Origin: Candidatus Omnitrophota bacterium
Lineage (GTDB): Bacteria > Omnitrophota > Omnitrophia > Omnitrophales > Aquincolibacteriaceae
Reading direction: 5' to 3'
DNA length: 64,000 bases
Assembly: GCA_020632475.1 (NCBI GenBank)
Contig: JACKFM010000001.1
Span: 272,125 to 336,124 of the forward strand
In this document: one piece after another, positions 1 to 64,000 of the stretch
Layout of the letters: each line of letters begins with the position of its first letter
Position numbering within the stretch: position 1 is the stretch's first letter
Made by a program: the position numbers and the translations under genes
Notes under the pieces: model-generated
Told to the model about the DNA's origin: nothing
Databases searched by the model: none
The model's input: the letters and a program-made list of their open reading frames with translations, nothing else

Positions 1-303
1 GTAAGAGCACTCACTGTAGTGATAGCCTTCTGATCTCTTCTCGCTTTTGTTCTTACGTTCACCCTGAATGGTGAGCAGATTACCCTTTACGCTGATCTCT
101 AAATCTTCTTTTTTGAGTCCGGGTAAATCTGTATGCACGAGGAATTTATCTTTTTCCTCGTCAATCTCGACCGCAGGGTTAAAGTTACGAACCCACGAAT
201 TTTCACGGGTCAAAGAACGGTTAAAAACTCGGTTAATGTCCGTTTGTAAATCGTTTAAGAGATTAAACGGATCCCAAACCTCTCGTTTTCTGATCAGTTC
301 CAT
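1..303 (-). CDS. Hsp20/alpha-crystallin family small heat-shock protein (3' end of gene runs off the window start)
   Basis: Reverse-complement translation from ATG at 303-301 gives MELIRKREVWDPFNLLNDLQTDINRVFNRSLTRENSWVRNFNPAVEIDEEKDKFLVHTDLPGLKKEDLEISVKGNLLTIQGERKNKSEKRSEGYHYSECSY, the classic alpha-crystallin domain pattern (P-x-V/A-D-I...DLPG.KKEDL.I.....L.I.GER). AGGAGG RBS lies 7-12 nt upstream (rc of 310-315). It is absent from the supplied ORF track because there is no stop codon inside the window. Confidence 0.9.
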   Translation of the reverse strand, partial: MELIRKREVWDPFNLLNDLQTDINRVFNRSLTRENSWVRNFNPAVEIDEEKDKFLVHTDLPGLKKEDLEISVKGNLLTIQGERKNKSEKRSEGYHYSECSY

Positions 304-484
304 GTTAATTCCTCCTTAGAATCCAAAGCTTTTTACCCTTGAAGCAGGGAGCAAAGCTGTTACATGTTTTCTGAAGGATATTAATCAAGATGCATGCCAC
401 TTCTAGTAACGCTTGGGACATGCCATAAGTTTCAGAAATCTAAAGGGGTTAGTAAAAATAGCCACATATCGTAGAGTAAAAGAT

Positions 485-514
485 GTGTGACAGAAATGTG
501 TTTTTTTGTCACAC
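485..514 (-). terminator. inverted repeat gtgtgaca...tgtcacac downstream of the helicase gene, between helicase and hsp20
   Basis: On the minus strand it reads gtgtgacaaaaaaacacatttctgtcacac followed by atctttt, an 8-bp stem with a weak U-tract about 45 nt after the helicase stop. It could alternatively be an operator for the downstream hsp20. Confidence 0.3.
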
Positions 515-554
515 GACGTGTGTTCACCGGACACATCGTGCCCGTCAACAGAAC

Positions 555-3500
555 CTAAAACATTTCAAGCTGGGATTTTTTTGCGGAAGTTCTTGGGGCG
601 TAACGGTTTGCACCGCGTTCAACCAACTCTTCTTCGATTGCTTTTAAAAAGGGAGATGCTTTTTGTTCGCAGACTTTTCCATTCACAACCCGTTTGAGCG
701 CATGAGAGAGGATCAGTTTATCTTTAGCCCGGGTCATGCCGACAAAAAACAGACGGCGTTCCTCAGCCAGGTCTTCATCGCTAATTTCAGGGCCCCAATG
801 CAGCGGCAAAAGGCCTTCTTCGCATCCGGTAATAAAGACGACAGAAAATTCCAGCCCTTTGGCGGCATGCAGTGTAAGCAATGAAACTCTGTCGGCGCGA
901 GGGTCCCAGGTGTCGGCATCCTGGCCTAAGTGAACGGCGGTTAGGAAGTTGTCGCGCTCACCTTGATTTTCGGCTATCAGCATACGCAGTCTTTCAATGA
1001 CGGGATGATTTTTCTGAAGTGAAGTATTTTGGGCCAGAATTTCCTGGGAGGCCTTTTCAAACCATTCAAAAAGATTTTCACTATCCGGTATTTTCTCAAG
1101 ACGGGTGAGATATTGAGCGGCCACTGGATTTTCGTTAAAAGGCACATGGCCTTTGCGTTGAAAAGGAATACCAGAGCGTTCAAAGGCTTCTTCAAGTAGT
1201 GCAGCCTGTTTTTCTGTACGGTAAAGCACGGAAAAATCCGAAAAACCATAATTACGGCCGTCACCTTCACTGCGTTTGCTGTCGATCGAAAAAAATGAAA
1301 AGCCGCCGATAAGCTGTTCAATTGCATGGACGACATGCTCGGCTTCGGCGCGATCGGTGGGAGCGTGGTGGATGGCGATTTTACCCGTATCCGCCAGGAG
1401 CGCGACGGCTTCACGTTCAGGATCCAGGCTTGCGGGACGGATCATCTGCATGGAAGCCGACAAAATGGTTTTACCCGAACGATAATTGTGTTTGAGACGA
1501 ACATGTCGGGCTGATTTAAAGTCTCGGCGAAATTTTAAAAAGAAACCGACGTCGGCGCCGCGAAAACGATAAATCGACTGATCGGGATCCCCGATGACAC
1601 AGAGATTTTCTTTGGGGCCGGTCAAAAGCCGGATCAGGCGATATTGCAGCGCATCAATGTCCTGATACTCATCGGCAGAAATCCAGGAGTAGCGTTTTTG
1701 ATAACCGGCTTGTATCCCTGCATTTTCTTCAAGGAGACGGCAGGGAAGCAGCATGAGATCGTCATAATCCAGCCAGCCCTCACGGTCTTTTTGTGTCTCA
1801 AAAACTGAAAGTGCTTTTTGAACCTCAGGATCTTTTTCGGATGAGCCGCGTTTGGTTTTTGAAACAGCGCGGCAGAGTTTTTGAGCTTTTGATGTGCTGA
1901 TCTGTAAGGCTTTTGCCAGGAAGGACTGCCTTTCCTCATCACTTGTGACTCTGAAAGAGCGCGGCAGGCCCAGAAGCAGGCGGTTTTCACGGATGATTTC
2001 ATAACCCAGAGCATGAAAAGTCAAAATGGGAATGCGTTTGTAGACCATGGGACAAAGGGTTTTAAGCCGTGTACGCATTTCTTCACAGGCCCGGCGTGTA
2101 AAAGTAAGTGTCAGACACTTTTCGGGTGCTACCCCGTGTTCGCTGATCAGAGCGGCAACGCGGTGTGTAAGGGTGCGTGTTTTGCCTGATCCCGGTCCGG
2201 CCGTGATGATCAAGGGTCCGTCTGTGATTTCGACCGCGGTTAATTGTTCACTGTCAAGGTGGTCTTTAAGAACGGCTCCGGGAGTTTCTTTAGGGGAACC
2301 TTCGAAATTCTCTGTGATTTTATTTTCGGAGGTCAGAGCCTTTTTCTTCGGCTCTGAAGATTCTTTTTTTTCTGAGTTCAGCCCTTGTGCAAAATCAAAA
2401 AGGACCCCGGCCGAAACCGGGTTCTTGAGTTCTTTCTCGGTAAAAAGTTTAATCTTGCCATATTCGCCGTCGTAACCGGCATCGCGAATGACGCGGCCTT
2501 CGCGCATGCGTGAAATGGCTTCGGTAATGAGTGTTGAAGAGGCATTTTTAATGTCGTCGATAGGAATGCTGCTTAAAATGTCGAGTTCGGAACCAAGTTT
2601 GGAGAGCAGTCCTTCATAGGCATGTCCGACTTTTTGTGAACTCGGCCCCGACTGTACGGTCTCTGAAATAATTTCAGGCAAGGGTATGAAATTTTTAAAA
2701 TCATCGGTGTTTTCGGGTTTTTCATTTTCCTTGCGGTCCGCAAGTTCTTCAACGCGATAGAGAACACCGAGAGTTAAAGGTTTGTGGCATTCGGGGCATA
2801 GGCCTCCGTTTTGACGGCTCTCGGCAGGATTTAACCGTACACCGCATTTGCGGTGTCCGTCCATATGATATTTGCCCTCTTCGGGAAAAAATTCGATGGT
2901 TCCGCCGAAGTGTTCGCCGGTCTCAAGCGATTTTTTCATGGCAAAATAATCCAGTTCACTATGGAAAATAGTTGCTTCACGTCCAAGTTTTGCGGGTGAA
3001 TGGGCATCTGAATTGGAAATCAGACGATAGCGATCCAGTCCCGAAACACGCCAATTCATTTCCGGATCGGATGACAAACCGGTCTCGACCGCAAAGACAT
3101 GGTCCGCCAAATCCCCATAACAATCGGCGATGGAATCAAAACCCGATTTAGAACCCAGAACCGCAAACCATGGTGTCCAGATATGCGCGGGCACTAAGAA
3201 ACAATCCGGCCCGCCGTTTTCTAAAACAATTTCAAGCAGATGCCGGGAATCAAGCCCGAGAATCGGACGTCCGTCCGAGCGGATGTTACCGATGCTGCCC
3301 AGTTTGGCATTGATTTTTTCAGCCTGTGCAATCGTGGGGGCATAGATCAAATGATGAACTTTGCGGGTCTTATCGCCCTTTTTATAGATGGTCGAAATTT
3401 CGACCGAAAGCATAAATCGTGTTTTGCCGTGGCAGGCGGGAGGGAGCGTTTTCAGAATGTCCTGTTCAAGGTCATCGCGCAATTTAAAAAGACCGGGTTC

Positions 3501-3677
3501 GGCCGGCACCAGTTTATCTTTAATCTCGGCAATCCATGCGGGGTGGGTGAAGTCCCCGGTACCGATTACGGTGATGCCTTTTTTGCGGCCCCAATAAGTC
3601 AGGTGTTCAAGGTCACAGTCCTTACTGGTAGCCCGGGAGTATTTGGAGTGAATATGCAGATCTGCGTAGAAAGACAT
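555..3677 (-). CDS. PHP-domain phosphoesterase fused to a UvrD/Rep-type superfamily-1 DNA helicase
   Basis: 1040-aa ORF. The N-terminus MSFYADLHIHSKYSRA carries the PHP HxH metal-binding signature plus a zinc-ribbon CPECHKPLT. The C-terminal half has Walker A GPGSGKT, the UvrD motif II ISADEYQD and other SF1 helicase motifs (TFH, GMTRAK). Confidence 0.85.
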   Translation of the reverse strand: MSFYADLHIHSKYSRATSKDCDLEHLTYWGRKKGITVIGTGDFTHPAWIAEIKDKLVPAEPGLFKLRDDLEQDILKTLPPACHGKTRFMLSVEISTIYKKGDKTRKVHHLIYAPTIAQAEKINAKLGSIGNIRSDGRPILGLDSRHLLEIVLENGGPDCFLVPAHIWTPWFAVLGSKSGFDSIADCYGDLADHVFAVETGLSSDPEMNWRVSGLDRYRLISNSDAHSPAKLGREATIFHSELDYFAMKKSLETGEHFGGTIEFFPEEGKYHMDGHRKCGVRLNPAESRQNGGLCPECHKPLTLGVLYRVEELADRKENEKPENTDDFKNFIPLPEIISETVQSGPSSQKVGHAYEGLLSKLGSELDILSSIPIDDIKNASSTLITEAISRMREGRVIRDAGYDGEYGKIKLFTEKELKNPVSAGVLFDFAQGLNSEKKESSEPKKKALTSENKITENFEGSPKETPGAVLKDHLDSEQLTAVEITDGPLIITAGPGSGKTRTLTHRVAALISEHGVAPEKCLTLTFTRRACEEMRTRLKTLCPMVYKRIPILTFHALGYEIIRENRLLLGLPRSFRVTSDEERQSFLAKALQISTSKAQKLCRAVSKTKRGSSEKDPEVQKALSVFETQKDREGWLDYDDLMLLPCRLLEENAGIQAGYQKRYSWISADEYQDIDALQYRLIRLLTGPKENLCVIGDPDQSIYRFRGADVGFFLKFRRDFKSARHVRLKHNYRSGKTILSASMQMIRPASLDPEREAVALLADTGKIAIHHAPTDRAEAEHVVHAIEQLIGGFSFFSIDSKRSEGDGRNYGFSDFSVLYRTEKQAALLEEAFERSGIPFQRKGHVPFNENPVAAQYLTRLEKIPDSENLFEWFEKASQEILAQNTSLQKNHPVIERLRMLIAENQGERDNFLTAVHLGQDADTWDPRADRVSLLTLHAAKGLEFSVVFITGCEEGLLPLHWGPEISDEDLAEERRLFFVGMTRAKDKLILSHALKRVVNGKVCEQKASPFLKAIEEELVERGANRYAPRTSAKKSQLEMF

Positions 3678-3735
3678 GACTTTATTATAAACTGTCTATA
3701 ACCTATTGGTCTACAGTCCATAGTCTGCTATGATC

Positions 3736-3843
3736 TTTTTGAATATTTCACCAGTCCGCAAAGATTCTCCGGCGCTCAGACATCCTCGGTCCTTACGGGC
3801 CTGCGGAACTCGCGCCGGGAGAACTTTCGTCCTGTTGAAATAA
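3736..3843 (+). repeat. copy 1 of a roughly 105-bp structured intergenic repeat (candidate ncRNA/regulatory element) between the divergent helicase and ppnP genes
   Basis: tttgaatatttcaccagtccgcaaagattctccGGCGCtcagacatcctcggtccttacgggcctgcggaactcGCGCCgggagaactttcgtcctgttgaaata aligns at roughly 90% identity with 8944-9046. Terminal inverted arms are tttcaccag / ctgGtgaaa. Confidence 0.6.
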
Positions 3844-3934
3844 CATCAATTTTTGATTCTTTCTTTTGCAGGGATGACAAGAAAACCTGTACACGGCGTT
3901 AAAATAATATGTTTTCAATGAAAGGGAAAGTTCA

Positions 3935-4252
3935 ATGAGCGAATTTAAAGAAGTCAGTGTGATTAAAAAAGCCAATGTCTATTTCGGTGGTAAAGTGACC
4001 AGTCGTACGATTCAATTCCAGGACGGCTCAAAGAAAACATTGGGTTTTATGCAGGCCGGTGAATATGAATTTGGAACTGCTGCGCCTGAATGCATGGAGG
4101 TTCTAAGCGGAGCCTGTCAGGTGCAATTAGCAGGGCAGTCTGAATGGACGAATTATGAAGAAGGGCAGAGTTTTGATGTGCCCGGTAATTCGAAATTTAA
4201 AATAAAAATTGCCGATATTCTTGATTACTGTTGTGCCTTTATTGAAAAATGA
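3935..4252 (+). CDS. ppnP: pyrimidine/purine nucleoside phosphorylase PpnP (YaiE/DUF1255 family)
   Basis: 105 aa. ANVYFGGKVTSRTIQF...GEYEFGTAAPECMEVLSGACQV...FDVPGNSKFKIKI matches the conserved YaiE/PpnP cupin-like pattern. The stop overlaps the next start (ATGA at 4249-4252). Confidence 0.8.
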   Translation: MSEFKEVSVIKKANVYFGGKVTSRTIQFQDGSKKTLGFMQAGEYEFGTAAPECMEVLSGACQVQLAGQSEWTNYEEGQSFDVPGNSKFKIKIADILDYCCAFIEK

Positions 4253-4614
4253 TTGTCCCTTCATTTCAGAGACTGGCACAGTCGAAATTCAGAGCAGGTT
4301 TTAGGCTAAAGGGTAAAGATCTGGAATATGCCCTTGCCAAAGATGCTGCGGTTTTGCGTCGGCATGCGTTTGATTTTATCCGTAAACGGCTGGCGCCCGA
4401 AAACCCTTTTAAAGACGGTAAGCAGACACCGTTTCGCGGTCATCCGGTATTTGTGGCTCAGCACGCAACGGCCACCTGCTGCCGCTCCTGTTTGAAAAAG
4501 TGGTATTGCATTCCTCGAAACCGCGCATTGAATGAGACGGAAATTGAAAGAATCGCCGATGTCTTGATTTCATGGATTGACCGCCAATGCAGCGCCTCCT
4601 TAAAAAGAATATGA
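4249..4614 (+). CDS. DUF4186 family protein
   Basis: 121 aa with the conserved HATATCCRSCLKKWY block typical of DUF4186. Translationally coupled to its neighbours by ATGA overlaps at both ends. Confidence 0.65.
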   Translation: MIVPSFQRLAQSKFRAGFRLKGKDLEYALAKDAAVLRRHAFDFIRKRLAPENPFKDGKQTPFRGHPVFVAQHATATCCRSCLKKWYCIPRNRALNETEIERIADVLISWIDRQCSASLKRI

Positions 4615-5423
4615 AAATAATAAAACCTTTAGGGTTGTTGATGGCCATTCTTCTTTTGCAGCCGATTTCGCTTTGGGGCGGAACGGATTGGAATGTTCTG
4701 TCGGATTCGGAAAAACAGGTGCTTGAGAGGATTCTGGATCACTGGCAGACTTGGGTGCCCGAGCGTAAAAGCAGCGGAACGGCCGTGATGATGACGTTTG
4801 AAGAGCTTTATGACGGATTAGGAGAAGAAGAAAGCGGTTTTCTTGACCGTTTGCGGGCCATAGATCCAAAGAGGCAGTTTAATTTCCAGGGAGATTTCCT
4901 GGGGAGTGATACGGAGGAAGTTCGCTTCAAACGGGTTGAAAATCAATGGATTGAACGAAACGGAGAGCGTACGCTGCTTTATCCGCAGTATGTTCCTGAG
5001 CCTGTCTATCTCGCTTTTGAAAAAATGATGCGTGCGATGGAAAAGAAAATCGGTAAAAGACTTTTTATTGAATCCGGATTTCGCTCCTCGGCCTATCAGC
5101 TTTATACCTATGTTTATTACATCAATAACCACGCTTATTCATTAGTCGAGACAGGACACTGGGTGGCACTTCCGGGATATAGTGAACATGGCCAGCCGTC
5201 CGTACAGGCTTTGGACCTTATCAATGAACAGGGAATTAACGGCGACGATGACGGCCAAAGTGTTGAGGATTTTGAGAGTCTTCCCGAGTATGCCTGGCTA
5301 ATGGAGCACGGAAGTGAATATGGTTTTGTGCTTTCGTATCCGCGGGATAAACCCGGTATTACGTTTGAGCCCTGGCATTGGAGTTATAGGGGGCCTGCTG
5401 CATTGGGAGGGGGCAGGACTTAA
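4611..5423 (+). CDS. secreted D-alanyl-D-alanine carboxypeptidase, peptidase M15B (VanY-like)
   Basis: N-terminal signal peptide MKIIKPLGLLMAILLLQPISLWG. M15 zinc-peptidase motifs SGFRS, ALPGYSEHGQPSVQALDL (SxHxxGxAxD) and EYAWLMEHGSEYGFVLSYPRDK...EPWHW. The ATG at 4611 overlaps the upstream stop (ATGA); the track's alternative start is at 4587. Confidence 0.8.
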   Translation: MKIIKPLGLLMAILLLQPISLWGGTDWNVLSDSEKQVLERILDHWQTWVPERKSSGTAVMMTFEELYDGLGEEESGFLDRLRAIDPKRQFNFQGDFLGSDTEEVRFKRVENQWIERNGERTLLYPQYVPEPVYLAFEKMMRAMEKKIGKRLFIESGFRSSAYQLYTYVYYINNHAYSLVETGHWVALPGYSEHGQPSVQALDLINEQGINGDDDGQSVEDFESLPEYAWLMEHGSEYGFVLSYPRDKPGITFEPWHWSYRGPAALGGGRT

Positions 5424-5435
5424 GTCCTGTCCCCG
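5407..5435 (+). terminator. near-perfect palindromic hairpin (gggggcaggactTAAgtcctgtcccc) spanning the stop codon of the M15 peptidase gene
   Basis: 11-13 bp stem with one G-U pair and a ttaa centre. It shares the cctgtcccc arm with the intragenic gggacagg/cctgtccc repeat family. No strong U-tract follows, so its function as a terminator is uncertain. Confidence 0.35.
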
Positions 5436-5529
5436 TAAAGGTCTTTATGTTATATTGCGCAGTACTAGCAATTTTGAGTTCAGTAACTCACAATTTTAAG
5501 ATTGAAAAGGTGCTAGAAAGGATGTATTC

Positions 5530-6519
5530 ATGACTAACAAGCGCGTACTTTCGGGTATTCAGCCCACCGGAGGTATTCATCTGGGCAATTATCTCGGGGC
5601 CGTTCAGAATTGGGTGCGGTCGCAGGATGAATACGATAATATTTTCTGCATCGTTGATTTGCATGCCATTACGGTTTACCAAGACCCCAAAATTCTGCGT
5701 AAAAATATTCGCGAACTGGCCGGAATTCTTTTCGCCTGCGGACTGGATCCTCAGAAATGTTCTCTTTTTGTGCAATCGGATGTGACCGAACACACTGAAC
5801 TGACCTGGATTTTAAATTGCACAACGCCGATCGGATGGATGAAGAGGATGACTCAGTTTAAAGATAAATCCGATAAGCAAAAAGAAAAATCCACTATGGG
5901 TCTTTTCGATTACCCGGTTCTGATGGCTGCCGATATTCTTCTCTATGAAACCGATCTGGTGCCGGTCGGAGAAGATCAGAAGCAGCATGTGGAATTGACC
6001 CGTGATATTGCCGAGAAGTTCAACGGAACTTACGGCCCGACGTTTAAAATTCCGGAACCCGTGATTCCCAAAGTCGGTGCCCGGGTTATGGGGCTGGATG
6101 ATCCGGCCAAAAAGATGAGCAAGAGCGAAGAAAAACAGGGGCATGCCATTTTTCTTCTGGATGAACCGGATGTCATCCGTAAGAAGATTATGAGGGCCAC
6201 GACCGACTCCTTAACCACGATCCAGTTTGATGAAAGTAGAGCCGGTATTTATAACCTGCTGTGTATTTACCAGGTCTTAACCGGTGAGGGCAGAGATGCC
6301 ATTGAGAAGCATTTTGAAGGTAAAGGGTACGGTGATTTTAAAAAGGCCCTGGCCGAAGTGGTGATTGAATCATTGCGCCCGCTCCAGGAAAAATATCAGC
6401 AGATTATCGCGGATCCTCATTATGTGGAATCGTTGTTAAAACAGGGGGCTTCCAAGATCAGACCGATTGCCCGTCGCGTAGTGGATGCCGCCAAGGACCG
6501 TATCGGGCTGGGACTTTAA
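5530..6519 (+). CDS. trpS: tryptophan--tRNA ligase
   Basis: 329 aa. Class-I aaRS signature [10 protein letters not shown] (HIGH-type) and KMSKS. Overall TrpS-like architecture. Confidence 0.95.
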
Positions 6520-6531
6520 AAAGGTGTCCGG

Positions 6532-7512
6532 TTGATCGCAAATCTTTTTTTATTCTGGTTACTGTTAAATTCTGTTTTTCCTTACCTGACGACTCCTTAT
6601 CCGCAGGTTGAAATCTTTCTCACCTATCCGCCCCGCATTTTCTGTTTCGCGATGTGTTTCATCTTTGCGATTTATCTCTGGTGGAAGAAATCCCGCATCC
6701 GTCTGACGCTTTTATCATTTGCCGTCATTTTATTTGCAGTGCAGATCGGAATCGGCGGCGGATATAAGGCCGTACCTGCGGATGCCCTCAGACTCTTAAG
6801 CCTGAATACGCATGAGCAATTGGAATATGGTGAGGATTTGCATCAGATCTGTCTGGATAATCAGATCGATATCATCCTTTTGCAGGAGGTTGTGCCCAGC
6901 CACTGGGCACATATTGAAAAGGTTTTTTCGGAATATCAATTTTTCGTGCCGGATATGGACAAGGATATTAAATATAAATATTCATGGTCTTTTGCTTTGC
7001 TGACAGGGATTAGAAAGACACTCCTCAACGGGGCTCCGGTCGATGTTGAAACCGGAATCACACAGTACCGGTCATTTGCCGTAAAGGCCAATCTCCGAGG
7101 GCGCTGGATGTGGATCGCCAATGTGCATATGACTAAACCGATCTCGATTCATCAGGGTGTCCTTGGCTTTTTTGAACGCCTGCAGACAAAGGCCGCCTGG
7201 CATGCTGAGGAAGGGGCTTTGCTTAAAAAATGGGTTGAAGAGCATGATGATTTGCCTCTGATTGCTGCGGGAGACTATAACGCACCCTATTACTCAAGAT
7301 ATTTTCATTCAGCACTATTGACCAACGCACACCGTGCCTCCGGAAGCGGATGGCACTTAAGTTTTCCCAATGTCTTTCCTCTCTGGGGAATTGATCATAC
7401 TTTCGGTAACCGCTGGATCCAGTTTTATCAATATCAAACACCGGACTTGGGCTTTAGCGACCATCGGGCACAGGTTGTCTGGTTCGGCCTCAAAGATGGG
7501 GCGAAGCGATGA
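6532..7512 (+). CDS. membrane-anchored endonuclease/exonuclease/phosphatase (EEP) family protein
   Basis: Three N-terminal hydrophobic helices, then the EEP motifs IILLQEVV, AAGDYNAPY and GFSDHRAQV. The stop overlaps the phrB start (ATGA). Confidence 0.75.
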   Translation: MIANLFLFWLLLNSVFPYLTTPYPQVEIFLTYPPRIFCFAMCFIFAIYLWWKKSRIRLTLLSFAVILFAVQIGIGGGYKAVPADALRLLSLNTHEQLEYGEDLHQICLDNQIDIILLQEVVPSHWAHIEKVFSEYQFFVPDMDKDIKYKYSWSFALLTGIRKTLLNGAPVDVETGITQYRSFAVKANLRGRWMWIANVHMTKPISIHQGVLGFFERLQTKAAWHAEEGALLKKWVEEHDDLPLIAAGDYNAPYYSRYFHSALLTNAHRASGSGWHLSFPNVFPLWGIDHTFGNRWIQFYQYQTPDLGFSDHRAQVVWFGLKDGAKR

Positions 7513-8930
7513 GGGCGATTGTCTGGTTCCGGCAGGACTTAAGACTTGAGGATAATCCCGCACTGATAGCGGCTTGCAAAGATGCAGAAGCTGTCATTCC
7601 GATTTATATCCGGCCGATTGAAAAAAAATCCGCTTGGCCGCTTGGCGGGGCGTCGAAGTGGTGGCTGCATCATTCGCTCAAAAGTCTGGACTCTGATTTG
7701 CGCAAGGTAGGATCAAAATTGATTGTACGTCAGGGGGATTGTCTTGAAACGCTGCTTTCGATCATTGAAGAGACGGGAGCGCGCAGGATTTGTTGGAATC
7801 GCCGGTATGAACCGAAATCCATTGAATACGATAAAAAAATCAAAGCCCGGCTTTTAGAGCTTGGATATCAGGTTGAAAGTTTTAATGGACACCTGCTTTA
7901 TGAACCCTGGGAGATTAAGAACAAACAGGGTGACCCCTATCAGGTTTATACGGCATTTTGGAATCAGATTCACTCAATGAAAGAGCCGTCTAAACCCTTG
8001 AATGCCCCCAAACAAATTCCGACGCCGGATAAATGGCCGCAATCACTTCAAATTGACAAGCTGCAGCTTGAACCCCGGATTAAATGGGATACGGGTTTGC
8101 ATGCGCAGTGGATTCCCGGTGCTGCCGAGGGCCGCAAAAAACTCAAGACGTTTGCAAGAGAAGATGTGGAACACTATGCTTCAGAACGCGACCGGCCTGA
8201 TCACCGAGGGACTTCCGAGCTTTCGCCTTATTTGTGTTTTGGAGAGATTAGTGCGCGTATGGTTTGGCATGCGCTGCAAGGTGTTCCGAAATCAACCGAT
8301 TACCGGAGGCAGATTGTGTGGCGTGACTTTGCCTATCATTTGCTCTATTATTTCCCGCAGACGCCGAATAAAAATTTGAAAAAAAAATTCGATGCCTTTC
8401 CCTGGCAGCCGGACAAAACGCTATTGAAAGCCTGGCGGAAAGGGTGTACCGGTTATCCGGTCGTTGATGCGGGGATGCGTCAATTGTGGGGCACGGGCTG
8501 GATGCATAATCGTGTGCGTATGATTACCGCATCTCTTCTGGTTAAACATTTTTTAATTCCCTGGCAGAAGGGAGCCGAGTGGTTCTGGGATACGTTGGTG
8601 GATGCGGATCTGGCCAATAATACCATGGGGTGGCAGTGGGTTGCAGGGTGCGGGGCCGATGCCGCGCCGTATTTCAGAATTTTTAATCCCGTTCTGCAGG
8701 GTGAGAGGTATGACCCTGCCGGAGATTATGTGAGGCGTTGGGTACCTGAACTTGCAGGGCTTCCATCCAAATGGATTCACAAACCCTGGCAGGCTCCGGA
8801 TGAAATTCTAAGCAAGGCGGGAGTGAAGCTTGATCAAAATTATCCGAGGCCGGTGGTTGATCATGAATCGGGAAGAAGGCGGGCACTGATGGCCTATGAA
8901 AAGATTAAGGGTGGAGATCGTGCTAAGTAA
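7509..8930 (+). CDS. phrB: deoxyribodipyrimidine photolyase (class I CPD photolyase)
   Basis: 473 aa. The N-terminus VWFRQDLRLEDNPALIAA is nearly identical in pattern to E. coli PhrB. The FAD-binding domain motifs TGYPVVDAGMRQLWGTGWMHNRVRMITASLL and NTMGWQWVAG are present. Confidence 0.9.
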   Translation: MRAIVWFRQDLRLEDNPALIAACKDAEAVIPIYIRPIEKKSAWPLGGASKWWLHHSLKSLDSDLRKVGSKLIVRQGDCLETLLSIIEETGARRICWNRRYEPKSIEYDKKIKARLLELGYQVESFNGHLLYEPWEIKNKQGDPYQVYTAFWNQIHSMKEPSKPLNAPKQIPTPDKWPQSLQIDKLQLEPRIKWDTGLHAQWIPGAAEGRKKLKTFAREDVEHYASERDRPDHRGTSELSPYLCFGEISARMVWHALQGVPKSTDYRRQIVWRDFAYHLLYYFPQTPNKNLKKKFDAFPWQPDKTLLKAWRKGCTGYPVVDAGMRQLWGTGWMHNRVRMITASLLVKHFLIPWQKGAEWFWDTLVDADLANNTMGWQWVAGCGADAAPYFRIFNPVLQGERYDPAGDYVRRWVPELAGLPSKWIHKPWQAPDEILSKAGVKLDQNYPRPVVDHESGRRRALMAYEKIKGGDRAK

Positions 8931-8943
8931 TAGTGCATAAGTC

Positions 8944-9046
8944 TTTGAATGTTTCACCAGTCCGCAAAGATTCTCCGACGCTCAGACATCCTCGGCCCTT
9001 CGGTCCTGCGGAACTCGCGTCGAGAGAACTTTCGTCCTGGTGAAAT
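8944..9046 (+). repeat. copy 2 of the roughly 105-bp structured intergenic repeat, immediately after the phrB stop
   Basis: Same element as 3736-3843. The internal stem ccGACGC...GCGTCg replaces ccGGCGC...GCGCCg of copy 1, a compensatory double change that preserves pairing. Confidence 0.6.
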
Positions 9047-9106
9047 AGCTTCTAATTAATTTTCACTTAATGACTTAGTGTTTAGATAGATAAGGTAGAG
9101 GTGTGT

Positions 9107-10018
9107 ATGAAAATTATTTTGACCGGAGGAACGGGTTTTATCGGTAGACCGCTGGTGAATCAATTGGTGGCTAAAGGGTACTCCGTGGTTCTTTTAACGC
9201 GTAACCCTTCGGGAATCAAAGAAACCAAAGGAGCTGTAGAGGCGCATTATTGGGATGGCCGATCAAACGGTCCCTGGGCTGCGGCTTTGGAAGGTGCGGA
9301 CGCGGTGATTAATTTGGCCGGAGAGCCGATTGCAGCCAAACGCTGGACATTAAAACAGAAGGAAAGAATTATTTCAAGCCGCGTGGACGCTGCGTATGCT
9401 ATTGTAAACGCCATTCGTTCCTGCGAGCACAAGCCCAAGGTTTTAATTAACGCCTCGGCGGTAGGATATTATGGCAATGTGGATGACGGTGACATTGATG
9501 AAAGTCATGATCGAGGGAAAGGTTTTTTGGCTCAAACATGTGATTTGTGGGAACAGGCAGCCGCGCAGGCTGAAAGTATGGGCATCCGCACGGTTTATTT
9601 GCGGATTGGTGTTGTGCTTGAGCGGGGAGGCGGTGCAATCGAAAAAATGATTCTGCCGTTTCGATTGTTTGCCGGAGGACCTCTCGGCAGCGGAAAACAA
9701 TGGTTTCCCTGGATTCACCGGGATGATATGATTGGGATTGTTTTATACAGTCTTGAGAATACCTCTGTCCGCGGACCGGTGAATGCGACGGCCCCCGGCC
9801 CCGTGACGATGAAAGGTTTTTGCAGCGCGCTCGGAAAAGTGATGAGAAGACCTTCTTGGGCGCCGGTTCCGGGTTTTATTTTGCGGTTGATGTTGGGAGA
9901 AATGTCTGAAATGCTTTTGGATGGACAAAAAGTGATCCCTGAAAAAATAACAAAAGCCGGTTATCAATTTAAATATCCGGACATCCGCTCAGCTTTGAAA
10001 GTTATTTTCAAAGGTTGA
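9107..10018 (+). CDS. TIGR01777/SDR39U1 family NAD-dependent epimerase-like protein (YfcH-like, C-terminal DUF1731)
   Basis: MKIILTGGTGFIGRPLV Rossmann motif. About 300 aa, typical of the YfcH family. AGGTAGAGG RBS upstream of the ATG at 9107; the track start at 9101 is GTG. Confidence 0.8.
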   Translation: MKIILTGGTGFIGRPLVNQLVAKGYSVVLLTRNPSGIKETKGAVEAHYWDGRSNGPWAAALEGADAVINLAGEPIAAKRWTLKQKERIISSRVDAAYAIVNAIRSCEHKPKVLINASAVGYYGNVDDGDIDESHDRGKGFLAQTCDLWEQAAAQAESMGIRTVYLRIGVVLERGGGAIEKMILPFRLFAGGPLGSGKQWFPWIHRDDMIGIVLYSLENTSVRGPVNATAPGPVTMKGFCSALGKVMRRPSWAPVPGFILRLMLGEMSEMLLDGQKVIPEKITKAGYQFKYPDIRSALKVIFKG

Positions 10019-10074
10019 AAAGAGAATAGAGAGAATTCATGGCCCGAAAAGTGAGTGCATTCCAATTGTCGATA

Positions 10075-10133
10075 GACCACAGTCCATAGCAAAAGCAACT
10101 GAGTCAATGGACTATGGACTATTGGCTGTGGAC
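10075..10133. repeat. imperfect palindrome built on the cagtccatag / ctatggact unit
   Basis: agtccatag (10081-10089) pairs with ctatggact (10112-10120), and ccacag pairs with ctgtgg. The same 10-mer cagtccatag occurs at 3714-3723, and tggactctag recurs inside giant ORF 1 (about 22840-22850). Confidence 0.4.
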
Positions 10134-10202
10134 TCTAGACGATATGTTAAAGTGTCCGCCAATGTGATAAAACCCTGATAGAAAGGAAATTTGCTAAAAA
10201 TT

Positions 10203-10721
10203 ATGGATACAATCATCGTATTAGCTATGCACGGTATGACCCCGAATGATTTTCCGCCGGATGAAAAACGTGAACTGTTTAAATTGCGAGTTCAGCTTGG
10301 CGACGGACCTTTTGAAGGGGAGAAGACACCTCAGCAAAAGCGGCTTGAAGAATTGGATGCTAAAATGCGTCAATGGCCGAGAACTGAAATGAATGATCCG
10401 TATGACGCCGCGGCCAAACGGCTTGCCGTGGAGTTGAAAAAACAGGCATCTTTGGAAGTGCTGGTGGGATATAATGAATTTTGCTCGCCAAACCTTTGCG
10501 AGGTTTTTGATGTCGCGGCCAGAATTGCAGGAATTAAAAAAGTGATCGTGATTACCCCGATGGTGACCCGGGGAGGCAATCATTCAGAAGAAGATATCCC
10601 CACTTTAGTTGAGGCGGCTCAGCTGAAACATCCTCACGTCCGTTTTGTTTATGCCTGGCCTTTTGCGGATACGGACATTGCCCAATTTCTGAATATTCAG
10701 GTTCAAAAATTTCAGAAGTGA
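10203..10721 (+). CDS. CbiX/SirB-like small chelatase-family protein
   Basis: The N-terminal half IIVLAMHGMTP and C-terminal half VIVITPMVTRGGNHSEEDIP resemble the duplicated CbiX motifs (HGS.. / ..G.H..EDIP). The start could instead be TTG at 10191. Confidence 0.5.
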   Translation: MDTIIVLAMHGMTPNDFPPDEKRELFKLRVQLGDGPFEGEKTPQQKRLEELDAKMRQWPRTEMNDPYDAAAKRLAVELKKQASLEVLVGYNEFCSPNLCEVFDVAARIAGIKKVIVITPMVTRGGNHSEEDIPTLVEAAQLKHPHVRFVYAWPFADTDIAQFLNIQVQKFQK

Positions 10722-10946
10722 GTATTCCCATACGATTTTACGGCCCAGACGGATATCTCGATCTCCTTAAATGCACAACTCATTTATGCTGAATAGGTTA
10801 AAGCTATTTTAGATTCTCTCACGGTAAATGAAACCTGCCTTATGGCCGATCTATAAAGGTTAGGTCTGTGCCTTTTAATTCATCTGAATATCATATAAAC
10901 TTTGTAATAATCATAAGTTAAAGCACGAATAACTGTTTTTCAGCCT

Positions 10947-12575
10947 ATGCGCCATAAAAATATTCATGCCTTATTAATAGAAGACAGTCCTGTTGACGCC
11001 AAAGTGATCAAAAACCAACTTGCTCAACAGGGGTCGCTGGTCGTGGATTTAAGCTGCCGAGAATCTATTGCTGAGGGACTCAAACGTCTTGCCAACCAGG
11101 ATATTGATGTTATTCTGCTCGATTTAAATCTCCCCGACGGACAAGGATTAGATAGCTTTGTCAAGATCCATGAACGCGCCGAAGATGTGCCGGTGATTGT
11201 TTTGACCAGTATGGATGATGAAGAAACCGGGCTGGATGCTCTGAAAATGGGAGCTCAGGATTTTTTGATTAAAGGCAGTTTCGATTATCATTTCTTATTT
11301 AAAACAATCCGTTACGCCCTGGAGCGGAGTGAGCTGCGTAGAAAAATTGAACAGATGTCTGAGATTGATCCTCTGACGTCGTTGATGAACCGCCGTGGAC
11401 TGCAGCGGGTTTTGGACCGCGAAGTTGCGTGGATTCGCCGGGGATTTGAAACCGTGTCGGTGCTGGTAGACCTTGATGATTTTAAGCGTATTAATGACGG
11501 ATACGGCCATTCTTCGGGGGATATGGTGCTCAAAGAAGTGGCTTCGCGTCTGCGGAGTGTATTACGCTCGACTGATTATATCGCCCGTATCGGCGGAGAT
11601 GAATTTATGGTGTTTTTGCCGCAAACCCGGTTGGCAGAGGCCCGTTTGGTGGCCGAAAAACTGAGGCAGGTTCTGGTATCCAATGAGATCTCATTTTTAA
11701 AAAGCAGTCTCAAAGTGACGGCAAGTATGGGGGTTTCTGCCGTGACGCGTGAGACGGCCACCATTGATGATTTATTAGTGATTACCCACCATGCCCTCGC
11801 TGCCAGCAAACGCACGGGGAAAAACCGGGTCATTGTCAGTTCCGGTGCTGATTATGAGGTTGAGGAAGGCTATGAATTAAGCGACGTGATTGAAATGATG
11901 AAACATCAGGAATCCTACCGGACGGTCAAACAGCCGATTGTCGCTCTGCCTGATCGTAAAGTCATTGCCTATGAAATATTGAGCCGATTTTGTATGGACG
12001 TTTTTAAGGAGCCGGTTGATTTTTTGCGGATGGCACACGAACATGAAATGCTTCACCAGGTTGACAAGCTTTGCCTTCAGAACGGACTTGAGGCCATGCG
12101 GAATTTTCCCAAAGGACTTCGCTATCATTTAAATCTTTTTCCGGAGACCCTGAGACTTATGGACGTGGCTGCATTTATTCAGGAACATGTCGAGGGATTG
12201 TCTGAAGGGCAGTCCATTTGCATTGAATTGAGTGAACAGCAGATTATCGGGGAGCCGGGTAATCTGGTAGAAAAAGTTCAAGCTCTTAAAGCTTCGGGAA
12301 TTTGTGTGGCGATGGATGAAGTGGGCTTTGGACAAAGCAGTCTGGAGAGCCTGATAGTCCTGGAACCGGATATTGTAAAGCTGGGCCGAAAATGTGTGAT
12401 GGGGATTGCCGCTGATGAAGGTAAGCGGCGTACATTAGCACGACTTTTAAAGGTTTTAAAAGGCATCGGCAGCGAAATCATTGCCCTGGGCATTGAAACC
12501 CCCGAAGACCTGGAGATCATCTGCGATTTTGGTATTTCTTATGCACAGGGATTTCTTCTCGGAAAACCGGAATAG
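10947..12575 (+). CDS. response regulator with receiver, GGDEF and EAL domains (c-di-GMP turnover)
   Basis: REC domain (LLIEDSPVD...ILLDLNLPDGQG). GGDEF domain (VLVDLDDFKRINDGYGHSSGD...RIGGDEFMVFL). EAL domain (YEILSRF...MDEVGFGQSSL). Confidence 0.85.
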   Translation: MRHKNIHALLIEDSPVDAKVIKNQLAQQGSLVVDLSCRESIAEGLKRLANQDIDVILLDLNLPDGQGLDSFVKIHERAEDVPVIVLTSMDDEETGLDALKMGAQDFLIKGSFDYHFLFKTIRYALERSELRRKIEQMSEIDPLTSLMNRRGLQRVLDREVAWIRRGFETVSVLVDLDDFKRINDGYGHSSGDMVLKEVASRLRSVLRSTDYIARIGGDEFMVFLPQTRLAEARLVAEKLRQVLVSNEISFLKSSLKVTASMGVSAVTRETATIDDLLVITHHALAASKRTGKNRVIVSSGADYEVEEGYELSDVIEMMKHQESYRTVKQPIVALPDRKVIAYEILSRFCMDVFKEPVDFLRMAHEHEMLHQVDKLCLQNGLEAMRNFPKGLRYHLNLFPETLRLMDVAAFIQEHVEGLSEGQSICIELSEQQIIGEPGNLVEKVQALKASGICVAMDEVGFGQSSLESLIVLEPDIVKLGRKCVMGIAADEGKRRTLARLLKVLKGIGSEIIALGIETPEDLEIICDFGISYAQGFLLGKPE

Positions 12576-12607
12576 TATAAGTGATCTCAGCCGCTCTTCG
12601 TTCTATC

Positions 12608-12658
12608 GTCTGCTTGCCCGCTAGAGTTTAGATGCAGGCGGGTGGCCTGTGGCAGACG
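12608..12658 (+). terminator. stem-loop downstream of the REC-GGDEF-EAL gene
   Basis: cgtctgc...gcagacg outer stem with inner gcccgc/gcgggt pairing, 33 nt after the stop. No clear U-tract. Confidence 0.3.
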
Positions 12659-13225
12659 AGTTCAAATAGAGCACATTCTAACATTTACCTGCATTTTTAA
12701 ACATCCGCTGATGACTTTTTTACCCCCATTTGTATTCTCAAAACCCGCCGTGTACCTTTTGATATCTTTCATTTCTGATTGGGGTTAAGGCTCAATACGG
12801 TAAGAATTTTTCGCACCGTTTTTTACCGCATTTTCATGCGGCTAAAAAATCGAGCCGTTCAAAAATGATTTTTTATGATCCGGAATTAAAAATCGTTCAG
12901 GGAAGAATTATTTTTTAAAAAGGCACGCACGGAGTGTCTTTTTTTAAAGGGACTTTTTTAATTCTTTTAGAGAATTTTTCAATACTCGGATTAAAAGGTT
13001 CTGTTGAAAGCCTTATGAGAAGAGTGACGAGGGTAAAGAAAATGTTATGTGGAAACAATTAGCGCCGTCTATGAGCGAAGGAGATCACCTCGCCGCATAG
13101 GTGGGGAAGCTCCTAAGCGATTGGCGCATTTCACAATAACATTTTCTTTATCATCTTAAATATCTAATCAGATTAGGGGTTTTAACAAAACCAAATCAAA
13201 AGAATACAGGGTTGCTTTTTATCCA

Positions 13226-16200
13226 ATGCTTATGCAAAAAACAAAAAAACAATATCTGAAAATCATCGCGGTGTTAACAGCCGTTGTCTTTACATTGACA
13301 TCGCTTGAACTGCAGCCTTTGGCTCGAGCGATGCAGGTGGCTCCGGCGGCTGTTTCAGGTGAGATCTCCCCTCATTCTGTGTTTGAATTAAACCTTCCAC
13401 CGGAACTTGGCGTGATTCAAAACCTCATCAGCGGAGACCGTGGGGCCATTGTCCATTTACAGGCAGCGCATGGCAATTATGACGCACAGAAAAAAATTGA
13501 AAATATCCTGCACTATCTCAAAGATCAATACGGGATGAATCTTTTATTGGTTGAAGGAAGTGCGTTTAAACTTCGGCCTGAGAGAATTCGCTTTTTCCCC
13601 AAACAGATGAATTTGAATAGGGAGATTCTTGAGGGGTTAGCGCACAAGGCCCTGGTGAAGGGCGCCGAGCTTTTTCTGGCGGAGGATAAAGGAGCCGAAG
13701 CCTACGGGATTGAAAATCTTGAGACCTATAAAGCCGATGCCGAGGCCTTCCGGTCTGTTATGGAACACCGTGAACAAATCGAGAATTTCCTGAAACGTCT
13801 GCATCAGGACATTGAGGCACTTAAAGCGCAAACGCTCAACCCGGTTTTGAAAAATTTTTTACGTGAGGCCGAACGCTATTTTCAAAATACGACACTGCTT
13901 GGCGACCGGATTCATTGGCTGGCCGCTCAATCTAAAGATCAGCTGGAAATAGACTTTTCAAATGTGATTTACCAGATGGATTGGCCGATGCTTGTGCGTT
14001 ACTTCGCTTTAAAGACAGTTGAGGGAAAACTGGACTCAACTGCGTTTGAAAAAGAACGCGATGCGTTCCTGGCAGTATTGGTCGGGGACAGGGCCGAAGC
14101 CCTGCCTGCCGGACAGGCGGGCCTGTCCCCGTTGGTCACAAAACGAGTCACGACTCTGCTTACTGAACCTATATCCGAAAACCAACTGCCTGACCCCGAA
14201 ACCGGCCTTCTTTTTGAAAAAATGGCCGAAGCGCTGCCGTTGAATTTTGATTATGACGCTTATCCGAATGTGAAACTTTTTATCGGGCATTTGATTCTGC
14301 AAAGTGAGATCAAAGCCGCTCCTTTATATGCTGAAATCGACCGTCTTGAAAATCAAATTTTAGAGAAACTGATCCGTACCCCCGCTGAGCGTGAAGTTGT
14401 TGAGAAGATCAAACAGGCCAGACTGCTTGAAAAGCTTTTGCATCTTGAATTAATGCCTGAGGAATGGAAAAAACTGCAGACCGCAGACTTGGCGACGGGG
14501 AGAAAAGAGACGGGGCGACAGGGTGAAGGGGTGACGGGGAGTGAGTCTGTCATTCCAGCGGAAGCCGCGCCATCCGGCGGACAAGCAGGAATCCATAGTA
14601 CAACCGAGCCTTCGGCCTTCGACCTTCTGCCTTCCCTCTCTGCTGAGCGGCCGTCCGTTCAGTCCTCCCGCCACACAGAAGGCGGGCAGGCAGCCCTCAG
14701 CCCTCAGTCCTTTGATATCCCCGAAGACATGCAGACGATTTATCAAAACGCGTTGGAGTTTTACCGCCTGGCCGAAAAACGTGATGAAGCGATGCTTGAA
14801 AACATTGAGGCTAAGCTGGCTGAGACCGGAAAGAATAAAGCCGTCGTGATCACCGGAGGTTTTCACTCGCAGGCTTTTTTTGAGCATTTTCGTGAAAATG
14901 GATACAGCTACGCTTTGGTCTCACCCGAGATAAAAGAACTCAGCGGCCGTGAAGCGTATGTCGAGAGTATGCTGAAAAATTCGTCGGCCCACAGGCGACA
15001 AACCGCAGACGACGGACTTGCGACAGAGATTGCTTCGCCTACGGCTCGCAATGACGGTAGTCTAAGTATCATTCCTGCGCAAGCAGGAATCCACAGTACA
15101 ACCGAGACCTCTCGGCCCTCAGCCCTCAGCCCTCAGTCCTCTTTAGAGTCACTTTTCCTCGCCCTCTCGCGTCAGGAAATTGAACAATCCGGCGGCAACA
15201 CACGCTGGCTTTTTCAGCAGGTGCGTAATGAAATTAGAAATGTGCTTAAACGTCACGATTTGAAGGCTCTTGATCTGAAATCTGAGTTGAGGACGGATGC
15301 AACGGATGAATCCGCATCTGCAGCTGCTGCAGATACAGAGATGTTTGCGCCTGAAATTACATGGATCCGTCAAGCTTCAGGTGAACAGGGCGATCAGCCT
15401 TATCTGATTCGTCTAAGGCTTGAACAAAGCAAAGCTCTTTCGGGGGGTACCGGTTTTCAGAACCGTTACCTTGTTGAGGTGGCGGCGCTTGACCAAATGA
15501 TGGATATTGATACGGTTCAAAATAACCCTCGCCTTTATGCCGGAAGTATTTCCTTGACTTTTGACTGGCAGGGAAAGCTGATTAAGAACGAGCAGTTTAA
15601 TTTAATTTTTTTGATCGGAATCGACCTTATTTTTAACGAGATTTTGAAAAAAGATATTCAGCCTTTCATTTTGCAGAAACTCGAAAGCCTGACCGGAAAA
15701 GCTTTTAATGAGACCAATGCCGAACTGATTGATGGTGCGGCATCGTTTGATGATGTTTTGAGACATGACCGGCGCTTGTCGCCTGAGCGTGACTATAACG
15801 CATTAACCCCGGGACAATTCAGGAATACTTTTTATGCCGGTTATGAGAGCGGCCGTATTCAGCATGAGTCCATGTATGAGCAATGGAAAGCTACGGGTGG
15901 AACTGAAGGGGAAGATAAATTTCATATCGGTGGAATGATCATCCTGAGAAAAATAAATGGTAAATGGTCTTTTCTGCTCGGTCGCCGAAATAAAACCGGC
16001 AAACCTTTCTACCGTGACTATACCATTCCTGTCGGCAAGAAAGAATCCCGGATTGGCCTGGGCCTGGAATTTGACCGGTTTTTTAACCAGCGCAAGCTTG
16101 AAAAATTGAAAACGATAGGTCTTACGCTGCATGACGGTGAGATCATGGATCCCGTCGAGTTTATTGCTGAGGCCGCGTTGCGTGAAACGATTGAAGAAAC

Positions 16201-19200
16201 CGGAGCAAAACACGATCCTCTTTACGGCCCTACGGTCTCTGATTTCGTAGCCCGGCTTAATGACTTTGAAGGCTACGATCCCAGAGTTCTAATCAGTCTT
16301 TTTGTTTATATTGATGAAAATGATTCCCCGGATGTAAACGAAACGGAGGAGTTGGTGGATTACCGGTGGGTTCCATTGGATGTGATCCTGATATCCGGGG
16401 ATCCCGGTGAGGCGGTTCAAGAATTTCTCGGTCCCGGAGAGCATCTTATCAGGGAATTTAGAGAAACAGGCCTGTTGCATTTTCAAAAGATTTTGCGCGA
16501 TGCGCTTACTCCGTGGACCAAGTTTCCCTCTAAAACAGAATTACGTATAGAACCCGGCTTGAATCTTAAAAGTGAACTCAGGTCCGGCGAAGAATTCTTG
16601 GCGGCGCATCAAGAGACCGTCGGGACTTATAGCGGGCAGTCCATTCTCTTAATCGGAAGTATGAATGACGGCGACTTAGCACGCTCAATTGCCGAGGCAC
16701 TGATTGCCGGATATGAGAACTTTACGCTACGTCTTTTTGATCCCGATGACGGACAAGTGGTTCAGGAATTTGGGACATCACTGCGCCAGGGTTTAAAACA
16801 GGGGGTTACGGTTACAGCCACCCGTGAGGTTAACGAAGCGCTTAAAAAATTCGCAACGCAACAAGCGACGATTATTATCAATGTCAGTCCGCATGAAAAA
16901 CCGTTTGACGGTTTTGAAAATGTTCCCGAAAGTGTACATGTTTTAAAGGCTACAGTCACGAGCGACGGCAGTGCAACTCAGGATGTTGAGCAACCGTCCC
17001 CTCAGCCCTCAGTCCTCAGTCCCCAGTCCTCTGCTTTAACTGAGCCCTCTCAATCCTTTATGGCCAAATCAGCTTTTGAAAGGAAATTGGAGGCTTTAGC
17101 TGAGCCCGGGTCGGTTACTGAGCGGAACGATGATGGATGGAAAGAGATCGCTGTCTGGTTTTCTTCCTATATGATTGAAGAAATACCCGATGAAGAACTT
17201 TCTGATCTGGATAAAGAAGCCCGTGAAATTTTTATGCGGAGCCTGACAGTAAGCGGCGCCTATAAGGATAACCGTCCCAAAGCAATCACGGCATTTACAA
17301 ATTTAAAAAAATCCCCTCAAGGAATTAAACAATTTAAAGATTTATTTGCCGTTCATATTGCCCACATCAATCATATCATCAAGGCATTGCGTGAAGAGCG
17401 TATTGAAGAACAGGGAGAGATTCCTAAGGCCGGTGCTTCGGATGAGGAAAGACAGCGGCATGATTATAAACAACTTATACGATCCGATGAAAAGAGTGTG
17501 CAGTATGAATTTATACCGAACTTTTTTTCAGCAGGGATGGCCGATGATGGGGAAGATCCCCGAAATGCTGAATCAAGGTTCATTCTCAACCCTTTTTATT
17601 TTTATCGTGAGTCAGGACTGCATGGGGTCACTGATCCCAGTGTGACAGCTGCGCTGCTAATTGATCGTGACAATCCGGTGCGGAGCATTCGTGTGATCGA
17701 AAGTGAAGGACATCGGTCCTTGCTTTTGGAATTCGAGTCGGATCAGACATTGCTTACCCCCTACGGAAAAAAGAAGAGCAGCTATCCCATACCCGGAGGG
17801 TATCTGCGGATGTTTGTTCTGAAGCAAAACGAGGTTGATGATTCCGGCTGGGAGGCGTTCGGAAAAAATATTGAACAGGACCTTGGAACATACACTTTTG
17901 GCGAAGATGAAGATGTTCCGGCGAAAAAACAAAAGCTGGAAGCCTTGTTTGAAAAAGTGACTGCCGGACAAGTTTTGGTTCAGGATCTCTACACACAAAC
18001 GACTCCGCAATTAATTCGCAACTTTTCAGATTACATGGGGCGTAGTGCGGATGAAGCAAATGCGATTTATTTTCACCATTGGGCAATTTATGAGGGGAGA
18101 AAAAAAGATAATCCCGAGAGTGTGACGCCGGTTGCAATTGACCGTGATTTTCTTGAAGAGCATTTTCAGGCCTGGAAAGAAAATAAACCGGTTCCGGATA
18201 TCCCCCTCAGGGCTGTTACCGGAGAGGGGATGGAAACGGTCACGGAACATGAGAGATGGATTGAAGAAATACTTGATCCTGAAAACGGGTGGAATCAGTT
18301 TGAATGGCTTCAGGCGCTTGATGCTGTCTTGCAGTCTCATCTGCCGGAGGTATGGGAGAGTACTATTGCGAGTGGGCCAGGAACGATGCAGTTGGCTGAA
18401 AGCGAATTTCAGACAGGCGGAGGGGCGGAGGATGCCGGTGAGCCGCTTTTGGGAACAAGTTCGTCTATGCTTCCCGGTTTTGAAACCCCGGGGCTCTTTC
18501 AACCGGATGAGCCAAGGAATTTTCTTCTCGCCGAATCATCTAAAGTATGGGAGTTGAACGAATACGAGCGAAAGGTTGTGGCTGAAGTCACGGCTGAAAA
18601 CAAGGAAGCTCTTCGAGATATTAAAAATCGCTTAAATTATAAGATAGCGGAACCTGAAGAGGTTCAGATTTATCTGCGCGCTTATGCGGCAACTTTAAAT
18701 CGCAAATTGAAATCTTATCGACTTGATGCCGAACAAGGTTTGCCGGGCACAGTCGAAGACAATGAAGCTATTTTGGACAGGCCTCTTGAAGAGTCGATAG
18801 AGGCTTATCGGGATGGGATTCGGCATCTTGAAAGACGCCAGGAGTTCGGCACCTGGCTGCATCTTGCTTCCGGCGGACTTGTTGTATCCGGCTCGGAAAC
18901 TGATTCCCGCGCCGCCTTTAATCCGGCCATTTTACTTGCTTTACGAAGAGCAGGCTTTGTGCCGGGGTACCCGGTTCGTGACTTTAATGCGCAGGATTAT
19001 CTTTCAGAACATAAAGAGGCTTTGGATGTCCATCAAAATAAAAATATTTTGATAGTAGGCTTGTCTTCCAAAGAAAGCGAAAAGCTGAGTATCGCTTTGG
19101 CCGAACAATTCGAAACGGAAGGAATCACGATTACACTGGTTGATGAAGCCACAACTCCTGCCGAGGCAAAAGATCATGAAAAAGCCTTTAGAGAGTCTTA

Positions 19201-22200
19201 TCCGAACCTTCATCTTAAGGTAATTACTAAGCCGGGAGAGATTCAAGGTGCGTTGTCAGAAGCCGGTTTGATTTTTAAAACTCATGATAGTGAAAAGCTA
19301 TTTATTTCTGAACAAAAAATTCCTGAGGGAGTCAGAGTTCTTGAGGTGCCCTTAGCCGCTCAGCAAACCATAGAGTCGCTTTTGGATGACCGTATCCGGC
19401 CGGAAAAACTGAATGTTCATAACCCTTTGTCGCTCGGGCGTGTCAACCCTATCCGGCGTATTATCGCGGTTGAGGGAAGAGGTAAAACTCCGCCGCACCT
19501 GGTGGTGGAATTTTCAAGCCCTGCGGGCGGTTATTCCTCGAAATTTATCCGGTTGAATATTCTTCACGAATCGCTGCCTGAAAGCCCCCGGGAAGATGAG
19601 ATGACCGATGCTTTTATGAAACGTGTTTTTGAGTACAACTATGCCGTGTTGCAGGGCTTTGAAATTAACGGAACGGAGTCGGCAGAAGACCGAAAAAGAA
19701 TTATTGACGGATTAAAAGATTTGGCCGCTCAAGGATTGATTCTGGCCGAGACCCGTTATGAGTTAAAACATGATGAGGAACATATAGGGCGTTTTGCCGA
19801 TTTTACCGCCAGATCAGAAACGGAAGCAAAAGCCATTCGGGCTTTTTATCCGGCGATATACGCGAGGGACACCTTGGCCACTCACCGTATGAGATTGGCC
19901 CAAAAGCTGGGTTTTAATCTAGGAATGTATGGTCCGCAGACGGCGGCAATTTTTCTTAAGCGGGTTCATATGATTGATGTTCATCCGGAGCTGAGCATTC
20001 TTCGGGATGAAGCCGAATCGAAGGGGTTCTTTGCGCCGCTGATTGCCTTGAGTGTCGCCGCCGAAGATGATGGATCGATTTTATTGGGCGATGCGAATGC
20101 CGAAATAGATTCTTTTATGGCCAAGGTTTTGAATGTTATTGGAAAAGCCAGGCGGCCTTCAATTGATTTGGTCGGGCGGCTTGAAACCGTTGAAGCATTG
20201 ATTCAAACCAAAGCCGAATCGGATGCTGCCGGAACTGCCAATTCAAAAGCATGGATCATTGATACCGGTGATCCTGAGGAGGACAGAACGCTTGCCCGCG
20301 AAATTCGTTACATCTTCAGGCTGGAAGTTCTTTATCGCCTGACTTATGAAACATTTCACAGTGACAATCTTATCAGGGGAACTCATGCTGATGGTACGTC
20401 GATGCGTGTTAAGGTTTGGAATGCTCTTTCGCAGAAGGCAGAGCAGATATGGCACAGTGATACTACGTCAAGCCGCATCTGGATGCTTGCTCTAAATGTA
20501 AACAGAGATAAGTGGGAGTCGTTTGTGGCTGAGCAGTGGCCCGGCTTTTGGCAAATTTTTACCGAGCCTGAAACCGAGGATAATGGAGCTTTTCTTGCCC
20601 AAAATTCCGGTGTTATGGCGATTAATCAGCGCAGACTGCTTCCTGCGAGTTTGCCTGAGACGTTGGGTAAATTTTCAAAATTCACAGAAAGAGATATGCC
20701 TAGAGAAAAAACCGGTTTTGATATAACCGCAATTCCAAACAGAACAACATTAACGGCTGAGGAAATTAGGGCCGGGATAACCTTGAAAAAATTCCCGGCA
20801 CAAAAACTGAACGGGGGATTTGAAGCTATTTTGCAGAGTTTGAAGCGGTCTGGCATTGAAGATCTCGCCAGATTTAAACGCAAGGAATCCAGAAAGATGC
20901 AGGCTTTTCTTGATGACATCGTGGCTATCCGTGAACTTTATGAAGCCGGGCATTATGAAGAGGCTCTAAGAATTGTGAACCGCTACGTTGCCTTTCAGCC
21001 TCAGCCAGCCTCTGCAGCGGATGGGGCCGTGGTTAGCGGGGACAGGGCTGAAGCCCTGTCCCCGGATTCAACGGCAGCGGCAAGTACAGCCGCATTACTC
21101 ACCGGTACCGGCGATGAGGGTGCTCACATTGATTGGCGCGGGTACCTGCCCGAGGGGGATTTGATCGAACCTCCGGTTGATGGCGCGGCAGAGGCCTTAG
21201 GTGAGATGCAGACGCGTTTGATCGAAAAAGTTAAGCGGCGTTCAGGAGGAACCTCCGTGGTAACCATTCTTCACGACTTGGATCGTGCCGGACATATTGG
21301 ACAAACATTTAATGTCCTTATGGCCGCGCTTGCAAAAATTGCAGAGGGCCATGAGGATGACGACACTGCAGCGGCACGTGCGCTGGTGGATGAGATTAAA
21401 ATTTTAATCCCCAGGCAAATTAAATCAGGGGCCTCTGCAGACATTGATGCCTTTGAAGAAAAAACACATGAAATGTCAGATGACGATGCGCTTAATGAGC
21501 TTGAAGTCATAGAAACCGATTTTAGTCAGACGGTTGACGTTTTGAGAGGACCGGTGGCAGGAGAAATTTTTAGTGATCAGTTGGATGAAGGGACCCGGGC
21601 TTTTGAACAGAGCCTTGAGTATCTTGGTAAAGTCCGCCGTGTTTTGGAAAGTTCAATTGCAATGACCCATGATGCAGCTAATCATCCCGAAACTGTTCGC
21701 GGTCTTTTACAATCAAGCGCGGAACTTGCCGGTGAATTCAACGCTGAAAATCAATGGGGGATACGCCTCGGGTTCGCGAGGGCTGCTTATGCACGCCGTT
21801 TTACCGACGCGGCTCTTGCGGGTCAGACGCAAACACAGACCGCAGACTTGGAGACGGGGAGAGTTGGAGACGGGGAGACCCGCCAAAAAGAAGTCGGGCA
21901 AGCGGGGCGAGAGTCTGTTGGCGTCGATGCAGCGGAACCGACACTTCAAAAAAGCAGAAGACAGCTTTTGGCTGAAACACAGCCTGAAGTTTCCAAACAC
22001 GATCCGGAAAACCCGGATGAATTATGGACTTTTGTCCAAAGTGAAGGGTGTGAAGGGTGCATGATTGTGCAGTTCACACCCGGAGGCTGGCTTTACTCAA
22101 CTGAAAGTCAGGCACGTGTGCGCGAGGCTTTTAATAAAAATGATCAAACGCGGGCTAAAAAAAGAGATGCTGACACAGTGTCGAATGCTATGGCGGCATA

Positions 22201-25200
22201 TCGGGAGACATCGGCTGGAAGCGTTGTGATTGTTCCGGACGAAAGAATTAATCTGCGCGGGGCATGGCATGATTCGGGTAATAAGGTGCTTTATTTTGGC
22301 GAGAAAGTTTTTCGTGCTGCAACGGCTGCGATGATTGTCGTCGCATTAGAAAAACATGATTTGAATGGCCTGAATCAGGCGGCTGCAGCGTATTGGAAAT
22401 CGGTCGCTCAGTCAGCGCAGCCTGCTGCCGTGCCTAAAAAGAAAAAAGATAAAAAAGAAAAAAAGAAAAAGCGTAAAGAAAACAGAGCGGCGGCAAGAGG
22501 GCCTCAGGATTTAACCGCAGAGATTGCGATCCTCGAAGGTTTTCCCGGTATGCAGGAAGAGTTGCGTGCAGTAAGCGTGAATGAGTCTGCAAGTCCGGAA
22601 GTCGAAAGTCCGGAAAGTCCTCAACATGACGTTGAACCCGTTCAGCCGGTCGAGCGACTAGCGACGAGCGACGTCAGTACAGCTGAGTCAGAAGGTCCGA
22701 AAGAGGCTGTTGAGCCAGTTGAGCTTCCTCAGTCCTCCCGCCAAACAGAAGGCGGGCAGGCAGTCCTCAGTCCTCAGACCCCTGAAGCCGTTGAGTCCGA
22801 ATCCCAAGTCGTCGTTGAGCCGGTGGATAGTGGACCGTCGACTGTGGACTCTAGTGCAGCTGAGATTGTTGAACCAGTTGAGCCTATGGACCATGGACTA
22901 CCGACGGTGGACTCTTCTGGTGCAACCGAGCCCCCTCAGCCCTCAAATATACTTGACCCCGCATTGCGCGTGCGATTTAAAGAATCGGTTCAGGCCGGCG
23001 TGATTCGCGGGCAGGTTTCCGCAAATAGGATGTTTTTAGAAAAGCCCAATCCGCTTGTCGGCGAATTCGATCAAAAGATTGTACTTGATACAAGCGAGAT
23101 GCCCGACGGAGCTTTTTTTGTCATGCCGGTTTCAACCCCTAAGGATACCGTGATGCCGCTTGTTCAGGCGCCCGATGCGGTTAAGAGGGGGCGTATCGCC
23201 AAAATACGCCGGTATGTCAGTCAGCACACACTGGATACTCAGATCATGGAGCATACGGATCAAGTGACGGCTCTGGTCAAAGCCGGCCGGGCGGTAAAAG
23301 GAGAGCCTAAAACACGGTTTGAAGCGATTTTTGACCGGGGTATTGAATTACTTTTAATTCCGGATGCGTCCGGAAAGACTGTTGAACAACGGATGCATGA
23401 AACGGAGGTCCGGTATGCCGGGCGACATGAAGAGTTTGAAAAGACGGTTCGGGCAGTTCAGGATTATAACCGCTGGTTTCTCTACTACAGTAGCCGGTTT
23501 GTAGATTTGACCGGCCGTCTCAAAAAAAAGACCGGGGACAATCAACAGGTCGATGTCGAAGTTCTAAGTGAAATTCTGACTGAGTTGGCGCGGAGTGAAA
23601 AGACATGGCCTGAGCTTCAATCTGAGATCAAAAGGATCAGAGAACATATTCCGTCTTCCGGAACCATGAATTATCAGGAAGCGCGGTTGCTTATCGGGCG
23701 GGGTGAGTCGATCATCGGAAACATGATTTTGGATGATATGCTCAGCGCGGCATCTCCTGATATTTTGCAGGTTGTCTTCTACGATGCGCGCAGCACTTTT
23801 TTTCTGGAGTGGTATCGAACTCAAAAACAAGCGATTCCCGAAGGCGAGGATGACCTTTTGCGTTTTGAGGCCACGCTCTTAATGAGTGTGCGCATGCTGG
23901 TCAACTATAAGCTGGAAAGCCAAATGACGGAACAGATCACGGAAGCCGCCAGGGAGTTTAGTGCGAATGAGCGAATGACCCGTAAAGTCGTGAGTGCAGG
24001 AGGCCTCCTTTATGCCGGTCAAACCAACCGTTATTTTCAAGGCGGCGGTGCAATCGAAACCAGCGGTGAATATGCCCCGAATTATTCACGGATCCATAGC
24101 AGCGCTTTTTATGAAAAAGGAGACCGGGTCATTTTTCTTTATCATTCCGAAACCGGTTATCCCAACCCTGCCGAGCAGCAGAATTATTTAAACGACTCAA
24201 CAATCCTGAGAGAGTCTCTTGAAGACAATGCCGGTGTTTATCTGGGAACGATTGATGCTGAAGGGGAGTTGAGAATTTTTGAATATGCCGGCAATGATTT
24301 AGGAATTGAAACATTTGAATTTGTGGAGGCCTTTGACCGGGCCTTGGACAAAAAATTCTGGGCCCCGATCAAAACTTCGGCATTGAAAAGTGAAGACGAA
24401 CTGAGGGTGGAACGTCGCCGCATCACCGCGCATCAGTTTGCTCAGATTGCCGAAGCCGAGCTGGCACAAATACCCGGCATGGATCAGGTCAAAGCCTCAC
24501 GTCTAATGCTCGATGCCCGTCGTCAGTTTAAACCCGAGCTTGACCGGCTGGCGGCAATGAAATTGAAACACCCCGGTGCACCGCCGAAAGCCAAAAATCT
24601 TCAAAAAGCATACAAGAAACAATTAAAAGCAGTCCAGGTGGAATTGGATGTTGTGGACGATTTGATTGATTCATTGGCGGCACGGCTTGTGATGTATATC
24701 AGTGAAAGGATTGCGGCCGAAAGCCCTGATCACGGGGATTGGAAGCAGATTGCAATTGAAGGCCTGAGCGGAATTGTTCCGCCGCGATGGGTGCCTGTTG
24801 AAGAACTTGAGGTCCCCGCACAACCTGTGCCTGCCGGGAAATCACCGGCGGCCGGTTTAAGTGATGAACGGCAGGCTAAGCTTGCGTCGCAGATTGACCA
24901 AGTGATTGAATCTGTGATTTCCAAAACGGAAATGACTGACGGGGATGAAATTGCAGCGCTTCGTGCGTTTGCACATACGCAATGGGATCACGGTGGTAGT
25001 CCGGGTTATGCACGGCTCAAAGCGGCCTGGAATCAGAACCGCGCGGTTTTTGTACAAATCAGCGCATTGCAAGGTGTGGAACCCGGTGATCTGCAGGCGG
25101 TTGAAACCGCTCTCAGTCATTCTGTGCAGGCCACCAGGCCGCAGGCAAGAATCGAGCAGGCGCAAAAGGAATTGCTTAGCCGCATGGCGGATGCCGTATT

Positions 25201-28200
25201 GACGGAAATTGAAGAGGCTCTTGGGGCGGTTTATGCCGGCGCGCGGGCCGAATTAAGACAGCAGGTCCGTTCCGAGATCAGGATTGAAGCGGTTGAAGTG
25301 CTGGATGAAAAGCTGACGCGTGTTGAGGCTGCGATGGCTTTAATGCAGCGTTTTCCTGATCTGGCGGATGCGGAGCGAATGACACAGCTTAACCGTGCTA
25401 AGGCACGGATTCAATCGATACGTTTAGCGGCCCCGCTTTTATTTAGATTCGATCAAGCTCATCCGGAAATCACGGCTGAGAGCGCGAAGACCGTTCGTCA
25501 GCTTTTGACGGATGCCCGTGATGTGCTGGCATCCATTCAGGAATTTAATGTACCTGAAGATTCCGCCCGTTTGATTGAAACAAGAAATCGATTGATTTAC
25601 CGTTATGCAGAGGTTGTACAGGCAGCCGTACCGCAGGACCCTACCGGCCCAGATCCCCAATCAGCCGGTCTTGCGTCTGCGGCTGCCGCTCTGCTTACGG
25701 AGTTTCATGAACCTGATTTTCAGACAGCCATTGATGCGCTGCAGCGCTTAGTCAGCAGTGCCCAAAGACGGAAGGCCGCAGAGCAAATGGTCGAGTCTTT
25801 GACCGGTTTACAACCGGGTTTGCAGGATGAGTCTCTGACGAGTGCCGTTGCGGTACGTGTGCGGGAAGTTTTGGAGGGTGTCGAAGGCTTTTTAACCGGG
25901 CCTGATGCACAAGAGGATGAATGGTCAGAAAGAGTGAGAAATCTCCGGGACGATATGATTGCTCAGATTAGCAGACGGATTGATCAGGTCGGGCACGATA
26001 AAGGGGAAACGGCGGCCGACCTTCAGAAAACCGTGAATCAGCTTAAAGCGATTCGCGAAGGATTAGAGGGAACAGAAGTTCCGGTTTTAAGTCCGGTGAT
26101 TGAACGGCTTCATGCCCTTGAAGAAACAGTTGGCCATGAGTTTCATGCGGCAGTGTTGAGGGAACGGCCGCTTTATGAAGATTTTCGAGAGATTGAAGGG
26201 CCGAGTGATTATGTTAAAGATCTCTTGATCAGAATTTTAAATGTGGAGTCTCAAGGGGACAAAACGCCGGCACAGTGGAAAGCCCTGCATCAGGAATTTT
26301 TCGATTATTTTCTGGTCCTGGAAGGAAATACCGCGAGACCCGGCCAAGCGCAGCCTAATGCGGCGGAAGCAGAAGTCTGGAATAAAGCGCGCAAGGCTTT
26401 TGATGGAGAAGCTGGGCCTAAGATGCAGGCCTACAGACACGAATTCGGCTTTACGGCAGGTAAGCTTTTGACCAAAGAGTTTGCTATGCAGAGAGATCCC
26501 AAAAACAAAGTCGGCAGCTTCGGCTCTGAAAGTGACCAGCCTTTAAGTGCGAAGCGAATACAATTGCAGCCGACCAAAACGCTGCTCTTAATGGCTTTGA
26601 ATATGGCGCGCATTTTTGCCGGACAAGCTGCAGAGGCTCAGGAGCATCGGGGGCCGCCGCTTGAAGCCATGCCTGAAGCGAATCCGGCGATGAATGCTGA
26701 AGAGGCCTTTGCCTTTATGCGTGAATATCTGATTAATGATAACCGCCGTGATGGTTTCCTTTATTACAATAATCAGCCTCTTGCCCTGGGATACTTATCC
26801 AGTAGTGCGGTCCACGAAAATTCAGTGGGTGCGCCTATTAATCTTTCCCATCTTGAAGCGGCGCGTCATAGTGGTCTTATGCCCGTTTTAGGGATTGAAC
26901 AGTTTTTGCGGGCTATTAGTTTTAACGGCGTTAAAAAAGTTGATTTGATTGAGGCTAATGCGGACAATCCTCCCGCCCTGGCGGTATGGTTTGCTAAGCC
27001 TTTTACCGAGTCATTTACCGAATTTGCTTATGAAGGCGCGACGCTTGTTGTTTTAAAAGAAGCTCCGCAGGAAGGCCGGGATATCCATGACCTGGTTGAA
27101 TCCTCCGGCGAACAAATCAACCGCTATGTTTTTTCGGAAAGCGACGACGCTGATGAAAAGGCCCGAAAAACTGCTGCCTTGCTTGATTTGATCACCGAAG
27201 AGAAAACCCTTTACCGGGGAACCTATCGTGTTTCCTTTTTTGCCGAAAACGCCGTAAAACTCGGCCGTACGATGGGGCGTACACGTGCCGAGGAATGGTT
27301 GATTACCCAGAGCGTTAAATTAGGTTTTGTCAGCCCGCAGGCCTACATTAAGCGGTATGGGGAATCCGCACCGACCTACGCCGAGTGGTATCACCGTTTT
27401 CGGTTATTTAAACAGGTGCAGCGACCGCTGCTGGCTTTTTTTACCGGAGCCGGCCCCAGGTCCAGTGAGCTTGAAAGAGAAAATATCGCATTCATGATTC
27501 AAAATGAGCTTACTCTGCCGCTTGCCCGGTTACTTATTGCCAGGTCGGGTAAAGATTGGCTGATTGATCCGCGTGCGGTGGCTGGTTTTGCTGCGGGAAT
27601 GAATAAATTTATTGCGAGGGGAGTGGTTGGTTCTTTAGATGCTTTGGCGTGGGCGAATACCGAATTGGAGTCCAATGCGGCCAGGGCGGCTTTTTCGGCG
27701 GAATTCGGCTTAAGCCTTTTGAGTGAGTTTCAGAGAAAGAATTTACAGGGACTGGATATTTATGATTTGCGCCAGGCACTGGTGCGTGAAACGGAACTGG
27801 TTTTCGGAGTGAATCTGAATATAGACGTACGCACGTACCGCTCACCGGTCAAATCAGCCAAAGACGCGGCTGCCGTTAAAGTTCAGATCGAACAGGAAGA
27901 CAATGCGCTTTGGAACCTGTTTGAAACCCCTGGGGATCAGCAGGTCAGCGCCGAGATTGAACAAAGGCTTGAAAAACGCCGCCAGCTTGGGCCCGATCCG
28001 GTGACCGTGGACTGCACCTCGGCCGAGAGCTGCGCGCAGGGCATCGCGGATTTGACACAGTGGGTTCGTGTGCGTCAGACGCATCCAGAAGTAACGGATT
28101 ATTTGGGCGTGATTGAATCGGCCGTGCAGGCACGTGTTTTGGCCGAACGCGGAAATGTAAGACAGGCGTTATCTGAAATTGAAATCATTTTAAGTCAGCC

Positions 28201-31200
28201 CGGTTTTGATCAGCATCCCAAGCATGCGGCAGTTACCTCCTTCGGCGGCTATCTCAACGAACGTTTGCAACGGCGTGCATCGGAATTACCCGGATTAATT
28301 TTTGAAGCGCTGACTGCCGCGCAGGACCAAACAACAGTTGATCAGCTGCAAGGTTATGCTGTGGAACTTGAAGCTTTGAGGGGACAGACCACTGATGCAA
28401 CTGAGTCCGCTCAGTCCTCCCGCCAAACAGAAGGCGGGCAGGCAGTCCTCAGTCCTCAGTCCTTAATAGCAATCCGCCAGGCCTACGAAAACGGACGGTT
28501 GAGAGAAGCGGCTGATCAGGTTTCAGGGCTCGCTCAGGCACCAGGGCCGTATCAGGAGACTCTGCGCCAATTTGCCGGCAGAATCGAACAGGAGATTGAA
28601 GCCAAGGTGACTCCGTTGGAACGGCAGATTCAGGAGTTTGTACAGGATTTATTTAAACGAGTTGAGGACAATCTGGCTAGAGCTGTTTCTCAAAGTACTG
28701 CCGATACCAAAACGGCTCTTGCTGAAGTTGAAAGAGATCTCCGTGAAGTTCAGGCGCGGTTAGGGCATCTTCCGCAGTCTGATTTTCTTGCGTCTGAGCG
28801 GAAGCGTCACGAGGTCTTTTCTGCGCAGATTGGGCGTATCCGCCCTGCCGTAGAGATGATCGAAGAAATCGAATTTTTGCCGGGATCTTTTGTGCCCGGT
28901 GATTATGAGGCGAATCAGAATCAAATCAGAACATTATCCGGCCGGGTGGATACGTTCATTGCCTCTGAGCTTCAGGACCAAACGGATGCAGACTGGATTC
29001 TGAAAATTCAGAATGCAAGGCAGAGTCTGATTAACGAATATACGGATGAAGCCTCAGAGACTTTGACAGCTCAATTGGAGGCCATTGTATCTCGGGGAGA
29101 TTTTCAAGCTCAAAGCCAAGGCTTAGCTGAACTTCAGGAAAGTATCGGGACTGTTCGTGCGTTTACGGCTGAGTTTAAGGTGAGCAAGGAAGATGATTTG
29201 AATAGGCTTGAAGTTGCCATTCAGGAAAAAGAAAAGGAACTTCAGGCAAAAAATGAAAGAGTTCAAGGCGTTCCGGTGATCATTGAAAGGATGAGAAAAG
29301 CGATCAGTGACATTCAAAGCGGAGAACAGGTTTCCGGCGGCCGGGTCAAACGGCTTCTGGCCGAAGGTTATGAACTCGGGCGGACTCTGGTTCCGGCCAA
29401 AGATGAAGGTGAGCTTGTCGCGCTTGGGAATGCCCGTAAAGATTTGGCCGGAGAATATTCTGAAGGTCTGTTGCTTGAGCTGGATCAGCGTAAAGATTTG
29501 GCCCACGGAAGAGATGCTGACGGGAAGCCGGTGGAGGCGGTTGAATGGACACCCCAAGAGATGCGTGATTTTCTTCTGAGATTGAATGATTTGTTGAATG
29601 TGGTTCGCAGTGCGCCTCAGGATAGGACCGACCCGGATACCGACCATTTATATCTGGGAATACAGGATGAGATGGCTGTGATTTTGAGACAGGGCGCGGG
29701 TCTGGCCGAGGGCGATATTTTGCGGTTACACCGTGCCAAAACAAAAAAAAGCGAAGAAACCACGATAGATATTCGTATCGACCGGATTGATTCAGAAGAG
29801 GTGCATTTTTCGGTGACGCTGCAGGGTTCCGAGGTGGCTCTTTCAGGGCATGATCTCATGGAAGAAACGCGTCATGAAAACGCGTGGCCCTTTAAAGCGG
29901 CTGAAGTGTCGGACAAGAGACAGAAGAATCCTGGAGAATCCAGCATGACGGTGACGCTGGGTTATCCCTCAGACGGTTCGGAGGCGGCGAGTCCCGATTG
30001 GGTGTTTGGCCTGGGTGAGGCCAAACCACTTTTTATTGCATCCTCCCGTGCGCGAAATGCACAGGGAACGGCTGATGAACAGATTTTTGAATTTTTGCAA
30101 AAAAATGCGGACATTCTGCTGAGTGCATGGCATCTGGATGAAGACGCGGATTATGTCACACTCGCTTTATATGAAAGAGATGAATCTGAAGAGTGGAGTC
30201 TGGAATTTGTCGAAAACCCCGAGAATGTTCAGTGGCGGCGCGATGCCGAAAGGGCTCTTGAAAACAAGGAGGAGAGAGCTGGTGAATTTCAGGAGTTGAT
30301 AGAACAGTTGCAGCTGGCGGAGCTTGAAATTAACGATGAGGAGACCGACTTTGTTCCGACGCTTGAAAATGTTCATCGAGTTGGAAATCTGCTCAATGAT
30401 GCGGCCAAACAATACAAACGCCTGGTGCCAGGGGTGGATGATGAAATGATGCAGAGTGTTACCGATGCTTTGACCAGCACTCTTCAGGCCTTTTTTACGA
30501 GTATTCTGACGGCCATTTATTATGAAACCGGAGAAAATCAGGATGGGCCGGAGATTTCCGCGGTTTTAAATCCGGATACGAATTTAAATCTGAATTTTGT
30601 GCATGAGTTGATGCTGATTGTGGGCGAAGCCATACGGACCTTGAGTGATTTTGAAAGCTATGAGCAGGTCCTGCGCGAACAATGGCTTTATCCGCTTTTT
30701 GAAATGGAAAATTACTTTTTAAAACAACACGGGGTCGCTCTTGTGGAAAACAGCCGGTTGACGGCCGTTGAAAGAACGAGCGGTGAATATAGTGATTTTA
30801 ATTTTGAAGGTATGGCTCAAGACCGGCAAAGCGGGCGGATTCAAAAAGGTTTGATCTCATGGACTGCACGTACACCGGCCGCGCAACTGCCTTTGATCGG
30901 AAGATTTATTAACTATAAATATCTGGATGAATTGAAGGGTGAGACTGATCCGTGGATGGCCTATGTGCATGAAGTTATTTCCAGAAGTAAACGACGGCAA
31001 CGTACACAAAAAGACGGTGGTGTCGTCACAACCCGGTTTAATATTCATTCATACGGCAACGATGAGGATAAACGCTGGTTTAATGCTTTTGCTCTTTATG
31101 ATCTCGATACCCTGATTGGGCTGGTGGGTGATGCGGAAACCGGACAATCGGGTTCTTTGGGTCTTGAAGAAGAGGACATTGACCGCTTAATGTTTGAAGC

Positions 31201-34200
31201 ACCGCGCCTGGCGATGCAGGTGCTTGAAACCGAACATGAAACCGCCGACGAAAGGGTTTATGTTACCCAGACGCTTTATACCAGTGATCCCGCGGCAGAC
31301 ACAGTTAATTTTCTTCGCGGCCGTTATCTTCTCCATTTCAGCGGGGAAAAAGAAAACGATCCGGTGCGTGCTGAAGCCTGGAAAGCAGTTAATGAGGCTT
31401 TTGAAAAATATCGTGAATCGTTTAGCCCGAAGAGTGAATTGAGAAGACAGACTGCAGACCTGGTGACGGGGAGACTGGGAGTCCCTCTTACGTCAAGACT
31501 CCGTTGGACAAGCGAGGAAAGTGAGTCGGAAAGTCAGAAGGTCGAAAGTTCTCTATACCCGGAGCAATCTTTACGCCGGTCCGAGGCGAGAAGAACGACC
31601 TTCTTTAGTTTACTCTCTCTTTTGAATTACTTTTCCGTATCCGCAGGACTGGGTTTCCTTGCACACATTCTGTTCCCTGCAATTCCTTATTTGCCCGCAG
31701 CCGTTTTTGTTGCAGCCGCCGTATTTACGGGGATCTCTCCCTTTGGGGAGGAGTGGTTAATGTCCTTGGCCGACCGATTGAGATGGATTCCCGAATCATG
31801 GGTAAAAAAACGCGCCGTTCGCTTTTATGATCAAATAGCCTCCAGAGCGCATGCCTTAAAAGACAGTGAAATGATTGAAGGGCTCAAGAGAATTAACCCG
31901 GCATCACCCGTACGGCTTTTAATGGATCATATTTTGATCAGGGTGATGCAGATGTCCGATACGATCGGTTTTTACATTGAACAGGTGTTGTTCAAATTTC
32001 TTTTTAACTATACTGCGGTGGAGCAAATTCTGGAATTAGGTTATCAAAACCGCTACCGTCAGTTACGTAACACCATTCATAATGCCTATTCGGAATATCT
32101 TATGGATCGGCTGGAAGATTCATTTCACCGTTTTTATATCAGTTATCAGCTTGCCGCGCGCAGCTTACGCTACGCTTATTGGCCGATGCTTCCCTGGATT
32201 TTTGCCCGGTTTAATTTTAACAGTCTGATATTACTCGCATCGTTGTTTAGAACCGGTCCGCCTCAGAGTGCTTATGCCGCGCCGTCACGCTTTACGGTTT
32301 TAAGCTATAACCTGAAGACCTTGTGGTTTTTAGTGAGGGCTTTGATTTTTCAGGAAGATCTGACCGCTGCCGACGAATCCTTTTTCATCTTTTCGCGATC
32401 GCTGGTTGATGATGTGCTGGATACACCTTACAGCGTCAATCATCAGGACCGGCCCCATTTGGTGCGTTATATCCTTGATCTGATGACCCGTGCGGTTTCT
32501 GAGCAGCCGGGCCTGACAGACAGAGAAATCCGCCATTGGCAGTGGATTTATGTCACACAGAATCATGAACGCAGGGCCTTTAGCGTTTTACGTCACTCAG
32601 CCCGATACCGTAACGTTTTACGGCGGTTTATGTCGAATGAGCGAATGATTATTGAATCAACCGGAGCCCTCAGCCTCCGGAAACTTTTACAAACACTTGA
32701 TCTCGAGACGGCGGATCAGGTGTCTCTTGAAATGTCAAAGCAAAGCCGACACCGTGAGGATGAATTCAGGGAAGTTTTTGAAGGGCATATTTCAGTCAAA
32801 AATCAACTGTTCCATTGGAAATATCACGCCGTGTGGGCCGGAGTAGTATTAATGCTGGTCACGGCAGTGATGTTTTTGGCCGGTGCTCATGGAGTATTTA
32901 TGATGCCGGCGCTTCATTTTTATGCGCTGTTTATGCCCATTACGATTGCGAGCTTTGCTGCGCTGGCATTCAGTCTGATTTACCGGCAGGTGAAACATCA
33001 ACTGGATGCCGAGCTGAAAGAAAAGACCGCGGCTCATAACGAGGATCAAAACACGAAGATCGGTTTTAAACCTATTCACTCCCGGGTGGTGCTGGCACGT
33101 TACATTCCGCCCGGTCAAGATCTGCATCAGTCGGTATTGGCCCAGATTACGGATGTGGATCATGAGCGCCGCAGTGTCAGCCTTAAATATATTCAAGACG
33201 GCCGTTTGATCTATCGGCCTAAAGTCAATATGCGTTTCATACAGGTTCTTCAGGCAACCCAAGATTCAATGGCTTTGTTGGCCCGCCCCGGATTTTTGGG
33301 CGAAAGGGAATACCCTGAAACAATGGACGCTCAGGTTCTTGAGCGTTTTACCGGAGAGTTTACCCGTCTGGTTAAAGAAGGGGCCGATGGTGATTCGTTT
33401 GCGCTTCAACAACGCCCTCATTTTATAAAATTTGTTCTCGGAGAATATTTTGATTTTCTTAGTAGTGAGCATCGTGATGAATCCGAAGGGTGGCTGGATG
33501 ATCTTATGAAAAGTACTCTTGCGGATAAATATCATTCGGTTTTTGTTTCGCCACGCGGTTATGGGCGCTATCTACCCGATCTCATCAAAGAATTTTACCG
33601 GAAAAAATATATTGATCCGGCCGGACGGTGGAATTGGCCCGTGCTTTATAAGACTTTTGGATACGATTTTGTTTCGAACCTGAGGATTGATCTTATGAAA
33701 AGCCGGGAAAGCCTGAATGCTCAAGCTCATCTGAATCAGCTGGAATCCATTGAAGGAAAATTGGCCACCAGAGCATTTGTTTTGCGTATTGCACTTATGG
33801 CAGCCTTTTTGTTACTGCCGCTTTCACTGGTTTTTGCGGCCATGCCCAACTCGTTGGTCTTCATTGCTTCTGTGGCTTCAGTGACCCTGTTTTTCGGAGT
33901 CGATTTTTTTACCGGCCGGCTGGTGGATACGCTTGTCGATTATTCTCTGAAGTTAAAAAATCCTCATCAACCGCTTAACGCCTATGCCGATCAGGTGCTT
34001 TCGCAGCTTCAAATCGGTGATGAAGTTGAATATTTTGACCCGCGATACGCAGTGGTCCAAAAAGGTCTTTTACGACAGGAACTAGAGAAAGACCAACCGC
34101 TGGTGGCCGAGGTGCTTTCAATCAACCGCCAAAACCGGACCGTACGTTTGCGTTATTACTATTCCCGGGTAAGCAGTGATGGTCTTGAGTCGCATTACAC

Positions 34201-37200
34201 ACCCGACCAGGTTGAAGAAACAAGTGTGCTCGGCGGCCGAATTGAGAAACTGGAGTTAATTTCCGAACTTTTGGACGATCAGCTCAATGCCGGTGTGCCC
34301 AGGCATGCCGAACTCCGTACGTTGACCTCCCTTAAGCGTTTGGATGATAAAGTCATTGAGATTTATGAAGCCCGCATGGCGGCACTTAAAGCCAAATCCC
34401 AAAAACATAGGATCTTTTTTGGAGTGATCGCACTGGCGATTGCAGCCCTTGCCGCTATTTCATGGCAGACAGCGATATTGCTTGCAGCCCCATACGTGAT
34501 TTATGAGCTTGCGCGCATTTTGTTTTTTGATCATACGACGGTTCGCTGGCCGGTTCTGGGTGCTTTTTTTCGGGCAATTCCTGCGCGCGAAATGCAATTT
34601 CCAGCCCTTCAGAGGTTGTATGCCGATCCCGTGCAGTATTGGAACCAACGCAGTGTTCGTCAACGCGCACAAAGAATTGCGGATGTTGCCGAACAACGCT
34701 TTAAAGACGAGGTGAAAATTGTCAGGACCGTCGAACATACGGCTGATTTTGCTGAAAATGCGGCGGATGTTCTAAAACTGGTCACGGGTCGTGGTGGGGA
34801 AATTCAGGCCGGAAAAGGATTTGATCAGCGTGTGTTCACCCGGTTCAAAAGGGTTTATGCGGTAGACGAGGATGCTGTTTTTATGCTGACTCGGGACGGC
34901 CGTTTTTATCTGATGCATAAACTTGAATCCGGGACCCAGGAGGCTTCCGGCCGCGTGCAGGCCATTTTTGAAGCCGAGAGTCTGGGCGCTGTGACAGTGC
35001 CCATTCAGGTATCCGGGCGTCTGATCCGGAAAACCGTTCAGCAGGGCAAACAACGCGTTGAAGAATCCGTCACTAAAATTGATGGAGTGCCGTACGCCTT
35101 TTATAAGATCGAGAATTATCCCGATTGGTTTTTTAATCCCGAAGTAACCCTTGAACAAAAACAAGCGATGCTTGTGCGTGAGCAGAGCCCAGACTTGGTG
35201 ACGGGGAGACCGGGAGATGGGGAGACAGGGAGAAAAGAGACGGGGCGACAGGGTGACGGGGTGAGTGAGTTTAAAAGTCAGCAGGTCGAAGGTCCGGAAA
35301 GTCCTCAAGTCCCAGTTGAGTCCGCTCAGTCCCCAGTCCCCAGTCCTCAGTCCTCTGAAGCAACTGAGCCCGCGCCACTGCTCCCGAGCGACGAGCAACC
35401 AGCGACGAGCGACATCAATCCAGCCGAGTTGGAAAATGTTTCCGCGGATACGAGCGATCAAACCGTGCAGCTTGTGCGGGATCATACGGCGTATGCGGCC
35501 GATTTAAGCGGAGAAAGTGCCGGCGCAGAGGAGTTAAGAGACGCGTTGGCACATCTGACGCATGCCGTGCAATTGGGTTTGAAATTATTGGAGGTTGCAG
35601 CGCAAGATGCAGATACGCGCGATCTGCTTTATATCGCCGGGCAGTTTAAGTCTCTGTCGGATGCACTTGAGCGTGCTTTTGAGATTCGCGGAAGGTATCG
35701 TGCCTTAGTTCCGGAAGCCGAAGAACCCAGTCTGGATGAAAATCCGCTGATTCTGATGACTGCAACTCTATGGGAAGATGAATTCATGAAATATTTACCG
35801 GTGCCGCAGGCAGCCCGGATTTTGGATGCCGCCGCGCGTATGGCCTCAGAAGAACAATATTCTGAATCGGATTTGGCCGACAGTTTGTGGGCCACAGCAC
35901 TTCAAACCCTGGATCGCGACTGGACTCTGGATCTGGGATTTGAACGTTTGATGTATCAAAAGCAGGAAGCCGTTCAGAAAGAAAAGGTTAAAACGGCTGA
36001 GGTGGATTCTGAAAACCCGGCGCTTAAAAAGCAATTAAGTGATTTCTATTCTGGAGTCGGGCGGTTAAGAAAAGGGACTCCTGATAATGAGGCCATTATT
36101 GCGGTCGCTCTCCAGATTTTTGAAGCGATCAGTGACTGGCCGGATGAATATTATCAGAGAAAGGACGTTCAGGGGATGTCGATTGCCATGAGTCAGCTGG
36201 CGGGAATCATGCGTGAGCATGACCTTTATGAGCGTGCGGTAGAACTCCTGAAGCTTTATGTTTCCAAAACTGAAAATCAGCCGAATGCGTTTATTCTTTT
36301 TCATCTGGGTGGAATTTACCGCCGTGCAGCCCATTTTGCCTGGAAGGCAAACGATAGAAAAACCAATATCCGCTATTTAGAACGATCACTTTTTTATTAT
36401 GCGCAAGGATTGCCGGGTGCCAATCCGGATGAAAAATTGGATCCGGTGCTTGAGGGGTTGGCCAATCAGGTCATTCCGACGTTACTTAAAGCCGCACGCG
36501 AAGGCCGTTTTGATTGGAAAATGCTTAATCCGACACTTCGGCAATTTGTGACTTCAATCCGTCTGCTGATGCGACGGCATGAATGGATTCCTCAAAGCCA
36601 TGGTCAGCTGCTTGCACTGGCTTTAAACAAGATTGTGTTGGATTGGAAAACCCAAGGCCTTTATCAGGCTGCACAATTATCCGCTGAGTTGGCCTATGCG
36701 CTTGATCCTGTCAATCCGTATGTTCTTTTTAATCTTGCCGACATTGCCGTGGCGCAGGGGCGTTTGGACAAAGCGCGTGAATATAGAGAAGAGATTGTCC
36801 GTCTGAATGAGACCGCAGTAACACCATTTGATCTAAGAGTGCTTAATAGCCTTATTCGGCAGGCCGAGCGCAAAGAGGACCGCACGGATAAGGTGTTTGC
36901 ACCTGCGCATCAGGTGGTTATGTCGACCAAGAGAAGACGTGTGTTGGAAACAAAACTTCGGACATTGCCGCAAACAGCCGCGGCAGAGATTGACGAAACC
37001 ACACCGGCCGAAACGGACTGGAATGCCCTGATTGCCCTTTTGGATGAGATTGAGGTCTTTCACCGCCGTGTACGGACCGGTGAGCTGGTTGATGGAGCAG
37101 TGTTTGAAGAACAGGAGCGCCTTCAGAATCAAATCGCCGGATATGAATTTGAAGAAATCGGAAGATTTTATGCATTATTGTATCTGGATTCCACCGATGA

Positions 37201-39994
37201 AACAGCGATTGACGCTGAAGTTCAGTCATTAGAGCAATATCTGCAAAATCAAAAATCCGAACTGAGAAGCAAGACAAGCGAGAAAAGAGAACATAAGGAC
37301 TGGTACTTTATTAAACAAAGAATTACGGGAGCCTATCAAGGTCTGTTTTTATGGAGACCTGCGGGATTTCAATATAAACCCGGTTTTTTTGAAGCATCCA
37401 AAAAAAATTCAAATGGTGAAGATCAAACCGTGCGCACACTCATCGCGGCGGTTTTTGCCTATACTGAAAAACGAACGGCGGAGGCCACGCCTCAACAGAA
37501 AATGATTGCCGCCAGAATGCAGACCCTTCGGGAGTCTTCGGCTGTAATCAGTATCGAAGACTATCCATTCCATTTTTTAAGACCGGGCGACGCAGTAAAA
37601 TTACCTGAGGCGACACGCGTTTCAGTGAGACGCCGCGCCATTCACATTTCGCGAAAATTGGTGGATGCGCTTAATCCCGAATCTGAACTGGATCTGGCGA
37701 TTCTGGCGTACTATTTAAATCGCGCTCAATATCAAATTGATCTTTATCATGACAATGCGGTTGCTCAAAAGCCAATTAGTGAAGCTCATCGAAAGATGAC
37801 CCGTGCCCGTGTGCGTCCGGATTATAAGGACCGCCGGTTTTTCTTTGGGAGCTTTGATTCCGAACAGGTTGGCTTCAGGTTTAAAGAGCTCCAGGACACT
37901 GATGCGGAGCTCTTGCGGGGAGATATCCCGCTCGAACAAGCGGCCGAACAGGAAGGCGCAGTGACCTTTGCCAATCGTCTTGATGATATTTTTGGAGAAT
38001 TAGGCGCAGATGAAACCGTTCCTCATGATCAGGATCTCCTGGGGCTGCTGCTGGCGACGGCACGCAACTTTGAACGTCTTGGTGTCGTGTATGACTTGAG
38101 GGACGATCATGCCAAGGCCGAAGAATTCTATAGCCGTGCGATTAAACTCTATACTTATGCTTTAAAGATTGATCCTACGGGTTGGGGGCCTGCCTTAATT
38201 CAGGAAGAAGTCATTTTTACTCTTCTTCGGCATGGGCGCGTGAAGGAATTCATCCAGGCATTCAAAAAATTGTTTACCGCGGGATATACCTTGAAAGATT
38301 TCCGCCAGAGGCAAATGGAGTTTGCCGAACCGGTTCTTCTGGAATGGGCGGTTCAGGCACTGCCCGATATGCTTTATAAACTTCATTTTTACCTTGCGGT
38401 CTTTCACAAGACCGGGGATCTGAAAAAGGTTCGTGAAGCAATTGTGACTGTGCGTAAACAGTATCAGGAAGTTATTTTTGAACTTGATGCACGTAAGCGA
38501 AATGCCCGTCGTGTCGGTGCCGATGCTAAAAGATTTGTGTCTAGTCACGGAATTCCTCGAAAACGTTATGGTTTGAGAATAAGTCAGTTTGCCGAGACGA
38601 ACAGTCTTCTTCATCGGCGCTTTAAACAAATTCAGGCAAAACTTGAACGCCGTTTGCCGGGATTATTTATTTTCCCGGAAGCCGCCGAAATGCCTTTAGC
38701 GGCCGTCAGTCTTATGCAGCAACGGCCGATTGCTCAATCCAGACTTGAGCAGGCAAAGACTCAATTCGAGCAATTGGATCGCCTTACACTTGAAAATGAA
38801 TATGCAGCGGTCCAGGCGCTTGTGAGCGGTTCTGAGTTTGTCGGATTTAAAATGCAGGTCAGAGATGAAGAGGCTTTGCGTCAGTGGAGAGCTGCGGCCG
38901 GAGATCAATCCCAGCGCAGGCGTTTATATCTTCCCGTTGCATGGCCAAAACGAAAACTGACTGTTGAGGAAGCTCATGCCGTTTCTGATATTCTGGCCGG
39001 ATATAGTTTGGCACACATGGGCCGGTTAAAGCTGAATGATCCATCGTTGATTTATTACGAAGATATGATGCTTCGCCGGTACACCGTACTGAAAAAAACC
39101 GAACTTCGACGGCAGGCCGCAGACTTGGGGACGGGGGGAGAAATCAAGACTTCCGTCTCAGTTGAGCAACCGTCCATTCAGTCCTCGGCCCTCAGTCCTC
39201 AGTCCTTCAGTGTAACTGAGTCTGTGGACCGTGAACTGTCAACTGTCGTCGTTTCAGTTGAGCAACCGTCCACTCAGCCCTCAGTTCTCAAACCTCAGTC
39301 CTTGCATTTCATCCATGACGGTCCGCGTTTTGGAATCATCCCTTTGCGTTTTCTTGAAAGCATGGGAGCCGTTGCGGTCATGAAACGTTTCGGGGCCGTG
39401 CTCTTTGGTCCGGCCGCTTATGCGGATACCATCAGTGCCAACCCGCTGACATTGGCAGAGTTAGCGCCGGCGGCAGGGCCTGTTCGGCCGATTCGCAGAA
39501 CTGTTTCCGATGAACGCAAAACCAAAGCTTTGGCCGCTCTCGGGATTAAGCAGGAAGGGGGTGCCTATGTCATGGGTTCCGGCTTTGCTCTGGAATATGG
39601 TGCATTGGCCGCATGGCATGAGATCTTTGGCAAAAAACCGGTTGTGGTGATTGTCCGCAACACTGAAGAACGCCGAAAAATCGAACAATATAATAAAGAG
39701 GTTCTGGTTAAACAGGGGTACCCGTCTGTTTTAATTGCTGATAATTTTCGTCAGGCCCGGACACAGATTGAAAAAGCGGTTTCTCAAATAGATGCGTCCC
39801 TGCGCGTTCAGGGCTTTTTCGCAACGGAGGATCTGGACCTGGCCGCTGAAGCCGAAGCGCTCAAAAAGCAGCTGGCTGATTTTTCGATTTATATACGCTC
39901 GCAAAACGAATTCCAGCGGTTTATTCGTGCTGCCCATCTCGAAGACATTGTTCAGACCTTCCTGGCAGCAAACGAGGTTTCCAGCGCTGCGTAA
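13226..39994 (+). CDS. giant multidomain protein 1 (8,922 aa) with signal peptide, conserved N-terminal domain, Nudix module, coiled-coil megaregion, polytopic membrane region and TPR-like C-terminal region
   Basis: Uninterrupted 26.8-kb ORF. Domains, in order:
- N-terminal signal-like MLMQKTKKQYLKIIAVLTAVVFTLTSLELQPLARA.
- Nudix box GX5EX7REUXEEXGU (...AEAALRETIEETGAK) at about 15900-16460.
- Lys-rich stretch KKKKDKKEKKKKRKENR at about 22435-22500.
- E/Q/R/L-rich heptad-like region at about 24400-30400.
- Hydrophobic helices at 31590-34530.
- TPR-like repeats at about 36100-36800.
The N-terminal roughly 450 aa are homologous to the start of giant ORF 2. Confidence 0.9.
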   Translation: MLMQKTKKQYLKIIAVLTAVVFTLTSLELQPLARAMQVAPAAVSGEISPHSVFELNLPPELGVIQNLISGDRGAIVHLQAAHGNYDAQKKIENILHYLKDQYGMNLLLVEGSAFKLRPERIRFFPKQMNLNREILEGLAHKALVKGAELFLAEDKGAEAYGIENLETYKADAEAFRSVMEHREQIENFLKRLHQDIEALKAQTLNPVLKNFLREAERYFQNTTLLGDRIHWLAAQSKDQLEIDFSNVIYQMDWPMLVRYFALKTVEGKLDSTAFEKERDAFLAVLVGDRAEALPAGQAGLSPLVTKRVTTLLTEPISENQLPDPETGLLFEKMAEALPLNFDYDAYPNVKLFIGHLILQSEIKAAPLYAEIDRLENQILEKLIRTPAEREVVEKIKQARLLEKLLHLELMPEEWKKLQTADLATGRKETGRQGEGVTGSESVIPAEAAPSGGQAGIHSTTEPSAFDLLPSLSAERPSVQSSRHTEGGQAALSPQSFDIPEDMQTIYQNALEFYRLAEKRDEAMLENIEAKLAETGKNKAVVITGGFHSQAFFEHFRENGYSYALVSPEIKELSGREAYVESMLKNSSAHRRQTADDGLATEIASPTARNDGSLSIIPAQAGIHSTTETSRPSALSPQSSLESLFLALSRQEIEQSGGNTRWLFQQVRNEIRNVLKRHDLKALDLKSELRTDATDESASAAAADTEMFAPEITWIRQASGEQGDQPYLIRLRLEQSKALSGGTGFQNRYLVEVAALDQMMDIDTVQNNPRLYAGSISLTFDWQGKLIKNEQFNLIFLIGIDLIFNEILKKDIQPFILQKLESLTGKAFNETNAELIDGAASFDDVLRHDRRLSPERDYNALTPGQFRNTFYAGYESGRIQHESMYEQWKATGGTEGEDKFHIGGMIILRKINGKWSFLLGRRNKTGKPFYRDYTIPVGKKESRIGLGLEFDRFFNQRKLEKLKTIGLTLHDGEIMDPVEFIAEAALRETIEETGAKHDPLYGPTVSDFVARLNDFEGYDPRVLISLFVYIDENDSPDVNETEELVDYRWVPLDVILISGDPGEAVQEFLGPGEHLIREFRETGLLHFQKILRDALTPWTKFPSKTELRIEPGLNLKSELRSGEEFLAAHQETVGTYSGQSILLIGSMNDGDLARSIAEALIAGYENFTLRLFDPDDGQVVQEFGTSLRQGLKQGVTVTATREVNEALKKFATQQATIIINVSPHEKPFDGFENVPESVHVLKATVTSDGSATQDVEQPSPQPSVLSPQSSALTEPSQSFMAKSAFERKLEALAEPGSVTERNDDGWKEIAVWFSSYMIEEIPDEELSDLDKEAREIFMRSLTVSGAYKDNRPKAITAFTNLKKSPQGIKQFKDLFAVHIAHINHIIKALREERIEEQGEIPKAGASDEERQRHDYKQLIRSDEKSVQYEFIPNFFSAGMADDGEDPRNAESRFILNPFYFYRESGLHGVTDPSVTAALLIDRDNPVRSIRVIESEGHRSLLLEFESDQTLLTPYGKKKSSYPIPGGYLRMFVLKQNEVDDSGWEAFGKNIEQDLGTYTFGEDEDVPAKKQKLEALFEKVTAGQVLVQDLYTQTTPQLIRNFSDYMGRSADEANAIYFHHWAIYEGRKKDNPESVTPVAIDRDFLEEHFQAWKENKPVPDIPLRAVTGEGMETVTEHERWIEEILDPENGWNQFEWLQALDAVLQSHLPEVWESTIASGPGTMQLAESEFQTGGGAEDAGEPLLGTSSSMLPGFETPGLFQPDEPRNFLLAESSKVWELNEYERKVVAEVTAENKEALRDIKNRLNYKIAEPEEVQIYLRAYAATLNRKLKSYRLDAEQGLPGTVEDNEAILDRPLEESIEAYRDGIRHLERRQEFGTWLHLASGGLVVSGSETDSRAAFNPAILLALRRAGFVPGYPVRDFNAQDYLSEHKEALDVHQNKNILIVGLSSKESEKLSIALAEQFETEGITITLVDEATTPAEAKDHEKAFRESYPNLHLKVITKPGEIQGALSEAGLIFKTHDSEKLFISEQKIPEGVRVLEVPLAAQQTIESLLDDRIRPEKLNVHNPLSLGRVNPIRRIIAVEGRGKTPPHLVVEFSSPAGGYSSKFIRLNILHESLPESPREDEMTDAFMKRVFEYNYAVLQGFEINGTESAEDRKRIIDGLKDLAAQGLILAETRYELKHDEEHIGRFADFTARSETEAKAIRAFYPAIYARDTLATHRMRLAQKLGFNLGMYGPQTAAIFLKRVHMIDVHPELSILRDEAESKGFFAPLIALSVAAEDDGSILLGDANAEIDSFMAKVLNVIGKARRPSIDLVGRLETVEALIQTKAESDAAGTANSKAWIIDTGDPEEDRTLAREIRYIFRLEVLYRLTYETFHSDNLIRGTHADGTSMRVKVWNALSQKAEQIWHSDTTSSRIWMLALNVNRDKWESFVAEQWPGFWQIFTEPETEDNGAFLAQNSGVMAINQRRLLPASLPETLGKFSKFTERDMPREKTGFDITAIPNRTTLTAEEIRAGITLKKFPAQKLNGGFEAILQSLKRSGIEDLARFKRKESRKMQAFLDDIVAIRELYEAGHYEEALRIVNRYVAFQPQPASAADGAVVSGDRAEALSPDSTAAASTAALLTGTGDEGAHIDWRGYLPEGDLIEPPVDGAAEALGEMQTRLIEKVKRRSGGTSVVTILHDLDRAGHIGQTFNVLMAALAKIAEGHEDDDTAAARALVDEIKILIPRQIKSGASADIDAFEEKTHEMSDDDALNELEVIETDFSQTVDVLRGPVAGEIFSDQLDEGTRAFEQSLEYLGKVRRVLESSIAMTHDAANHPETVRGLLQSSAELAGEFNAENQWGIRLGFARAAYARRFTDAALAGQTQTQTADLETGRVGDGETRQKEVGQAGRESVGVDAAEPTLQKSRRQLLAETQPEVSKHDPENPDELWTFVQSEGCEGCMIVQFTPGGWLYSTESQARVREAFNKNDQTRAKKRDADTVSNAMAAYRETSAGSVVIVPDERINLRGAWHDSGNKVLYFGEKVFRAATAAMIVVALEKHDLNGLNQAAAAYWKSVAQSAQPAAVPKKKKDKKEKKKKRKENRAAARGPQDLTAEIAILEGFPGMQEELRAVSVNESASPEVESPESPQHDVEPVQPVERLATSDVSTAESEGPKEAVEPVELPQSSRQTEGGQAVLSPQTPEAVESESQVVVEPVDSGPSTVDSSAAEIVEPVEPMDHGLPTVDSSGATEPPQPSNILDPALRVRFKESVQAGVIRGQVSANRMFLEKPNPLVGEFDQKIVLDTSEMPDGAFFVMPVSTPKDTVMPLVQAPDAVKRGRIAKIRRYVSQHTLDTQIMEHTDQVTALVKAGRAVKGEPKTRFEAIFDRGIELLLIPDASGKTVEQRMHETEVRYAGRHEEFEKTVRAVQDYNRWFLYYSSRFVDLTGRLKKKTGDNQQVDVEVLSEILTELARSEKTWPELQSEIKRIREHIPSSGTMNYQEARLLIGRGESIIGNMILDDMLSAASPDILQVVFYDARSTFFLEWYRTQKQAIPEGEDDLLRFEATLLMSVRMLVNYKLESQMTEQITEAAREFSANERMTRKVVSAGGLLYAGQTNRYFQGGGAIETSGEYAPNYSRIHSSAFYEKGDRVIFLYHSETGYPNPAEQQNYLNDSTILRESLEDNAGVYLGTIDAEGELRIFEYAGNDLGIETFEFVEAFDRALDKKFWAPIKTSALKSEDELRVERRRITAHQFAQIAEAELAQIPGMDQVKASRLMLDARRQFKPELDRLAAMKLKHPGAPPKAKNLQKAYKKQLKAVQVELDVVDDLIDSLAARLVMYISERIAAESPDHGDWKQIAIEGLSGIVPPRWVPVEELEVPAQPVPAGKSPAAGLSDERQAKLASQIDQVIESVISKTEMTDGDEIAALRAFAHTQWDHGGSPGYARLKAAWNQNRAVFVQISALQGVEPGDLQAVETALSHSVQATRPQARIEQAQKELLSRMADAVLTEIEEALGAVYAGARAELRQQVRSEIRIEAVEVLDEKLTRVEAAMALMQRFPDLADAERMTQLNRAKARIQSIRLAAPLLFRFDQAHPEITAESAKTVRQLLTDARDVLASIQEFNVPEDSARLIETRNRLIYRYAEVVQAAVPQDPTGPDPQSAGLASAAAALLTEFHEPDFQTAIDALQRLVSSAQRRKAAEQMVESLTGLQPGLQDESLTSAVAVRVREVLEGVEGFLTGPDAQEDEWSERVRNLRDDMIAQISRRIDQVGHDKGETAADLQKTVNQLKAIREGLEGTEVPVLSPVIERLHALEETVGHEFHAAVLRERPLYEDFREIEGPSDYVKDLLIRILNVESQGDKTPAQWKALHQEFFDYFLVLEGNTARPGQAQPNAAEAEVWNKARKAFDGEAGPKMQAYRHEFGFTAGKLLTKEFAMQRDPKNKVGSFGSESDQPLSAKRIQLQPTKTLLLMALNMARIFAGQAAEAQEHRGPPLEAMPEANPAMNAEEAFAFMREYLINDNRRDGFLYYNNQPLALGYLSSSAVHENSVGAPINLSHLEAARHSGLMPVLGIEQFLRAISFNGVKKVDLIEANADNPPALAVWFAKPFTESFTEFAYEGATLVVLKEAPQEGRDIHDLVESSGEQINRYVFSESDDADEKARKTAALLDLITEEKTLYRGTYRVSFFAENAVKLGRTMGRTRAEEWLITQSVKLGFVSPQAYIKRYGESAPTYAEWYHRFRLFKQVQRPLLAFFTGAGPRSSELERENIAFMIQNELTLPLARLLIARSGKDWLIDPRAVAGFAAGMNKFIARGVVGSLDALAWANTELESNAARAAFSAEFGLSLLSEFQRKNLQGLDIYDLRQALVRETELVFGVNLNIDVRTYRSPVKSAKDAAAVKVQIEQEDNALWNLFETPGDQQVSAEIEQRLEKRRQLGPDPVTVDCTSAESCAQGIADLTQWVRVRQTHPEVTDYLGVIESAVQARVLAERGNVRQALSEIEIILSQPGFDQHPKHAAVTSFGGYLNERLQRRASELPGLIFEALTAAQDQTTVDQLQGYAVELEALRGQTTDATESAQSSRQTEGGQAVLSPQSLIAIRQAYENGRLREAADQVSGLAQAPGPYQETLRQFAGRIEQEIEAKVTPLERQIQEFVQDLFKRVEDNLARAVSQSTADTKTALAEVERDLREVQARLGHLPQSDFLASERKRHEVFSAQIGRIRPAVEMIEEIEFLPGSFVPGDYEANQNQIRTLSGRVDTFIASELQDQTDADWILKIQNARQSLINEYTDEASETLTAQLEAIVSRGDFQAQSQGLAELQESIGTVRAFTAEFKVSKEDDLNRLEVAIQEKEKELQAKNERVQGVPVIIERMRKAISDIQSGEQVSGGRVKRLLAEGYELGRTLVPAKDEGELVALGNARKDLAGEYSEGLLLELDQRKDLAHGRDADGKPVEAVEWTPQEMRDFLLRLNDLLNVVRSAPQDRTDPDTDHLYLGIQDEMAVILRQGAGLAEGDILRLHRAKTKKSEETTIDIRIDRIDSEEVHFSVTLQGSEVALSGHDLMEETRHENAWPFKAAEVSDKRQKNPGESSMTVTLGYPSDGSEAASPDWVFGLGEAKPLFIASSRARNAQGTADEQIFEFLQKNADILLSAWHLDEDADYVTLALYERDESEEWSLEFVENPENVQWRRDAERALENKEERAGEFQELIEQLQLAELEINDEETDFVPTLENVHRVGNLLNDAAKQYKRLVPGVDDEMMQSVTDALTSTLQAFFTSILTAIYYETGENQDGPEISAVLNPDTNLNLNFVHELMLIVGEAIRTLSDFESYEQVLREQWLYPLFEMENYFLKQHGVALVENSRLTAVERTSGEYSDFNFEGMAQDRQSGRIQKGLISWTARTPAAQLPLIGRFINYKYLDELKGETDPWMAYVHEVISRSKRRQRTQKDGGVVTTRFNIHSYGNDEDKRWFNAFALYDLDTLIGLVGDAETGQSGSLGLEEEDIDRLMFEAPRLAMQVLETEHETADERVYVTQTLYTSDPAADTVNFLRGRYLLHFSGEKENDPVRAEAWKAVNEAFEKYRESFSPKSELRRQTADLVTGRLGVPLTSRLRWTSEESESESQKVESSLYPEQSLRRSEARRTTFFSLLSLLNYFSVSAGLGFLAHILFPAIPYLPAAVFVAAAVFTGISPFGEEWLMSLADRLRWIPESWVKKRAVRFYDQIASRAHALKDSEMIEGLKRINPASPVRLLMDHILIRVMQMSDTIGFYIEQVLFKFLFNYTAVEQILELGYQNRYRQLRNTIHNAYSEYLMDRLEDSFHRFYISYQLAARSLRYAYWPMLPWIFARFNFNSLILLASLFRTGPPQSAYAAPSRFTVLSYNLKTLWFLVRALIFQEDLTAADESFFIFSRSLVDDVLDTPYSVNHQDRPHLVRYILDLMTRAVSEQPGLTDREIRHWQWIYVTQNHERRAFSVLRHSARYRNVLRRFMSNERMIIESTGALSLRKLLQTLDLETADQVSLEMSKQSRHREDEFREVFEGHISVKNQLFHWKYHAVWAGVVLMLVTAVMFLAGAHGVFMMPALHFYALFMPITIASFAALAFSLIYRQVKHQLDAELKEKTAAHNEDQNTKIGFKPIHSRVVLARYIPPGQDLHQSVLAQITDVDHERRSVSLKYIQDGRLIYRPKVNMRFIQVLQATQDSMALLARPGFLGEREYPETMDAQVLERFTGEFTRLVKEGADGDSFALQQRPHFIKFVLGEYFDFLSSEHRDESEGWLDDLMKSTLADKYHSVFVSPRGYGRYLPDLIKEFYRKKYIDPAGRWNWPVLYKTFGYDFVSNLRIDLMKSRESLNAQAHLNQLESIEGKLATRAFVLRIALMAAFLLLPLSLVFAAMPNSLVFIASVASVTLFFGVDFFTGRLVDTLVDYSLKLKNPHQPLNAYADQVLSQLQIGDEVEYFDPRYAVVQKGLLRQELEKDQPLVAEVLSINRQNRTVRLRYYYSRVSSDGLESHYTPDQVEETSVLGGRIEKLELISELLDDQLNAGVPRHAELRTLTSLKRLDDKVIEIYEARMAALKAKSQKHRIFFGVIALAIAALAAISWQTAILLAAPYVIYELARILFFDHTTVRWPVLGAFFRAIPAREMQFPALQRLYADPVQYWNQRSVRQRAQRIADVAEQRFKDEVKIVRTVEHTADFAENAADVLKLVTGRGGEIQAGKGFDQRVFTRFKRVYAVDEDAVFMLTRDGRFYLMHKLESGTQEASGRVQAIFEAESLGAVTVPIQVSGRLIRKTVQQGKQRVEESVTKIDGVPYAFYKIENYPDWFFNPEVTLEQKQAMLVREQSPDLVTGRPGDGETGRKETGRQGDGVSEFKSQQVEGPESPQVPVESAQSPVPSPQSSEATEPAPLLPSDEQPATSDINPAELENVSADTSDQTVQLVRDHTAYAADLSGESAGAEELRDALAHLTHAVQLGLKLLEVAAQDADTRDLLYIAGQFKSLSDALERAFEIRGRYRALVPEAEEPSLDENPLILMTATLWEDEFMKYLPVPQAARILDAAARMASEEQYSESDLADSLWATALQTLDRDWTLDLGFERLMYQKQEAVQKEKVKTAEVDSENPALKKQLSDFYSGVGRLRKGTPDNEAIIAVALQIFEAISDWPDEYYQRKDVQGMSIAMSQLAGIMREHDLYERAVELLKLYVSKTENQPNAFILFHLGGIYRRAAHFAWKANDRKTNIRYLERSLFYYAQGLPGANPDEKLDPVLEGLANQVIPTLLKAAREGRFDWKMLNPTLRQFVTSIRLLMRRHEWIPQSHGQLLALALNKIVLDWKTQGLYQAAQLSAELAYALDPVNPYVLFNLADIAVAQGRLDKAREYREEIVRLNETAVTPFDLRVLNSLIRQAERKEDRTDKVFAPAHQVVMSTKRRRVLETKLRTLPQTAAAEIDETTPAETDWNALIALLDEIEVFHRRVRTGELVDGAVFEEQERLQNQIAGYEFEEIGRFYALLYLDSTDETAIDAEVQSLEQYLQNQKSELRSKTSEKREHKDWYFIKQRITGAYQGLFLWRPAGFQYKPGFFEASKKNSNGEDQTVRTLIAAVFAYTEKRTAEATPQQKMIAARMQTLRESSAVISIEDYPFHFLRPGDAVKLPEATRVSVRRRAIHISRKLVDALNPESELDLAILAYYLNRAQYQIDLYHDNAVAQKPISEAHRKMTRARVRPDYKDRRFFFGSFDSEQVGFRFKELQDTDAELLRGDIPLEQAAEQEGAVTFANRLDDIFGELGADETVPHDQDLLGLLLATARNFERLGVVYDLRDDHAKAEEFYSRAIKLYTYALKIDPTGWGPALIQEEVIFTLLRHGRVKEFIQAFKKLFTAGYTLKDFRQRQMEFAEPVLLEWAVQALPDMLYKLHFYLAVFHKTGDLKKVREAIVTVRKQYQEVIFELDARKRNARRVGADAKRFVSSHGIPRKRYGLRISQFAETNSLLHRRFKQIQAKLERRLPGLFIFPEAAEMPLAAVSLMQQRPIAQSRLEQAKTQFEQLDRLTLENEYAAVQALVSGSEFVGFKMQVRDEEALRQWRAAAGDQSQRRRLYLPVAWPKRKLTVEEAHAVSDILAGYSLAHMGRLKLNDPSLIYYEDMMLRRYTVLKKTELRRQAADLGTGGEIKTSVSVEQPSIQSSALSPQSFSVTESVDRELSTVVVSVEQPSTQPSVLKPQSLHFIHDGPRFGIIPLRFLESMGAVAVMKRFGAVLFGPAAYADTISANPLTLAELAPAAGPVRPIRRTVSDERKTKALAALGIKQEGGAYVMGSGFALEYGALAAWHEIFGKKPVVVIVRNTEERRKIEQYNKEVLVKQGYPSVLIADNFRQARTQIEKAVSQIDASLRVQGFFATEDLDLAAEAEALKKQLADFSIYIRSQNEFQRFIRAAHLEDIVQTFLAANEVSSAA
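14084..14130 (+). repeat. intragenic hairpin repeat, family C (ggggacaggg...cctgtcccc), in-frame in giant ORF 1
   Basis: ggggacagggccgaagccctgcctgccggacaggcgggcctgtcccc, encoding GDRAEALPAGQAGLSP. The same arms occur at 21027-21056, 55038-55066 and intergenically at 42574-42599. Confidence 0.7.
14483..14548 (+). repeat. intragenic G-rich repeat, family D (cagacttggNgacggggaga...), in-frame in giant ORF 1
   Basis: cgcagacttggcgacggggagaaaagagacggggcgacagggtgaaggggtgacggggagtgag, encoding ADLATGRKETGRQGEGVTGSE. Related copies at 21842-21880, 31454-31480, 35190-35270 and 39119-39142. Confidence 0.7.
14661..14710 (+). repeat. intragenic hairpin repeat, family A (cccgccaaacagaaggcggg core), in-frame in giant ORF 1
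   Basis: agtcctcccgccacacagaaggcgggcaggcagccctcagccctcagtcc, encoding SSRHTEGGQAALSPQS. Near-identical copies at 22727-22777 and 28405-28463. An intergenic relative is at 42621-42645. Confidence 0.75.
15071..15142 (+). repeat. composite intragenic repeat: perfect hairpin attcctgcGCAAgcaggaat followed by a cctcagccctcagtcct unit (family B)
   Basis: 15071-15090 is an 8-bp stem with a 4-nt loop. 15111-15142 is ctcggccctcagccctcagccctcagtcctct. Together they encode IPAQAGIHSTTETSRPSALSPQSS. A related copy (caagcaggaatccatagtacaaccgag) sits at about 14580-14615. Confidence 0.65.
16988..17032 (+). repeat. family B (gagcaaccgtcc-cctcagccctcagtcctcagtcc) intragenic repeat
   Basis: gagcaaccgtcccctcagccctcagtcctcagtccccagtcctct encodes EQPSPQPSVLSPQSS. 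Related copies at 35321-35356, 39161-39210, 39256-39303 and 45763-45808, plus an inverted intergenic cluster at 43881-43938. Confidence 0.7.
21027..21056 (+). repeat. family C hairpin repeat copy in giant ORF 1
   Basis: cggggacagggctgaagccctgtccccgg encodes SGDRAEALSPD. Perfect 9-bp arms gggacaggg / ccctgtccc. Confidence 0.7.
21842..21880 (+). repeat. family D repeat copy in giant ORF 1
   Basis: gcagacttggagacggggagagttggagacggggagacc encodes ADLETGRVGDGET. Confidence 0.65.
22727..22777 (+). repeat. family A hairpin repeat copy in giant ORF 1
   Basis: cctcagtcctcccgccaaacagaaggcgggcaggcagtcctcagtcctcag encodes PQSSRQTEGGQAVLSPQ. Confidence 0.75.
28405..28463 (+). repeat. family A hairpin repeat copy in giant ORF 1
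   Basis: gtccgctcagtcctcccgccaaacagaaggcgggcaggcagtcctcagtcctcagtcc encodes SAQSSRQTEGGQAVLSPQS. Confidence 0.75.
31454..31480 (+). repeat. family D repeat copy in giant ORF 1
   Basis: gcagacctggtgacggggagactggga encodes ADLVTGRLG, preceded by RRQT as in the other copies. Confidence 0.55.
35190..35356 (+). repeat. composite repeat block in giant ORF 1: family D, then a gtccggaaagtcctcaa unit, then family B
   Basis: 35190-35270 is cagacttggtgacggggagaccgggagatggggagacagggagaaaagagacggggcgacagggtgacggggtgagtgag. 35287-35313 is gaaggtccggaaagtcctcaagtccc, and the same unit occurs at about 22597-22620. 35321-35356 is tccgctcagtccccagtccccagtcctcagtcctct. Confidence 0.7.
39119..39303 (+). repeat. 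repeat block near the 3' end of giant ORF 1: one family D copy and two family B copies
   Basis: 39119-39142 is gcagacttggggacggggggagaa. 39161-39210 and 39256-39303 both start gttgagcaaccgtcc and continue ...ctcagtcctcagtcc. They encode VEQPSIQSSALSPQS and VEQPSTQPSVLKPQS. Confidence 0.7.
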
Positions 39995-39995
39995 T

Positions 39996-40053
39996 ACGCG
40001 GTTTCATTGGCCGCGATTACGCGTACCCAAGCATAGGCTTGGGTGCTGCGTAC
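39996..40053 (+). terminator. hairpins immediately downstream of the giant ORF 1 stop
   Basis: gcgtaatacgcgg tttcattgg ccgcgattacgc is an imperfect stem. A perfect cccaagc-atag-gcttggg hairpin lies at 40036-40053. The direct repeat cggtttcattggc occurs twice (40007-40019 and 40053-40065). No U-tract. Confidence 0.3.
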
Positions 40054-40213
40054 GGTTTCATTGGCACCACGCAGTTCTCAAACTGGACAATGCGCGGTAC
40101 AAGTATCTCTAACAATTTTGAATCAATAACACATACTTTCAAAATTGAAGAGATACTAGCCGCGTAATATTTTTTGCTTTAAAAGTCTGCATCCCCTCAA
40201 TAAGATACTTTCC

Positions 40214-41056
40214 ATGGACGACATCAAAGGCTCCATAATTTGGGATAATCGTGAACGGACTTACCGCCTGCATGTGCCGCTGCATTATTTGCCGGATCAG
40301 ATTTATCCGCTTGTGATTGTTCTGCATGGCGGAGCGGCCAATGCCGAATATGCGATGCGGATGTCGGAGATGAACCGGATTGCGGATGAAGAAAATTTTC
40401 TGGTGCTTTATCCCAATGGAACCGGTATATACAAACATGCGGTTTTGACGTGGAATGCGGGTAACTGCTGCGGGTATGCGCATGAACATCAGGTCGATGA
40501 CGTGGGATTTATCCGGTCGCTGATTGGGTACCTGCAAAGCCATTATGGAATTGATTCTAAGCGAATCTATGCGACCGGGATTTCCAACGGTGCGATGATG
40601 GCCTACCGTCTGGCCGTTGAAATGGCGGGTGTGATCGCCGCGATTGCGCCTGTAGCCGGGCCGTTTAATCACGCAGGAACAATGCCTGAGGAACCCGTTT
40701 CGGTCATTGCCTTTCATGGCCTTGAAGATCAACATGCGCCCTATTTGGGCGGCACAGGTCCTAAAACACTCTACCCGCGTATTGATCGACCGGTGCAGGA
40801 AAGTATCCGGTTGTGGGTAGAACATAATCAGTGTTCACGAGAACCTCAAATTGAAAAGAAGGGTAAGATCACCTGCGAAACCTATCATGGCGGCCGCGGA
40901 GAAAGCAGGGTGGTTCTCTATACCCTTGAAGAGGAAGGACATACCTGGCCCGGAGGGCAGCCGGGGCTGCGTAACGGCAATGTCGATCCCCCGACGCAGG
41001 AAATATCGGCCAGCCGGCTGATATGGGATTTTTTCAAAGCCCACCCCAAGTCTTGA
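40214..41056 (+). CDS. alpha/beta-hydrolase esterase of the PHB-depolymerase (LpqC/COG3509) family
   Basis: LVIVLHGGAANAEYAMRMS...LYPNGT...TWNAGNCCGYA and the nucleophile elbow GISNG are characteristic of the extracellular PHB depolymerase-type esterase family. No obvious signal peptide. Confidence 0.65.
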   Translation: MDDIKGSIIWDNRERTYRLHVPLHYLPDQIYPLVIVLHGGAANAEYAMRMSEMNRIADEENFLVLYPNGTGIYKHAVLTWNAGNCCGYAHEHQVDDVGFIRSLIGYLQSHYGIDSKRIYATGISNGAMMAYRLAVEMAGVIAAIAPVAGPFNHAGTMPEEPVSVIAFHGLEDQHAPYLGGTGPKTLYPRIDRPVQESIRLWVEHNQCSREPQIEKKGKITCETYHGGRGESRVVLYTLEEEGHTWPGGQPGLRNGNVDPPTQEISASRLIWDFFKAHPKS

Positions 41057-41081
41057 CAAGTTCTGTGAAAGTATATACAAT
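41053..41081 (+). promoter_or_regulatory. candidate sigma-70 promoter for the sugar-modification gene cluster
   Basis: -35 TTGACA (41053-41058, a perfect match), a 17-nt spacer, and -10 TACAAT (41076-41081). This is about 65 nt upstream of the epimerase ATG. It overlaps the first arm of a perfect 10-bp inverted repeat, gtatatacaa (41071-41080) / ttgtatatac (41101-41110). Confidence 0.45.
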
Positions 41082-41146
41082 TTCAAAATCAAGGCCTTGT
41101 TTGTATATACACAAGGGTCAATTTATTCTTATCGGGGGTATGATCC

Positions 41147-42565
41147 ATGAGTCAAAAACTGAAGACAAAATCCAAAAAACCCAAAATTCAGGGTAAGATC
41201 AAGACCGCTAAAAATTCAAAAGGCAACGAGAGTAAACTTATTTCGATCCGTATCCCTGAAAATGTCATTTCGAAATTGAGGGAAGTCGCCGGGAAAAAAG
41301 GCGATGGCGGATATCAGCATCTGATCAAAACTTATATTGCCAAAGGCCTCGTTAAGGAAGACGAACTTTCCGGAAATTTGATCAGCCAGGACACGGGCGC
41401 AAAAGAACCCGTTCCCGCCAAGAAAAAAGTCAAACCGATTTTAAAAGAAACCCTGAAGAAGATCGGAACGCCGGTACCGAAAACAGGGAAGAACGACCGC
41501 AGTAATGTGGCCCAACTGACCCAGTCGGATGTAATCGCCGAAGATATCCGGCAGCTGGCCAAGGCTCTGGAACCGTATTATTCCTTTTTTGCGGGGAAGA
41601 CGTTTTTGATTACCGGGGCTTTTGGTTTTCTGGGGCGTTACATTGTCAACTTATTAAAATATCTCAATGATGAAGTCCTTGAAGAAAAAACCAATGCCTT
41701 GCTTCTGGATAATTTTGTAACCGGCTATGAACAGCGCGTAATCCATGATAAGCATCTGCGTTTTCACCGTCACAATGTGATCGAGCCTTTTCAAACGGAT
41801 GAGGATGTTGACTACATCATTCATGCTGCCGGCATTGCCTCTCCGGCCTACTATACCAAGTTTCCGATTGAAACCATGGATGTCGGTACGATCGGTACAC
41901 GGAATATGCTGGAACTGGCTTATGAAAAGAATGTGAAGAGTTTTCTTTTTACGAGCTCAAGTGAAGTCTACGGTGACCCTGATCCAAAATTTGTACCGAC
42001 CCCCGAAGATTATTACGGCAATGTTTCGATTACCGGGCCGCGTTCCTGTTACGATGAGTCCAAGCGTTTTGGTGAAACGATGACGCTGGCTTACTGGCGC
42101 ACTTATGGCGTGCCGGTGAAAAATGTGCGGCCGTTTAATGTTTATGGTCCCGGTATCCGTCCGGATGATTTTCGTGTGCTGCCGAATTTTATTGAACATG
42201 CCCTGCGTAAGGAGCCGATTCCGATTCACGGTGAAGGCCGCAACACAAGATCGTTTTGCTACATCAACGATGCGATTGAAGCCATTTTTAGAATCCTTTT
42301 TTCCAATCATAACGGAGAAGCCTTTAATGTCGGCAATCCGTCCAACGAAATATCGGTCAAAGATCTGGCGCTGATGGTGGCACAAAGCATGCCCTATAAG
42401 ATTGATGTCGTACACATTGATCCGCCGCATGCGGTTTATGCCAGCTCGGATCCTAAGCGACGCTGCCCCGACATCTCTAAGTTGAAAAAATTGACCGGGT
42501 ATAAACCGCGTTACAGTCTTCAGGAAGGTATTTCCCGAACGATCCAATGGTTTTGCGAGTTTTGA
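41147..42565 (+). CDS. NAD-dependent epimerase/dehydratase (UDP-glucuronate decarboxylase-like extended SDR) with a roughly 150-aa lysine-rich N-terminal extension
   Basis: From about aa 150: KTFLITGAFGFLGRYIV (GxxGxxG), catalytic YDESK, and NVRPFNVYGPG. The N-terminal 150 aa are K-rich (MSQKLKTKSKKPKIQGKIKTAKNSKG...) and include a segment resembling ribbon-helix-helix/BrnA-like proteins (ISIRIPENVISKLREVAGKKGDGGYQHLIKTYIAKGL). No in-frame stop separates the two parts. Confidence 0.8.
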   Translation: MSQKLKTKSKKPKIQGKIKTAKNSKGNESKLISIRIPENVISKLREVAGKKGDGGYQHLIKTYIAKGLVKEDELSGNLISQDTGAKEPVPAKKKVKPILKETLKKIGTPVPKTGKNDRSNVAQLTQSDVIAEDIRQLAKALEPYYSFFAGKTFLITGAFGFLGRYIVNLLKYLNDEVLEEKTNALLLDNFVTGYEQRVIHDKHLRFHRHNVIEPFQTDEDVDYIIHAAGIASPAYYTKFPIETMDVGTIGTRNMLELAYEKNVKSFLFTSSSEVYGDPDPKFVPTPEDYYGNVSITGPRSCYDESKRFGETMTLAYWRTYGVPVKNVRPFNVYGPGIRPDDFRVLPNFIEHALRKEPIPIHGEGRNTRSFCYINDAIEAIFRILFSNHNGEAFNVGNPSNEISVKDLALMVAQSMPYKIDVVHIDPPHAVYASSDPKRRCPDISKLKKLTGYKPRYSLQEGISRTIQWFCEF

Positions 42566-42573
42566 CCCAAATA

Positions 42574-42599
42574 AGGGACAGGTCTTTAGACCTGTCCCT
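42574..42599 (+). terminator. perfect hairpin agggacaggtc-ttta-gacctgtccct after the epimerase gene (intergenic member of repeat family C)
   Basis: 11-bp perfect stem with a 4-nt loop, 9 nt after the stop. A second hairpin atccgcc-acaaagaa-ggcggat follows at 42621-42645 and matches the core of intragenic family A. Confidence 0.45.
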
Positions 42600-42710
42600 T
42601 AAAATGCGTAACTAAGGAAATCCGCCACAAAGAAGGCGGATTAAATTCGCACAAATCATTTATGCTTCTTTCGGTCGCATAAATGATGTGCTCATTTAAG
42701 GAGATTTCCC

Positions 42711-43133
42711 ATGGAATTAGAAACGATCCAGCATATTGATCCCGCATTTGTGGATGCCCGCGGTGAAATTCATAATCTTTTTGAAGGAACTCTTGGTCAT
42801 GTGGCGATGATTACTTCCAAAAAGGGAACCGTGCGTGCCAATCACTATCATAAAAAAGACCTCCAATATATTTATCTGGTCAGCGGCGCTTATGAAGCCC
42901 ACAGCTGTCCTATCGATGATCCTTCCAATAAACAGGTGCTTCAGGTGAAACCCGGCGATATCGTTAAGACTCCGCCGCTTGTCGCGCATGCTCAGAAGTT
43001 CACCGAAGACTCGGTGTTTCTGGCTTTTACGACATTGCAGCGCGAAGACGGGAAGTATGAAGAAGATACCCTTGCTTTCCCGGTCATTGAAGGCGCTTAT
43101 CTGAACAAAAACCTGACACAGGCCAAAGCGTAA
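42711..43133 (+). CDS. WxcM/FdtA-like cupin (putative sugar 3,4-ketoisomerase)
   Basis: 140-aa cupin fold with the VRANHYHKK...Q.IYLVSG pattern typical of the FdtA/WxcM C-terminal domain. Assigned from size, motifs and sugar-pathway context. Confidence 0.55.
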   Translation: MELETIQHIDPAFVDARGEIHNLFEGTLGHVAMITSKKGTVRANHYHKKDLQYIYLVSGAYEAHSCPIDDPSNKQVLQVKPGDIVKTPPLVAHAQKFTEDSVFLAFTTLQREDGKYEEDTLAFPVIEGAYLNKNLTQAKA

Positions 43134-43147
43134 AGTAATCGGACAGT

Positions 43148-43879
43148 ATGAATAAGATCGTCGTTATTACGGGAGCAAGCAGAGGGCTGGGGCTGAGCCT
43201 CGCCGAACGGTTTTTGCAAAACGGGGATACGGTGATCGGCTTGAGCCGGACCGAACGCTACTGGAAATCCGCAAAAACCGCTTTGACCTGCCCCGAAAAA
43301 TTCATACTCAAAAAAGTTGATTTGTGTTCAGAGACACAGATTAAGTCTTTTTGGCGGGAGCTGATTAAAAAGTATAAGCGCATTGATATTCTGATCAATA
43401 ATGCCGGATACGGCGGCGGGTTGGCGAAACTCGAAAAACTTTCTCTGAAAGAGTTTGAAACGAATATCAATACCAATCTGCTTTCGGCTTTTTTGATGAC
43501 GAAATATGCGCTACCCATTTTTCAAAAATTGAAGCAGGGGATCATTGTGAACATTTCTTCGATGGCGGGGGTCAGGGCGGTGCCGGGGTTATTTGCTTAT
43601 TCAGCCAGCAAATTTGGTCTTTCGGCATTGACCCAGTGTATCGTCAAGGAAAATGAACAGAGCCGTATCCAGGCTTATACCCTTTGCCCGGGCGGAATGA
43701 ATACCGAAATGCGCGCGCAAATATTCGGCAAAGCGGATGCTGCCAGACAACAGAGCCCTGATTTTGTGGCCGGTGTCCTGATGCAAATCCTTGAGGGTAA
43801 ACTGACGGTGGCAAACGGCAGTGATGTTGTGGTGCGGCATAGTAAAGTGACCATGATCCGCCCCTTGCCCAGCGCCTAG
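43148..43879 (+). CDS. SDR family oxidoreductase (short-chain dehydrogenase/reductase)
   Basis: VVITGASRGLGLSLA (TGxxxGxG), NNAG and catalytic YSASK motifs. Confidence 0.85.
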   Translation: MNKIVVITGASRGLGLSLAERFLQNGDTVIGLSRTERYWKSAKTALTCPEKFILKKVDLCSETQIKSFWRELIKKYKRIDILINNAGYGGGLAKLEKLSLKEFETNINTNLLSAFLMTKYALPIFQKLKQGIIVNISSMAGVRAVPGLFAYSASKFGLSALTQCIVKENEQSRIQAYTLCPGGMNTEMRAQIFGKADAARQQSPDFVAGVLMQILEGKLTVANGSDVVVRHSKVTMIRPLPSA

Positions 43880-43880
43880 C

Positions 43881-43938
43881 AGGACTGAGGACTAAGCGTA
43901 GAGGACTGAGTCCTCAGTGCTCATAGCTCAGTCCTTTG
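43881..43938. repeat. intergenic cluster of inverted ctcagtcct units (family B in reverse orientation), likely terminator
   Basis: aggactgaggactaagcgtagaggactgagtcctcagtgctcatagctcagtcctttgag. ggactgag (43903-43910) pairs with ctcagtcc (43927-43934), followed by ttt. The same 9-mer in forward orientation is tiled through both giant ORFs. Confidence 0.5.
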
Positions 43939-43954
43939 AGTTAAGGAGAGATGA

Positions 43955-45244
43955 ATGGAGATAGACGCTTTTAAGAAAAAATTATGCCGCTATTGCGACA
44001 GCCTTTTACCCGAATCTTTTTTGGATTTAGGCTCGATGCCGCTGGCCAATAATCTGCCGCGTAAAGAAGATCTGGATAAAAAAGAATTCGAATGTCCTTT
44101 GAGTCTTGTTCATTGTCCGTCCTGTCATTTGATTCAGCTCAGTCATGCCGTCCCCGCAGATTTGATGTTTTCGCATTACCTGTATGTCAGTTCCACGACC
44201 AAAACCTTCCGTGAGCATTTTGCGGCCTACGCCAAAGATGTGCGCGGCCGTTTAAAAAATGAAAAAGATCCGCTTGCGGTGGATATCGGCAGTAATGACG
44301 GGTTGCTCCTATCCTGTTACCAGAATGAAGGAATGCGCATTGTCGGGGTTGACCCTGCTGCAAATTTATGCAAAGAGGCCAATGAAAAGGGACTGACAAC
44401 ATTGAACCGCTATTTTGACGAAGAGTCGGTTAATCTGATTCTGAAAGATTTCGGTAAAGCGCATGTGATCAGCGGTAACAATGTTTTTGCTCATATTGAT
44501 GATATCCAGTCGGTGATTAAAAATGTGGATAAACTGCTGGATGATCAGGGATTTTTTGTCATCGAGTTTCCTTACCTCGGGACCATGCTTGAAGAATTGC
44601 TTTTTGACATGATTTATCATGAGCACGTTTCCTATATCGGACTTCATGCGTTGAGTCATTTTGCCGGCAAGTTTGGTTTTGAGATTTTTGATATTCTTCC
44701 GGTTGCTTCGCATGGAGGATCGTTTAGGGTTTTTATGCAAAAGAAGGGCGCCTCGCATCCAAAGGCAAAAATTGTGGATGAGTTCCTGACAGCCGAAAAA
44801 AACAAGGGTTATCTGACTGCTGAGGCCTATCAAGCCTTTGCCGGACGTGTGCTCAAAGTTAAAGAGGATTTTATGCAGTTGGTGTCGGAATTAAAAGCTG
44901 CAGGAAAGAGTATTTCAGGTTATGGTGCACCAGCCAAAGCCAGTACCATTATCAACTTTTACGGACTGACGCCGGACCAAGTCGATTATGTCGTTGATGA
45001 TAATCCGCTTAAACAAAACCGTTATATTCCCGGTGCACATATTCCGATTGTTCCCAGTTCTCATCTCGAAGCCCATCCCACGGATTATGTGGTGATTTTT
45101 GCCTGGAATTTTGCCAAGGAAATTACACAAAAAATCGGACATTTGCGTCAAAAGGGTGTGCAGTTTATCATTCCGCTCTTTAACCCCAGACAAGCCCAAT
45201 CGACCGAATCCCTCCAAAAAGCCTTTGAAGTCGCAGCGTCTTAA
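43955..45244 (+). CDS. NDP-sugar C-methyltransferase (TylC3-like: N-terminal zinc-ribbon, class-I SAM MTase core, C-terminal C-methyltransferase domain)
   Basis: CRYCDS...CPSCHLIQL zinc-binding module. SAM motif AVDIGSNDGLLL. About 410-430 aa, typical of TylC3/CloU-type sugar 3-C-methyltransferases. Confidence 0.7.
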   Translation: MEIDAFKKKLCRYCDSLLPESFLDLGSMPLANNLPRKEDLDKKEFECPLSLVHCPSCHLIQLSHAVPADLMFSHYLYVSSTTKTFREHFAAYAKDVRGRLKNEKDPLAVDIGSNDGLLLSCYQNEGMRIVGVDPAANLCKEANEKGLTTLNRYFDEESVNLILKDFGKAHVISGNNVFAHIDDIQSVIKNVDKLLDDQGFFVIEFPYLGTMLEELLFDMIYHEHVSYIGLHALSHFAGKFGFEIFDILPVASHGGSFRVFMQKKGASHPKAKIVDEFLTAEKNKGYLTAEAYQAFAGRVLKVKEDFMQLVSELKAAGKSISGYGAPAKASTIINFYGLTPDQVDYVVDDNPLKQNRYIPGAHIPIVPSSHLEAHPTDYVVIFAWNFAKEITQKIGHLRQKGVQFIIPLFNPRQAQSTESLQKAFEVAAS

Positions 45245-45529
45245 GAGGGCGTGAGGGCCTCTCCCACCGTTTTTTCGATCTTGTTGAAAATAAAGGAGTT
45301 AGGCCATGATTTGGCGCTAGCATGAACTAGCATTCAAGGCTATCTTACTGCTTTCTATAGCTTCGGATTTGTAAGAGCTACCTCTCCGTGTTACCTTTTA
45401 TAAAGGTTAGAAATAGCAAGGGGTTAGATCGGTTTAACCGGTCTAAAAAGCAGTTTTGGAAAGGGCTGTATTCTTTCTATATCTAATGTAGAAACACCGA
45501 CAAAAAATACTTAACAATAATCATTTCAC

Positions 45530-48500
45530 ATGAAGCATCCTTTTTTCAATTTTAAACGTTTTATTGCGATCACCGTTGCTCTGTGCATGGTGTTGACCGA
45601 CCGTTCGGCAGTTTCCTATGCGCAGGCGGCGTCTGCCCAGTTTGCTTCAGAGGCTCAAGCCGTAAATACCAAACTGGCCTCAGCTCAATTCGTTCTGCCT
45701 GGCTTTAATCTTCCTTCCGAGCTGGGCTTCATCGAGGAAGTCTATAGCGCACCGCGTGAAAAAGAGCAACCGTCTCCCTCGGCCCTCAGTCCTCAGCCCT
45801 CAGTCCTGCCGTCGAAGACGGTGATTTATATCCAGGATGCCCATGACTCGCTTGAAGCTCAGGAGCATATTGCTGAAATGATCCGTCTTTTCGTGCATGA
45901 CAACGGTATCAAGACGGTCCTTGAAGAGGGGTATGATGGGAAAGTTCCGACGGATGAGTATTTCGGATCAATTAAAGACCCGGAGATTAAAGAAGAAGTT
46001 TCCTACTTTTTGATGGATAAGCTTCGGATCGGCGGTGCGGAGTACACCCACATCAATCGCCAAGAGGATTTTAAGCTGATCGGTGCGGACAGCATTGAGC
46101 TGCACCGCGAAAACGTCAAAGCCTACCAGAAAAATTCAGTTTATCTCAAACAGGTTCAAAAAGATCTGAAGGAAATGTTTGAACGGATTGAAAGGATGGC
46201 GAATGTCCATTTTTCAAAAGAACTCAAGCAATGGATGAAAAACAAGAAACGATACGATGCCGGACAGCTTGATCTTTTAAGCTATCTTAAGCGGACAGCC
46301 GGCCTCTTAGGCGATTCTGCTTTGCCGTATCCGAATATTCTCGTGCTGCTTTCGGCTGAAGAAACCAAAAATGCCCGGGCGATTGAAAAGGCCAAGGAGA
46401 TCCATAGTGCGCAGTTATTTGAGGAAATAGGAGAATTTGAAAATAGTGTGGCTGAAAAGTTTTTAACCCATGATCGTGACCGGGATATTTTTAAATATTA
46501 TAAAGCCTTGAGTCTTATGCTGCGTTTAAGCGACATTGAAGTAACCCCTGAGGAATACGAGGCCGCCAAAGGCACCCTTAAAAATTTCGATACCCGCAGG
46601 ATGGCCGAATTTATCGTGGCGGATACCAAGCATACCGCTGTACTTTCGACCGAATGGGAAGACAAGATTAAAAATGCCATCCGTTTTTATGAGATTGCGC
46701 ATCAGCGCGATGACAGTATTGAAAAGCATCTGGAAGACTTTTTAGCTTCCGACCAGCAGACGGCTGTCCTTGTTTTTGGAGGTTTTCACCGAGATAAAAT
46801 TCAGGCCATTATGCGTGCAAAGGGGATCTCGTTCGTTACTTTACAACCCGCAATCAGTTCGGTCAGCCAAACCCACCAGGAATATTATAAACAGTTGATG
46901 TCTTCCGGTTATCTTGATTTTGAAAAAACACTTCATCTGGATTCGGAGCAAGGTTTTTCCGGATCAAATATCCCACTGCCGCAAGCCTCCCGCATGTCCA
47001 GGACACTTCTGGTCTGGGATGTCCCGGGCTATGGACGGGTTGTCGAGGGGTTGGCGGAGACGGCACGCGTTTTGAAAAATCGAAAGCCGGATATGGATCG
47101 CCCTCTTTTACTGCGTCAGATGGCCAGGGGACTTCAGGCGCGCAGTAGCGCCTTTGAACAGGAAACTGTTCCGGGACACGCGGAATTGCGTAATCAGGAA
47201 GCCTCTCCGCAAAACGAACCTCCCGAATCTTCCGTTAGACTTCGGATGGATGAGCCTCAGGGGTTTGCGGCGCCGCGTATACGCGGGCATTTACAGGCCT
47301 ATGAACGCCGTCTCAGAGCGCAGGCCTTAAGAAGAAAATTGGCTGAACTGGGACTTCTTTTTACGGCCGTTGCACTTGCGGTTACCGCGGTTATATGGAG
47401 TGTTGTGGATGCAGAGACTGAAATCCGTGCCACGGATGTTATTTGGATGACGATTGGTGCTTTTGCTGCAAGCGTATGGGTGTTGTACCGTTTTCTTTCA
47501 GAACGTGATTTTAGAATCAGTAGTGAACAGGAGCGGATTAATTTTGAACGCATTCTCAATGGAACCAAAGACGGAGAAAGTGTGATTCGTTCCGTTGAAA
47601 TGCTTGAGGCCTATGCCCAATCACCCGATCGGTCACAGAGAAGCGATATTATCCGCTCGGCTGAAAGGGTTAAAGATGAGATTCTTGAGCGGAATCCATT
47701 ATTGACGATTGTCGATCAGGAAAAGATTACCGAAGGTGATAAGATCGTCATTTTTGAAATTCCCGGTACCGGACATGAAGGGCTTGGGATTAAAGAGATG
47801 AATGCTTTATTTGGAGAGCTTTTAACGGATAACTTTCTGGCTGAAGTTAAAAAGAGCCTTTATGCAATGGTCCGTGCATCTGCCTCAGTAAGAGGAATTT
47901 CAATCACGCCGCTTTATTCTACCCATAAAGAGCATGCCTTTGTCGTCAGAGGAGATGTTTCACAGGATTTTTTGCGAAATGAAATCCAGAAAAAACTCGT
48001 TGAGGCCATGAATCGGATTCTGCTCACATCCGATGACCTCCCGTACCGCCGGATCATCGAAGAGAAGAAGCTTGATCAAAACGGGGAGGATTTATTTGAA
48101 ATTCATTTTGGAATGAGCCGCGTTGAAGAAGATTCCGAAGAGGGGAGGCTGACGGCCAATATTCGCGCTAAACAGGCTTTGCTGATTTCCAGATACCGGA
48201 ACGTCTGGGACAATAACCGTGATCCGGATCTGGTTTTATATTCCCATGAGAATTACGCTGCCGTGGTTGATGAGTTGGCGAGCATCCGTCGCCGGCTTTT
48301 AGCCAATGAAGGGGCGGCTCTGTTTGCCACGGGTGAAAATGAAGCGTTTGGGCAATATTTCTTTTTAAGACCGGGGGCAGCCAATATCCTGAGAAAAAAA
48401 GTTGAATGGGGCGAGCTGTCGACGGAAGAAAAGAAAGTTTTTCATCATGTCGAAATTTACCAGCTTGCACAACGATACTTTGAACTCCTGAATCTGCAGG

Positions 48501-51500
48501 ATGTAATTAAAAAATGGCAGATGGATGAGGCGGAGGCCTTTCGTGAAATCAGAGAAATTCGCGGCATTCTTGAAACACTGGATTTTCTAGTGGATCTTCT
48601 CGTGAGCGGAGCACAGGGACGCGTCCGTCCTGAAGAAATGCCTCTGGATGTGATTGGGCAGCAACGGCTCGGCCTTTTGCGCAAATATGCTTTAAATGAT
48701 GCGCGCAACCGTAAAGCCTATTCGCAAAATGTATTTCATGCGAAGGCGGCTGAGATGGCTAATCCTGTCATTGTCGGTTTAGATGTGATCGGAATGGGGC
48801 CCATGAATTATGAGGCCTTTGACGGCGAATTGCAGCAGATCGACAAGCAATTGAAATCCGGAAATCCCGTGACCGATGCAGAGGTTCAGGCGATTCAAAG
48901 ACAGGCGGCCGACTCGGTGACGCTCAGGCGTGACCATATCCTGGATGAAATCCGTGATCAATTACAGGAAACCTACCGTGAAGTTAATCTGACACCACCG
49001 GGTGAGTTGATTGCACGCATTGGCGGAGATGAAGTGGTCTTTGTGGGAGATAGTTCGGTTTTGCACGGGGCTGTGCTGGACCGGTTTCTAACCGGATTGC
49101 GTGAGAGGATTCGCTCGAATCTGGGTATTCATGTGCGCATTGCGGCTGATTCTTTGATCCAGGACTACCGCCGGCGTTTCACTCGGACAACGCGTTCGGA
49201 TCCGAAGATGATGGCCCATGCCCGGGCGCTCAGTCTTCAGGACACGAATGTCAATCATGTCCTCAAGCCGATGGAGAAGAAAGGCTTAACCGGAGAGTTG
49301 CATGGCCACGGCGGGGCGATCGTTGTGCGTGCCAAACGCTGGGGCTTGAACCGCTGGAACCGCGTCGTGGAAACCGATCAGGGTACGACCCGTATCGATG
49401 CCGAAGCGGAAATTATTTTAAGCAACTGGCATTTTAACCCGGGATTACTCACCACCAGGCGTACGGAACTGAGATCTTCTGCCAATGATTCTGAGGTCTA
49501 TCCGCAGCCGGTTGAATTTTTCACTCATCCATGGACACTTCAAGAAAGATGGCCGTTTGCGCCCAGTGCCTTACTGCGTTTTCCGGGCCAGTTGACCGCG
49601 CTAAAACGCAGCGTATTTCCGGCGCTTTTAAAAAGACAGGGCGATTCGAAAAAACTGAAAATGTCTTTTCTGGCGACCAACACCGGAGAGGAAATCGCCG
49701 GATATCTTTATGCCTTGTCATTAGCCTATGACGCGCATACCGAATGGGGACAGGCTGGAAAACTCGATCTTTCGATCGTCGCCAATGATTTGCACGCGGA
49801 TATTCTTGAAGAAGCCCAAAGGCGTCTTTCCGGAAAATCTCCTTTTGTTTTCAATGGCGATTTTATCGGCGGTGATCAGGAAGCGGAAATGACCATTTAT
49901 GAGCCGCTGCTCCGGCCGCTGCCGTCGTCGTTTGAACCCTTTCTTCGGGCAATTAATCCGATTAAATCTCGGATTCAAAAGTCTTTTTCTTTTATTTCCG
50001 GCAGTATGTTCCGCAGTTTTCGTCTGTTTAAGGCGATCGTCGGTTCGGACATTATTGTTTTAAATGCAGCGCCGATCCCTTCCTGGAAACCTCTCCTGTG
50101 GCTGTTCGGAAAAATATTAACACGCGGCGAAAGACCTCCCGTAATCATTACCACCAATCGGCAATTAGCCGAGGGTCTTTCCGGATATCAGGTGCTTGGA
50201 TTACGCGATCTGGGGTGGGCTGGTTCTTATCTTGCGATTCCTAAATGGCTGCAAGAGGATTTTGATATCGAGCCGTTAACTTCGATGATTTTGAATCGTG
50301 CAGAGTTGCGGGCTGCGAGCGATCAGACATTAAGGCAGCAGTTGTTAGGTGAACTGCATTCAGAACCGGATGCCCAAAACCCTGTTCTGCAGACCTTGTT
50401 TATGTTTGATGCTTTGAAGAGAGTGGTTCAGGGGGAACCTTCAGCGCGAAATCCTGTGTTTCAATTGAGATCCGATGATATTTTAAAAGCCATTTTGGGA
50501 AACCGTAAAGCCATTGAGGTTTTTGAAAATCCGGTAACTCAGGAGAATTTAAAACGTCTGGAAGGTTTGCCTTATCTTTATCGCCTGGCCGTCAACGGAA
50601 TTGCCACCGAGCCCGAGCATTACGGGCGCCTTTTTATCCGGGCAGGGGAATCCCGTCTGGCGCCTGAGGAATCCTTTCGTCAGGCACTTGAAATGGGCTT
50701 GAAAACTGTCAGCAGTGGGACGCCTCAGGAGATCCGGGATGAAAAACTGAAGAAGGTTAAAAGATTTCTGGATTATCACTTTTTGAAAGTTTTTCTGCGT
50801 TATTGGAACCGTGAATATGCCCCGTCGCTGCCGACCATGCTTGAAGGGGTTATCCCGGACACCGTGAAAAGAAATCAAATGCTGATGGCCAATATTACCC
50901 ATTTAAGCGGTGCGGTTTTGCAGGCTGTCTATGACGTTAATCATGAATATTTAAGTGCCCAGTACGGTGAGCCCGATTCAACCGGCAGTATTGTTCTGGC
51001 CGGTGCCAATGCCCGCGGCGAATATCCTACTTTTGATTATGATGCCGTAGTTCTTTATGAAAAAGACGGCCGCACTCCCGGAGGCCCCAGCGGGACTCTC
51101 TCCCATGCTGAATTTTATAACCGGCTTGCGGTATTAATCCGCCAAAGTTTTGAAGGCGATCCTCAATCGGGGTATGCGGGGATGGGCCGTGAAATGGACA
51201 GCCGGTATCAATATACAATTTTTAAATCATTTCTGAACGCTTGGGGTGTTGAAGAAAACCGGCCGATGTGGGCAGTGAGCATTAACCGTGCCGAGGCAGC
51301 GCTTAAAAGTTCTCAGCCGGTTGGTTTGATCCTTAGCTTTCTGGATCTTATGCCCGGTGCCGGTGACATGGACCTAGCCGAACGTTTTATCCAAAGCACG
51401 CAGGAATATCTCGCGGATGAAAAACATCTGTATACGGGCATGGCACAGACGCTGAGTGCCTATCAGTTTATGCGGCAAAAGACGGCAGAGACATCCCCGG

Positions 51501-54500
51501 TGCTGGATATCAAAGGCACTGCAGGCGGGCTGCGATCATTCCATTATTTTTTATGGTTTTTGCGCCTTTACCGCCGTTTGCTCTTTATGCGTGCCGGGCA
51601 ACCCAGGGCAGCTCAAAAACCCGCTTCCGGTTTGAATTTTCTGGATAATCTGACCGTGTTAGAACGGGAATTTTCCGGGACCTCTGTGCGTAATGAGTTG
51701 ACCGCTTATTATCTTTATTTGATCAATTTACGACTGACCATGGATCTTTTTTATGCGCGCAATAGCAAACAGCTTCCGACGGATTCTTTGGCCCTGGCTT
51801 ATTTTGCCTTTTACAATGCAACCCTTTATCGTCTGGCCGAAGGCGCCTCTCCTCTCGGTTTTGATCCTGCGCAAGCGCTGCCTCTTCAAGAAGAGTTTTT
51901 GAGGCAGTTGAAGCAGGTGATGACACGGATTGATGGTTTAATCGACGGTTTGATGAATGACCTTCTGTCCGGAAATTTTGATCAGGTCAATATGCATTTG
52001 TCCCAATGGCAGTCCTCACCGGAGTTAATTGATGCAGCGGATCTTCGGCAAACTGCTGCAAGTCTGGTGGAGACAAGCCGGGAGGAACTGGATCAGGCCG
52101 CTCAGAAGCATGTGGAGCAACTGGTTGAAGATCGCACAGGGCTATCTCCTCAAAAAATGATTATTTTTGTAACTGCTTTTTTGATGAGGACGCGGAACAT
52201 GACACAAGTTGCGGCGGAAAGAAGCGCTCTCTGGTATTCTGAGAACAGGCCTCGGGAGTTTGAACGAATGGCCCATAAAGAGGAAAAACATCGTAAAGCA
52301 GAATTGAGGAATGATACCGAGACTCTGGCTGGGGTGCGCGGTGAGATCGAACGTTGGGATGTCAATTACATCGTAAAGAAAAAACATTTTGGTCTGCAGC
52401 TTGGAAGGCGTTTGAATATGGCTTCGGGGCCCGGCAGCGTGCTTGAATTTGATTTTCTGAAACGCATGATGCGTTTAATGCTTCCGGAAGCGGAAGGCAT
52501 TTCTGCCGCCACACCTCCGGGCGGTACAATGCCGGATTATGTCAGGTCTCAAGAAGAGTTTGAACAAATGCTTGACGTTTTGGAACAGACGGGGATCTTA
52601 AAAGAGCCTGTCATCCCTCGCGGCGAATTTGAAACCGAATCGCAGCGGTTGATGCGTGCCAATAAAACATTAGCCGAAAATTTTGATTTTTTCAGCCGGA
52701 ATCACCTGCACGATATGACGCTGACCGATGACCGCAACCCGTTAGTCCGGGATTACAAAACACGTATACCGGAACATTATTTGCAATCCGAAAGAGCTTT
52801 TCAAACCGTGATTCCGCTGGTGCTGCTGATGTATGAAAGACGCTTTCCCGGAGAGGTTGAGACACAAACGCTCAAAGATCTGGATGATCATTTTGTTTTA
52901 CAAAAAAAGAAAACACTTCACTTTGACTGGGAACGCGGATTTTTCGAAGGGGAAAGTGAAGTGGTTGCCCTGAAGCCTTCAGAAGGTGCTGCTGTTCAGT
53001 TCTTTGCCGTTCACCCCGAATTAACTTTTAAAGCCTTTGAGTATGGAGTGCCGGATGTCAATATTCTTGAGGGCCTCAGGCTTAACCGGGATGCTTTTGA
53101 AAAGTGGATCCATTTACAGCGCGCCTCTCCGTCCGGTGTGGGCAGTGCAGGCTTTCAAGTGCTTGTGCAATCTTTTGTGCACCTCTTAGGAAAAGCTTCG
53201 GGTGATCAGCATGCCTTTTCGAAAACAATCTGGTATTTACACCGGTTTGGGCTATTAAATGCGTATATTCGTGAATATGAACCCGGAAAAATCGGCAATC
53301 TGATCGCTGATCCCGCTGTGCATGAGTTTACCACCGATCAGCACAGCCTTTATCATTTTGAAGTTCTGGATAAAATCGGTCCTGATGATCCGGCCGCGTT
53401 TAGTCTGATCCGTGATTTTTATTTAAAAATTGAGAATTCCCCTGAAGACTCCCATGAGCGAAAACTGCTGGCGGCATTGCGATTAAGCGTTTTTTTACAC
53501 GACTCCGCCAAGAGTTTCTTTTTTGCCGGTTCGGCCGATCATGCCATTCAGGCTGCACAAAATGCGGTTCCCCGTTATCTCAAAGAAATGGGCTTTGACG
53601 ATGAGACAATTGAAACCACCGCCTGGGTTGTTCGCAATCACATGGTTTTAAACAGCTATGCCTACAGGCGGCTTGTTGATCATCCCGAAGAAATCAGTGA
53701 TGCGGTGGAACGCATGGTCTGGGATCCCGGGATTACTCCCGAACGTTTGAGGCTGCTTTATCTCATATCCCTTTCGGATTATTTCTCGCTGCAGCCTCTC
53801 AAGGATTATCCTTCTTTAAATCCGCATTTTGAGTTGGGGTTACGGGTTCTTCCGGATGCCGAGTCTGAAGGGAAGTGGACTTCGCTGGAACGTATGCATC
53901 AGCTTTACCAGGCACTTGCCTCGATTGTAGGCGAGACGGATCCGGTTTCAAGAGAAGATAATATGGCTCGTATCCGCGCGTTAAGAACAAACGAAATGCA
54001 GAGTTTCTGGAACCGCTTTTTTGCCGAAACCGCTTCCCAGGTTCTAGAGCACCTGACCGAGGATGCTCTTTATGAGCGGTATTTAGCCGCGGCCCGGAAA
54101 GGGACGGGCGAAGTCCGGGAAAATGAAATCCGGAGGAATGCCGCCTATACTGTGGAGCATCTTTATCAGGACTATTTTTCTGAAATTTTGGATGATGGGG
54201 CCCGCACCCCCGAAATCCAGGCAGAGGTGCAACGAAGGGCTTCTTCAGAATTTGCACAGCTTTTTTATCGGGGCTACATTCAGTCTTTTGATGAAGGCTA
54301 TTTGAAAAATCTGACGCTTCAAGAACATCTTCGGAGGTATCTTTTCACCGTTCATTTGGATGTCCTGCGCAAGCGCGGTTATAAAAAACCCATCATTCTA
54401 TTTAATCCCGGTTTTGATAATGTTTCAGAACGTCAGCATGAGTTCATTATCGGGTTGACGACCGATGAACGAGGCGTTTTTGAAGATGTCACCGGGGTGC

Positions 54501-57500
54501 TGGCCTTGCATGAAGTAGATGTGCAGGGAGCCCGTTTTGTGCGCACCGGATCAGGGCTTATTGTTGACCGCATTTTTGGGTTCCGCCGTAACGGTGATGC
54601 CGAGATCGATACCCTGCGCCAGCGCATCTGGACAGATCTGGGCCGTATTTTTACGGATTACAACCGGCAGGACCATGCGGTTGAAATCTTTTACCGTGAA
54701 AAGGAAAAACCCTATCAATCCGTCCGTCCGCCGACACGGTTAAAACAGGATACTCACATACAGTGGTTTCATGACCGCAATACCGACGGTGAGGAGACCT
54801 CTGTTTTTACGGTTAAAACCACAGACCGGCCTGCGCTCCTTCATGTCATCGGCCGTATTTTGAATACCCGGGGTTATAGTGTGATTAAAGCACCGATCAC
54901 CACCTATGAGCCGTTTACCGACAATACGTTTTATATCAATAAAGACGGGACTTTTTTAAGTGATGCCGAAAAAGAAGCGCTTGAAAAACTGTTGGTTTCT
55001 ATCCTTGATCAACCCATCATCAACATTGCGGATATTAAAGGGGACAGGTCTTCAGCCCTGTCCCCTGACCAGGTACCTCCCAGCGCAGCTAATGACGCCG
55101 CGTCTGGACATTCCGAGTTACGAATTACCATGCATTCCGATGAGGCGGAGGTTGCGGCATGGATGGATGAGCTTGCAGCGGAGATTACAGATGCCGGTGA
55201 TCGTAAAGCCGCCGAGGCGTTTATTACTGTTTTTAGACAAAATCCCGAACTTGACCGTAGCGAAATATCCTATGAAGGCTGGCATCAGTTCGTTGGTGTT
55301 TCACGCGATGATGCCGGTACAAGCTATGCCCATATTCTTCTGGATGCCGCTGTTCATTTTCCGCGCAAATTAATCCGTGCCGCACTGGTGCATGAGGGAA
55401 CGCACATTTTGAATAAGGATCTGCAGGATGCGCAGCTTGCAGCCTTTTTAGCGGCACAACAAGAATGGGCTGCAATGACGGCCCGGGGCGGAGCTCAAAC
55501 GCAAGACGATGTGGACGTTCTTTTGGAACCGCTTGCAGACTCCATGGCGCTAACGATGGAAGACGAGTGGCGGGCCTATCAGGCCGGTGACCGTGTATTC
55601 TTGTCATCTCTTGACGGGTCGGTCGATGATTTTATTCAGGCACTGCCTCAGCCGGATGCACACGCCCCAAGAGTTGATCAGGCGAGGTATCTGATGATTC
55701 GTGGGTTGGTAGAAGATATTCGGGTGCGGTCAACGCAGCTCGAGACTTATGAACTTAAGACTAAAGCCACTGCTTTGCAGGGAATTCTTTCGATTGATAA
55801 CCTTTTAGCCTTAAACCAGGGATCGCGGGCAGAGCTGATCAATCTTTTTCTGATCATTGTGGCAACTAACGGCGAAGGCGCGAGGTATGTGACCTGGGAT
55901 CAAAGTCGTGAATATCTTCATCAGACGACCATTACTGATATTCAGGGTCTGACCCGATGGCTGCTTTCTCAGCCGCGTGCTCAGCAGATCGGTCAACTCA
56001 TCGCCCATTACACCAGGACGGAGTCGAGAGCTTATCTCAGTGATTCTGATTTTGTGACCCATGAAGCCATTGAAGAAAGCGGATATGGTCAGGAGCTGCG
56101 CCGTAAATTCACATCTGCTTTTGACCGGATTATGGCAGCAAGTGTTCCAGCGGCGTCGCAGGATCTGCATACCGGAATTAAGGCGGTACTTTATACCGCC
56201 TATGATAAAGCCCCTCAGATTTTCCTAAGCATTGATCCGAACATGGAAGCCCGGGCAGCACATGTCATTTATCTTTCTTCGGAAAGACAATTGATTCTGA
56301 AATTTCCATCGGTGGAAAAAGCGCGCGAAGCAGATGAGAATTTTCTGATCGGTGCGATCCTCTATGCTGCCGGCGTGCCGAGGACAGGGCATCCGTGGAA
56401 TATATGGACGTTTAATCCGAGGATTCGTGACAATACCTATAATATTCCAGCCGCAGGCGTTACTTACCGTGTGACAAACGATCTTTTGAATTCTCTTCAG
56501 CAGGTGATTGCTCAAAACATCCCGTCGGCTGCAGTGGGAACCTCAGCGTCGCCGGCTCCAAGGAGGAGATGGCAATTTCGCCGTGTAGCACCCAATGAGC
56601 GTGTGGACGTTCCTCCCCGTCAGAGGAGCGGCAGCCCTTTGCCAGCAGCTGTTCCACCGCGAGAATCTCCGGATGAAATTGAGGAAATCCGGTTTGTTAA
56701 TTTTCGGGGCAATGAGAATTGGCAGCAAAACGCTGAGAAAGTCATCCGTGAAGCATTCCGAGCCATTGCAAGAACGCCAACTGAGAGTTTGAGTGATCAG
56801 CGTCTTCAGGGTGTGCTTCAATTCATTCATGAGATGATGGAAATCCGCGGGACATCCAGTCATGTGGTTTTAGCGGTTGAACCGAATCTCACCGGTGTTG
56901 CCGGTGAGGTGGCTTCGCTCGGACGTCTCCCGGCTTTTTTTAGGATCATGCTTGATCGTGACGGTCAAAATAACGGGCAGAAGCGGTTCGCCCGCGGGCC
57001 AAGAGGGAATTTGTTTGATCAGAAGGTTTTTATTATGCATCTTCGAAAATGGCAGGTGCTTGCCTCAGCTGACGGCACTCCTGCAAATGACGTTCAAATT
57101 TATGACGGCATCAATGTCAGACAGAGCATTGCCACTCGCCCAGGAGAACAAATTATTAAGTTCGACCGTGATTTTCTGATCAAGGCCATGGTTCACTCTT
57201 TGCTGGATCAACAGCATTCCTATCCCTGGATCATGGCTGAAAAATATCCCCAGATTCAGTTTAATTCGGATACGAATGCGATTGTCCTTCCCGGAACAAG
57301 GCGGGTTTTTGTCCCGACACCGAGTGAAATCGTTCAAATCGTTGAACACATCATTCAATTTGCTAATCTTCACCCCGAATTGCGCGTGAGCAACGCAGAA
57401 GAGCTGATTGCCTATGCTCGTGATCATAGGGCCGCACCTGCCGAAAATGTGACGGATTTAGCGAATAAAATTGTGCGACTTGGTCTTGGATTTAGCGCGA

Positions 57501-60500
57501 CGACAAGAGATGATCAGACAATATCGGTCACACGTTATGCCCCGTCGTATCTAAGTTTCGAATTAACCGTGGCTGAGTTTAATGCAGGCATTGCTGTGGA
57601 CGACACGATTCCGGTAGCTCTTAATGCGCAGAGCTTTGCGCCTGTGGTTATTCCTCTTATGCAGCACATTGCCGGGCAGATGGATGCTGGACAAATTCCG
57701 GATTTTACGCAGTTTTTTGCCCTGGAACAACGTTTCTCGGATGCTCGCGGATGGCAAGAGGTTGCTCAAAAAATAAAAGACATTGTGACAACTGGAAAGG
57801 TTGAACGTATCACATCCCCAAAGAACAATGAAATCTTTATTGAAATGCTGCGCGTGCTAAATCACGATTGGTTGATCGATCACAATATGGTTATGGTTAG
57901 AGTAACAGGTGCACCTGCTGACAGAAACGGACAAGATGCTGTAAGCGCGGCTGAAACTTTAAGAGTTGCTGAGGTGATCGATAAACGGGTTAGAAAACTG
58001 GCGGGGCGGAATGTGCCTGTGTTAGTGGTTAACCGCGTTTTTGCACAAAATGAGATGCAACCCCTTGGCTATAATACGTCACTTGATTTGCAGGGGATGG
58101 TGATTCTTAATCAACCTCGTTTGAACACCGTGGCGTTAGCGCCTGGGACCTGGAGGAGTTCGATTGCTCCCCAAATGATTTCACATCCATATGGCCAAGC
58201 GCTAAGAAAAATTTATACTGGACATCGCAAGAGGTATGCCGAACGAGCTCCGTACTTTTTACTTTTTCAAAGAGAAAGAGCTTTAGAAGAGTACCGTCAC
58301 GCAATTGATCATTTTCGTATTGAAGATTCTATGGATCGACGCTTTTTTACCATTAGAACGGATTATCTTGATGAGTTTGAAAAAATAGCGATTCAACCGG
58401 AAGGGATTTTAAAGGGCATTCTGTCAGATCAATCATTGATTTCCAAAGCCGGGAAACCCAAATATCATTTTCAAAATGCCTTTTTTGAATTACAAGGGCA
58501 GATTGCACGCGGTGATCATGCTGAGGACCCTACCTTTTTATTGGCTTCATGGCTGCAGCGGTTGGCTTCACCTGTAACGGCTTCCTCTCATCATTATGAT
58601 GCAGCGTATTATGGTCTGTACTTAGCTATTTATTATGATTTCATCACACAAAGCGGTTCCGAATCGCTAAATCAAAGACCTCTCCTTGGTGAATTTCTGA
58701 CTTGGCAGCAAACCCTCATGCCGCAGCTGAGCCAGCAATTGACGCAATTCGTTAATGATCCTGAACGTTTCAGACAAGCTTTAAAAACGATTCACAAATA
58801 CGAATTCACCGGATCGCTTGAAGACCTCGGGGAAGACGTTCGAGTGCCGGAGCCTAATGCTTCGGAACCTTCCAGCGCAGCTAATGATGCTGCGTCTGGT
58901 CGAGCACCGGACGCCGATGCGTCGGTACTTCCAAGCGCAGCTAATGATGCTGCGTCTGGTCGAGCCGAACAGCGGTTTCAGGAAATGATGACGGATTTTG
59001 TTGCGCTTGTGCGTGAGAAGGATTTGATTCGTTCTGAACCGGAGGAAGGGAAGTATCAATTTGAAGAGCGAGGCGCAGGCGGTTTTCGTCTCTGGTCGGT
59101 CAGAGAGAATGGGGATTGGGCTGGAAGCGAGACATCAAACCAAGTGACAGAACTCATTTTTGATCAGCTGGAAAATGTGTTAACACTTAAAGTAACAGGT
59201 GGTGTGGATGGAGACATTGCCTATGAGTTTCGTCCTGACGGCGCGCGTTTCTATGCAGATCACAACAAAACCGGAGAATTTATAGCCCTGGACGCTAAAA
59301 ATCCGATTGTGAATTTTGGAGTTGATGAGCTAAATCGTATTTATTTGATTTATTCTGATGGCTTGATGAACGAATTTTTTGCTAAAGAAGGGCAGAGCCC
59401 TCTGGGAATTTATCCAAGCATCCTTGGAGGCGGGTTTTCTCTTCAAGATGTCAATACAGCGACGAGGTTTACGAGTCCGGATAGCCTTGTGAAGGTTAGT
59501 TTTCTTCATGAACCTTCTCAGGATAGAGACTGGGGGGATGAGATTTTTGTGATTGCAGATGTCAGTTTTGATGAAGAAACTTTCCCGAACGCTGAAAGCC
59601 GTAGCGAGTATCAGCAGCTTTTTAAAGCACATGATTTTCTCTCTGCGACCATTAAAAACCTTGAGCTGGATATTCTTGGGGCACCGATCTCGCAAATCCA
59701 CATCCGAAAAATTAATGATGAACTCAATTATCAAATAAGCCGCGTGACATTGACCAATATGACCGGTAAACAGGCCTCTTTTATTCTGAAACGGGGTTTT
59801 TCAAGTACGTTGAAAGATGAACAGGGGCTTGATGCTTATCAGAAAAAAAAGGATGGGTTGGTGGATCCTGATTTTAGAGGGTTTCCCCTTATAGGTGATT
59901 CGCGGCAGATTTCAGGTGGAGCCTATCACTTTTGGTCTGTTGAAGATTGGGGGGACCAACAGCCGGACAATGAGAGAGGTTTTGACTACTTTTTCCGTCT
60001 TTTTCGTGAGGGGTGGGAACCGCACATCGAGCAGTCTTTTGAATTGGATCGATTAAGAGTCGTTGAAAAAGATGGCCACCGGCATATTGTCCTTTCAGAC
60101 TATAATTATTTTAGGCAAGAGCGGCAGAAAACGCGGCTTTTTGCGACACGGTTGATTCAGGGTTTAATTCTAAATAATCACCAAGCAGGCGCTGATGTTT
60201 TATTGACATTAGGCGCTGTAGCCAGCCGCTATTTAAAAAAGGAACTGATTCAGGAGGTCTTCGATTCATATCGTACAGGCGAGTCACCGGTTCCGCCGGA
60301 ACATTTGCCTGCAATAGGGGATTTGAATGAGGTGATGCAGGATGCTCCAACGGCTGATTTGCTTGATGCTTCGGCAGCGGCTCCTGAAACCCCGCTGCCT
60401 GTACTTCCGCATCCGGTTGCGGTGATCAAGAGTGCTCTTGAAGAGCTGGAACGTGAATTTCCGCGTATCCAGGAATTAAGACAGGAATTTGTACGCCTTA

Positions 60501-61735
60501 AAACATTTTTTGAAGACGTGGAGCCGGGGCAGGATGATTTTTCAGTTCTTCAGGTTTTCAGACTTGCCGCTCTGGCAGACAGGTGGGATGCTTTCTGGGA
60601 TAATCATATTCGTTATCAAATTGGGCGTCCTCAAGATTTTGGTGCAGACAGCGGTAATTTTGTCAGGCATGAACTGATGACCGGAACCAGACACGAATGG
60701 GGTTTTGGAGTTCGGAATCTGGTTGCACGTCTAACAGAACAGTCTATACGTGATCCGCTCAATAATCTGGTTTCTAATCAATTGAAAAGGCTCTCGACTG
60801 ATTTGTTGTCGCATGTTCAGGAAGTTCAGACGGTTGGAGAAGCCTATGGACTTTTTCTAGCGCGTGAATCTTTAGGCAAGGTTCCCGAAGTCAGGTTTCA
60901 AGATGCAGACGGCGTATCAGTCAATTTTTTTAGCGGGATAGGATATCTTAAAGCAAAAAAACGATTCGATCTGCCTGTTGGTAGTGTGGCCTATGATGAA
61001 GCTCAGAACCTGATTACGTTTACTCTTCCCAAATCGGAATTGCGTATAGCACCGCCCGCCGATGCGTCGGTACCTCCCAGCGCAGCTAATGACGTTGCGT
61101 CTGCGTACTCTCGTGTAACTGCGCCCGAGTCACGAGCGACGAGCGACGAGTTCCGCCGCATAGAAGTCAACTACGAACTCTTCGACACAGATGCCGAAGG
61201 AACGATCACCATGCCGGTTGCGGCTTTTGCCGAAATTGCGCAGCAGACTGTTTCAGCTGATGAGGATTTGAAAGCGGAGGCGTTAGCAAAAATGGATGCC
61301 CTGGCTGTGGCAGCCAACCGCTGGCACAATGTTCAGTTAATTTTATATGCCGAAGGCTCGGAGTATGACGCCCAAACCAATTATTATCTGGAACAATTCC
61401 GTCCGCTGGGGAATGTGACCATTACACCGCAAAAACTTGAAGAAGCTTTATCGGTTCCGCGCGGCAAGGAACATCATACGCCTGTCGACATTTCACCCGA
61501 AGGGCGCATTCAGGATCATGACTATGTCGGCGGAGAACTGGTTAAAAAACTGAAATTTGTGAAGCTGCGCAAAAATCCGGGAGATATTCTTTTCGGGCTT
61601 TTGGCTTCAATTACCGGCGGTGATCTTCCGGGTGTCGTCACAGGTGAGGACGGCAACCTGGATGACCTGACCGGTTATGCCACCAGTCAGGCCCAGGCTT
61701 ATCTTGCCCGGCAGGTTGTGGCCTGGTCAGCATAA
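45530..61735 (+). CDS. giant multidomain protein 2 (5,401 aa) with signal peptide, conserved N-terminal domain, TM hairpin, GGDEF-like palm, GlnD-like NTase-HD-ACT-ACT module and HExxH motif
   Basis: Uninterrupted 16.2-kb ORF. Domains, in order:
- N-terminal MKHPFFNFKRFIAITVALCMVLTDRSAVSYAQA.
- First roughly 450 aa homologous to giant ORF 1 (shared ...GGFH... block).
- TM helices at about 47335-47500.
- RIGGDEVVFVGD palm-like motif at about 49020-49060.
- NTase motif AGANARGEYPTFDYD (G-x-R-G-E...D-x-D) at about 50985-51060.
- HD motif VFLHDSAKS...H at about 53470-53700.
- Two ACT-like segments at 54440-54910.
- HEGTH at 55391-55405. Confidence 0.9.
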   Translation: MKHPFFNFKRFIAITVALCMVLTDRSAVSYAQAASAQFASEAQAVNTKLASAQFVLPGFNLPSELGFIEEVYSAPREKEQPSPSALSPQPSVLPSKTVIYIQDAHDSLEAQEHIAEMIRLFVHDNGIKTVLEEGYDGKVPTDEYFGSIKDPEIKEEVSYFLMDKLRIGGAEYTHINRQEDFKLIGADSIELHRENVKAYQKNSVYLKQVQKDLKEMFERIERMANVHFSKELKQWMKNKKRYDAGQLDLLSYLKRTAGLLGDSALPYPNILVLLSAEETKNARAIEKAKEIHSAQLFEEIGEFENSVAEKFLTHDRDRDIFKYYKALSLMLRLSDIEVTPEEYEAAKGTLKNFDTRRMAEFIVADTKHTAVLSTEWEDKIKNAIRFYEIAHQRDDSIEKHLEDFLASDQQTAVLVFGGFHRDKIQAIMRAKGISFVTLQPAISSVSQTHQEYYKQLMSSGYLDFEKTLHLDSEQGFSGSNIPLPQASRMSRTLLVWDVPGYGRVVEGLAETARVLKNRKPDMDRPLLLRQMARGLQARSSAFEQETVPGHAELRNQEASPQNEPPESSVRLRMDEPQGFAAPRIRGHLQAYERRLRAQALRRKLAELGLLFTAVALAVTAVIWSVVDAETEIRATDVIWMTIGAFAASVWVLYRFLSERDFRISSEQERINFERILNGTKDGESVIRSVEMLEAYAQSPDRSQRSDIIRSAERVKDEILERNPLLTIVDQEKITEGDKIVIFEIPGTGHEGLGIKEMNALFGELLTDNFLAEVKKSLYAMVRASASVRGISITPLYSTHKEHAFVVRGDVSQDFLRNEIQKKLVEAMNRILLTSDDLPYRRIIEEKKLDQNGEDLFEIHFGMSRVEEDSEEGRLTANIRAKQALLISRYRNVWDNNRDPDLVLYSHENYAAVVDELASIRRRLLANEGAALFATGENEAFGQYFFLRPGAANILRKKVEWGELSTEEKKVFHHVEIYQLAQRYFELLNLQDVIKKWQMDEAEAFREIREIRGILETLDFLVDLLVSGAQGRVRPEEMPLDVIGQQRLGLLRKYALNDARNRKAYSQNVFHAKAAEMANPVIVGLDVIGMGPMNYEAFDGELQQIDKQLKSGNPVTDAEVQAIQRQAADSVTLRRDHILDEIRDQLQETYREVNLTPPGELIARIGGDEVVFVGDSSVLHGAVLDRFLTGLRERIRSNLGIHVRIAADSLIQDYRRRFTRTTRSDPKMMAHARALSLQDTNVNHVLKPMEKKGLTGELHGHGGAIVVRAKRWGLNRWNRVVETDQGTTRIDAEAEIILSNWHFNPGLLTTRRTELRSSANDSEVYPQPVEFFTHPWTLQERWPFAPSALLRFPGQLTALKRSVFPALLKRQGDSKKLKMSFLATNTGEEIAGYLYALSLAYDAHTEWGQAGKLDLSIVANDLHADILEEAQRRLSGKSPFVFNGDFIGGDQEAEMTIYEPLLRPLPSSFEPFLRAINPIKSRIQKSFSFISGSMFRSFRLFKAIVGSDIIVLNAAPIPSWKPLLWLFGKILTRGERPPVIITTNRQLAEGLSGYQVLGLRDLGWAGSYLAIPKWLQEDFDIEPLTSMILNRAELRAASDQTLRQQLLGELHSEPDAQNPVLQTLFMFDALKRVVQGEPSARNPVFQLRSDDILKAILGNRKAIEVFENPVTQENLKRLEGLPYLYRLAVNGIATEPEHYGRLFIRAGESRLAPEESFRQALEMGLKTVSSGTPQEIRDEKLKKVKRFLDYHFLKVFLRYWNREYAPSLPTMLEGVIPDTVKRNQMLMANITHLSGAVLQAVYDVNHEYLSAQYGEPDSTGSIVLAGANARGEYPTFDYDAVVLYEKDGRTPGGPSGTLSHAEFYNRLAVLIRQSFEGDPQSGYAGMGREMDSRYQYTIFKSFLNAWGVEENRPMWAVSINRAEAALKSSQPVGLILSFLDLMPGAGDMDLAERFIQSTQEYLADEKHLYTGMAQTLSAYQFMRQKTAETSPVLDIKGTAGGLRSFHYFLWFLRLYRRLLFMRAGQPRAAQKPASGLNFLDNLTVLEREFSGTSVRNELTAYYLYLINLRLTMDLFYARNSKQLPTDSLALAYFAFYNATLYRLAEGASPLGFDPAQALPLQEEFLRQLKQVMTRIDGLIDGLMNDLLSGNFDQVNMHLSQWQSSPELIDAADLRQTAASLVETSREELDQAAQKHVEQLVEDRTGLSPQKMIIFVTAFLMRTRNMTQVAAERSALWYSENRPREFERMAHKEEKHRKAELRNDTETLAGVRGEIERWDVNYIVKKKHFGLQLGRRLNMASGPGSVLEFDFLKRMMRLMLPEAEGISAATPPGGTMPDYVRSQEEFEQMLDVLEQTGILKEPVIPRGEFETESQRLMRANKTLAENFDFFSRNHLHDMTLTDDRNPLVRDYKTRIPEHYLQSERAFQTVIPLVLLMYERRFPGEVETQTLKDLDDHFVLQKKKTLHFDWERGFFEGESEVVALKPSEGAAVQFFAVHPELTFKAFEYGVPDVNILEGLRLNRDAFEKWIHLQRASPSGVGSAGFQVLVQSFVHLLGKASGDQHAFSKTIWYLHRFGLLNAYIREYEPGKIGNLIADPAVHEFTTDQHSLYHFEVLDKIGPDDPAAFSLIRDFYLKIENSPEDSHERKLLAALRLSVFLHDSAKSFFFAGSADHAIQAAQNAVPRYLKEMGFDDETIETTAWVVRNHMVLNSYAYRRLVDHPEEISDAVERMVWDPGITPERLRLLYLISLSDYFSLQPLKDYPSLNPHFELGLRVLPDAESEGKWTSLERMHQLYQALASIVGETDPVSREDNMARIRALRTNEMQSFWNRFFAETASQVLEHLTEDALYERYLAAARKGTGEVRENEIRRNAAYTVEHLYQDYFSEILDDGARTPEIQAEVQRRASSEFAQLFYRGYIQSFDEGYLKNLTLQEHLRRYLFTVHLDVLRKRGYKKPIILFNPGFDNVSERQHEFIIGLTTDERGVFEDVTGVLALHEVDVQGARFVRTGSGLIVDRIFGFRRNGDAEIDTLRQRIWTDLGRIFTDYNRQDHAVEIFYREKEKPYQSVRPPTRLKQDTHIQWFHDRNTDGEETSVFTVKTTDRPALLHVIGRILNTRGYSVIKAPITTYEPFTDNTFYINKDGTFLSDAEKEALEKLLVSILDQPIINIADIKGDRSSALSPDQVPPSAANDAASGHSELRITMHSDEAEVAAWMDELAAEITDAGDRKAAEAFITVFRQNPELDRSEISYEGWHQFVGVSRDDAGTSYAHILLDAAVHFPRKLIRAALVHEGTHILNKDLQDAQLAAFLAAQQEWAAMTARGGAQTQDDVDVLLEPLADSMALTMEDEWRAYQAGDRVFLSSLDGSVDDFIQALPQPDAHAPRVDQARYLMIRGLVEDIRVRSTQLETYELKTKATALQGILSIDNLLALNQGSRAELINLFLIIVATNGEGARYVTWDQSREYLHQTTITDIQGLTRWLLSQPRAQQIGQLIAHYTRTESRAYLSDSDFVTHEAIEESGYGQELRRKFTSAFDRIMAASVPAASQDLHTGIKAVLYTAYDKAPQIFLSIDPNMEARAAHVIYLSSERQLILKFPSVEKAREADENFLIGAILYAAGVPRTGHPWNIWTFNPRIRDNTYNIPAAGVTYRVTNDLLNSLQQVIAQNIPSAAVGTSASPAPRRRWQFRRVAPNERVDVPPRQRSGSPLPAAVPPRESPDEIEEIRFVNFRGNENWQQNAEKVIREAFRAIARTPTESLSDQRLQGVLQFIHEMMEIRGTSSHVVLAVEPNLTGVAGEVASLGRLPAFFRIMLDRDGQNNGQKRFARGPRGNLFDQKVFIMHLRKWQVLASADGTPANDVQIYDGINVRQSIATRPGEQIIKFDRDFLIKAMVHSLLDQQHSYPWIMAEKYPQIQFNSDTNAIVLPGTRRVFVPTPSEIVQIVEHIIQFANLHPELRVSNAEELIAYARDHRAAPAENVTDLANKIVRLGLGFSATTRDDQTISVTRYAPSYLSFELTVAEFNAGIAVDDTIPVALNAQSFAPVVIPLMQHIAGQMDAGQIPDFTQFFALEQRFSDARGWQEVAQKIKDIVTTGKVERITSPKNNEIFIEMLRVLNHDWLIDHNMVMVRVTGAPADRNGQDAVSAAETLRVAEVIDKRVRKLAGRNVPVLVVNRVFAQNEMQPLGYNTSLDLQGMVILNQPRLNTVALAPGTWRSSIAPQMISHPYGQALRKIYTGHRKRYAERAPYFLLFQRERALEEYRHAIDHFRIEDSMDRRFFTIRTDYLDEFEKIAIQPEGILKGILSDQSLISKAGKPKYHFQNAFFELQGQIARGDHAEDPTFLLASWLQRLASPVTASSHHYDAAYYGLYLAIYYDFITQSGSESLNQRPLLGEFLTWQQTLMPQLSQQLTQFVNDPERFRQALKTIHKYEFTGSLEDLGEDVRVPEPNASEPSSAANDAASGRAPDADASVLPSAANDAASGRAEQRFQEMMTDFVALVREKDLIRSEPEEGKYQFEERGAGGFRLWSVRENGDWAGSETSNQVTELIFDQLENVLTLKVTGGVDGDIAYEFRPDGARFYADHNKTGEFIALDAKNPIVNFGVDELNRIYLIYSDGLMNEFFAKEGQSPLGIYPSILGGGFSLQDVNTATRFTSPDSLVKVSFLHEPSQDRDWGDEIFVIADVSFDEETFPNAESRSEYQQLFKAHDFLSATIKNLELDILGAPISQIHIRKINDELNYQISRVTLTNMTGKQASFILKRGFSSTLKDEQGLDAYQKKKDGLVDPDFRGFPLIGDSRQISGGAYHFWSVEDWGDQQPDNERGFDYFFRLFREGWEPHIEQSFELDRLRVVEKDGHRHIVLSDYNYFRQERQKTRLFATRLIQGLILNNHQAGADVLLTLGAVASRYLKKELIQEVFDSYRTGESPVPPEHLPAIGDLNEVMQDAPTADLLDASAAAPETPLPVLPHPVAVIKSALEELEREFPRIQELRQEFVRLKTFFEDVEPGQDDFSVLQVFRLAALADRWDAFWDNHIRYQIGRPQDFGADSGNFVRHELMTGTRHEWGFGVRNLVARLTEQSIRDPLNNLVSNQLKRLSTDLLSHVQEVQTVGEAYGLFLARESLGKVPEVRFQDADGVSVNFFSGIGYLKAKKRFDLPVGSVAYDEAQNLITFTLPKSELRIAPPADASVPPSAANDVASAYSRVTAPESRATSDEFRRIEVNYELFDTDAEGTITMPVAAFAEIAQQTVSADEDLKAEALAKMDALAVAANRWHNVQLILYAEGSEYDAQTNYYLEQFRPLGNVTITPQKLEEALSVPRGKEHHTPVDISPEGRIQDHDYVGGELVKKLKFVKLRKNPGDILFGLLASITGGDLPGVVTGEDGNLDDLTGYATSQAQAYLARQVVAWSA
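45763..45808 (+). repeat. family B repeat copy near the 5' end of giant ORF 2
   Basis: agagcaaccgtctccctcggccctcagtcctcagccctcagtcctg encodes EQPSPSALSPQPSVL. Confidence 0.65.
55038..55107 (+). repeat. composite: family C hairpin followed by a family E palindrome in giant ORF 2
   Basis: 55038-55066 is aggggacaggtcttcagccctgtcccc. 55075-55107 is cctcccagcgcagctaatgacgccgcgtctgga, which has the inverted arms cgcagc / gcgtct and ccag / ctgg. Together they encode KGDRSSALSPDQVPPSAANDAASG. Confidence 0.7.
58872..58963 (+). repeat. two tandem family E palindromic units in giant ORF 2
   Basis: tccagcgcagctaatgatgctgcgtctggtcgagc appears twice (58872-58906 and 58929-58963), separated by accggacgccgatgcgtcggtacttc. 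Encodes PSSAANDAASGRAPDADASVLPSAANDAASGRA. Confidence 0.7.
61058..61106 (+). repeat. family E palindromic unit in giant ORF 2
   Basis: gccgatgcgtcggtacctcccagcgcagctaatgacgttgcgtctgcg encodes ADASVPPSAANDVASA. It shares the gccgatgcgtcggtac leader with the 58914 copy. Confidence 0.65.
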
Positions 61736-61939
61736 GCTTGGGTGCTGCATAAGCGTTTAGCGTGGAGCGGATAGCGTAGAGAGTAGCCAGTTGTGCAAGA
61801 TACAGTTAACTTGAAACTTTTCACCCCTTCACGTAACATTCATCAAATAACCTTGGTCTCCTTTGTGAGACTGATTTTTCTAAGCGCTATGCGCTAAACG
61901 CTCGACGCTTCACAGCGAGAATTTTTTTTGAGGAATTAA

Positions 61940-63097
61940 ATGAGTATTCTTTTTCTGACTAAAGAGGAAAGTCCGGATGACGGGCTTTGGCTGGAGCATC
62001 TGCTTGAGGTGCTTTCATCCAGTATCTGTGCGGTCGGAGCCGATCCTCTACTGAGAAAAATCAAGTATCCGAAACGTGTTTCACTTTTCAATCTGGGGAA
62101 AGGATTTAATCCTTTGATGGCTCCGCTGTGCTGGCTGCCGCTGCCTTTTTTGAAGCCCGCAGGCTGCTCGGGAATACAACGATTGAAAAAAGAAATCGCG
62201 CATCCGGACACAGGATTGGTTTTTATTCCTTTTCTGGATTTGGCCGTCAAATACGAAGAGATTCTTCTGGAATCTGAAAAGCCTGTCTTTATTTATTGTA
62301 CGGGAAGGGATGTGATGTGGCAGAGTCGTTACCACTATTTGCCGCTGTGTGAACGCTATGCGCCGGATTATCCCGAAAAAGTCAAACGGCTGGCCCGCAA
62401 AGCAACGATGATTGCCTGTTCCCGGTTTGTACGCATGCAGTTGATGCATAGGGGGATTGAAAAAGAAAAAATCGTCCTCTGTCAGGGAGGGATTGGAGTT
62501 CCGGAGATGTGTCCCGAACGGACCGGGCGCAAAGGCCCTCTACAGATTTTATATCTCGACCGGTTGGTGGATTACAAGGGACCTGATCAGATTATTCGTA
62601 TTTTTGACCTGGCCTGTGATAAGGGGCTGGATGCTGAATTGATTCTTGCCGGCGATGGTCCGATGCGGGTTGAATGTGAACGGTTGCGGATGAAGGTTAA
62701 CAGTCGTGACCGTATTCATATGCCGGGTCTCGTTACAGGCAATGAGGCCGAAGACCTTTTCTGGAAAGCGGATCTTTATACCAGCCACCACCGGCTTGGT
62801 ATTGTCTCCCAGGAAGAAGACGGTATGGGAAGCGGTATTTTGAGGGCCATGGCACGGGGATTGCCTGTTATTTCGACAAACAGCGGCGCGGTGCCTGAAA
62901 TTGTCGCACACGGACGTTCGGGGATTTTGGTGGATCCGGGGGATATTAACGGACATGCTGAAGCGTTAGTGCGTCTTTACAGGGATGAAGAGTTGCGATT
63001 ACTGATGGGGAAAATGAGTTGGAAGCGGGTGCAGGAGAATTTTAATGGCCGGCAGAAGGATGCCGAATTACGGCAGGTTTTAGGTTTGAGTAGTTGA
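61940..63097 (+). CDS. GT4-family (GT-B) glycosyltransferase
   Basis: C-terminal E-x7-E-type motif block EDGMGSGILRAMARGLPVISTNSGAVPEIVAHGRSGILVDPGD, typical of family 4 retaining glycosyltransferases. Confidence 0.8.
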   Translation: MSILFLTKEESPDDGLWLEHLLEVLSSSICAVGADPLLRKIKYPKRVSLFNLGKGFNPLMAPLCWLPLPFLKPAGCSGIQRLKKEIAHPDTGLVFIPFLDLAVKYEEILLESEKPVFIYCTGRDVMWQSRYHYLPLCERYAPDYPEKVKRLARKATMIACSRFVRMQLMHRGIEKEKIVLCQGGIGVPEMCPERTGRKGPLQILYLDRLVDYKGPDQIIRIFDLACDKGLDAELILAGDGPMRVECERLRMKVNSRDRIHMPGLVTGNEAEDLFWKADLYTSHHRLGIVSQEEDGMGSGILRAMARGLPVISTNSGAVPEIVAHGRSGILVDPGDINGHAEALVRLYRDEELRLLMGKMSWKRVQENFNGRQKDAELRQVLGLSS

Positions 63098-63369
63098 CGG
63101 ACCGGAAAACCGCTGCATTGCAATAACGGTCGGTTCTTGCTACAATACACGAATTATAAGCTGTCCTTCCTATATATAGCCTTTTGTGGAGGCACCGGGC
63201 CTCTTGAATGATTTAATGTGATCTGTTGTCCCAAAGATCAAAACCGCTAGTGCTCCGTCAATGCCGGCGGCATCGTTACGGACACTTGTACTACGAACCC
63301 GTCTTTTGATCGTTGGCGCAGCACTAAGACATCAAAGCCTGTCAAGATTAAACAAGATGGATATGACAC

Positions 63370-64000
63370 ATGGACAATCTTCTCAAATCAATCGGTTTTA
63401 AAACCGGACCGCAGGATGCAAAAGCGAGCGAACATCGATTGATTCAATATATCAATCTGAAGCTGGCTGCGCTTGATCAGCCGATTTATGGCGAGCAGGA
63501 TGAGTTTATCGAAATTGCCAATCCGCTTTTGCGAAATCACCAGGAAAAAGACCGCCTTCTTTCCGATTACCTTTGTCCCGCTGATTACAGAATCCAATCT
63601 TTTTTAGATGCTTATTTAAAGGACATTCCCGTTCAGGAAAGAATTAAATTACCGGCACAAACATTTATTCTGGATTGCTACGGACTTGCACGTACCATTT
63701 CGGTGCCTGCCAATAAGGACAGTTTTGTTTCGGATATCGTCAGCTCTTATCGCGTGCGGCAGGGGGTGCTGCATAACCCTAAAAATGACCGTCGTACGAC
63801 CAAAGGGGTTTTTCATATTGCCGAAGGCGGATTGCCGATTCCGGATGATAAAAAGGCCGTGCCTAAAAATGTTTTTGCCAACGTGTTGTTTCATGCCTTG
63901 CGTCCGCCGAAAGAAATTATGCGTTTGCCGTTTACCTCAGGCCAGGCCGAACAGGCCGAAGTGATGGTCTCACTGCTTTTGCGTCCGGTCGTTTGCCCTG
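63370..64000 (+). CDS. hypothetical protein, 5' portion (ORF continues past window end)
   Basis: Open frame from the ATG at 63370 to the window end, with no stop: MDNLLKSIGFKTGPQDAKASEHRLIQYINLK...GVFHIAEGGLPIPDDKKAVPKNVFANVLFHAL... No family recognised. Absent from the ORF track because no stop is reached. Confidence 0.45.
   Translation, partial: MDNLLKSIGFKTGPQDAKASEHRLIQYINLKLAALDQPIYGEQDEFIEIANPLLRNHQEKDRLLSDYLCPADYRIQSFLDAYLKDIPVQERIKLPAQTFILDCYGLARTISVPANKDSFVSDIVSSYRVRQGVLHNPKNDRRTTKGVFHIAEGGLPIPDDKKAVPKNVFANVLFHALRPPKEIMRLPFTSGQAEQAEVMVSLLLRPVVCP

Follow-up and report, generated by a model that had tools for sequence, protein, structure and literature searches.

Two copies of a roughly 110-bp palindrome lie in the 64-kb stretch of Omnitrophota DNA analyzed here (the window), and we read them with moderate confidence as members of a lineage-specific, non-coding family of dispersed repeats. 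Such a family would be MITE-like and comparable to ERIC/IRU, Correia/NEMIS, RUP and bcr1. The repeat unit measures 109-111 bp, and the homology ends abruptly on both sides, the flanks of copies 1 and 2 being unrelated. In the pairwise alignment, the copies display ~92% identity over 105 nt, and the window has exactly two occurrences of a 20-mer of the element, versus 0.01 expected by chance. The initial annotation had placed the copies at about 3736-3843 and 8944-9046 on the + strand, and both were recovered there, with the best boundaries listed in Table 1. The sole reading frame open through copy 1 is disrupted by a 1-nt indel in copy 2, leaving no conserved ORF.

Table 1. Repeat copies, their hairpins and the neighboring genes (window positions).
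Feature	Position	Strand	Basis or remark
UvrD-like helicase, N-terminal TIGR00375/MJ0043_C-type domain	555-3677	-	divergent from copy 1
Copy 1 of repeat	3738-3848	+	pairwise alignment; model R1 score 137.9 bits
Hairpin proper, copy 1	3744-3842	+	RNA fold
ppnP	3935-4252	+	ORF list
Six-gene co-directional tight cluster: ppnP, DUF4186, VanY-like peptidase, trpS, EEP-family protein, phrB	3935-8930	+	ORFs, NCBIfam, Pfam
Copy 2 of repeat	8944-9052	+	pairwise alignment; model R1 score 130.3 bits
Hairpin proper, copy 2	8950-9047	+	RNA fold
TIGR01777 (yfcH-like) oxidoreductase	9107-10018	+	NCBIfam TIGR01777, 363.8 bits
Single compensatory base pair	G3772-C3815 (copy 1) to A8978-T9020 (copy 2)	+	alignment fold, columns 35/78

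The copies carry terminal inverted repeats of 10-11 nt, which are imperfect in copy 1 and continue into a near full-length imperfect palindrome. Copy 2 has a perfect inverted repeat, ATTTCACCAG / CTGGTGAAAT, which in copy 1 carries one mismatch (CTGTTGAAAT). The arms tttcaccag/ctggtgaaa, initially described as preserved, are accordingly fully complementary in copy 2, while copy 1 reads ctgTtgaaa, with a C.T mismatch at alignment columns 14/98. The element displays two of the features by which MITEs are recognized, namely terminal inverted repeats, for which about 10-15 bp is the expected minimum, and a length below ~400 bp with neither a transposase nor a conserved ORF. Terminal inverted repeats together with long stem-loops that are stable at the RNA level are typical of bacterial MITE-type repeats (PMC3184786). 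Similarly to our element, the Correia/NEMIS repeats of Neisseria, pneumococcal RUP, cyanobacterial Nezha and Geobacter Chunjie are intergenic, non-coding units of ~100-150 bp that combine terminal inverted repeats and a very stable long stem-loop (at the RNA or DNA level) with sharp boundaries and unrelated flanks (PMC3184786). Unlike these known MITEs, the element, seen directly in two copies, displays no sequence similarity to anything searched, no consistent target-site duplication and no cognate IS in the window.

Both copies occupy intergenic positions, in two of the few sizeable spacers of the region, and their gene context is as first described, with copy 1 between the helicase and ppnP and copy 2 between phrB and the TIGR01777 gene. 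Copy 1 lies 60 nt 5' of the divergent helicase start codon and 86 nt 5' of the ppnP start codon, and a sigma-70-like promoter match (3713-3684, - strand) is found outside the element on the helicase side. Copy 2 begins 14 nt past the phrB stop (8930) and finishes 55 nt short of the yfcH-like start codon, so that both copies, in the same + orientation, are positioned 55-86 nt 5' of a + strand start codon. The genes downstream of the two copies are functionally unrelated. The ppnP-phrB cluster bracketed by the copies has the same GC content as the surrounding sequence. Its phrB product matches GenBank MCB9799349.1, encoded by a Candidatus Omnitrophica MAG, with 100% identity; the nearest homologue otherwise is only 62% identical. 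The window also contains a ThyD NCBIfam match and CCTCAGT heptamer arrays, the latter within giant ORFs; a cyanobacterial origin, considered on account of these two features, was rejected in view of the phrB identity.

RNA folding offers a greater level of detail about the palindrome. Each copy adopts a single ~37-bp hairpin with bulged bases, at about -44 kcal/mol and a z of about -5. For copy 1, the + strand folds at -43.8 kcal/mol (z -5.0) and the - strand at -46.2 kcal/mol (z -4.7); for copy 2, the values are -43.7 kcal/mol (z -5.2) and -48.4 kcal/mol (z -5.2), respectively. The - strand fold is therefore the more stable one by 2.4-4.7 kcal/mol. Comparison of the copies recovers the covarying pair of the initial annotation, a change from G-C to A-T, with no second compensatory pair beside it, and additionally a single A-U to G.U change. 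In a simulation of random mutation at the observed divergence, about 2.5% of trials preserved the fold (p about 0.025). Such better-than-chance retention of the fold fits constraint on the hairpin and is suggestive but not strong. The earlier claim of selection on secondary structure is partly supported, by one compensatory pair and the fold retention, and is tempered by our estimate that one such pair between two sequences would arise by chance in ~10% of cases. The asymmetry of G.U versus A.C pairs was considered as an indicator of the functional strand and discarded, as each copy has one G.U on the + strand and yet the - strand folds better.

Evidence on the size of the family comes from short reads. 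Several sequencing runs yield Logan contigs that match the window with 100% identity along the whole of each contig, yet always break inside the two copies. Contig ends fall at 3765 and 9039 and contig starts at 3743, 3784 and 9010, and the overlap at 9010-9039 is an exact one of 30 nt; the contigs that encode the exact yfcH-like protein all start at 9010, inside copy 2. Together, they extend the sequence beyond the window by 2.9 kb on the left and by 0.2 kb on the right. Logan contigs are assembled at k=31, and copies 1 and 2 have no 27-mer or 31-mer in common, nor does either copy share one with its own reverse complement. Breaks in both copies thus point at assembly-graph branching caused by further near-identical copies, and additional copies are probably present elsewhere in the genome. 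Co-occurring variants, instead of paralogous copies, could in principle produce the same breaks. The condition named initially as refuting a structured RNA element, that only two copies exist, holds for the sequence observed directly and is contradicted indirectly by the contig breaks.

Within the 64-kb window, a search of its whole length with model R1 and filters off returned no further copies. A candidate third copy with an internal deletion at ~31530-31600 (- strand), obtained in a 16-mer search allowing 2 mismatches, was dismissed as a chance match; it lies inside an 8922-aa ORF and is not scored by R1 at E<=10. Exact 19-mer scans of genome and metagenome contigs gave chance matches only, none of them accompanied by the rest of the element. 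A gapped two-anchor search of viral contigs and distant BLASTN against plasmids and phages retrieved nothing, and a 201-aa concatenation of the six frames of copy 1 had no match at E<=10 in a set of 5.8 billion proteins. The element is also absent from 73 kb of the phrB loci of the closest relatives. In one of these relatives, L022, no more than 20 nt separates phrB from an SRPBCC gene or the latter from the yfcH-like gene, and model R1 finds no element there, although L022, with a phrB only 61% identical, is too remote to represent a true empty site.

The 64-kb window contains no transposase, integrase or recombinase, and hence offers no partner IS whose ends match those of the element. No consistent target-site duplication is common to both copies. 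TTTTTGA is present on both sides of copy 1 (3736-3742 and 3850-3856), with the left occurrence overlapping sequence shared with copy 2; around copy 2 there is no matching direct repeat, and two copies cannot fix the ends of the element.

The most serious alternative, which we consider unlikely, is a dedicated structured RNA on the + strand (a cis-acting leader, a 3'-UTR element or a small RNA) whose selected hairpin would control the ppnP operon and the yfcH-like gene. The compensatory pair, the A-U to G.U change and the retained fold energy would all agree with such an RNA, and the common orientation and the distance to the start codons fit a leader, although two copies agree in orientation by chance half of the time. 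The initial annotation had proposed a small or regulatory RNA, for which we find nothing specific. The palindrome folds on both strands and better on the antisense one; no Rfam family reaches its gathering threshold anywhere in the window, and a permissive Rfam search around copy 1 returned noise (12-13 bits, E above 4). Sigma-70 and intrinsic-terminator scans place no promoter or terminator consensus inside or abutting the element, nor anything common to the copies. A lone, near-perfect long hairpin is, moreover, unlike ligand- or protein-sensing leaders, and the basal stem of copy 1 retains its mismatch uncompensated. The candidate target genes have no functional relation to each other, and the phrB-to-yfcH stretch of the syntenic relative L022 lacks the element. 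Folding on both strands, the missing promoter, terminator and Rfam matches, unrelated downstream genes and absence from the syntenic relative are features that characterize dispersed palindromic repeats (MITE-like, ERIC, bcr1).

The RNA alternative draws additional weight from a second palindromic repeat family, unrelated in sequence to the ~110-bp repeat. This family 2, ~125 nt long with 15-nt terminal inverted repeats, is present at 13027-13156 and in the DNA adjoining the left edge of the window. It displays 4 compensatory pairs, several G.U pairs and no broken pair, and folds better by 5-11 kcal/mol on the strand of the downstream gene. Its presence nearby indicates that the genome hosts palindromic repeat families of this kind, and its covariation and strand bias make constraint at the RNA level plausible for such elements in this genome. 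A broader version of the leader hypothesis, to which we give a still lower probability, would unite the element and family 2 as Omnitrophota-specific structured leader RNAs, held ~55-90 nt 5' of start codons in fixed orientation by selection at the RNA level. Such leaders would form a new class of cis-regulatory RNA rather than selfish DNA, and could serve as sites for RNase III or other processing, or as protein-binding sites coordinating unrelated genes, a giant gene and RtcB among them.

Factor-independent terminators or insulator hairpins at operon boundaries are improbable. Both copies do sit at the boundaries of the ppnP-phrB block, copy 2 directly behind a stop codon, but neither strand of either copy has a U-tract after the hairpin, and the terminator scan finds none. 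A terminator also makes little sense at copy 1, upstream of two divergent genes, and the short GC-rich hairpins (GGGACAGG...CCTGTCCC) at gene ends, 5404-5437 and 42569-42602, appear to be more terminator-like. REP/BIME repeats, which can affect mRNA stability, are likewise extragenic palindromes at operon boundaries; REPs, however, are GC-rich hairpins of 20-40 nt, usually clustered in alternating orientation and RAYT-linked, whereas the element is ~110 nt long and solitary.

In integron attC sites, the hairpin base carries the core motifs R'' RYYYAAC and R' GTTRRRY. Integron attC-like or attL/attR-type repeats, which would make the 5.2-kb ppnP-phrB segment a cassette or an integrated island, are very improbable: like attC sites and CALIN clusters, the copies are attC-length imperfect palindromes with bulged bases that bracket a co-directional gene block exactly and in direct orientation, but the R' position reads GTTGAAA in copy 1 and GGTGAAA in copy 2, the R'' position reads TTTCACC in both, neither IntI nor another recombinase is present in the window, the copies 5.2 kb apart enclose six housekeeping genes (trpS among them) with the composition of their flanks rather than an array of short cassettes, and their 8% divergence is unlike that of freshly made att sites.

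A MITE-like dispersed repeat remains the reading that we prefer, and its closest counterparts in form are the enterobacterial 127-bp ERIC/IRU and Bacillus bcr1. These are also imperfect palindromes, of ~100-155 bp, located in intergenic regions beside genes. Compensatory changes that keep the RNA structure of a mobile repeat are reported for bcr1, as well as for an IS-derived stem-loop of Borrelia (PMC3184786). In contrast to ERIC/IRU and bcr1, the element has its host in a different phylum and displays no sequence homology to them; bcr1 additionally folds into two stem-loops as a cruciform and comes with 5-bp direct repeats, whereas the element forms one hairpin.

The behavior of a MITE-like family can be pictured as follows. 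The element would have been copied, by transposition or another form of insertion, into permissive intergenic sites. Each copy would then be co-transcribed with its neighbors, copy 1 probably in the leader of the ppnP operon and copy 2 probably in the 3' end of the phrB transcript or in the yfcH-like leader. The transcript could form the ~37-bp stem-loop and, by analogy with such repeats elsewhere, may affect mRNA processing or stability. Upkeep of the hairpin might reflect a requirement of the mobilizing or maintenance machinery, usefulness of the RNA hairpin itself, or arm-to-arm templated repair of quasi-palindromes, which would restore complementarity.

If the elements were instead transcribed, structure-selected leaders, they would matter more, as a lineage-specific class of regulatory RNA in a group that has received little study and may be predatory or host-dependent. 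As a MITE-like dispersed repeat, the element would be routine genome furniture, in a phylum for which we found no description of intergenic repeat families in the Omnitrophota genome papers checked. In this organism, every copy of such a repeat breaks up short-read assemblies, and the repeats could be used to mark strains or to gain access to the repertoire of mobile elements.

The repeat pair proposed in the initial annotation (3736-3843 and 8944-9046) is genuine, with ~92% identity over 105 nt by BLASTN and both copies in the same orientation; MAFFT aligns them over the slightly different extents listed in the table. Their ~100-nt core differs by eight substitutions and one 1-nt indel, and one of the element's 20-mers is present at exactly two places in the window, where chance predicts 0.01. 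As the homology stops abruptly at either end and the flanks are unrelated, the element is a discrete unit rather than part of a duplicated segment. It is also non-coding, since the sole frame open across copy 1 is disrupted by the indel in copy 2. A TTTTTGA heptamer is located on either side of copy 1 (3736-3742 and 3850-3856), with no counterpart at copy 2, and may represent a target-site duplication or a coincidence in T-rich spacer DNA.

Both copies form an imperfect palindrome across nearly their entire length. The forward-strand RNA of each folds into one hairpin of ~37 bp, at -43.8 kcal/mol for copy 1 and -43.7 kcal/mol for copy 2 (z -5.0 and -5.2 against dinucleotide shuffles), and the reverse strand folds no worse (-46.2 and -48.4 kcal/mol). 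The terminal arms had been described as preserved, which is true of copy 2, where the basal stem ATTTCACCAG/CTGGTGAAAT is perfect, but less so of copy 1, where the arm reads CTGTTGAAAT and a C.T mismatch results. The covariation claimed for the internal stem holds: G3772-C3815 of copy 1 is replaced by A8978-T9020 in copy 2, the one compensatory change among 37 pairs. Of the other differences, one turns A-U into G.U at the stem base, and the remainder affect the apical loop region, a bulge or positions beyond the stem.

By a rough estimate, the chance that, among ~10 random differences, two land in paired columns and give a canonical pair again is of the order of 0.1. In a simulation, changes matching the observed ones in number and type were scattered at random over either copy; the 3000 mutants folded at a mean of ~-33 kcal/mol (sd ~5), and only 2.5% of them reached the stability of the actual counterpart copy. 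The hairpin has been kept better than chance, with modest support. Selection on structure, as originally suggested, is consistent with this retention of the fold; the constraint may act on the RNA or on DNA in single-stranded or cruciform form, or may come from templated repair between quasi-palindrome arms. A compensatory change does not discriminate between MITE-type repeats and dedicated RNAs, as the structure of Bacillus bcr1 is likewise preserved by compensatory changes (PMC3184786; PMC11602168).

The gene neighborhoods originally assigned to both copies were confirmed. Between the copies lie six co-directional, tightly packed genes (ppnP, DUF4186, VanY-like, trpS, EEP-family and phrB), with the same base composition as the flanks, and no transposase or integrase is present in the 64-kb window. 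The helicase is a 1040-aa fusion of an N-terminal TIGR00375/MJ0043_C-type domain (residues ~99-409) and a UvrD/PcrA-like core. Two giant ORFs occupy about two-thirds of the window and leave few real intergenic spacers; genes of such size are known to occur in Omnitrophota. Many short DNA repeats, among them families D1-D5, D7, D9 and D13 and arrays of CCTCAGT-type heptamers, lie inside these ORFs and hence are coding repeats, not intergenic elements. A GC-rich perfect hairpin of the GGGGACAGG-N-CCTGTCCCC type recurs at 5404-5437, 42569-42602, 14079-14112, 21033-21066 and 55035-55068; two copies are placed as terminators would be, at or just past the stop codons of the VanY-like and an epimerase gene, and three fall within the giant ORFs. 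The yfcH-like/CbiX spacer contains an imperfect palindrome (10068-10133) with an unremarkable fold (z ~-2), made of a GGACTATGGACT-like motif that also occurs twice within the 8922-aa ORF (22816-22917).

Coordinates of the element, family 2 and neighboring features (window positions unless stated otherwise)
Feature	Position	Strand	Context
UvrD-like helicase	555-3677	-	divergent from copy 1
Element, copy 1	3738-3848	+	257-nt spacer between helicase and ppnP
ppnP	3935-4252	+	other side of the copy 1 spacer
phrB stop codon	8930	+	copy 2 starts 14 nt later
Element, copy 2	8944-9052	+	between phrB and the TIGR01777/yfcH-like gene
TIGR01777/yfcH-like gene	9107-10018	+	copy 2 ends 55 nt before
Family 2 copy	13027-13156	+	8922-aa ORF starts 70 nt downstream
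Giant ORF, 8922 aa	13226-39994	+	
Giant ORF, 5401 aa	45530-61735	+	
Family 2 copy	L011 6446-6575	- (of L011)	57 nt upstream of an RtcB gene just outside the left window edge, which L011 adjoins

The two copies served to build a covariance model, which was applied unfiltered to the entire window and returned these copies and their weak reverse-strand echoes, and no others. A third candidate near 31.5 kb was rejected, being within a giant ORF and receiving no score from the model. Rfam gave no match, whether the threshold was gathering or permissive; no copy turned up in viral contigs, plasmids or phages, and six-frame peptides matched nothing in the protein collection. Exact 19-mers found only chance matches, without the rest of the element, in GTDB species-representative genomes and JGI metagenome contigs. 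The element is thus without a sequence relative in anything searched. The phrB product is identical (100%) to MCB9799349.1 of a Candidatus Omnitrophica MAG, and the runner-up among 5.8 billion proteins shares 62% identity, leaving no close relative for comparison. The phrB loci of the nearest relatives, 73 kb in all, contained no significant match to the model. One of these loci is partly syntenic (HSP20 pair, phrB, SRPBCC gene, yfcH-like gene); its phrB/yfcH-like interval holds the extra SRPBCC gene and gaps of <=20 nt, without the element.

Short-read assemblies offer an indirect view of copy number. Logan contigs that encode window proteins were obtained from at least five sequencing runs; each agrees with the window from end to end without a mismatch, and none crosses copy 1 or copy 2. 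Contigs from the left stop at 3765 (two runs), and those entering the ppnP block begin at 3784 (two runs) or 3743 (one run). At copy 2, contigs leaving phrB stop at 9039 (two runs) and contigs into the yfcH-like gene begin at 9010 (three runs), an overlap of exactly 30 nt, as expected for a branching node in a de Bruijn graph with k=31, the value we take Logan to use. The opposite ends of the same contigs vary among runs. Because the two copies have no 27-mer or 31-mer in common, nor with their own reverse complements, they cannot alone cause these breaks. They would be explained most simply by additional copies within this genome or its community that resemble copy 1 or copy 2 more closely than these two resemble one another. 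Elsewhere, contigs from two runs (window 58936 or 59395 to 64197) share an end base in a coding gene 197 nt past the right window edge, which may mark another repeated sequence.

Contig ends also revealed family 2, an unrelated palindromic intergenic repeat of ~125 nt, within which one Logan contig terminates (window 13061). Its two copies, 80-83% identical, have 15-nt terminal inverted repeats, form a long hairpin (z -5 to -7) and share their orientation relative to the downstream start codon. Among 39 pairs, four are compensatory, four show single-sided changes between Watson-Crick and G.U, and none is broken. The downstream gene's strand folds more stably than the opposite one, by 5.6 and 11.1 kcal/mol. 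Structural evidence is stronger for family 2 than for the element. A family 2 model found no additional copies in the sequence analyzed, and Rfam gave no match.

The element is small and non-coding, has sharp ends, terminal inverted repeats and palindromic symmetry, folds on both strands and occupies unrelated intergenic spacers; it is absent from relatives and public collections, has probable extra copies and is accompanied by a family of like build. In these features it agrees with bacterial MITE-type repeats as described in the literature, which have terminal inverted repeats flanking a core, measure under ~200-400 bp, form long, very stable stem-loops at the RNA level and are often co-transcribed, affecting expression (PMC3184786; PMC11602168). 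It is built, and would work, like a MITE/ERIC/bcr1-type repeat, but is a candidate for the MITE class rather than an established member, for which target-site duplications, a partner IS, empty sites and copy number would count.

A dedicated RNA (a leader or a small RNA), as first proposed, has in its favor the shared orientation of the copies at 55-86 nt from start codons and the analogy with family 2, but it is unlikely given that promoter or terminator signals were not found, the antisense strand folds better, the target genes are unrelated and the syntenic relative is devoid of the element. An Omnitrophota-specific class of structured leader RNAs appears a little more doubtful again. A role as terminator or insulator is very improbable, since the U-tract is missing and copy 1 separates divergent genes. 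Integron attC-like or att sites can be set aside almost entirely, as core motifs, integrase and cassette structure all fail. RNA-level roles are often acquired by MITE-like repeats, so these alternatives are compatible with a dispersed repeat.

We consider it reasonably probable that the element is a MITE-type dispersed repeat, which would have been copied into permissive intergenic sites and would be carried as a hairpin in the leader of the ppnP operon and in the untranslated region between phrB (3') and the yfcH-like gene (5'), where it may modulate mRNA processing or stability. Its architecture is seen directly; mobility, copy number, transcription and an effect on expression we infer. With family 2 beside the element, the hairpin-forming intergenic repeats of this genome make up at least two families, and the element is most probably ordinary repeat DNA in a little-studied phylum.

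Follow-up and report, generated by a model that had tools for sequence, protein, structure and literature searches.

The window analysed here, a 64,000-nt stretch of DNA, contains two very large open reading frames (ORFs), G1 and G2, and raises the question of whether these are real genes and how their products are constructed. Giant proteins of Omnitrophota are already known. West-Roberts et al. (2023; bioRxiv 10.1101/2023.11.21.568195) asked whether such proteins stay whole or are cut into pieces, and stated that their analysis was held up because no cleavage points were known. For other Omnitrophota giants, the literature proposes that a C39 or S8 peptidase at the N-terminus processes the protein. 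The present locus allowed a family-level grammar of such proteins to be formulated.

13226..39994, + strand: giant ORF G1, 8,922 aa, without internal stops
45530..61735, + strand: giant ORF G2, 5,401 aa, without internal stops

Both ORFs were recovered uninterrupted on the + strand, as the original prediction had described them, and the peptide strings quoted there were found in the translations. We considered whether they might be an assembly artefact, with misjoins at short interspersed repeats, or might not each be made as a single polypeptide, given the many 30–70-nt interspersed repeats within ORFs of the window and given that the sole independent record found, one 3.6-kb Logan contig, spans neighbouring genes and not the giant ones. 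However, at 47% GC, stop-free stretches of 26.8 and 16.2 kb are impossible by chance, exactly one head domain stands at each ORF start and a class-typical ending at each stop, composition and GC skew are smooth over the window, and the same head-first long ORFs occur in dozens of independent metagenome-assembled genomes (MAGs), so that an artefact is hardly credible. G1 and G2 are thus real giant genes of an Omnitrophota-type bacterium. Placement in this phylum is suggested by the labels of the family members: all named relatives but one are Candidatus Omnitrophota, which agrees with the host-associated or episymbiotic kind of lineage initially envisaged. An episymbiotic or predatory lifestyle has been proposed for the phylum in the literature. 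Rfam and tRNA scans of the window gave no matches, and promoter and terminator scans upstream of G1 and G2 performed no better than on shuffled sequences.

Formal alignment of the N-terminal regions revealed similarity between residues 361–573 of G1 and 290–446 of G2 (blastp, 24% identity, E = 9.5e-9) and between residues 55–218 and 59–242 (21% identity, E = 3.5e-7). The homology was limited to the first ~500–650 aa, and the bodies were unrelated. Thus, the term “paralogous,” originally applied to the two giants, holds for the N-terminal domain, ~7–10% of each protein, and not for the remainder. This domain, hereafter the head, was assigned as follows.

13379..15277, + strand: G1 head, divergent TIKI/Ere/ChaN-like, aa ~52–684, with H82, E110 (+28), R519 and H547 (alignments A1/A2)
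45692..47176, + strand: G2 head, TIKI/Ere/ChaN-like, aa ~55–549, with D103-x-H105, E133 (+28), R393 and H420, and a ~220-aa helical insert

The two heads shared 23% identity in alignment A2 and aligned in an 85-sequence family profile, which together with the blastp result bears out the homologous N-terminal domain of about 450 aa first noticed in both giants. A His, a Glu, an Arg and a second His were invariant across the 85 sequences, and both giants retain every one of them. The G1 head is broken by in-frame repeat-derived inserts at aa 410–504 and 584–639. The AlphaFold2 (AF2) model of the head was confident (pLDDT 84.8, pTM 0.79), and the top five Foldseek matches all belonged to the Ere family (probability 0.60–0.91). 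The modelled fold, a parallel beta-sheet flanked by helices, resembles the TIKI superfamily core common to Bcr135, ChaN, HopBA1, PMT and RRSP (PMC6254334).

The predicted active site also followed the superfamily pattern of a His-Glu pair, a second His and an essential Arg, residue equivalence having been set by order and spacing and not by residue-level structural alignment. The first His and the Glu are separated by 28 residues in G2 (H105-E133) and G1 (H82-E110), equal to the spacing in Bcr135 (H85/E113) and RRSP (H3902/E3930); the Arg-His distance is 27 in G2 (R393-H420), 28 in G1 (R519-H547) and 29 in RRSP (R4001-H4030). Two residues before the first His lies Asp in G2 and most relatives (QDAH), Ala in G1 (QAAH) and Glu in RRSP (E3900), so that the first Glu of the 2His/2Glu motif is replaced in both giants. 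Unlike other TIKI/Ere/ChaN/TraB-PrgY-GumN proteins (Bcr135, EreC, RRSP, Tiki1/2), the head was not significantly matched by sequence profile to any of the superfamily's Pfam families or PDB entries, its core is split in G2 by the helical insert, and in the family it always stands directly behind the signal peptide and fronts a giant protein. The best family member matched ChaN (PF04187) at E = 8.5e-5, below the gathering score; weak matches of G1 to PF04187 (13.5 bits, cut-off 27.7) and PF01963 (TraB_PrgY_gumN; 10.6 bits, cut-off 26.8) were placed at aa 501–549. Profile searches of alignments A1/A2 against the PDB did not reach superfamily members and gave only spurious coiled-coil or weak matches. 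Since the ChaN and TraB_PrgY_gumN scores were below the gathering thresholds, the head is not a member of these families. According to the model, it very probably constitutes a new family within the TIKI/erythromycin-esterase/ChaN superfamily of hydrolases, its predicted His-Glu...Arg-His site being intact, which supersedes the first impression that the shared module matched no known family.

A non-catalytic function of the head also deserves attention. It might be a trafficking or anchoring tag, like the TPS domain or the N-terminal domains of polymorphic toxins, which addresses varied cargo bodies to one export or surface route while another enzyme performs processing. A constant head before a hypervariable body in several paralogues per genome would suit such a tag, as would a conserved C-terminal end, which is expected of sorting signals; some TIKI-superfamily members are non-enzymatic, and ChaN is described as a heme-binding lipoprotein (PDB title, Pfam description). 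However, the invariance of the four residues at canonical spacing argues for catalysis, no conserved transporter partner adjoins these genes, and stand-alone head genes exist. We therefore consider a mere tag quite improbable.

The heads are preceded by predicted signal peptides, in keeping with the signal-peptide-like starts of the original prediction: in G1 as in G2, an n-region rich in K and R leads into a hydrophobic core and a putative AxA-type site.

13226..13330, + strand: G1 predicted Sec-type signal peptide, aa 1–35, ...PLARA|MQ (sequence reading and hydropathy scan)
45530..45628, + strand: G2 predicted Sec-type signal peptide, aa 1–33, ...SYAQA|AS (sequence reading)

Cysteine was nearly absent: G1 contains four residues and G2 a single one (C19, within the signal peptide), that is, 5 per 14,323 aa, compared with 1.35% in the neighbours. 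Across the family, the cysteine content was 0.158%, versus 0.859% in flanking ORFs. The depletion thus ranged from 5- to 38-fold depending on the comparison and is consistent with exported proteins.

Almost the whole of both bodies lacked annotation. The following regions gave matches.

16145..16387, + strand: G1 NUDIX hydrolase domain, aa ~974–1054 (match to Pfam PF00293 at E = 4.3e-8, exceeding the gathering score)
36653..38149, + strand: G1 region with weak TPR matches, aa ~7810–7860 and ~8274–8308 (Pfam TPR, E ~5e-4 to 7e-3, below gathering scores)
51491..51946, + strand: G2 GlnD_UR_UTase-type domain, aa ~1988–2139 (Pfam PF08335, E = 5.8e-6, 26.8 bits versus a gathering score of 21)

The G1 TPR region also matched a CTPR structure in the PDB (E = 0.002). 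Pfam searches of all G1 and G2 tiles yielded nothing beyond these domains, NCBIfam searches of the G1 tiles returned nothing useful, and phmmer searches of both whole proteins against the PDB gave essentially no matches. An exhaustive HMMER search of 1.84 billion representative proteins found zero homologues of G1 aa 6100–7299; two further homologue searches with body segments, their sensitivity limited by a word prefilter, returned none. Only 13% of body residues resembled any other body of the family. In relatives, the enzyme domains of the bodies included radical SAM, HAD, GT5/GT1, SNF2 and CMP kinase. The body is therefore hypervariable, mostly orphan and built of modules, here NUDIX, a GlnD-type nucleotidyltransferase-associated domain, TPR and transmembrane (TM) hairpins. 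Of the downstream “mosaic of enzymatic and signalling modules” proposed earlier, the enzymatic part was thinly borne out by the NUDIX and GlnD_UR_UTase domains, and the signalling part was not, no such Pfam domain being present.

These results bear on the first interpretation of the locus, according to which G1 and G2 are surface adhesins or contact-dependent effector proteins of the CDI/RTX kind. Signal peptides, great size, low cysteine content and a host-associated phylum are compatible with it, and prey-attachment roles have been proposed in papers for other Omnitrophota giants. However, neither protein contained internal repeats; Pfam and NCBIfam detected no adhesin, RTX/MARTX, TPS/CdiA, Rhs, dockerin, TSP3 or Ig-like domains; the searches with G1 and G2 found no sequence relatives in the PDB; and the identifiable body domains are metabolic or nucleotide enzymes. 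The adhesin assignment was therefore not sustained, and a function of this type is very unlikely.

Membrane segments, also anticipated originally, were located in both bodies by hydropathy scan and sequence.

31604..34528, + strand: G1 region with four TM hairpins, aa 6127–6166, 6535–6585, 6855–6895 and 7063–7101
47342..47497, + strand: G2 TM hairpin, aa 605–656

The topology is contradictory, because the body enzymes require cytoplasmic cofactors, yet a classical signal peptide stands at the N-terminus. In all five hairpins, R/K-rich N-flanks accompany a short, neutral loop. The positive-inside rule then puts the flanks in the cytoplasm and, notwithstanding the signal peptide, speaks for a body that is cytoplasmic. 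G1 and G2 might accordingly be uncleaved cytoplasmic mega-enzymes, a single chain stapled to the cytoplasmic side of the cell membrane by the N-terminal hydrophobic segment and the hairpins, with the enzyme modules active in the cytoplasm. The cytoplasm-type domains of the bodies, both here and in relatives, favour this arrangement, and TM-anchored architectures are the dominant class of giants according to Nielsen and Lui (2026; bioRxiv 10.64898/2026.06.07.730766). Against it, both proteins begin with a Sec signal peptide of the classical, cleavable type, in which a positive n-region and an AxA site are present; in many complete relatives the N-terminal TM segment is the only one; and the degree of cysteine depletion is hard to explain in cytoplasmic enzymes. 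This arrangement would also assign the role of a linker, helix cap or docking site to a short motif, [RK]SE[LMAVI]R, that recurs in the family.

15278..15292, + strand: G1 KSELR, aa 685, head/body boundary (motif statistics and positions)
16568–16582; 25244–25258 (RAELR); 25268–25282; 31430–31444; 31577–31591; 34304–34318 (HAELR); 37253–37267, + strand: further G1 motif sites
47177..47191, + strand: G2 variant HAELR, aa 550, head boundary
50297–50311 (RAELR); 52295–52309 (KAELR); 55109–55123 (HSELR); 61031–61045 (KSELR, tail start), + strand: further G2 motif sites

The strict motif was observed 332 times, whereas 3.8 ± 1.9 occurrences were expected from shuffles (~87-fold enrichment). Family ORFs contained 1.49 copies per 1,000 aa, against 0.11 in ordinary neighbours, the majority of which proved to be pieces of further giant genes. 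G1, with six strict motifs, and G2 had densities of 0.67 and 0.19 per 1,000 aa, both below the family mean; six relatives of >1,000 aa lacked the strict motif. KSELR at aa 5168 is the only strict match in G2, the other sites being loose variants, and the AELR-type variants that make up most G2 sites were defined after the fact. The positions were conserved in the family: the first motif lay 60–200 aa past the GG.H of the head in 53 of 69 ORFs, and in most complete ORFs a motif was found ~185–215 aa before the C-terminus, at the start of the tail domain described below. The motif never fell within a Pfam domain and tightly bracketed radical SAM, HAD and NUDIX domains; the NUDIX domain of G1 lies between motifs at aa 685 and aa 1115. 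The variants were genome-specific: RSELR accounted for 29 of 29 sites over six paralogues of one MAG and for 16 of 16 in another, and KSELR was the form in this window.

The synonymous codon diversity at the motif sites indicated selection at the protein level. Two nucleotide-level explanations were rejected. An in-frame Shine-Dalgarno sequence with a start codon (AGGAG...ATG/GTG/TTG) does not agree with the codons used, Arg-1 being CGN in 92% and Ser TCN in 94% of sites, so that AGGAG is avoided; a DNA repeat is excluded by the variation of codons between sites of the same ORF. With respect to membrane-tethered mega-enzymes, the occurrence of the motif also within the last helix of the tail in some members suits a helix cap or docking site, whereas an 87-fold enrichment with genome-specific variants exceeds what helix capping requires; on balance, we regard the mega-enzyme arrangement as rather unlikely. 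The motif itself could nevertheless be a docking, capping or modification site.

The C-terminal regions were conserved in the family as well.

61031..61732, + strand: G2 conserved family tail domain, ending ...ARQVVAWSA-COOH (blastp, HMM, alignment A3)
39956..39991, + strand: G1 C-terminal end ...TFLAANEVSSAA-COOH, class-typical [SA]A

The tail domain of ~200 aa was detected in G2 by blastp against two family loci (L029, 5e-9; L053, 6e-6) and, at the extreme C-terminus, by an HMM built without G1 and G2 (E = 9.1e-11); the same HMM did not detect the C-terminus of G1. Pfam returned no match for the tail, a profile search of alignment A3 against the PDB gave only spurious coiled-coil or weak matches, and the AF2 model of the G2 tail from a single sequence had a pLDDT of 33. 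A terminal [S/A]A-COOH was present in 25 of 28 large ORFs, including both giants.

The head family comprised 174 loci in GTDB species representatives, several MAGs having multiple paralogues. The head was N-terminal in all 80 retrieved loci. Complete ORFs were present in 22 of these and measured 528–3,768 aa; the other 58 ran off the locus, 28 of them still open for at least 3,333 aa. No conserved partner gene was found in the neighbourhood, which contained only generic ABC ATPases, lipid A acyltransferases and sugar-nucleotide enzymes. G2 combines all the family characters: signal peptide, a head with QDAH...EEG...RD...GGFH, junctions, low cysteine content, [SA]A-COOH and the ~200-aa tail. 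G1 has a divergent head, the strict motifs, low cysteine content and an SSAA end. We conclude with high confidence that both are members of an Omnitrophota family, not described before, whose modular proteins are targeted to Sec, depleted in cysteine, large to giant in size and built on a common grammar; this confidence applies to the descriptive part, namely the ORFs, the head fold and residues, the phylum-wide head-first architecture, motif enrichment and positions, the tail and the cysteine depletion.

The grammar runs from a signal peptide for Sec targeting through the conserved ~450-aa head with its predicted His-Glu...Arg-His site and a hypervariable modular body, with [RK]SE[LMAVI]R at putative module boundaries, and closes with a C-terminal domain, a fixed [S/A]A-COOH, or both. 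As exported precursors, the proteins may be cleaved at the junction motifs so that the modules separate, as in a polyprotein. The first candidate for the protease would be the head, whether in cis or in trans, and the genome-specific motif variants might reflect co-evolution with whatever reads the motif. Taken as a whole, the proposal that these are modular precursors directed to Sec and plausibly cleaved at the junctions, the head being the candidate protease, stands evenly balanced between acceptance and rejection; cleavage at the motif itself is a tentative suggestion. A more far-reaching version is speculative and rather unlikely: G1 and G2 would be true bacterial polyproteins, exported by Sec and self-cut at [RK]SE[LMAVI]R by a TIKI-fold head with a specificity that co-evolves in each genome. 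Cutting would free a set, particular to each genome, of otherwise orphan enzymes and of modules that insert into membranes, perhaps for transfer to a host or prey cell, the [S/A]A end and tail acting as a second sorting or quality-control signal. Such delivery, if real, would explain the presence of cytoplasm-type enzymes behind a signal peptide.

Comparison with the Omnitrophota giants (West-Roberts et al., 2023; Nielsen and Lui, 2026) revealed much in common: the phylum, ORFs of great length that are for the most part without annotation and encode a signal peptide, TM helices or both, enzyme domains of the cytoplasmic type scattered along them (NUDIX, methyltransferase, GT5, radical SAM, HAD), bodies largely unique in sequence, and a peptidase-like domain beside the N-terminal signal peptide, with proteolytic processing proposed. 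However, G1 and G2 are below the size cut-offs of the Nielsen and Lui and West-Roberts studies (10 kAA and 30 kAA) and lack SecA-DEAD, C39, S8, dockerin and TSP3 domains as well as repeats. They also differ from the “Archaeovorin” and “Dockerin-type” proteins of West-Roberts et al. (2023) in that Pfam detected none of these domains, nor discoidin, in any tile, and in that neither exceeds 30,000 aa, the size limit of the main set; of the numerous TM regions typical of those proteins, G1 and G2 have a counterpart in their TM hairpins. Relative to the “multi-enzyme” class of Nielsen and Lui (2026; at least 10,000 aa, many different Pfam enzyme domains of which none dominates, signal peptide and TM segments), G1 and G2 likewise have a signal peptide and TM segments and no repeat dominance, and they are smaller, with one or two enzyme domains each; their relatives carry enzyme domains of the “multi-enzyme” kind. 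No mention of a TIKI-like head or of cysteine depletion was found in these two studies, and no earlier description of the junction motif, tail domain, [SA]A end or cysteine depletion was found, Nielsen and Lui (2026) having been consulted for the head and the cysteine depletion. The family-wide junction motif, tail domain, [SA]A ending and cysteine depletion thus go beyond what was originally noted for this locus.

The grammar supplies concrete candidate cut sites and a candidate protease for the question of giant-protein cleavage and makes that question testable. It also gives a rational basis for splitting giants into modules for structure prediction, along with simple markers in the sequence by which such genes can be found and classified when metagenomes are fragmented. 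At the same time, the paradox of cytoplasm-type enzymes behind classical signal peptides is sharpened.

MARTX toxins are very large, cysteine-poor exported precursors, in which a built-in protease releases unrelated enzyme modules at short linker motifs, and they carry the TIKI-fold effector RRSP. G1 and G2 resemble MARTX toxins and viral or bacterial polyproteins in size, low cysteine content and unrelated enzyme modules, with cleavage being putative here. They differ in lacking RTX repeats, a cysteine protease domain and a type I secretion signal, having a Sec signal peptide instead, and their candidate protease is N-terminal and of the TIKI fold. Polymorphic toxin and TPS proteins such as CdiA and FHA share with the family a conserved N-terminal domain after the signal peptide, beyond which the sequence varies, and the presence of several paralogues in a genome; however, G1 and G2 have no TPS domain, FHA or Rhs repeats, or adjacent immunity or transporter gene, and variability in the family spans thousands of residues and not a C-terminal tip.

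Both giants also contain linkers derived from interspersed repeats, whose DNA families occur at intergenic sites as well.

14453..14737, + strand: in-frame interspersed-repeat linker within the G1 head
14975–15142; 16943–17059; 21791–22024; 22580–22807; 28340–28480; 35153–35464; 39098–39325, + strand: other G1 in-frame repeat linkers
45755–45814; 55031–55114; 58847–58969; 61052–61150, + strand: G2 in-frame repeat linkers

Rickettsia palindromic elements are short, genome-specific sequences found both between genes and in frame within coding sequences, whose products tolerate them in surface loops or linkers. The repeats described here are similar in being both intergenic and in frame within protein-coding genes. 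They differ from the Rickettsia elements in sequence, to which they are unrelated, and in length, being shorter (20–70 nt) and partly heptamer-based; in addition, their coding copies are confined to the giant genes and always occur in one orientation and one reading frame.

Two uninterrupted giant ORFs are present on the plus strand, with coordinates exactly as in the original prediction and contiguity taken from this assembly alone:

13226..39994, + strand: G1, uninterrupted ORF of 8,922 aa
45530..61735, + strand: G2, uninterrupted ORF of 5,401 aa

Base composition and GC skew were smooth throughout the window. The genes around G1 and G2 were ordinary chromosomal ones, encoding UvrD, VanY, TrpRS, photolyase, epimerases, a response-regulator GGDEF-EAL protein, an esterase, an SDR, a C-methyltransferase, and a GT1; a scan of the window gave no tRNA or Rfam features. 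The two ORFs had been proposed to be paralogous giants. Formal comparison of G1 with G2 revealed similarity in the N-terminal domain, hereafter the head (E = 9.5e-9 and 3.5e-7; 21–24% identity), and none elsewhere; therefore, the paralogy holds for the head alone. Neither protein contained internal repeats.

A search with aa 1–500 of G2 yielded 36 proteins with 25–54% identity (E down to 1e-109), and all named matches among them belonged to Candidatus Omnitrophica/Omnitrophota MAGs; the window is assigned to Omnitrophota through its membership of this family. The head was also found as a stand-alone 431-aa gene, and the heads of the relatives were 43–53% identical to that of G2. The alignment-based AF2 model of the head was confident (pLDDT 84.8, pTM 0.79). 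According to the RRSP structural paper, the TIKI superfamily includes PMT, HopBA1, Bcr135, and ChaN, with a catalytic 2His/2Glu site represented by H85/E113 in Bcr135 and by E3900/H3902/E3930/H4030 with the essential R4001 in RRSP (PMC6254334). Residues D103-x-H105, E133 (+28), and R393/H420 of G2, as well as H82, E110 (+28), and R519/H547 of G1, fit this site in order and spacing, and the H, E, R, and H were invariant across the 85-sequence head alignment. As modelled, the head is a predicted TIKI-fold domain with an intact active-site constellation, the fold scores being moderate. Profile searches of PDB with the head were negative, and its matches to Pfam ChaN and TraB were sub-threshold. 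Since the head profiles fall short of known families, we regard the head as a new family within the TIKI superfamily that carries a helical insert of ~220 aa.

Scanning GTDB with each species represented by a single genome detected 174 head-encoding loci; 80 of these were retrieved, and the architecture counts rest on them. The named genomes among the 80 were Omnitrophota, except for one labelled “Planctomycetales,” and several MAGs carried multiple paralogues, for example JAUYMS01 with six loci. The head was located at the very start of the ORF in 80/80 loci. The ORF extended past the locus or contig edge in 58 of the 80, 28 of these remaining open over 3,333 aa or more, and the 22 complete ORFs comprised 528–3,768 aa, just one of them being short. 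No conserved partner gene was found near the head-bearing genes.

Behind the head, a tiled Pfam search identified a NUDIX domain in G1 (aa ~974–1054, E = 4e-8), besides a few weak matches to TPR, and a GlnD_UR_UTase domain in G2 (aa ~1988–2139, E = 6e-6); NCBIfam and PDB sequence searches of both proteins added nothing to these matches. Exhaustive HMMER searching of G1 aa 6100–7299 gave zero matches at E ≤ 0.001 among 1.84 billion representative proteins. Complete relatives carried cytoplasm-type enzymes (GT5/GT1, SNF2/DEAD, radical SAM, HAD, CMP kinase, methyltransferase) and HEAT repeats. Only 13% of 179,833 body residues resembled any other body, and G1 and G2 had just three patches in common with the retrieved relatives; the bodies are essentially unrelated. 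The membrane segments noted downstream of the heads were found as closely spaced pairs forming hairpins, four in G1 (aa 6127–7101) and one in G2 (aa 605–656), with R/K-rich flanks at every hairpin. Most family members had an N-terminal hydrophobic segment, and several complete members of multiple thousands of residues had no other TM segment.

Cysteine was depleted class-wide (0.158% in 209,564 family residues vs. 0.859% in flanking ORFs). G2 has one cysteine, within the signal peptide, and G1 has four, compared with 1.35% in the 13 neighboring genes. Those of G1 form two local pairs, CEGC (aa 2942–2945, window 22049–22060) and CTSAESC (aa 4930–4936, window 28013–28033); G1 seems to keep cysteine only at possible metal-binding or redox positions.

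Comparison of the C-termini uncovered a conserved tail domain of ~200 aa. An HMM built without G1 and G2 matched the extreme C-terminus of G2 (E = 9e-11) and did not match that of G1. The tail had no Pfam or PDB sequence match, and single-sequence AF2 gave no confident model for the G2 tail. Counted independently of this domain, an [S/A]A-COOH end was present in 25/28 ORFs with a length of 1,500 aa or more vs. 11/402 ordinary ORFs; G1 ends in SSAA and G2 in AWSA.

The tail alignment opens with a near-invariant RSE[VLAM]R. In its strict form, [RK]SE[LMAVI]R, this junction motif occurred 332 times in 223,063 residues of family ORFs vs. 3.8 ± 1.9 in shuffles, and its density was 1.49 per 1,000 aa vs. 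0.11 in flanking ORFs shorter than 1,000 aa, where most matches lay in Cys-free fragments of neighboring giant genes. The motif was defined post hoc, and the enrichment far exceeds any multiple-testing concern. The first copy followed GG.H by 60–200 aa in 53/69 ORFs (median 115), and most complete ORFs had a copy ~185–215 aa from the C-terminus, that is, at the tail start. It fell in no Pfam domain and tightly bracketed several: copies at 522 and 847 flank radical SAM (562–712), those at 1730 and 2081 flank HAD (1757–2003), and those at 685 and 1115 of G1 flank NUDIX (974–1054).

G1 contains six strict sites (aa 685, 1115, 4015, 6069, 6118, and 8010) and G2 one, at the start of the tail (aa 5168), giving seven in 14,323 aa vs. 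~0.24 expected by arithmetic from the shuffle rate. Loose variants, [KRH][SA]ELR, which are our own extension of the pattern, occur in G2 at four positions: aa 550, where the head boundary is expected, aa 1590, aa 2256, and aa 3194. Among the 13 ordinary window genes, the sole strict match, ERSELRR at aa 127 of the GGDEF-EAL response regulator directly upstream of G1 (10947–12575), is probably due to chance.

An RNA-level signal, namely an in-frame SD with a start codon, was ruled out as the origin of the motif: Arg-1 is encoded by CGN and Ser by TCN, and several synonymous codons are used at all positions, so selection acts on the peptide. Paralogues with unrelated bodies shared genome-specific variants: RSELR accounted for 29/29 sites in JAUYMS01 and 16/16 in CAYSSX01, RSEAR for 16/21 in CAYGIT01, and KSELR was typical of the window (5 of all 8 occurrences in the set). 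Such genome specificity points to a reader, acting in trans or in cis, that co-evolves with the sites.

Large Cys-poor ORFs, often with the junction motif and ending in VSA, SAA, QSA, or IAA, lay directly upstream of head genes at five retrieved loci (L019 843–7808, L025 462–5408, L045 320–9667, L083 11–9676, and L079 3088–6862), so that tandem arrangement is frequent among the giant genes of this class. In L015 (9776–18370), the head ORF comprises 528 aa, and separate motif-rich Cys-free ORFs (508 and 1,589 aa) come next; this stretch contains N runs and represents either a naturally split architecture or a scaffold gap.

The data establish a common grammar of signal peptide, TIKI-fold head, modules delimited by a conserved peptide motif, and conserved C-terminal end in a Cys-poor chain. 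Our preferred inference is that the family members are precursors, which would be exported via the signal peptide and processed at the junction motifs; the candidate protease is the head. Export is favored by the Cys depletion, by the classical signal peptides, and by those members that have no TM segment besides the signal peptide. The main counter-evidence, the need of the identifiable enzymes for cytoplasmic cofactors together with the R/K-rich hairpin flanks, favors a cytoplasmic body; speculatively, module delivery into a host cell would reconcile cytoplasm-type enzymes with the signs of export.

Giant Omnitrophota proteins are already known from the literature. The published size cut-offs exceed G1 and G2, which also lack the SecA, C39, S8, dockerin, and TSP3 hallmarks. 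Neither West-Roberts et al. nor Nielsen & Lui mention TIKI, ChaN, or cysteine, and a full-text literature search for junction-motif strings gave nothing relevant. Processing at the junction motifs is in line with speculation in the literature, according to which other Omnitrophota giants are processed by N-terminal peptidases of the C39 or S8 type. West-Roberts et al. (bioRxiv 10.1101/2023.11.21.568195) stated that the cleavage points were unknown; if the junction motifs are processed, they would supply these points.

Short GC-rich interspersed DNA elements were also observed, both between genes and in frame in the G1 and G2 linkers:

5409–5434, 14084–14109, 21038–21063, 42575–42598, 55040–55065: GC-rich element forming a perfect hairpin, GGGGACAGGGCTGAAGCCCTGTCCCC or a variant
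14695–14712, 15117–15134, 17000–17017, 22758–22775, 28440–28457, 35324–35341, 39183–39200, 39272–39289, 45777–45794: CCTCAGT heptamer runs
43880–43922: CCTCAGT heptamer, intergenic
14664–14693, 22734–22763, 28416–28445: further in-frame family, first group
14485–14503, 21844–21862, 31456–31474, 35191–35209, 39121–39139: further in-frame family, second group
55079–55106, 58871–58898, 58931–58958, 61076–61103: further in-frame family, third group, in G2

Some copies sit within loops of the G1 head; the 13 ordinary genes are free of such elements. Every in-ORF copy uses one strand and one frame, despite the presence of further open frames. At two ordinary genes, the hairpin element covers the stop codon or lies just past it; it is also present in frame twice in G1 and once in G2, always translated as GDR(A/S)(E/S)AL(S)P. 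The CCTCAGT runs read (A/V)LSPQS at nine linker sites; the sole reverse-orientation copy is intergenic, and the reverse strand has TGA in every frame. The three further families translate as QSSRQTEGGQAVLS, TADLxTGR, and PSAANDAAS, all copies of each in the same frame despite other open frames, and the frames used avoid Cys and Trp, which suggests hydrophilic-linker selection or spread as in-frame cassettes. The heads of relatives (L004–L083) carry other genome-specific low-complexity inserts, such as AYGVRSTANQK, HEPRATEKLV, and PRNDVIASEAKQSQ, at variable loop positions; therefore, in-frame repeat insertion seems common in these genomes.

The 650-nt intergenic region 5' of the G1 start contains a 27-nt inverted repeat (13029–13055/13129–13155; 81% complementary, arms 73 nt apart), which may be regulatory. 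An intergenic repeat of ~115 nt (84–95% identity between copies) is found downstream of both the UvrD region (3738–3852) and the photolyase gene (8944–9057).

Follow-up and report, generated by a model that had tools for sequence, protein, structure and literature searches.

Two giant open reading frames (ORFs) in an Omnitrophota genome contain short, repeated stretches of DNA—some of them hairpin-forming—that also occur between genes. This locus therefore raises the question of how such repeats came to lie in-frame inside protein-coding sequence: whether they were inserted as discrete elements, spread by duplication within the genes or are maintained for a function in DNA, RNA or protein. Here, we analyse these repeats across the window, by which we mean the whole 64-kb stretch of DNA under study, and in other organisms.

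Materials and Methods

Repeat families were detected by a direct-repeat search and their copies were counted with nhmmer. Within the source genome, the 64-kb window defined the scope of the repeat census. Intergenic copies were tested against coding copies alone, mostly through models built from these. Features and their coordinates are summarised in Table 1.

Table 1. Giant ORFs, repeat units and intergenic hairpins in the window, in order of position (z, fold z).
Feature	Coordinates	Strand	Details
C-like hairpin	5409..5434		loop contains TAA stop of VanY-family gene 4587-5423; z = -4.7
Intergenic hairpin, inverted ATGGACT-heptamer arrays	10066..10138		inverted repeat I3; z = -3.2
Giant ORF 1 (g1)	13226..39994	+	8922 aa; from ORF list; hosts A, B, C, D, ATGGACT-type units and CGAGCGA-type units
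C hairpin, nested form	14083..14131	+	inverted repeat I14; -35.7 kcal/mol, z = -3.3; in-frame insert at N-terminal-domain loop site 1; gap in most homologs
Composite 240-nt in-frame insert, g1 aa 417-496	14474..14713	+	in order: D unit, 8-nt arrays, QAGIHSTTE unit, GCCTTCG heptamers, A hairpin, CCTCAG heptamers
A hairpin unit (CCCGCCACACAGAAGGCGGGCAGGC) within heptamers	14667..14691	+	
QAGIHSTTE unit, second copy	15080..15142	+	91% identical to 14582-14613; followed by B heptamer array
B unit: GTTGAGCAACCGTCC (VEQPS) plus 4.6 CCTCAGT heptamers	16985..17044	+	
C hairpin, g1	21037..21064	+	perfect 12-bp stem; encodes GDRAEALSPD; z = -6.6
D unit, tandem duplicate	21832..21880	+	16-nt period
Degenerate A unit (CCCGCCAAAAAGAAGTCGGGCAAGC)	21879..21903	+	directly 3' of D unit, same frame
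Largest low-complexity repeat block of g1	22577..22945	+	AAGTCCGG-type units, CGAGCGA heptamers, A and B, two ATGGACT-type units (22816, 22879)
A hairpin unit, CAGTCCT heptamers flanking	22737..22761	+	z = -3.1
A hairpin unit, CAGTCCT heptamers flanking	28419..28443	+	
Isolated D unit	31444..31477	+	directly 3' of KSELR motif
Composite cassette: D unit, 8-nt arrays, B heptamers, CGAGCGA heptamers	35179..35434	+	whole not palindromic
Composite cassette: KTELR, D unit, two B units	39109..39316	+	
Intergenic C hairpin	42572..42601		perfect 14-nt arms; z = -6.3
Intergenic A-type hairpin (TCCGCCACAAAGAAGGCGGA)	42621..42640		z = -4.3
Intergenic hairpin, inverted B-heptamer arrays (AGGACTG... / ...CCTCAGT)	43880..43938		inverted repeat I4; z = -3.0
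Giant ORF 2 (g2)	45530..61735	+	5401 aa; from ORF list; hosts B, C, E and CGAGCGA-type units
B unit in g2 (EQPSPSALSPQPSVL)	45764..45809	+	conserved-domain insertion relative to g1 and all homologs; alignment columns ~96-115
C hairpin, g2	55039..55066	+	GDRSSALSPD; z = -4.9; E unit directly after
E unit, second hairpin only	55078..55106	+	directly 3' of g2 C hairpin
Two adjacent E units	58843..58958	+	double hairpins encoding PSAANDAASG
E unit	61048..61150	+	KSELR before, CGAGCGA heptamers after

Results

Repeat content of the giant genes

The N-terminal ~590 aa of g1 show homology to Omnitrophota proteins, and g1 and g2 are weakly paralogous at their N-termini, with 21–24% protein identity and no long stretches of shared DNA. 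In database searches for close relatives of the giants, the best reached only 41–44% identity, and four mid-gene segments returned 0 matches in the databases searched. BLASTP found no internal protein-level repeats in g1. No transposase or reverse transcriptase gene was found in the 64-kb window, so the manner in which the units move is entirely inferred.

The five repeat families (A to E) proposed in an earlier, sequence-only reading of this locus are real and greatly exceed chance expectation: 106 distinct 11-mers are present three or more times, compared to 1–7 in shuffled sequences. That reading had counted dozens of recurrences, whereas we find ~30 copies in all, in at least six families with 3–9 copies each. 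Family A is represented by three good copies and a degenerate one, all in g1; B by ~9 array sites (eight in g1, one in g2); C by three copies in the giants (two in g1, one in g2); D by 5–6 copies confined to g1; and E by four copies confined to g2, although the string originally given for E has no exact match (two matches with at most one mismatch, four with at most two). The caagcaggaat unit occurs twice. The giants (43 kb) thus house ~30 repeat units, whereas fifteen ordinary ORFs (~16.6 kb) contain none, except in the final codons of the VanY-family gene (p ~6e-5, binomial estimate).

All five families had been described as palindromic. Folding upheld this for A, C and E, the only hairpin-forming families, but B and D proved to be 7- or 8-nt tandem arrays. 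Units of A (~24 nt) fold with z ~ -3, those of C (~26 nt) with z from -3.3 to -6.6 and those of E (~56 nt), as double hairpins, with z from -1 to -3.7. In B, the heptamer CCTCAG(T/C) is repeated in tandem, while D, in which 8-nt arrays follow a G-rich unit, gives no fold signal. Short tandem arrays with a period of 7 or 8 nt (CCTCAGT, ATGGACT, CGAGCGA, GACGGGGN) are 2.4–4.7 units long and mostly imperfect (70–100% matches). Unit A is embedded in CAGTCCT arrays, and C is nested within itself, both at 14083-14131 and in the unrelated metagenome-assembled genome (MAG) L098, which also contains a 27-mer identical to one in the g2 C hairpin. Pairing in the C stem is maintained at 97%, two of its pairs having changed on both sides. 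As wholes, the large composite inserts fold no better than shuffled sequences (z ~0). The hairpins have no Rfam match and, as no T-run follows them, do not qualify as canonical intrinsic terminators.

Within the giants, every family keeps to a single orientation and a single reading frame; the earlier emphasis on the repeats being always in-frame is accurate to that extent, although lying in-frame is in itself trivial inside an ORF. Read from the sequence, CCTCAGT and ATGGACT when reversed bring TGA or TAG into every frame, and the TAATGA loop of E yields TAA and TGA stops in the other two frames. Coding copies of A are in the RQTEGGQ frame in seven cases out of seven (four unrelated proteins, at least two phyla), though all three frames are open.

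Intergenic copies

The four intergenic matches pointed out previously hold in tests from which they were excluded. The model built from coding copies of C recovered 42574-42599 (E=3.9e-4), in a hairpin that starts 7 nt past the stop of an epimerase gene (41147-42565) and differs from the coding copies by compensatory changes, as well as 5406-5438 (E=1.5e-5). The A core at 42622-42639 equals the 14668 copy at 17 of 18 bases, whereas 100 shuffles yielded no match at all, and the model of B found both arms of 43880-43944 (E=7e-6 and 5e-4). Coding copies of a sixth family (ATGGACT) link the g1 units at 22816 and 22879 to intergenic 10100-10137 (E=1e-5). Intergenic units take the form of single hairpins or of inverted arrays that fold into hairpins, usually shortly past stop codons.

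Insertions into a conserved domain

Three repeat blocks—the g1 C hairpin (aa ~285-302), the g1 cassette (aa 417-496), which is the largest, and a g2 heptamer block (aa ~71-92)—fall in gaps in an alignment of 11 Omnitrophota homologs (at the C-hairpin site, a gap in most of them). Judged from this alignment, at least three blocks are secondary insertions into the conserved N-terminal domain. For the g1 cassette, the sequence-only reading had given bounds of about 14476-14720, close to those in Table 1, and a make-up entirely of repeat units, whereas recognised units account for roughly three quarters of its length; its absence from g2 was borne out and extends to all 11 homologs. As a whole, the cassette is not palindromic (fold z = -0.16). 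An AlphaFold model combines a confident core with coil of pLDDT <50 at residues 421-497, and aa 417-496 of g1 are predicted to form a disordered loop.

The same loops in other Omnitrophota lineages contain unrelated palindromic inserts: the homolog P0001 carries a 95–107-nt element with 18-nt inverted ends at both loop sites (fold z = -6.8), and P0007 has a GC-rich hairpin. P0015 contains a heptamer array.

Relatedness at the DNA level

Pairwise differences among copies are spread over codon positions 1, 2 and 3 as 114:114:114, an evenness which indicates that the copies are related as DNA and not as selected peptides. The sequences at 22711 and 28393 share 49 identical nucleotides amid otherwise unrelated protein sequence, and the A copy at 28419 resembles the 22711 copy (87% identity over 70 nt), again with unrelated flanking protein. 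Unlike the repeat units, the K[ST]ELR peptide motif found near them is encoded by varied codons. By these nucleotide comparisons, the units are DNA-level relatives rather than selected peptides.

Unit A and C-type hairpins in other organisms

Unit A (CCCGCCAMACAGAAGGCGGGCAGG) was found on 14 metagenome contigs in at least nine unrelated contexts, with a GC content of 0.44–0.63 and flanks that turn random immediately at the edges of the block. Its hosts comprise g1, a lysyl-tRNA synthetase (LysRS), a PD40 propeller ORF, a secreted protein and non-coding DNA. In the LysRS, which is from Acidobacteriota, the unit forms an exact 24-nt (8 aa) in-frame insertion that is missing from the 39 closest orthologs (68–83% identity), recurs in an independent assembly and lies in a variable region that shows gaps when aligned to solved structures. 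Set against these orthologs, unit A stands out as a discrete insertion of 24 nt into an unrelated housekeeping gene of another phylum. According to the DNA alignment, the target possibly already held part of the right arm (GCGGCAGG), which makes the exact inserted bases and the mechanism ambiguous.

On metagenome contig L127, A adjoins other heptamer arrays. On contig L129, a RAYT-like gene lies 450 nt from an A unit, and the REPs flanking that gene differ in sequence from A. Among the matches listed for the C stem (GGGACAGG/CCTGTCCC), many phyla are represented, often by a plain terminator-like hairpin, so some of the likeness among C copies could be convergent. Some C-type hairpins of other phyla have GTAG...CTAC flanks, which are characteristic of REPs.

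Discussion

On balance, we favour an account in which small hairpin units and 7- or 8-nt arrays have been inserted or expanded secondarily within the two giant ORFs, with the hairpins being mobile. Because A occurs unchanged in unrelated bacteria, including as a clean 8-codon insertion in a gene for an essential enzyme, the units look like very small mobile elements that proteins tolerate in their floppy parts. To survive in the giants, a unit would need a length that keeps the frame, a stop-free orientation, a hydrophilic and flexible peptide product, and a position in a disordered loop or inter-domain linker. Hairpin units may be non-autonomous mobile elements that are copied in trans as single-stranded hairpins, with a REP/RAYT-like or IS200-like tyrosine transposase as the likeliest machinery, while RNA, reverse transcription or template switching would provide alternative routes. 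The 7- and 8-nt arrays might expand by replication slippage and might also act as preferred landing sites for hairpins. Whole linker cassettes (D, 8-mers, A, B) would additionally have been duplicated within g1, and the restriction of D and E to one giant each does suggest that intragenic duplication of linker cassettes contributes. The effect on the giant proteins would probably be near neutral, amounting to extra floppy linker. More tentatively, and with some doubt on our part, unit A could be actively mobile across phyla (Omnitrophota, Acidobacteriota and other sediment and groundwater bacteria), entering both coding and non-coding DNA by means of machinery supplied in trans, with the giants acting as large, permissive sinks.

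Several other explanations make sense of part of this evidence. If an ancestral disordered linker cassette (KSELR, D, 8-mers, A, B) had simply been duplicated and gene-converted from linker to linker of the giants and left to decay, mobility would be superfluous and the intergenic look-alikes incidental. The order D, 8-mers, A, B does recur, at 14473, 21832, 35179 and 39109, the frame stays constant despite other open frames (five copies of D in one common frame, p ~0.01) and each of D and E is limited to its own giant; cassette duplication accounts for such fixed order and frame at least as well as independent insertion does, if not better. However, the non-coding DNA of the window also contains A, B, C and members of the ATGGACT family, A is found sharp-edged in its other contexts, the 24-nt LysRS insertion among them, and the inserts lie within a conserved domain and not in linkers alone, all of which leads us to regard duplication as the sole process as unlikely. 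Less probable again is a function at the RNA level, in which the units serve as 3'-end or stabiliser hairpins, or as pause, processing or stabilising sites in giant mRNAs of 16–27 kb, and are selected for their structure rather than being mobile. The C hairpins at or shortly past the stop codons of two ordinary genes would suit this view, as would well-paired stems with two compensatory pair changes, folds as strong as z = -6.6 and the placement of the g2 C and E units after the end of an ACT-like domain (a reading from sequence), but the lack of a T-run and of an Rfam match counts against it, and it leaves unexplained both the non-folding B and D and the single A in LysRS or in the PD40 propeller gene.

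We give very little credence to the two remaining explanations. Selection for peptide motifs or low-complexity linkers (ALSPQS, RQTEGGQA, QTADLxTGR, PSAANDAASG) is already disfavoured: it would agree with the constant frame and orientation of each family, with the location of units in hydrophilic, probably disordered segments and with the presence nearby of a real peptide-level motif in K[ST]ELR, yet there is no third-codon-position excess, long DNA-identical stretches lack any synonymous change and the same DNA is non-coding elsewhere, in both orientations. Equally improbable is that the 7- and 8-nt arrays are contingency tracts that switch the giants by slipped-strand mispairing or that they drive recombination between the paralogs, as the sequence-only reading had suggested. 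B arrays do occur in both giants and, given periods of 7 or 8 nt, adding or losing a single unit would shift the frame; however, tracts this short and imperfect lend no support to phase variation, more than 10 such sites are strung along a 27-kb ORF that is still intact, and the weak similarity of the paralogs (21–24% protein identity, with no long shared DNA) counts against recombination. The arrays resemble contingency loci in being tandem, inside an ORF and of a period not divisible by 3, but they are short and imperfect, and many of them lie in a single ORF that is intact.

The account of inserted hairpins and expanded arrays invites comparison with known repeat systems. The cyanobacterial small dispersed repeats (SDRs) of Elhai et al. 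2008 are reportedly 21–27-nt hairpins embedded in heptameric STRR arrays, and are said to nest within themselves, to keep their stems through compensatory changes and to lack an associated transposase; they were reported as restricted to one cyanobacterial subgroup. The A (24 nt) and C (26 nt) hairpins are similar in that the C stem is kept by compensatory change, A is surrounded by CAGTCCT arrays, C nests within itself and heptamer arrays abound. The units differ from SDRs in lying in-frame inside ORFs and in their host, which is Omnitrophota, with one unit common to Acidobacteriota and other contigs; by host (Acidobacteriota for one copy), we set them apart from cyanobacterial SDRs. MITEs are non-autonomous hairpin-forming repeats with terminal inverted repeats and target-site duplications, and can give rise to in-frame fusions. 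The units in the window share the hairpin, and the P0001 element at the same loops is truly MITE-like, but the window's own units are 2–5 times shorter, have no inverted ends beyond the hairpin and show no clear target-site duplication.

Rickettsia palindromic elements (RPEs), with which the repeats were originally compared, are palindromic repeats that lie between genes and also, in-frame, within unrelated protein-coding genes, where they add a tolerated peptide segment with a characteristic peptide in one frame (PMC10969869). The proposal of RPE-like secondary in-frame insertion was largely right for the hairpin units, but does not extend to B and D, which are tandem arrays rather than palindromes. 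In behaviour the likeness is clear: palindromic units lie in-frame in unrelated ORFs and in intergenic DNA (A, together with C in g1, g2 and at two intergenic sites), and the inserts in the window occupy fold-compatible loops (alignment gaps and low-pLDDT coil). However, RPEs are ~100–150 bp long and found in Rickettsia only, whereas the units here measure 24–56 nt, occur in Omnitrophota and other phyla, are concentrated in giant ORFs and have no terminal inverted repeats. Judged by size and host, the units do not belong to the described RPE families; in scale and context, SDRs in heptamer arrays provide the closer analogue. REPs and REPINs are dispersed palindromes of 20–40 nt, usually just downstream of genes and mobilised by RAYT tyrosine transposases (PMC3116915). 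The units in the window are likewise short dispersed palindromes, but lie partly inside ORFs, and the window contains no RAYT gene; its A and C copies have no 5' GTAG and occur singly, not as the inverted doublets of REPINs, with inverted pairs seen only among the intergenic heptamer arrays.

Conclusions

To our knowledge, in-frame palindromic insertion is textbook for Rickettsia only, just as very small hairpin elements in heptamer arrays are for some cyanobacteria only, and the two current papers on Omnitrophota giant genes are silent on palindromes, hairpins, linkers and disordered regions. That the two behaviours coincide in Omnitrophota giants suggests a more general route to disordered protein segments in bacteria. 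A 24-nt unit that is unchanged between phyla and cleanly inserted into an aminoacyl-tRNA synthetase provides a searchable handle on the movement of tiny elements and, if actively mobile across phyla, unit A would rank with the smallest known mobile DNAs. In practice, these units probably break up giant genes in short-read assemblies. The repeat units also suggest where some of the raw material for the extreme length of the Omnitrophota giants may come from: if the giants are indeed sinks, then elements and 7- or 8-nt arrays would build new linker and so contribute to gene gigantism.

Giant genes and their surroundings

The two giant ORFs, g1 and g2, lie among ordinary housekeeping and sugar-modification genes. 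A Pfam scan of g1 returned a NUDIX domain, some TPRs and almost nothing else; BLASTP detected no internal protein-level repeats in either giant, and the two are only weakly paralogous at their N-termini (21–24% identity). The conserved domain comprises the first ~590 aa of g1 and has homologs at 26–44% identity, every one of which comes either from a Candidatus Omnitrophota MAG or from an unlabelled metagenome contig. The searched databases contained no close relatives of the giants and no homologs of four mid-gene segments around isolated repeat units (run as a chimeric query), so that insertion status was testable in the N-terminal domain only. A protein-to-contig search found the window TrpRS encoded on only two short Logan contigs.

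Giant multi-domain genes have been published for Omnitrophota and the picture in the window agrees; palindromes, hairpins, linkers and disordered regions go unmentioned in both of the current papers on these genes. Beside the giant-gene homolog P0010 (contig L140, 2568–6352), the gene order—epimerase/dehydratase, cupin, short-chain dehydrogenase, methyltransferase—is that of the interval between g1 and g2 (41147–45244), which suggests that these genes have a conserved sugar-modification neighbourhood.

Repeat families in the giant genes

The repeats in the giants are real: 106 different 11-mers occurred at least three times in the window, compared with 1–7 in shuffled sequence. A sequence-only reading had described at least five families of palindromic mini-repeats (A to E), recurring dozens of times and always in frame. 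A direct-repeat search and Tandem Repeats Finder recovered these families and two more, and all copies of a family do keep one orientation and one reading frame. The copy number was overstated, with a total of ~30 units over all families, and the string reported for family E has no exact match, even if four copies of that family are present. Palindromy was borne out by RNA folding against shuffles for A (z ~ −3), C (−3.3 to −6.6) and the double hairpin E (−1 to −3.7); B and D gave no fold signal. Searched against Rfam at E-values up to 1, the entire window gave no matches.

Giant ORFs, in-frame repeat units and copies of unit A elsewhere (window positions unless a contig is named)
Feature	Location	Extent or copies	Description
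g1	13226–39994, + strand	8922 aa	giant ORF
g2	45530–61735, + strand	5401 aa	giant ORF
A	g1 only	3 copies and 1 degenerate	hairpin, ~24 nt
B	8 sites in g1, 1 in g2	~9 sites	tandem array of heptamer CCTCAG(T/C)
C	g1 (2), g2 (1)	3 coding copies	hairpin, ~26 nt
D	g1 only	5–6 copies	G-rich unit, then arrays of octamer GACGGGGN
E	g2 only	4 copies	double hairpin, ~56 nt
ATGGACT-type units	22816, 22879		additional family, related to intergenic 10100
CGAGCGA heptamers	22651, 35385, 61126		additional family
Nested C hairpin block	g1	aa ~285–302	gap in all or most other sequences
Cassette	g1, 14474–14713	240 nt, aa 417–496	gap in all or most other sequences
B block	g2, 45764–45809	aa ~71–92	gap in all or most other sequences
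A, coding	L126		inside PD40-type beta-propeller ORF
A, coding	L136		immediately past signal peptide
A, coding	L132		inside class II lysyl-tRNA synthetase
A, non-coding	L129		spacer of toxin-antitoxin-like pair
A, non-coding	L125		beside tRNA gene
A, non-coding	L127		beside other heptamer arrays

Units are present in the non-coding DNA and the giants of this window and not in its ordinary ORFs; in coding DNA they occur in stop-free orientations only, with one frame per family. The 15 ordinary ORFs (~16.6 kb of the window) contain no units except in the last codons of a VanY-family gene, a distribution that, set against the ~30 units in the giants' 43 kb, has p ~6e−5 by our own binomial estimate. 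Within the 64-kb window D and E are each found inside a single giant. Composite in-frame blocks, or cassettes, in g1 have a fixed order of D, 8-mers, A and B (at 14473, 21832, 35179 and 39109). We dropped the idea that a whole cassette is one large palindromic element, as the composite inserts fold no better than shuffles.

The units are related at the level of DNA. When copies are compared in pairs, codon positions 1, 2 and 3 differ equally often (114:114:114), with no trace of purifying selection on the resulting peptides, and the copies at 22711 and 28393 share 49 identical bases within unrelated surrounding protein sequence. The peptide motif K[ST]ELR, strongly enriched in both giants (8 in g1 vs 1.2 expected; 5 in g2 vs 0.5 expected), is encoded by varied codons, as expected under protein-level selection. 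Sites of the broader K/R-[ST/A]-E-L-R form (for example, nt 15278, 16532, 16568, 31430, 37253, 39095, 49460 and 61031) often immediately precede a D or an E unit, similar motifs (RAEVR, RSEVR) recur in Omnitrophota homologs, and the motif may mark a module boundary or processing site. As a signature of the N- or C-termini of formerly separate genes K[ST]ELR was rejected, being absent from the termini of ordinary genes.

Copies in intergenic DNA

Four intergenic matches to the coding units, also proposed from sequence alone, survived tests in which the models excluded intergenic copies. Trained on the three coding copies, a C model found 5406–5438 (E = 1.5e−5) and 42574–42599 (E = 3.9e−4); the A core at 42622 differs from the copy at 14668 in one of 18 bases, with no match of any kind in 100 shuffles; and a B model from coding copies found both arms of 43880–43944. 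These copies sit at or shortly past stop codons, and the VanY-family gene ends with its TAA codon in the loop of the 5409–5434 hairpin. The intergenic hairpins have no T-run and are thus not canonical intrinsic terminators. Intergenic heptamers form inverted arrays that fold as hairpins (43880–43938 and 10066–10138).

Other repeats also lie in intergenic DNA of the window. The sequence GCTTGGGTGCTGC(G/A)TA lies 3′ of both giants, 45 nt past the g1 stop (40039–40056) and immediately past the g2 stop (61736–61752); the g1 copy is within a strong hairpin region (39995–40085, z = −4.3), and the 3′ region of g1 has, on its opposite strand, a weak likeness to the E unit (E = 0.014). Beyond g2, two inverted AGCG-type heptamer blocks ~100 nt apart (61750–61790 and 61880–61915; TAAGCGT..., CTAAGCG...) are similar to the CGAGCGA heptamers of both giants. 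A ~100-nt repeat in two copies (3744–3842 and 8950–9048, 84–95% identical), with termini TTTCACCAG...CTGGTGAAA, is predicted to form a single long hairpin with 37 base pairs, one of which carries a compensatory change. The two copies lie 45–90 nt upstream of + strand genes (3935–4252 and 9101–10018); the repeat has no Rfam match and may be MITE-like or else a structured leader.

Insertions into the conserved N-terminal domain

An alignment of the N-terminal domains of g1, g2 and 11 homologs reveals at least three repeat blocks as secondary insertions, all in disordered loops: the nested C hairpin block and the cassette in g1, and the B block in g2. An insert at the cassette position, absent from g2, had been noticed before, and the alignment extends that absence to the homologs. 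An AlphaFold model made from this alignment is confident in its core, where most 10-residue blocks score pLDDT 80–94, with residues 421–497 as coil at pLDDT <50 and reduced confidence at ~290–300.

Homologs carry inserts unrelated to those of the window, yet at the same two loops. In P0001 a 95–107-nt element with 18-nt inverted ends (z = −6.8) lies in frame at both loops, with a partial third copy in nearby intergenic DNA; P0007 has a GC-rich hairpin insert at a corresponding loop; and P0015 has a heptamer array insert on a contig that also holds intergenic inverted octamer arrays. In-frame insertion of palindromic or short-period sequence into this domain has therefore been repeated and independent within the phylum. 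That the in-ORF hairpins are instead spacer relics of gene fusion was rejected as the main explanation because all three blocks fall within a single, uninterrupted conserved domain; at true domain boundaries a fusion origin may apply.

The MITE-like P0001 element (contig L121: 5486–5579 and 5919–6025, in frame in one gene; 2427–2442, partial and intergenic) has inverted ends GTCATTGCGAGG ... CCTCGCAATGAC and encodes GRSNP...PRND peptides. Peptides of this kind are common in metagenome proteins.

Units A and C in other genomes

A metagenome scan with CCGCCANACAGAAGGCGGGCAGG found unit A on 14 contigs in at least nine unrelated contexts (GC 0.44–0.63), with conservation that ends abruptly at the edges of a 23–25-nt block; a viral-contig scan gave no matches. 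Three contexts are coding. In one, a lysyl-tRNA synthetase whose nearest relatives are labelled Acidobacteriota, A is shown to have inserted as a discrete 24-nt unit outside the window's phylum: among the best 40 hits the unit occurs in the identical protein only, the other 39 (68–83% identity) lack exactly eight residues, and DNA alignment with two orthologs leaves a 24-nt gap. The enzyme aligns with solved LysRS structures at E ~1e−150, with small gaps at the insertion site, and the insertion is also present in an independent assembly. The DNA alignment hints that part of the right arm may have been present in the target beforehand, so the precise bases added, like the mechanism, can be read in more than one way. 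All seven coding copies (four in the window, three elsewhere) are read in the RQTEGGQ frame; all three frames are open and the other two would give strongly basic peptides.

On L125, a tRNA gene stands on one side of A and, on the other, a short direct repeat of that tRNA's 3′ end (GTCGCCCCGAC; 22–98 and 268–282), with several further CCGCC/GGCGG hairpins in between, an arrangement resembling the edge of an integrated element. L129 encodes a RAYT-like tyrosine transposase (NF047646, E = 4.5e−14, under the curated cutoff) flanked by GTAG-type REPs (GTAGnGGCACGACATGTCGTGCC..TACAGAA), with one further REP copy in frame within the transposase ORF (copies at 3434–3467, 3741–3774 and 4191–4224) and an A unit ~450 nt downstream. 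We considered this gene, the only RAYT-like one encountered near an A unit, as a mobiliser of A and set it aside; the REPs differ in sequence from A, so there is no direct link.

The C pattern GGGACAGGNCNNNNGNCCTGTCCC was found by a genome-contig scan at no fewer than 119 loci in many phyla, none of those listed being from the source genome, so the stem itself is common, and elsewhere it often stands in plain terminator-like settings. The ORF context of these matches is uninformative, since long open frames arise spuriously in GC-rich genomes. The 55039 variant, T-C mismatch included, recurs in three other genomes among the matches listed, in one of them (L098) intergenically and nested in a second copy; contigs of Planctomycetota, Gammaproteobacteria and Brocadiia carry the 21037 and 42572 variants. 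Pairing in the stem is 97% over seven copies, and two pairs have changed on both sides. The REP signature GTAG...CTAC flanks the C hairpin in several other phyla and is absent from the window copies. A palindrome GGGACAGG-N8-CCTGTCCC, its centre often fully palindromic, is widespread over bacterial phyla (L002–L120) and flanked by GTAG/CTAC in several lineages, with identical variants, one of them imperfect, in unrelated genomes; some genomes (Caulobacter and single MAGs of Eubacteriales, Anaerolineaceae and an actinobacterium) have 4–7 copies among the matches listed.

Known repeat systems and a proposed origin

A has no Rfam match, and neither the A nor the C string turned up in a full-text search of the literature. 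Rickettsia palindromic elements insert in frame into unrelated genes (PMC10969869). The window units are alike in this behaviour but, judged by size and host, are not members. The likeness drawn in the sequence-only reading is largely right for the hairpin units; copy number and palindromy were overstated. Small dispersed repeats within the STRR heptamers of cyanobacteria, reportedly described by Elhai et al. in 2008, are the closest analogue, being similar in size, in their hairpin form, in lying embedded within heptamer arrays and in nested insertion; the window units differ from them in host, in location inside ORFs and in cross-phylum distribution. REP/REPIN membership is contradicted by the absence of GTAG and of doublets, and MITE membership by the absence of terminal inverted repeats and target-site duplication. 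Phase variation, suggested earlier, is not supported, as the tracts are short (2.4–4.7 mostly imperfect units) and scattered along an intact 27-kb ORF; nor is recombination between the paralogs.

The in-ORF repeats are a real and moderately surprising feature of these genes. We suggest that A and C are miniature hairpin elements, non-autonomous and copied in trans, and that E probably is too; the 64-kb window contains no transposase. Slippage would enlarge the 7- and 8-nt arrays, within which hairpins tend to sit, and whole cassettes would also be duplicated inside g1. Selection would then purge copies that break the frame, add a stop or harm a folded domain, leaving the pattern seen, with the long disordered linkers of the giants as unusually permissive sites. 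It is conceivable, if on balance doubtful, that A is a cross-phylum 24-nt mobile element contributing to gene gigantism.
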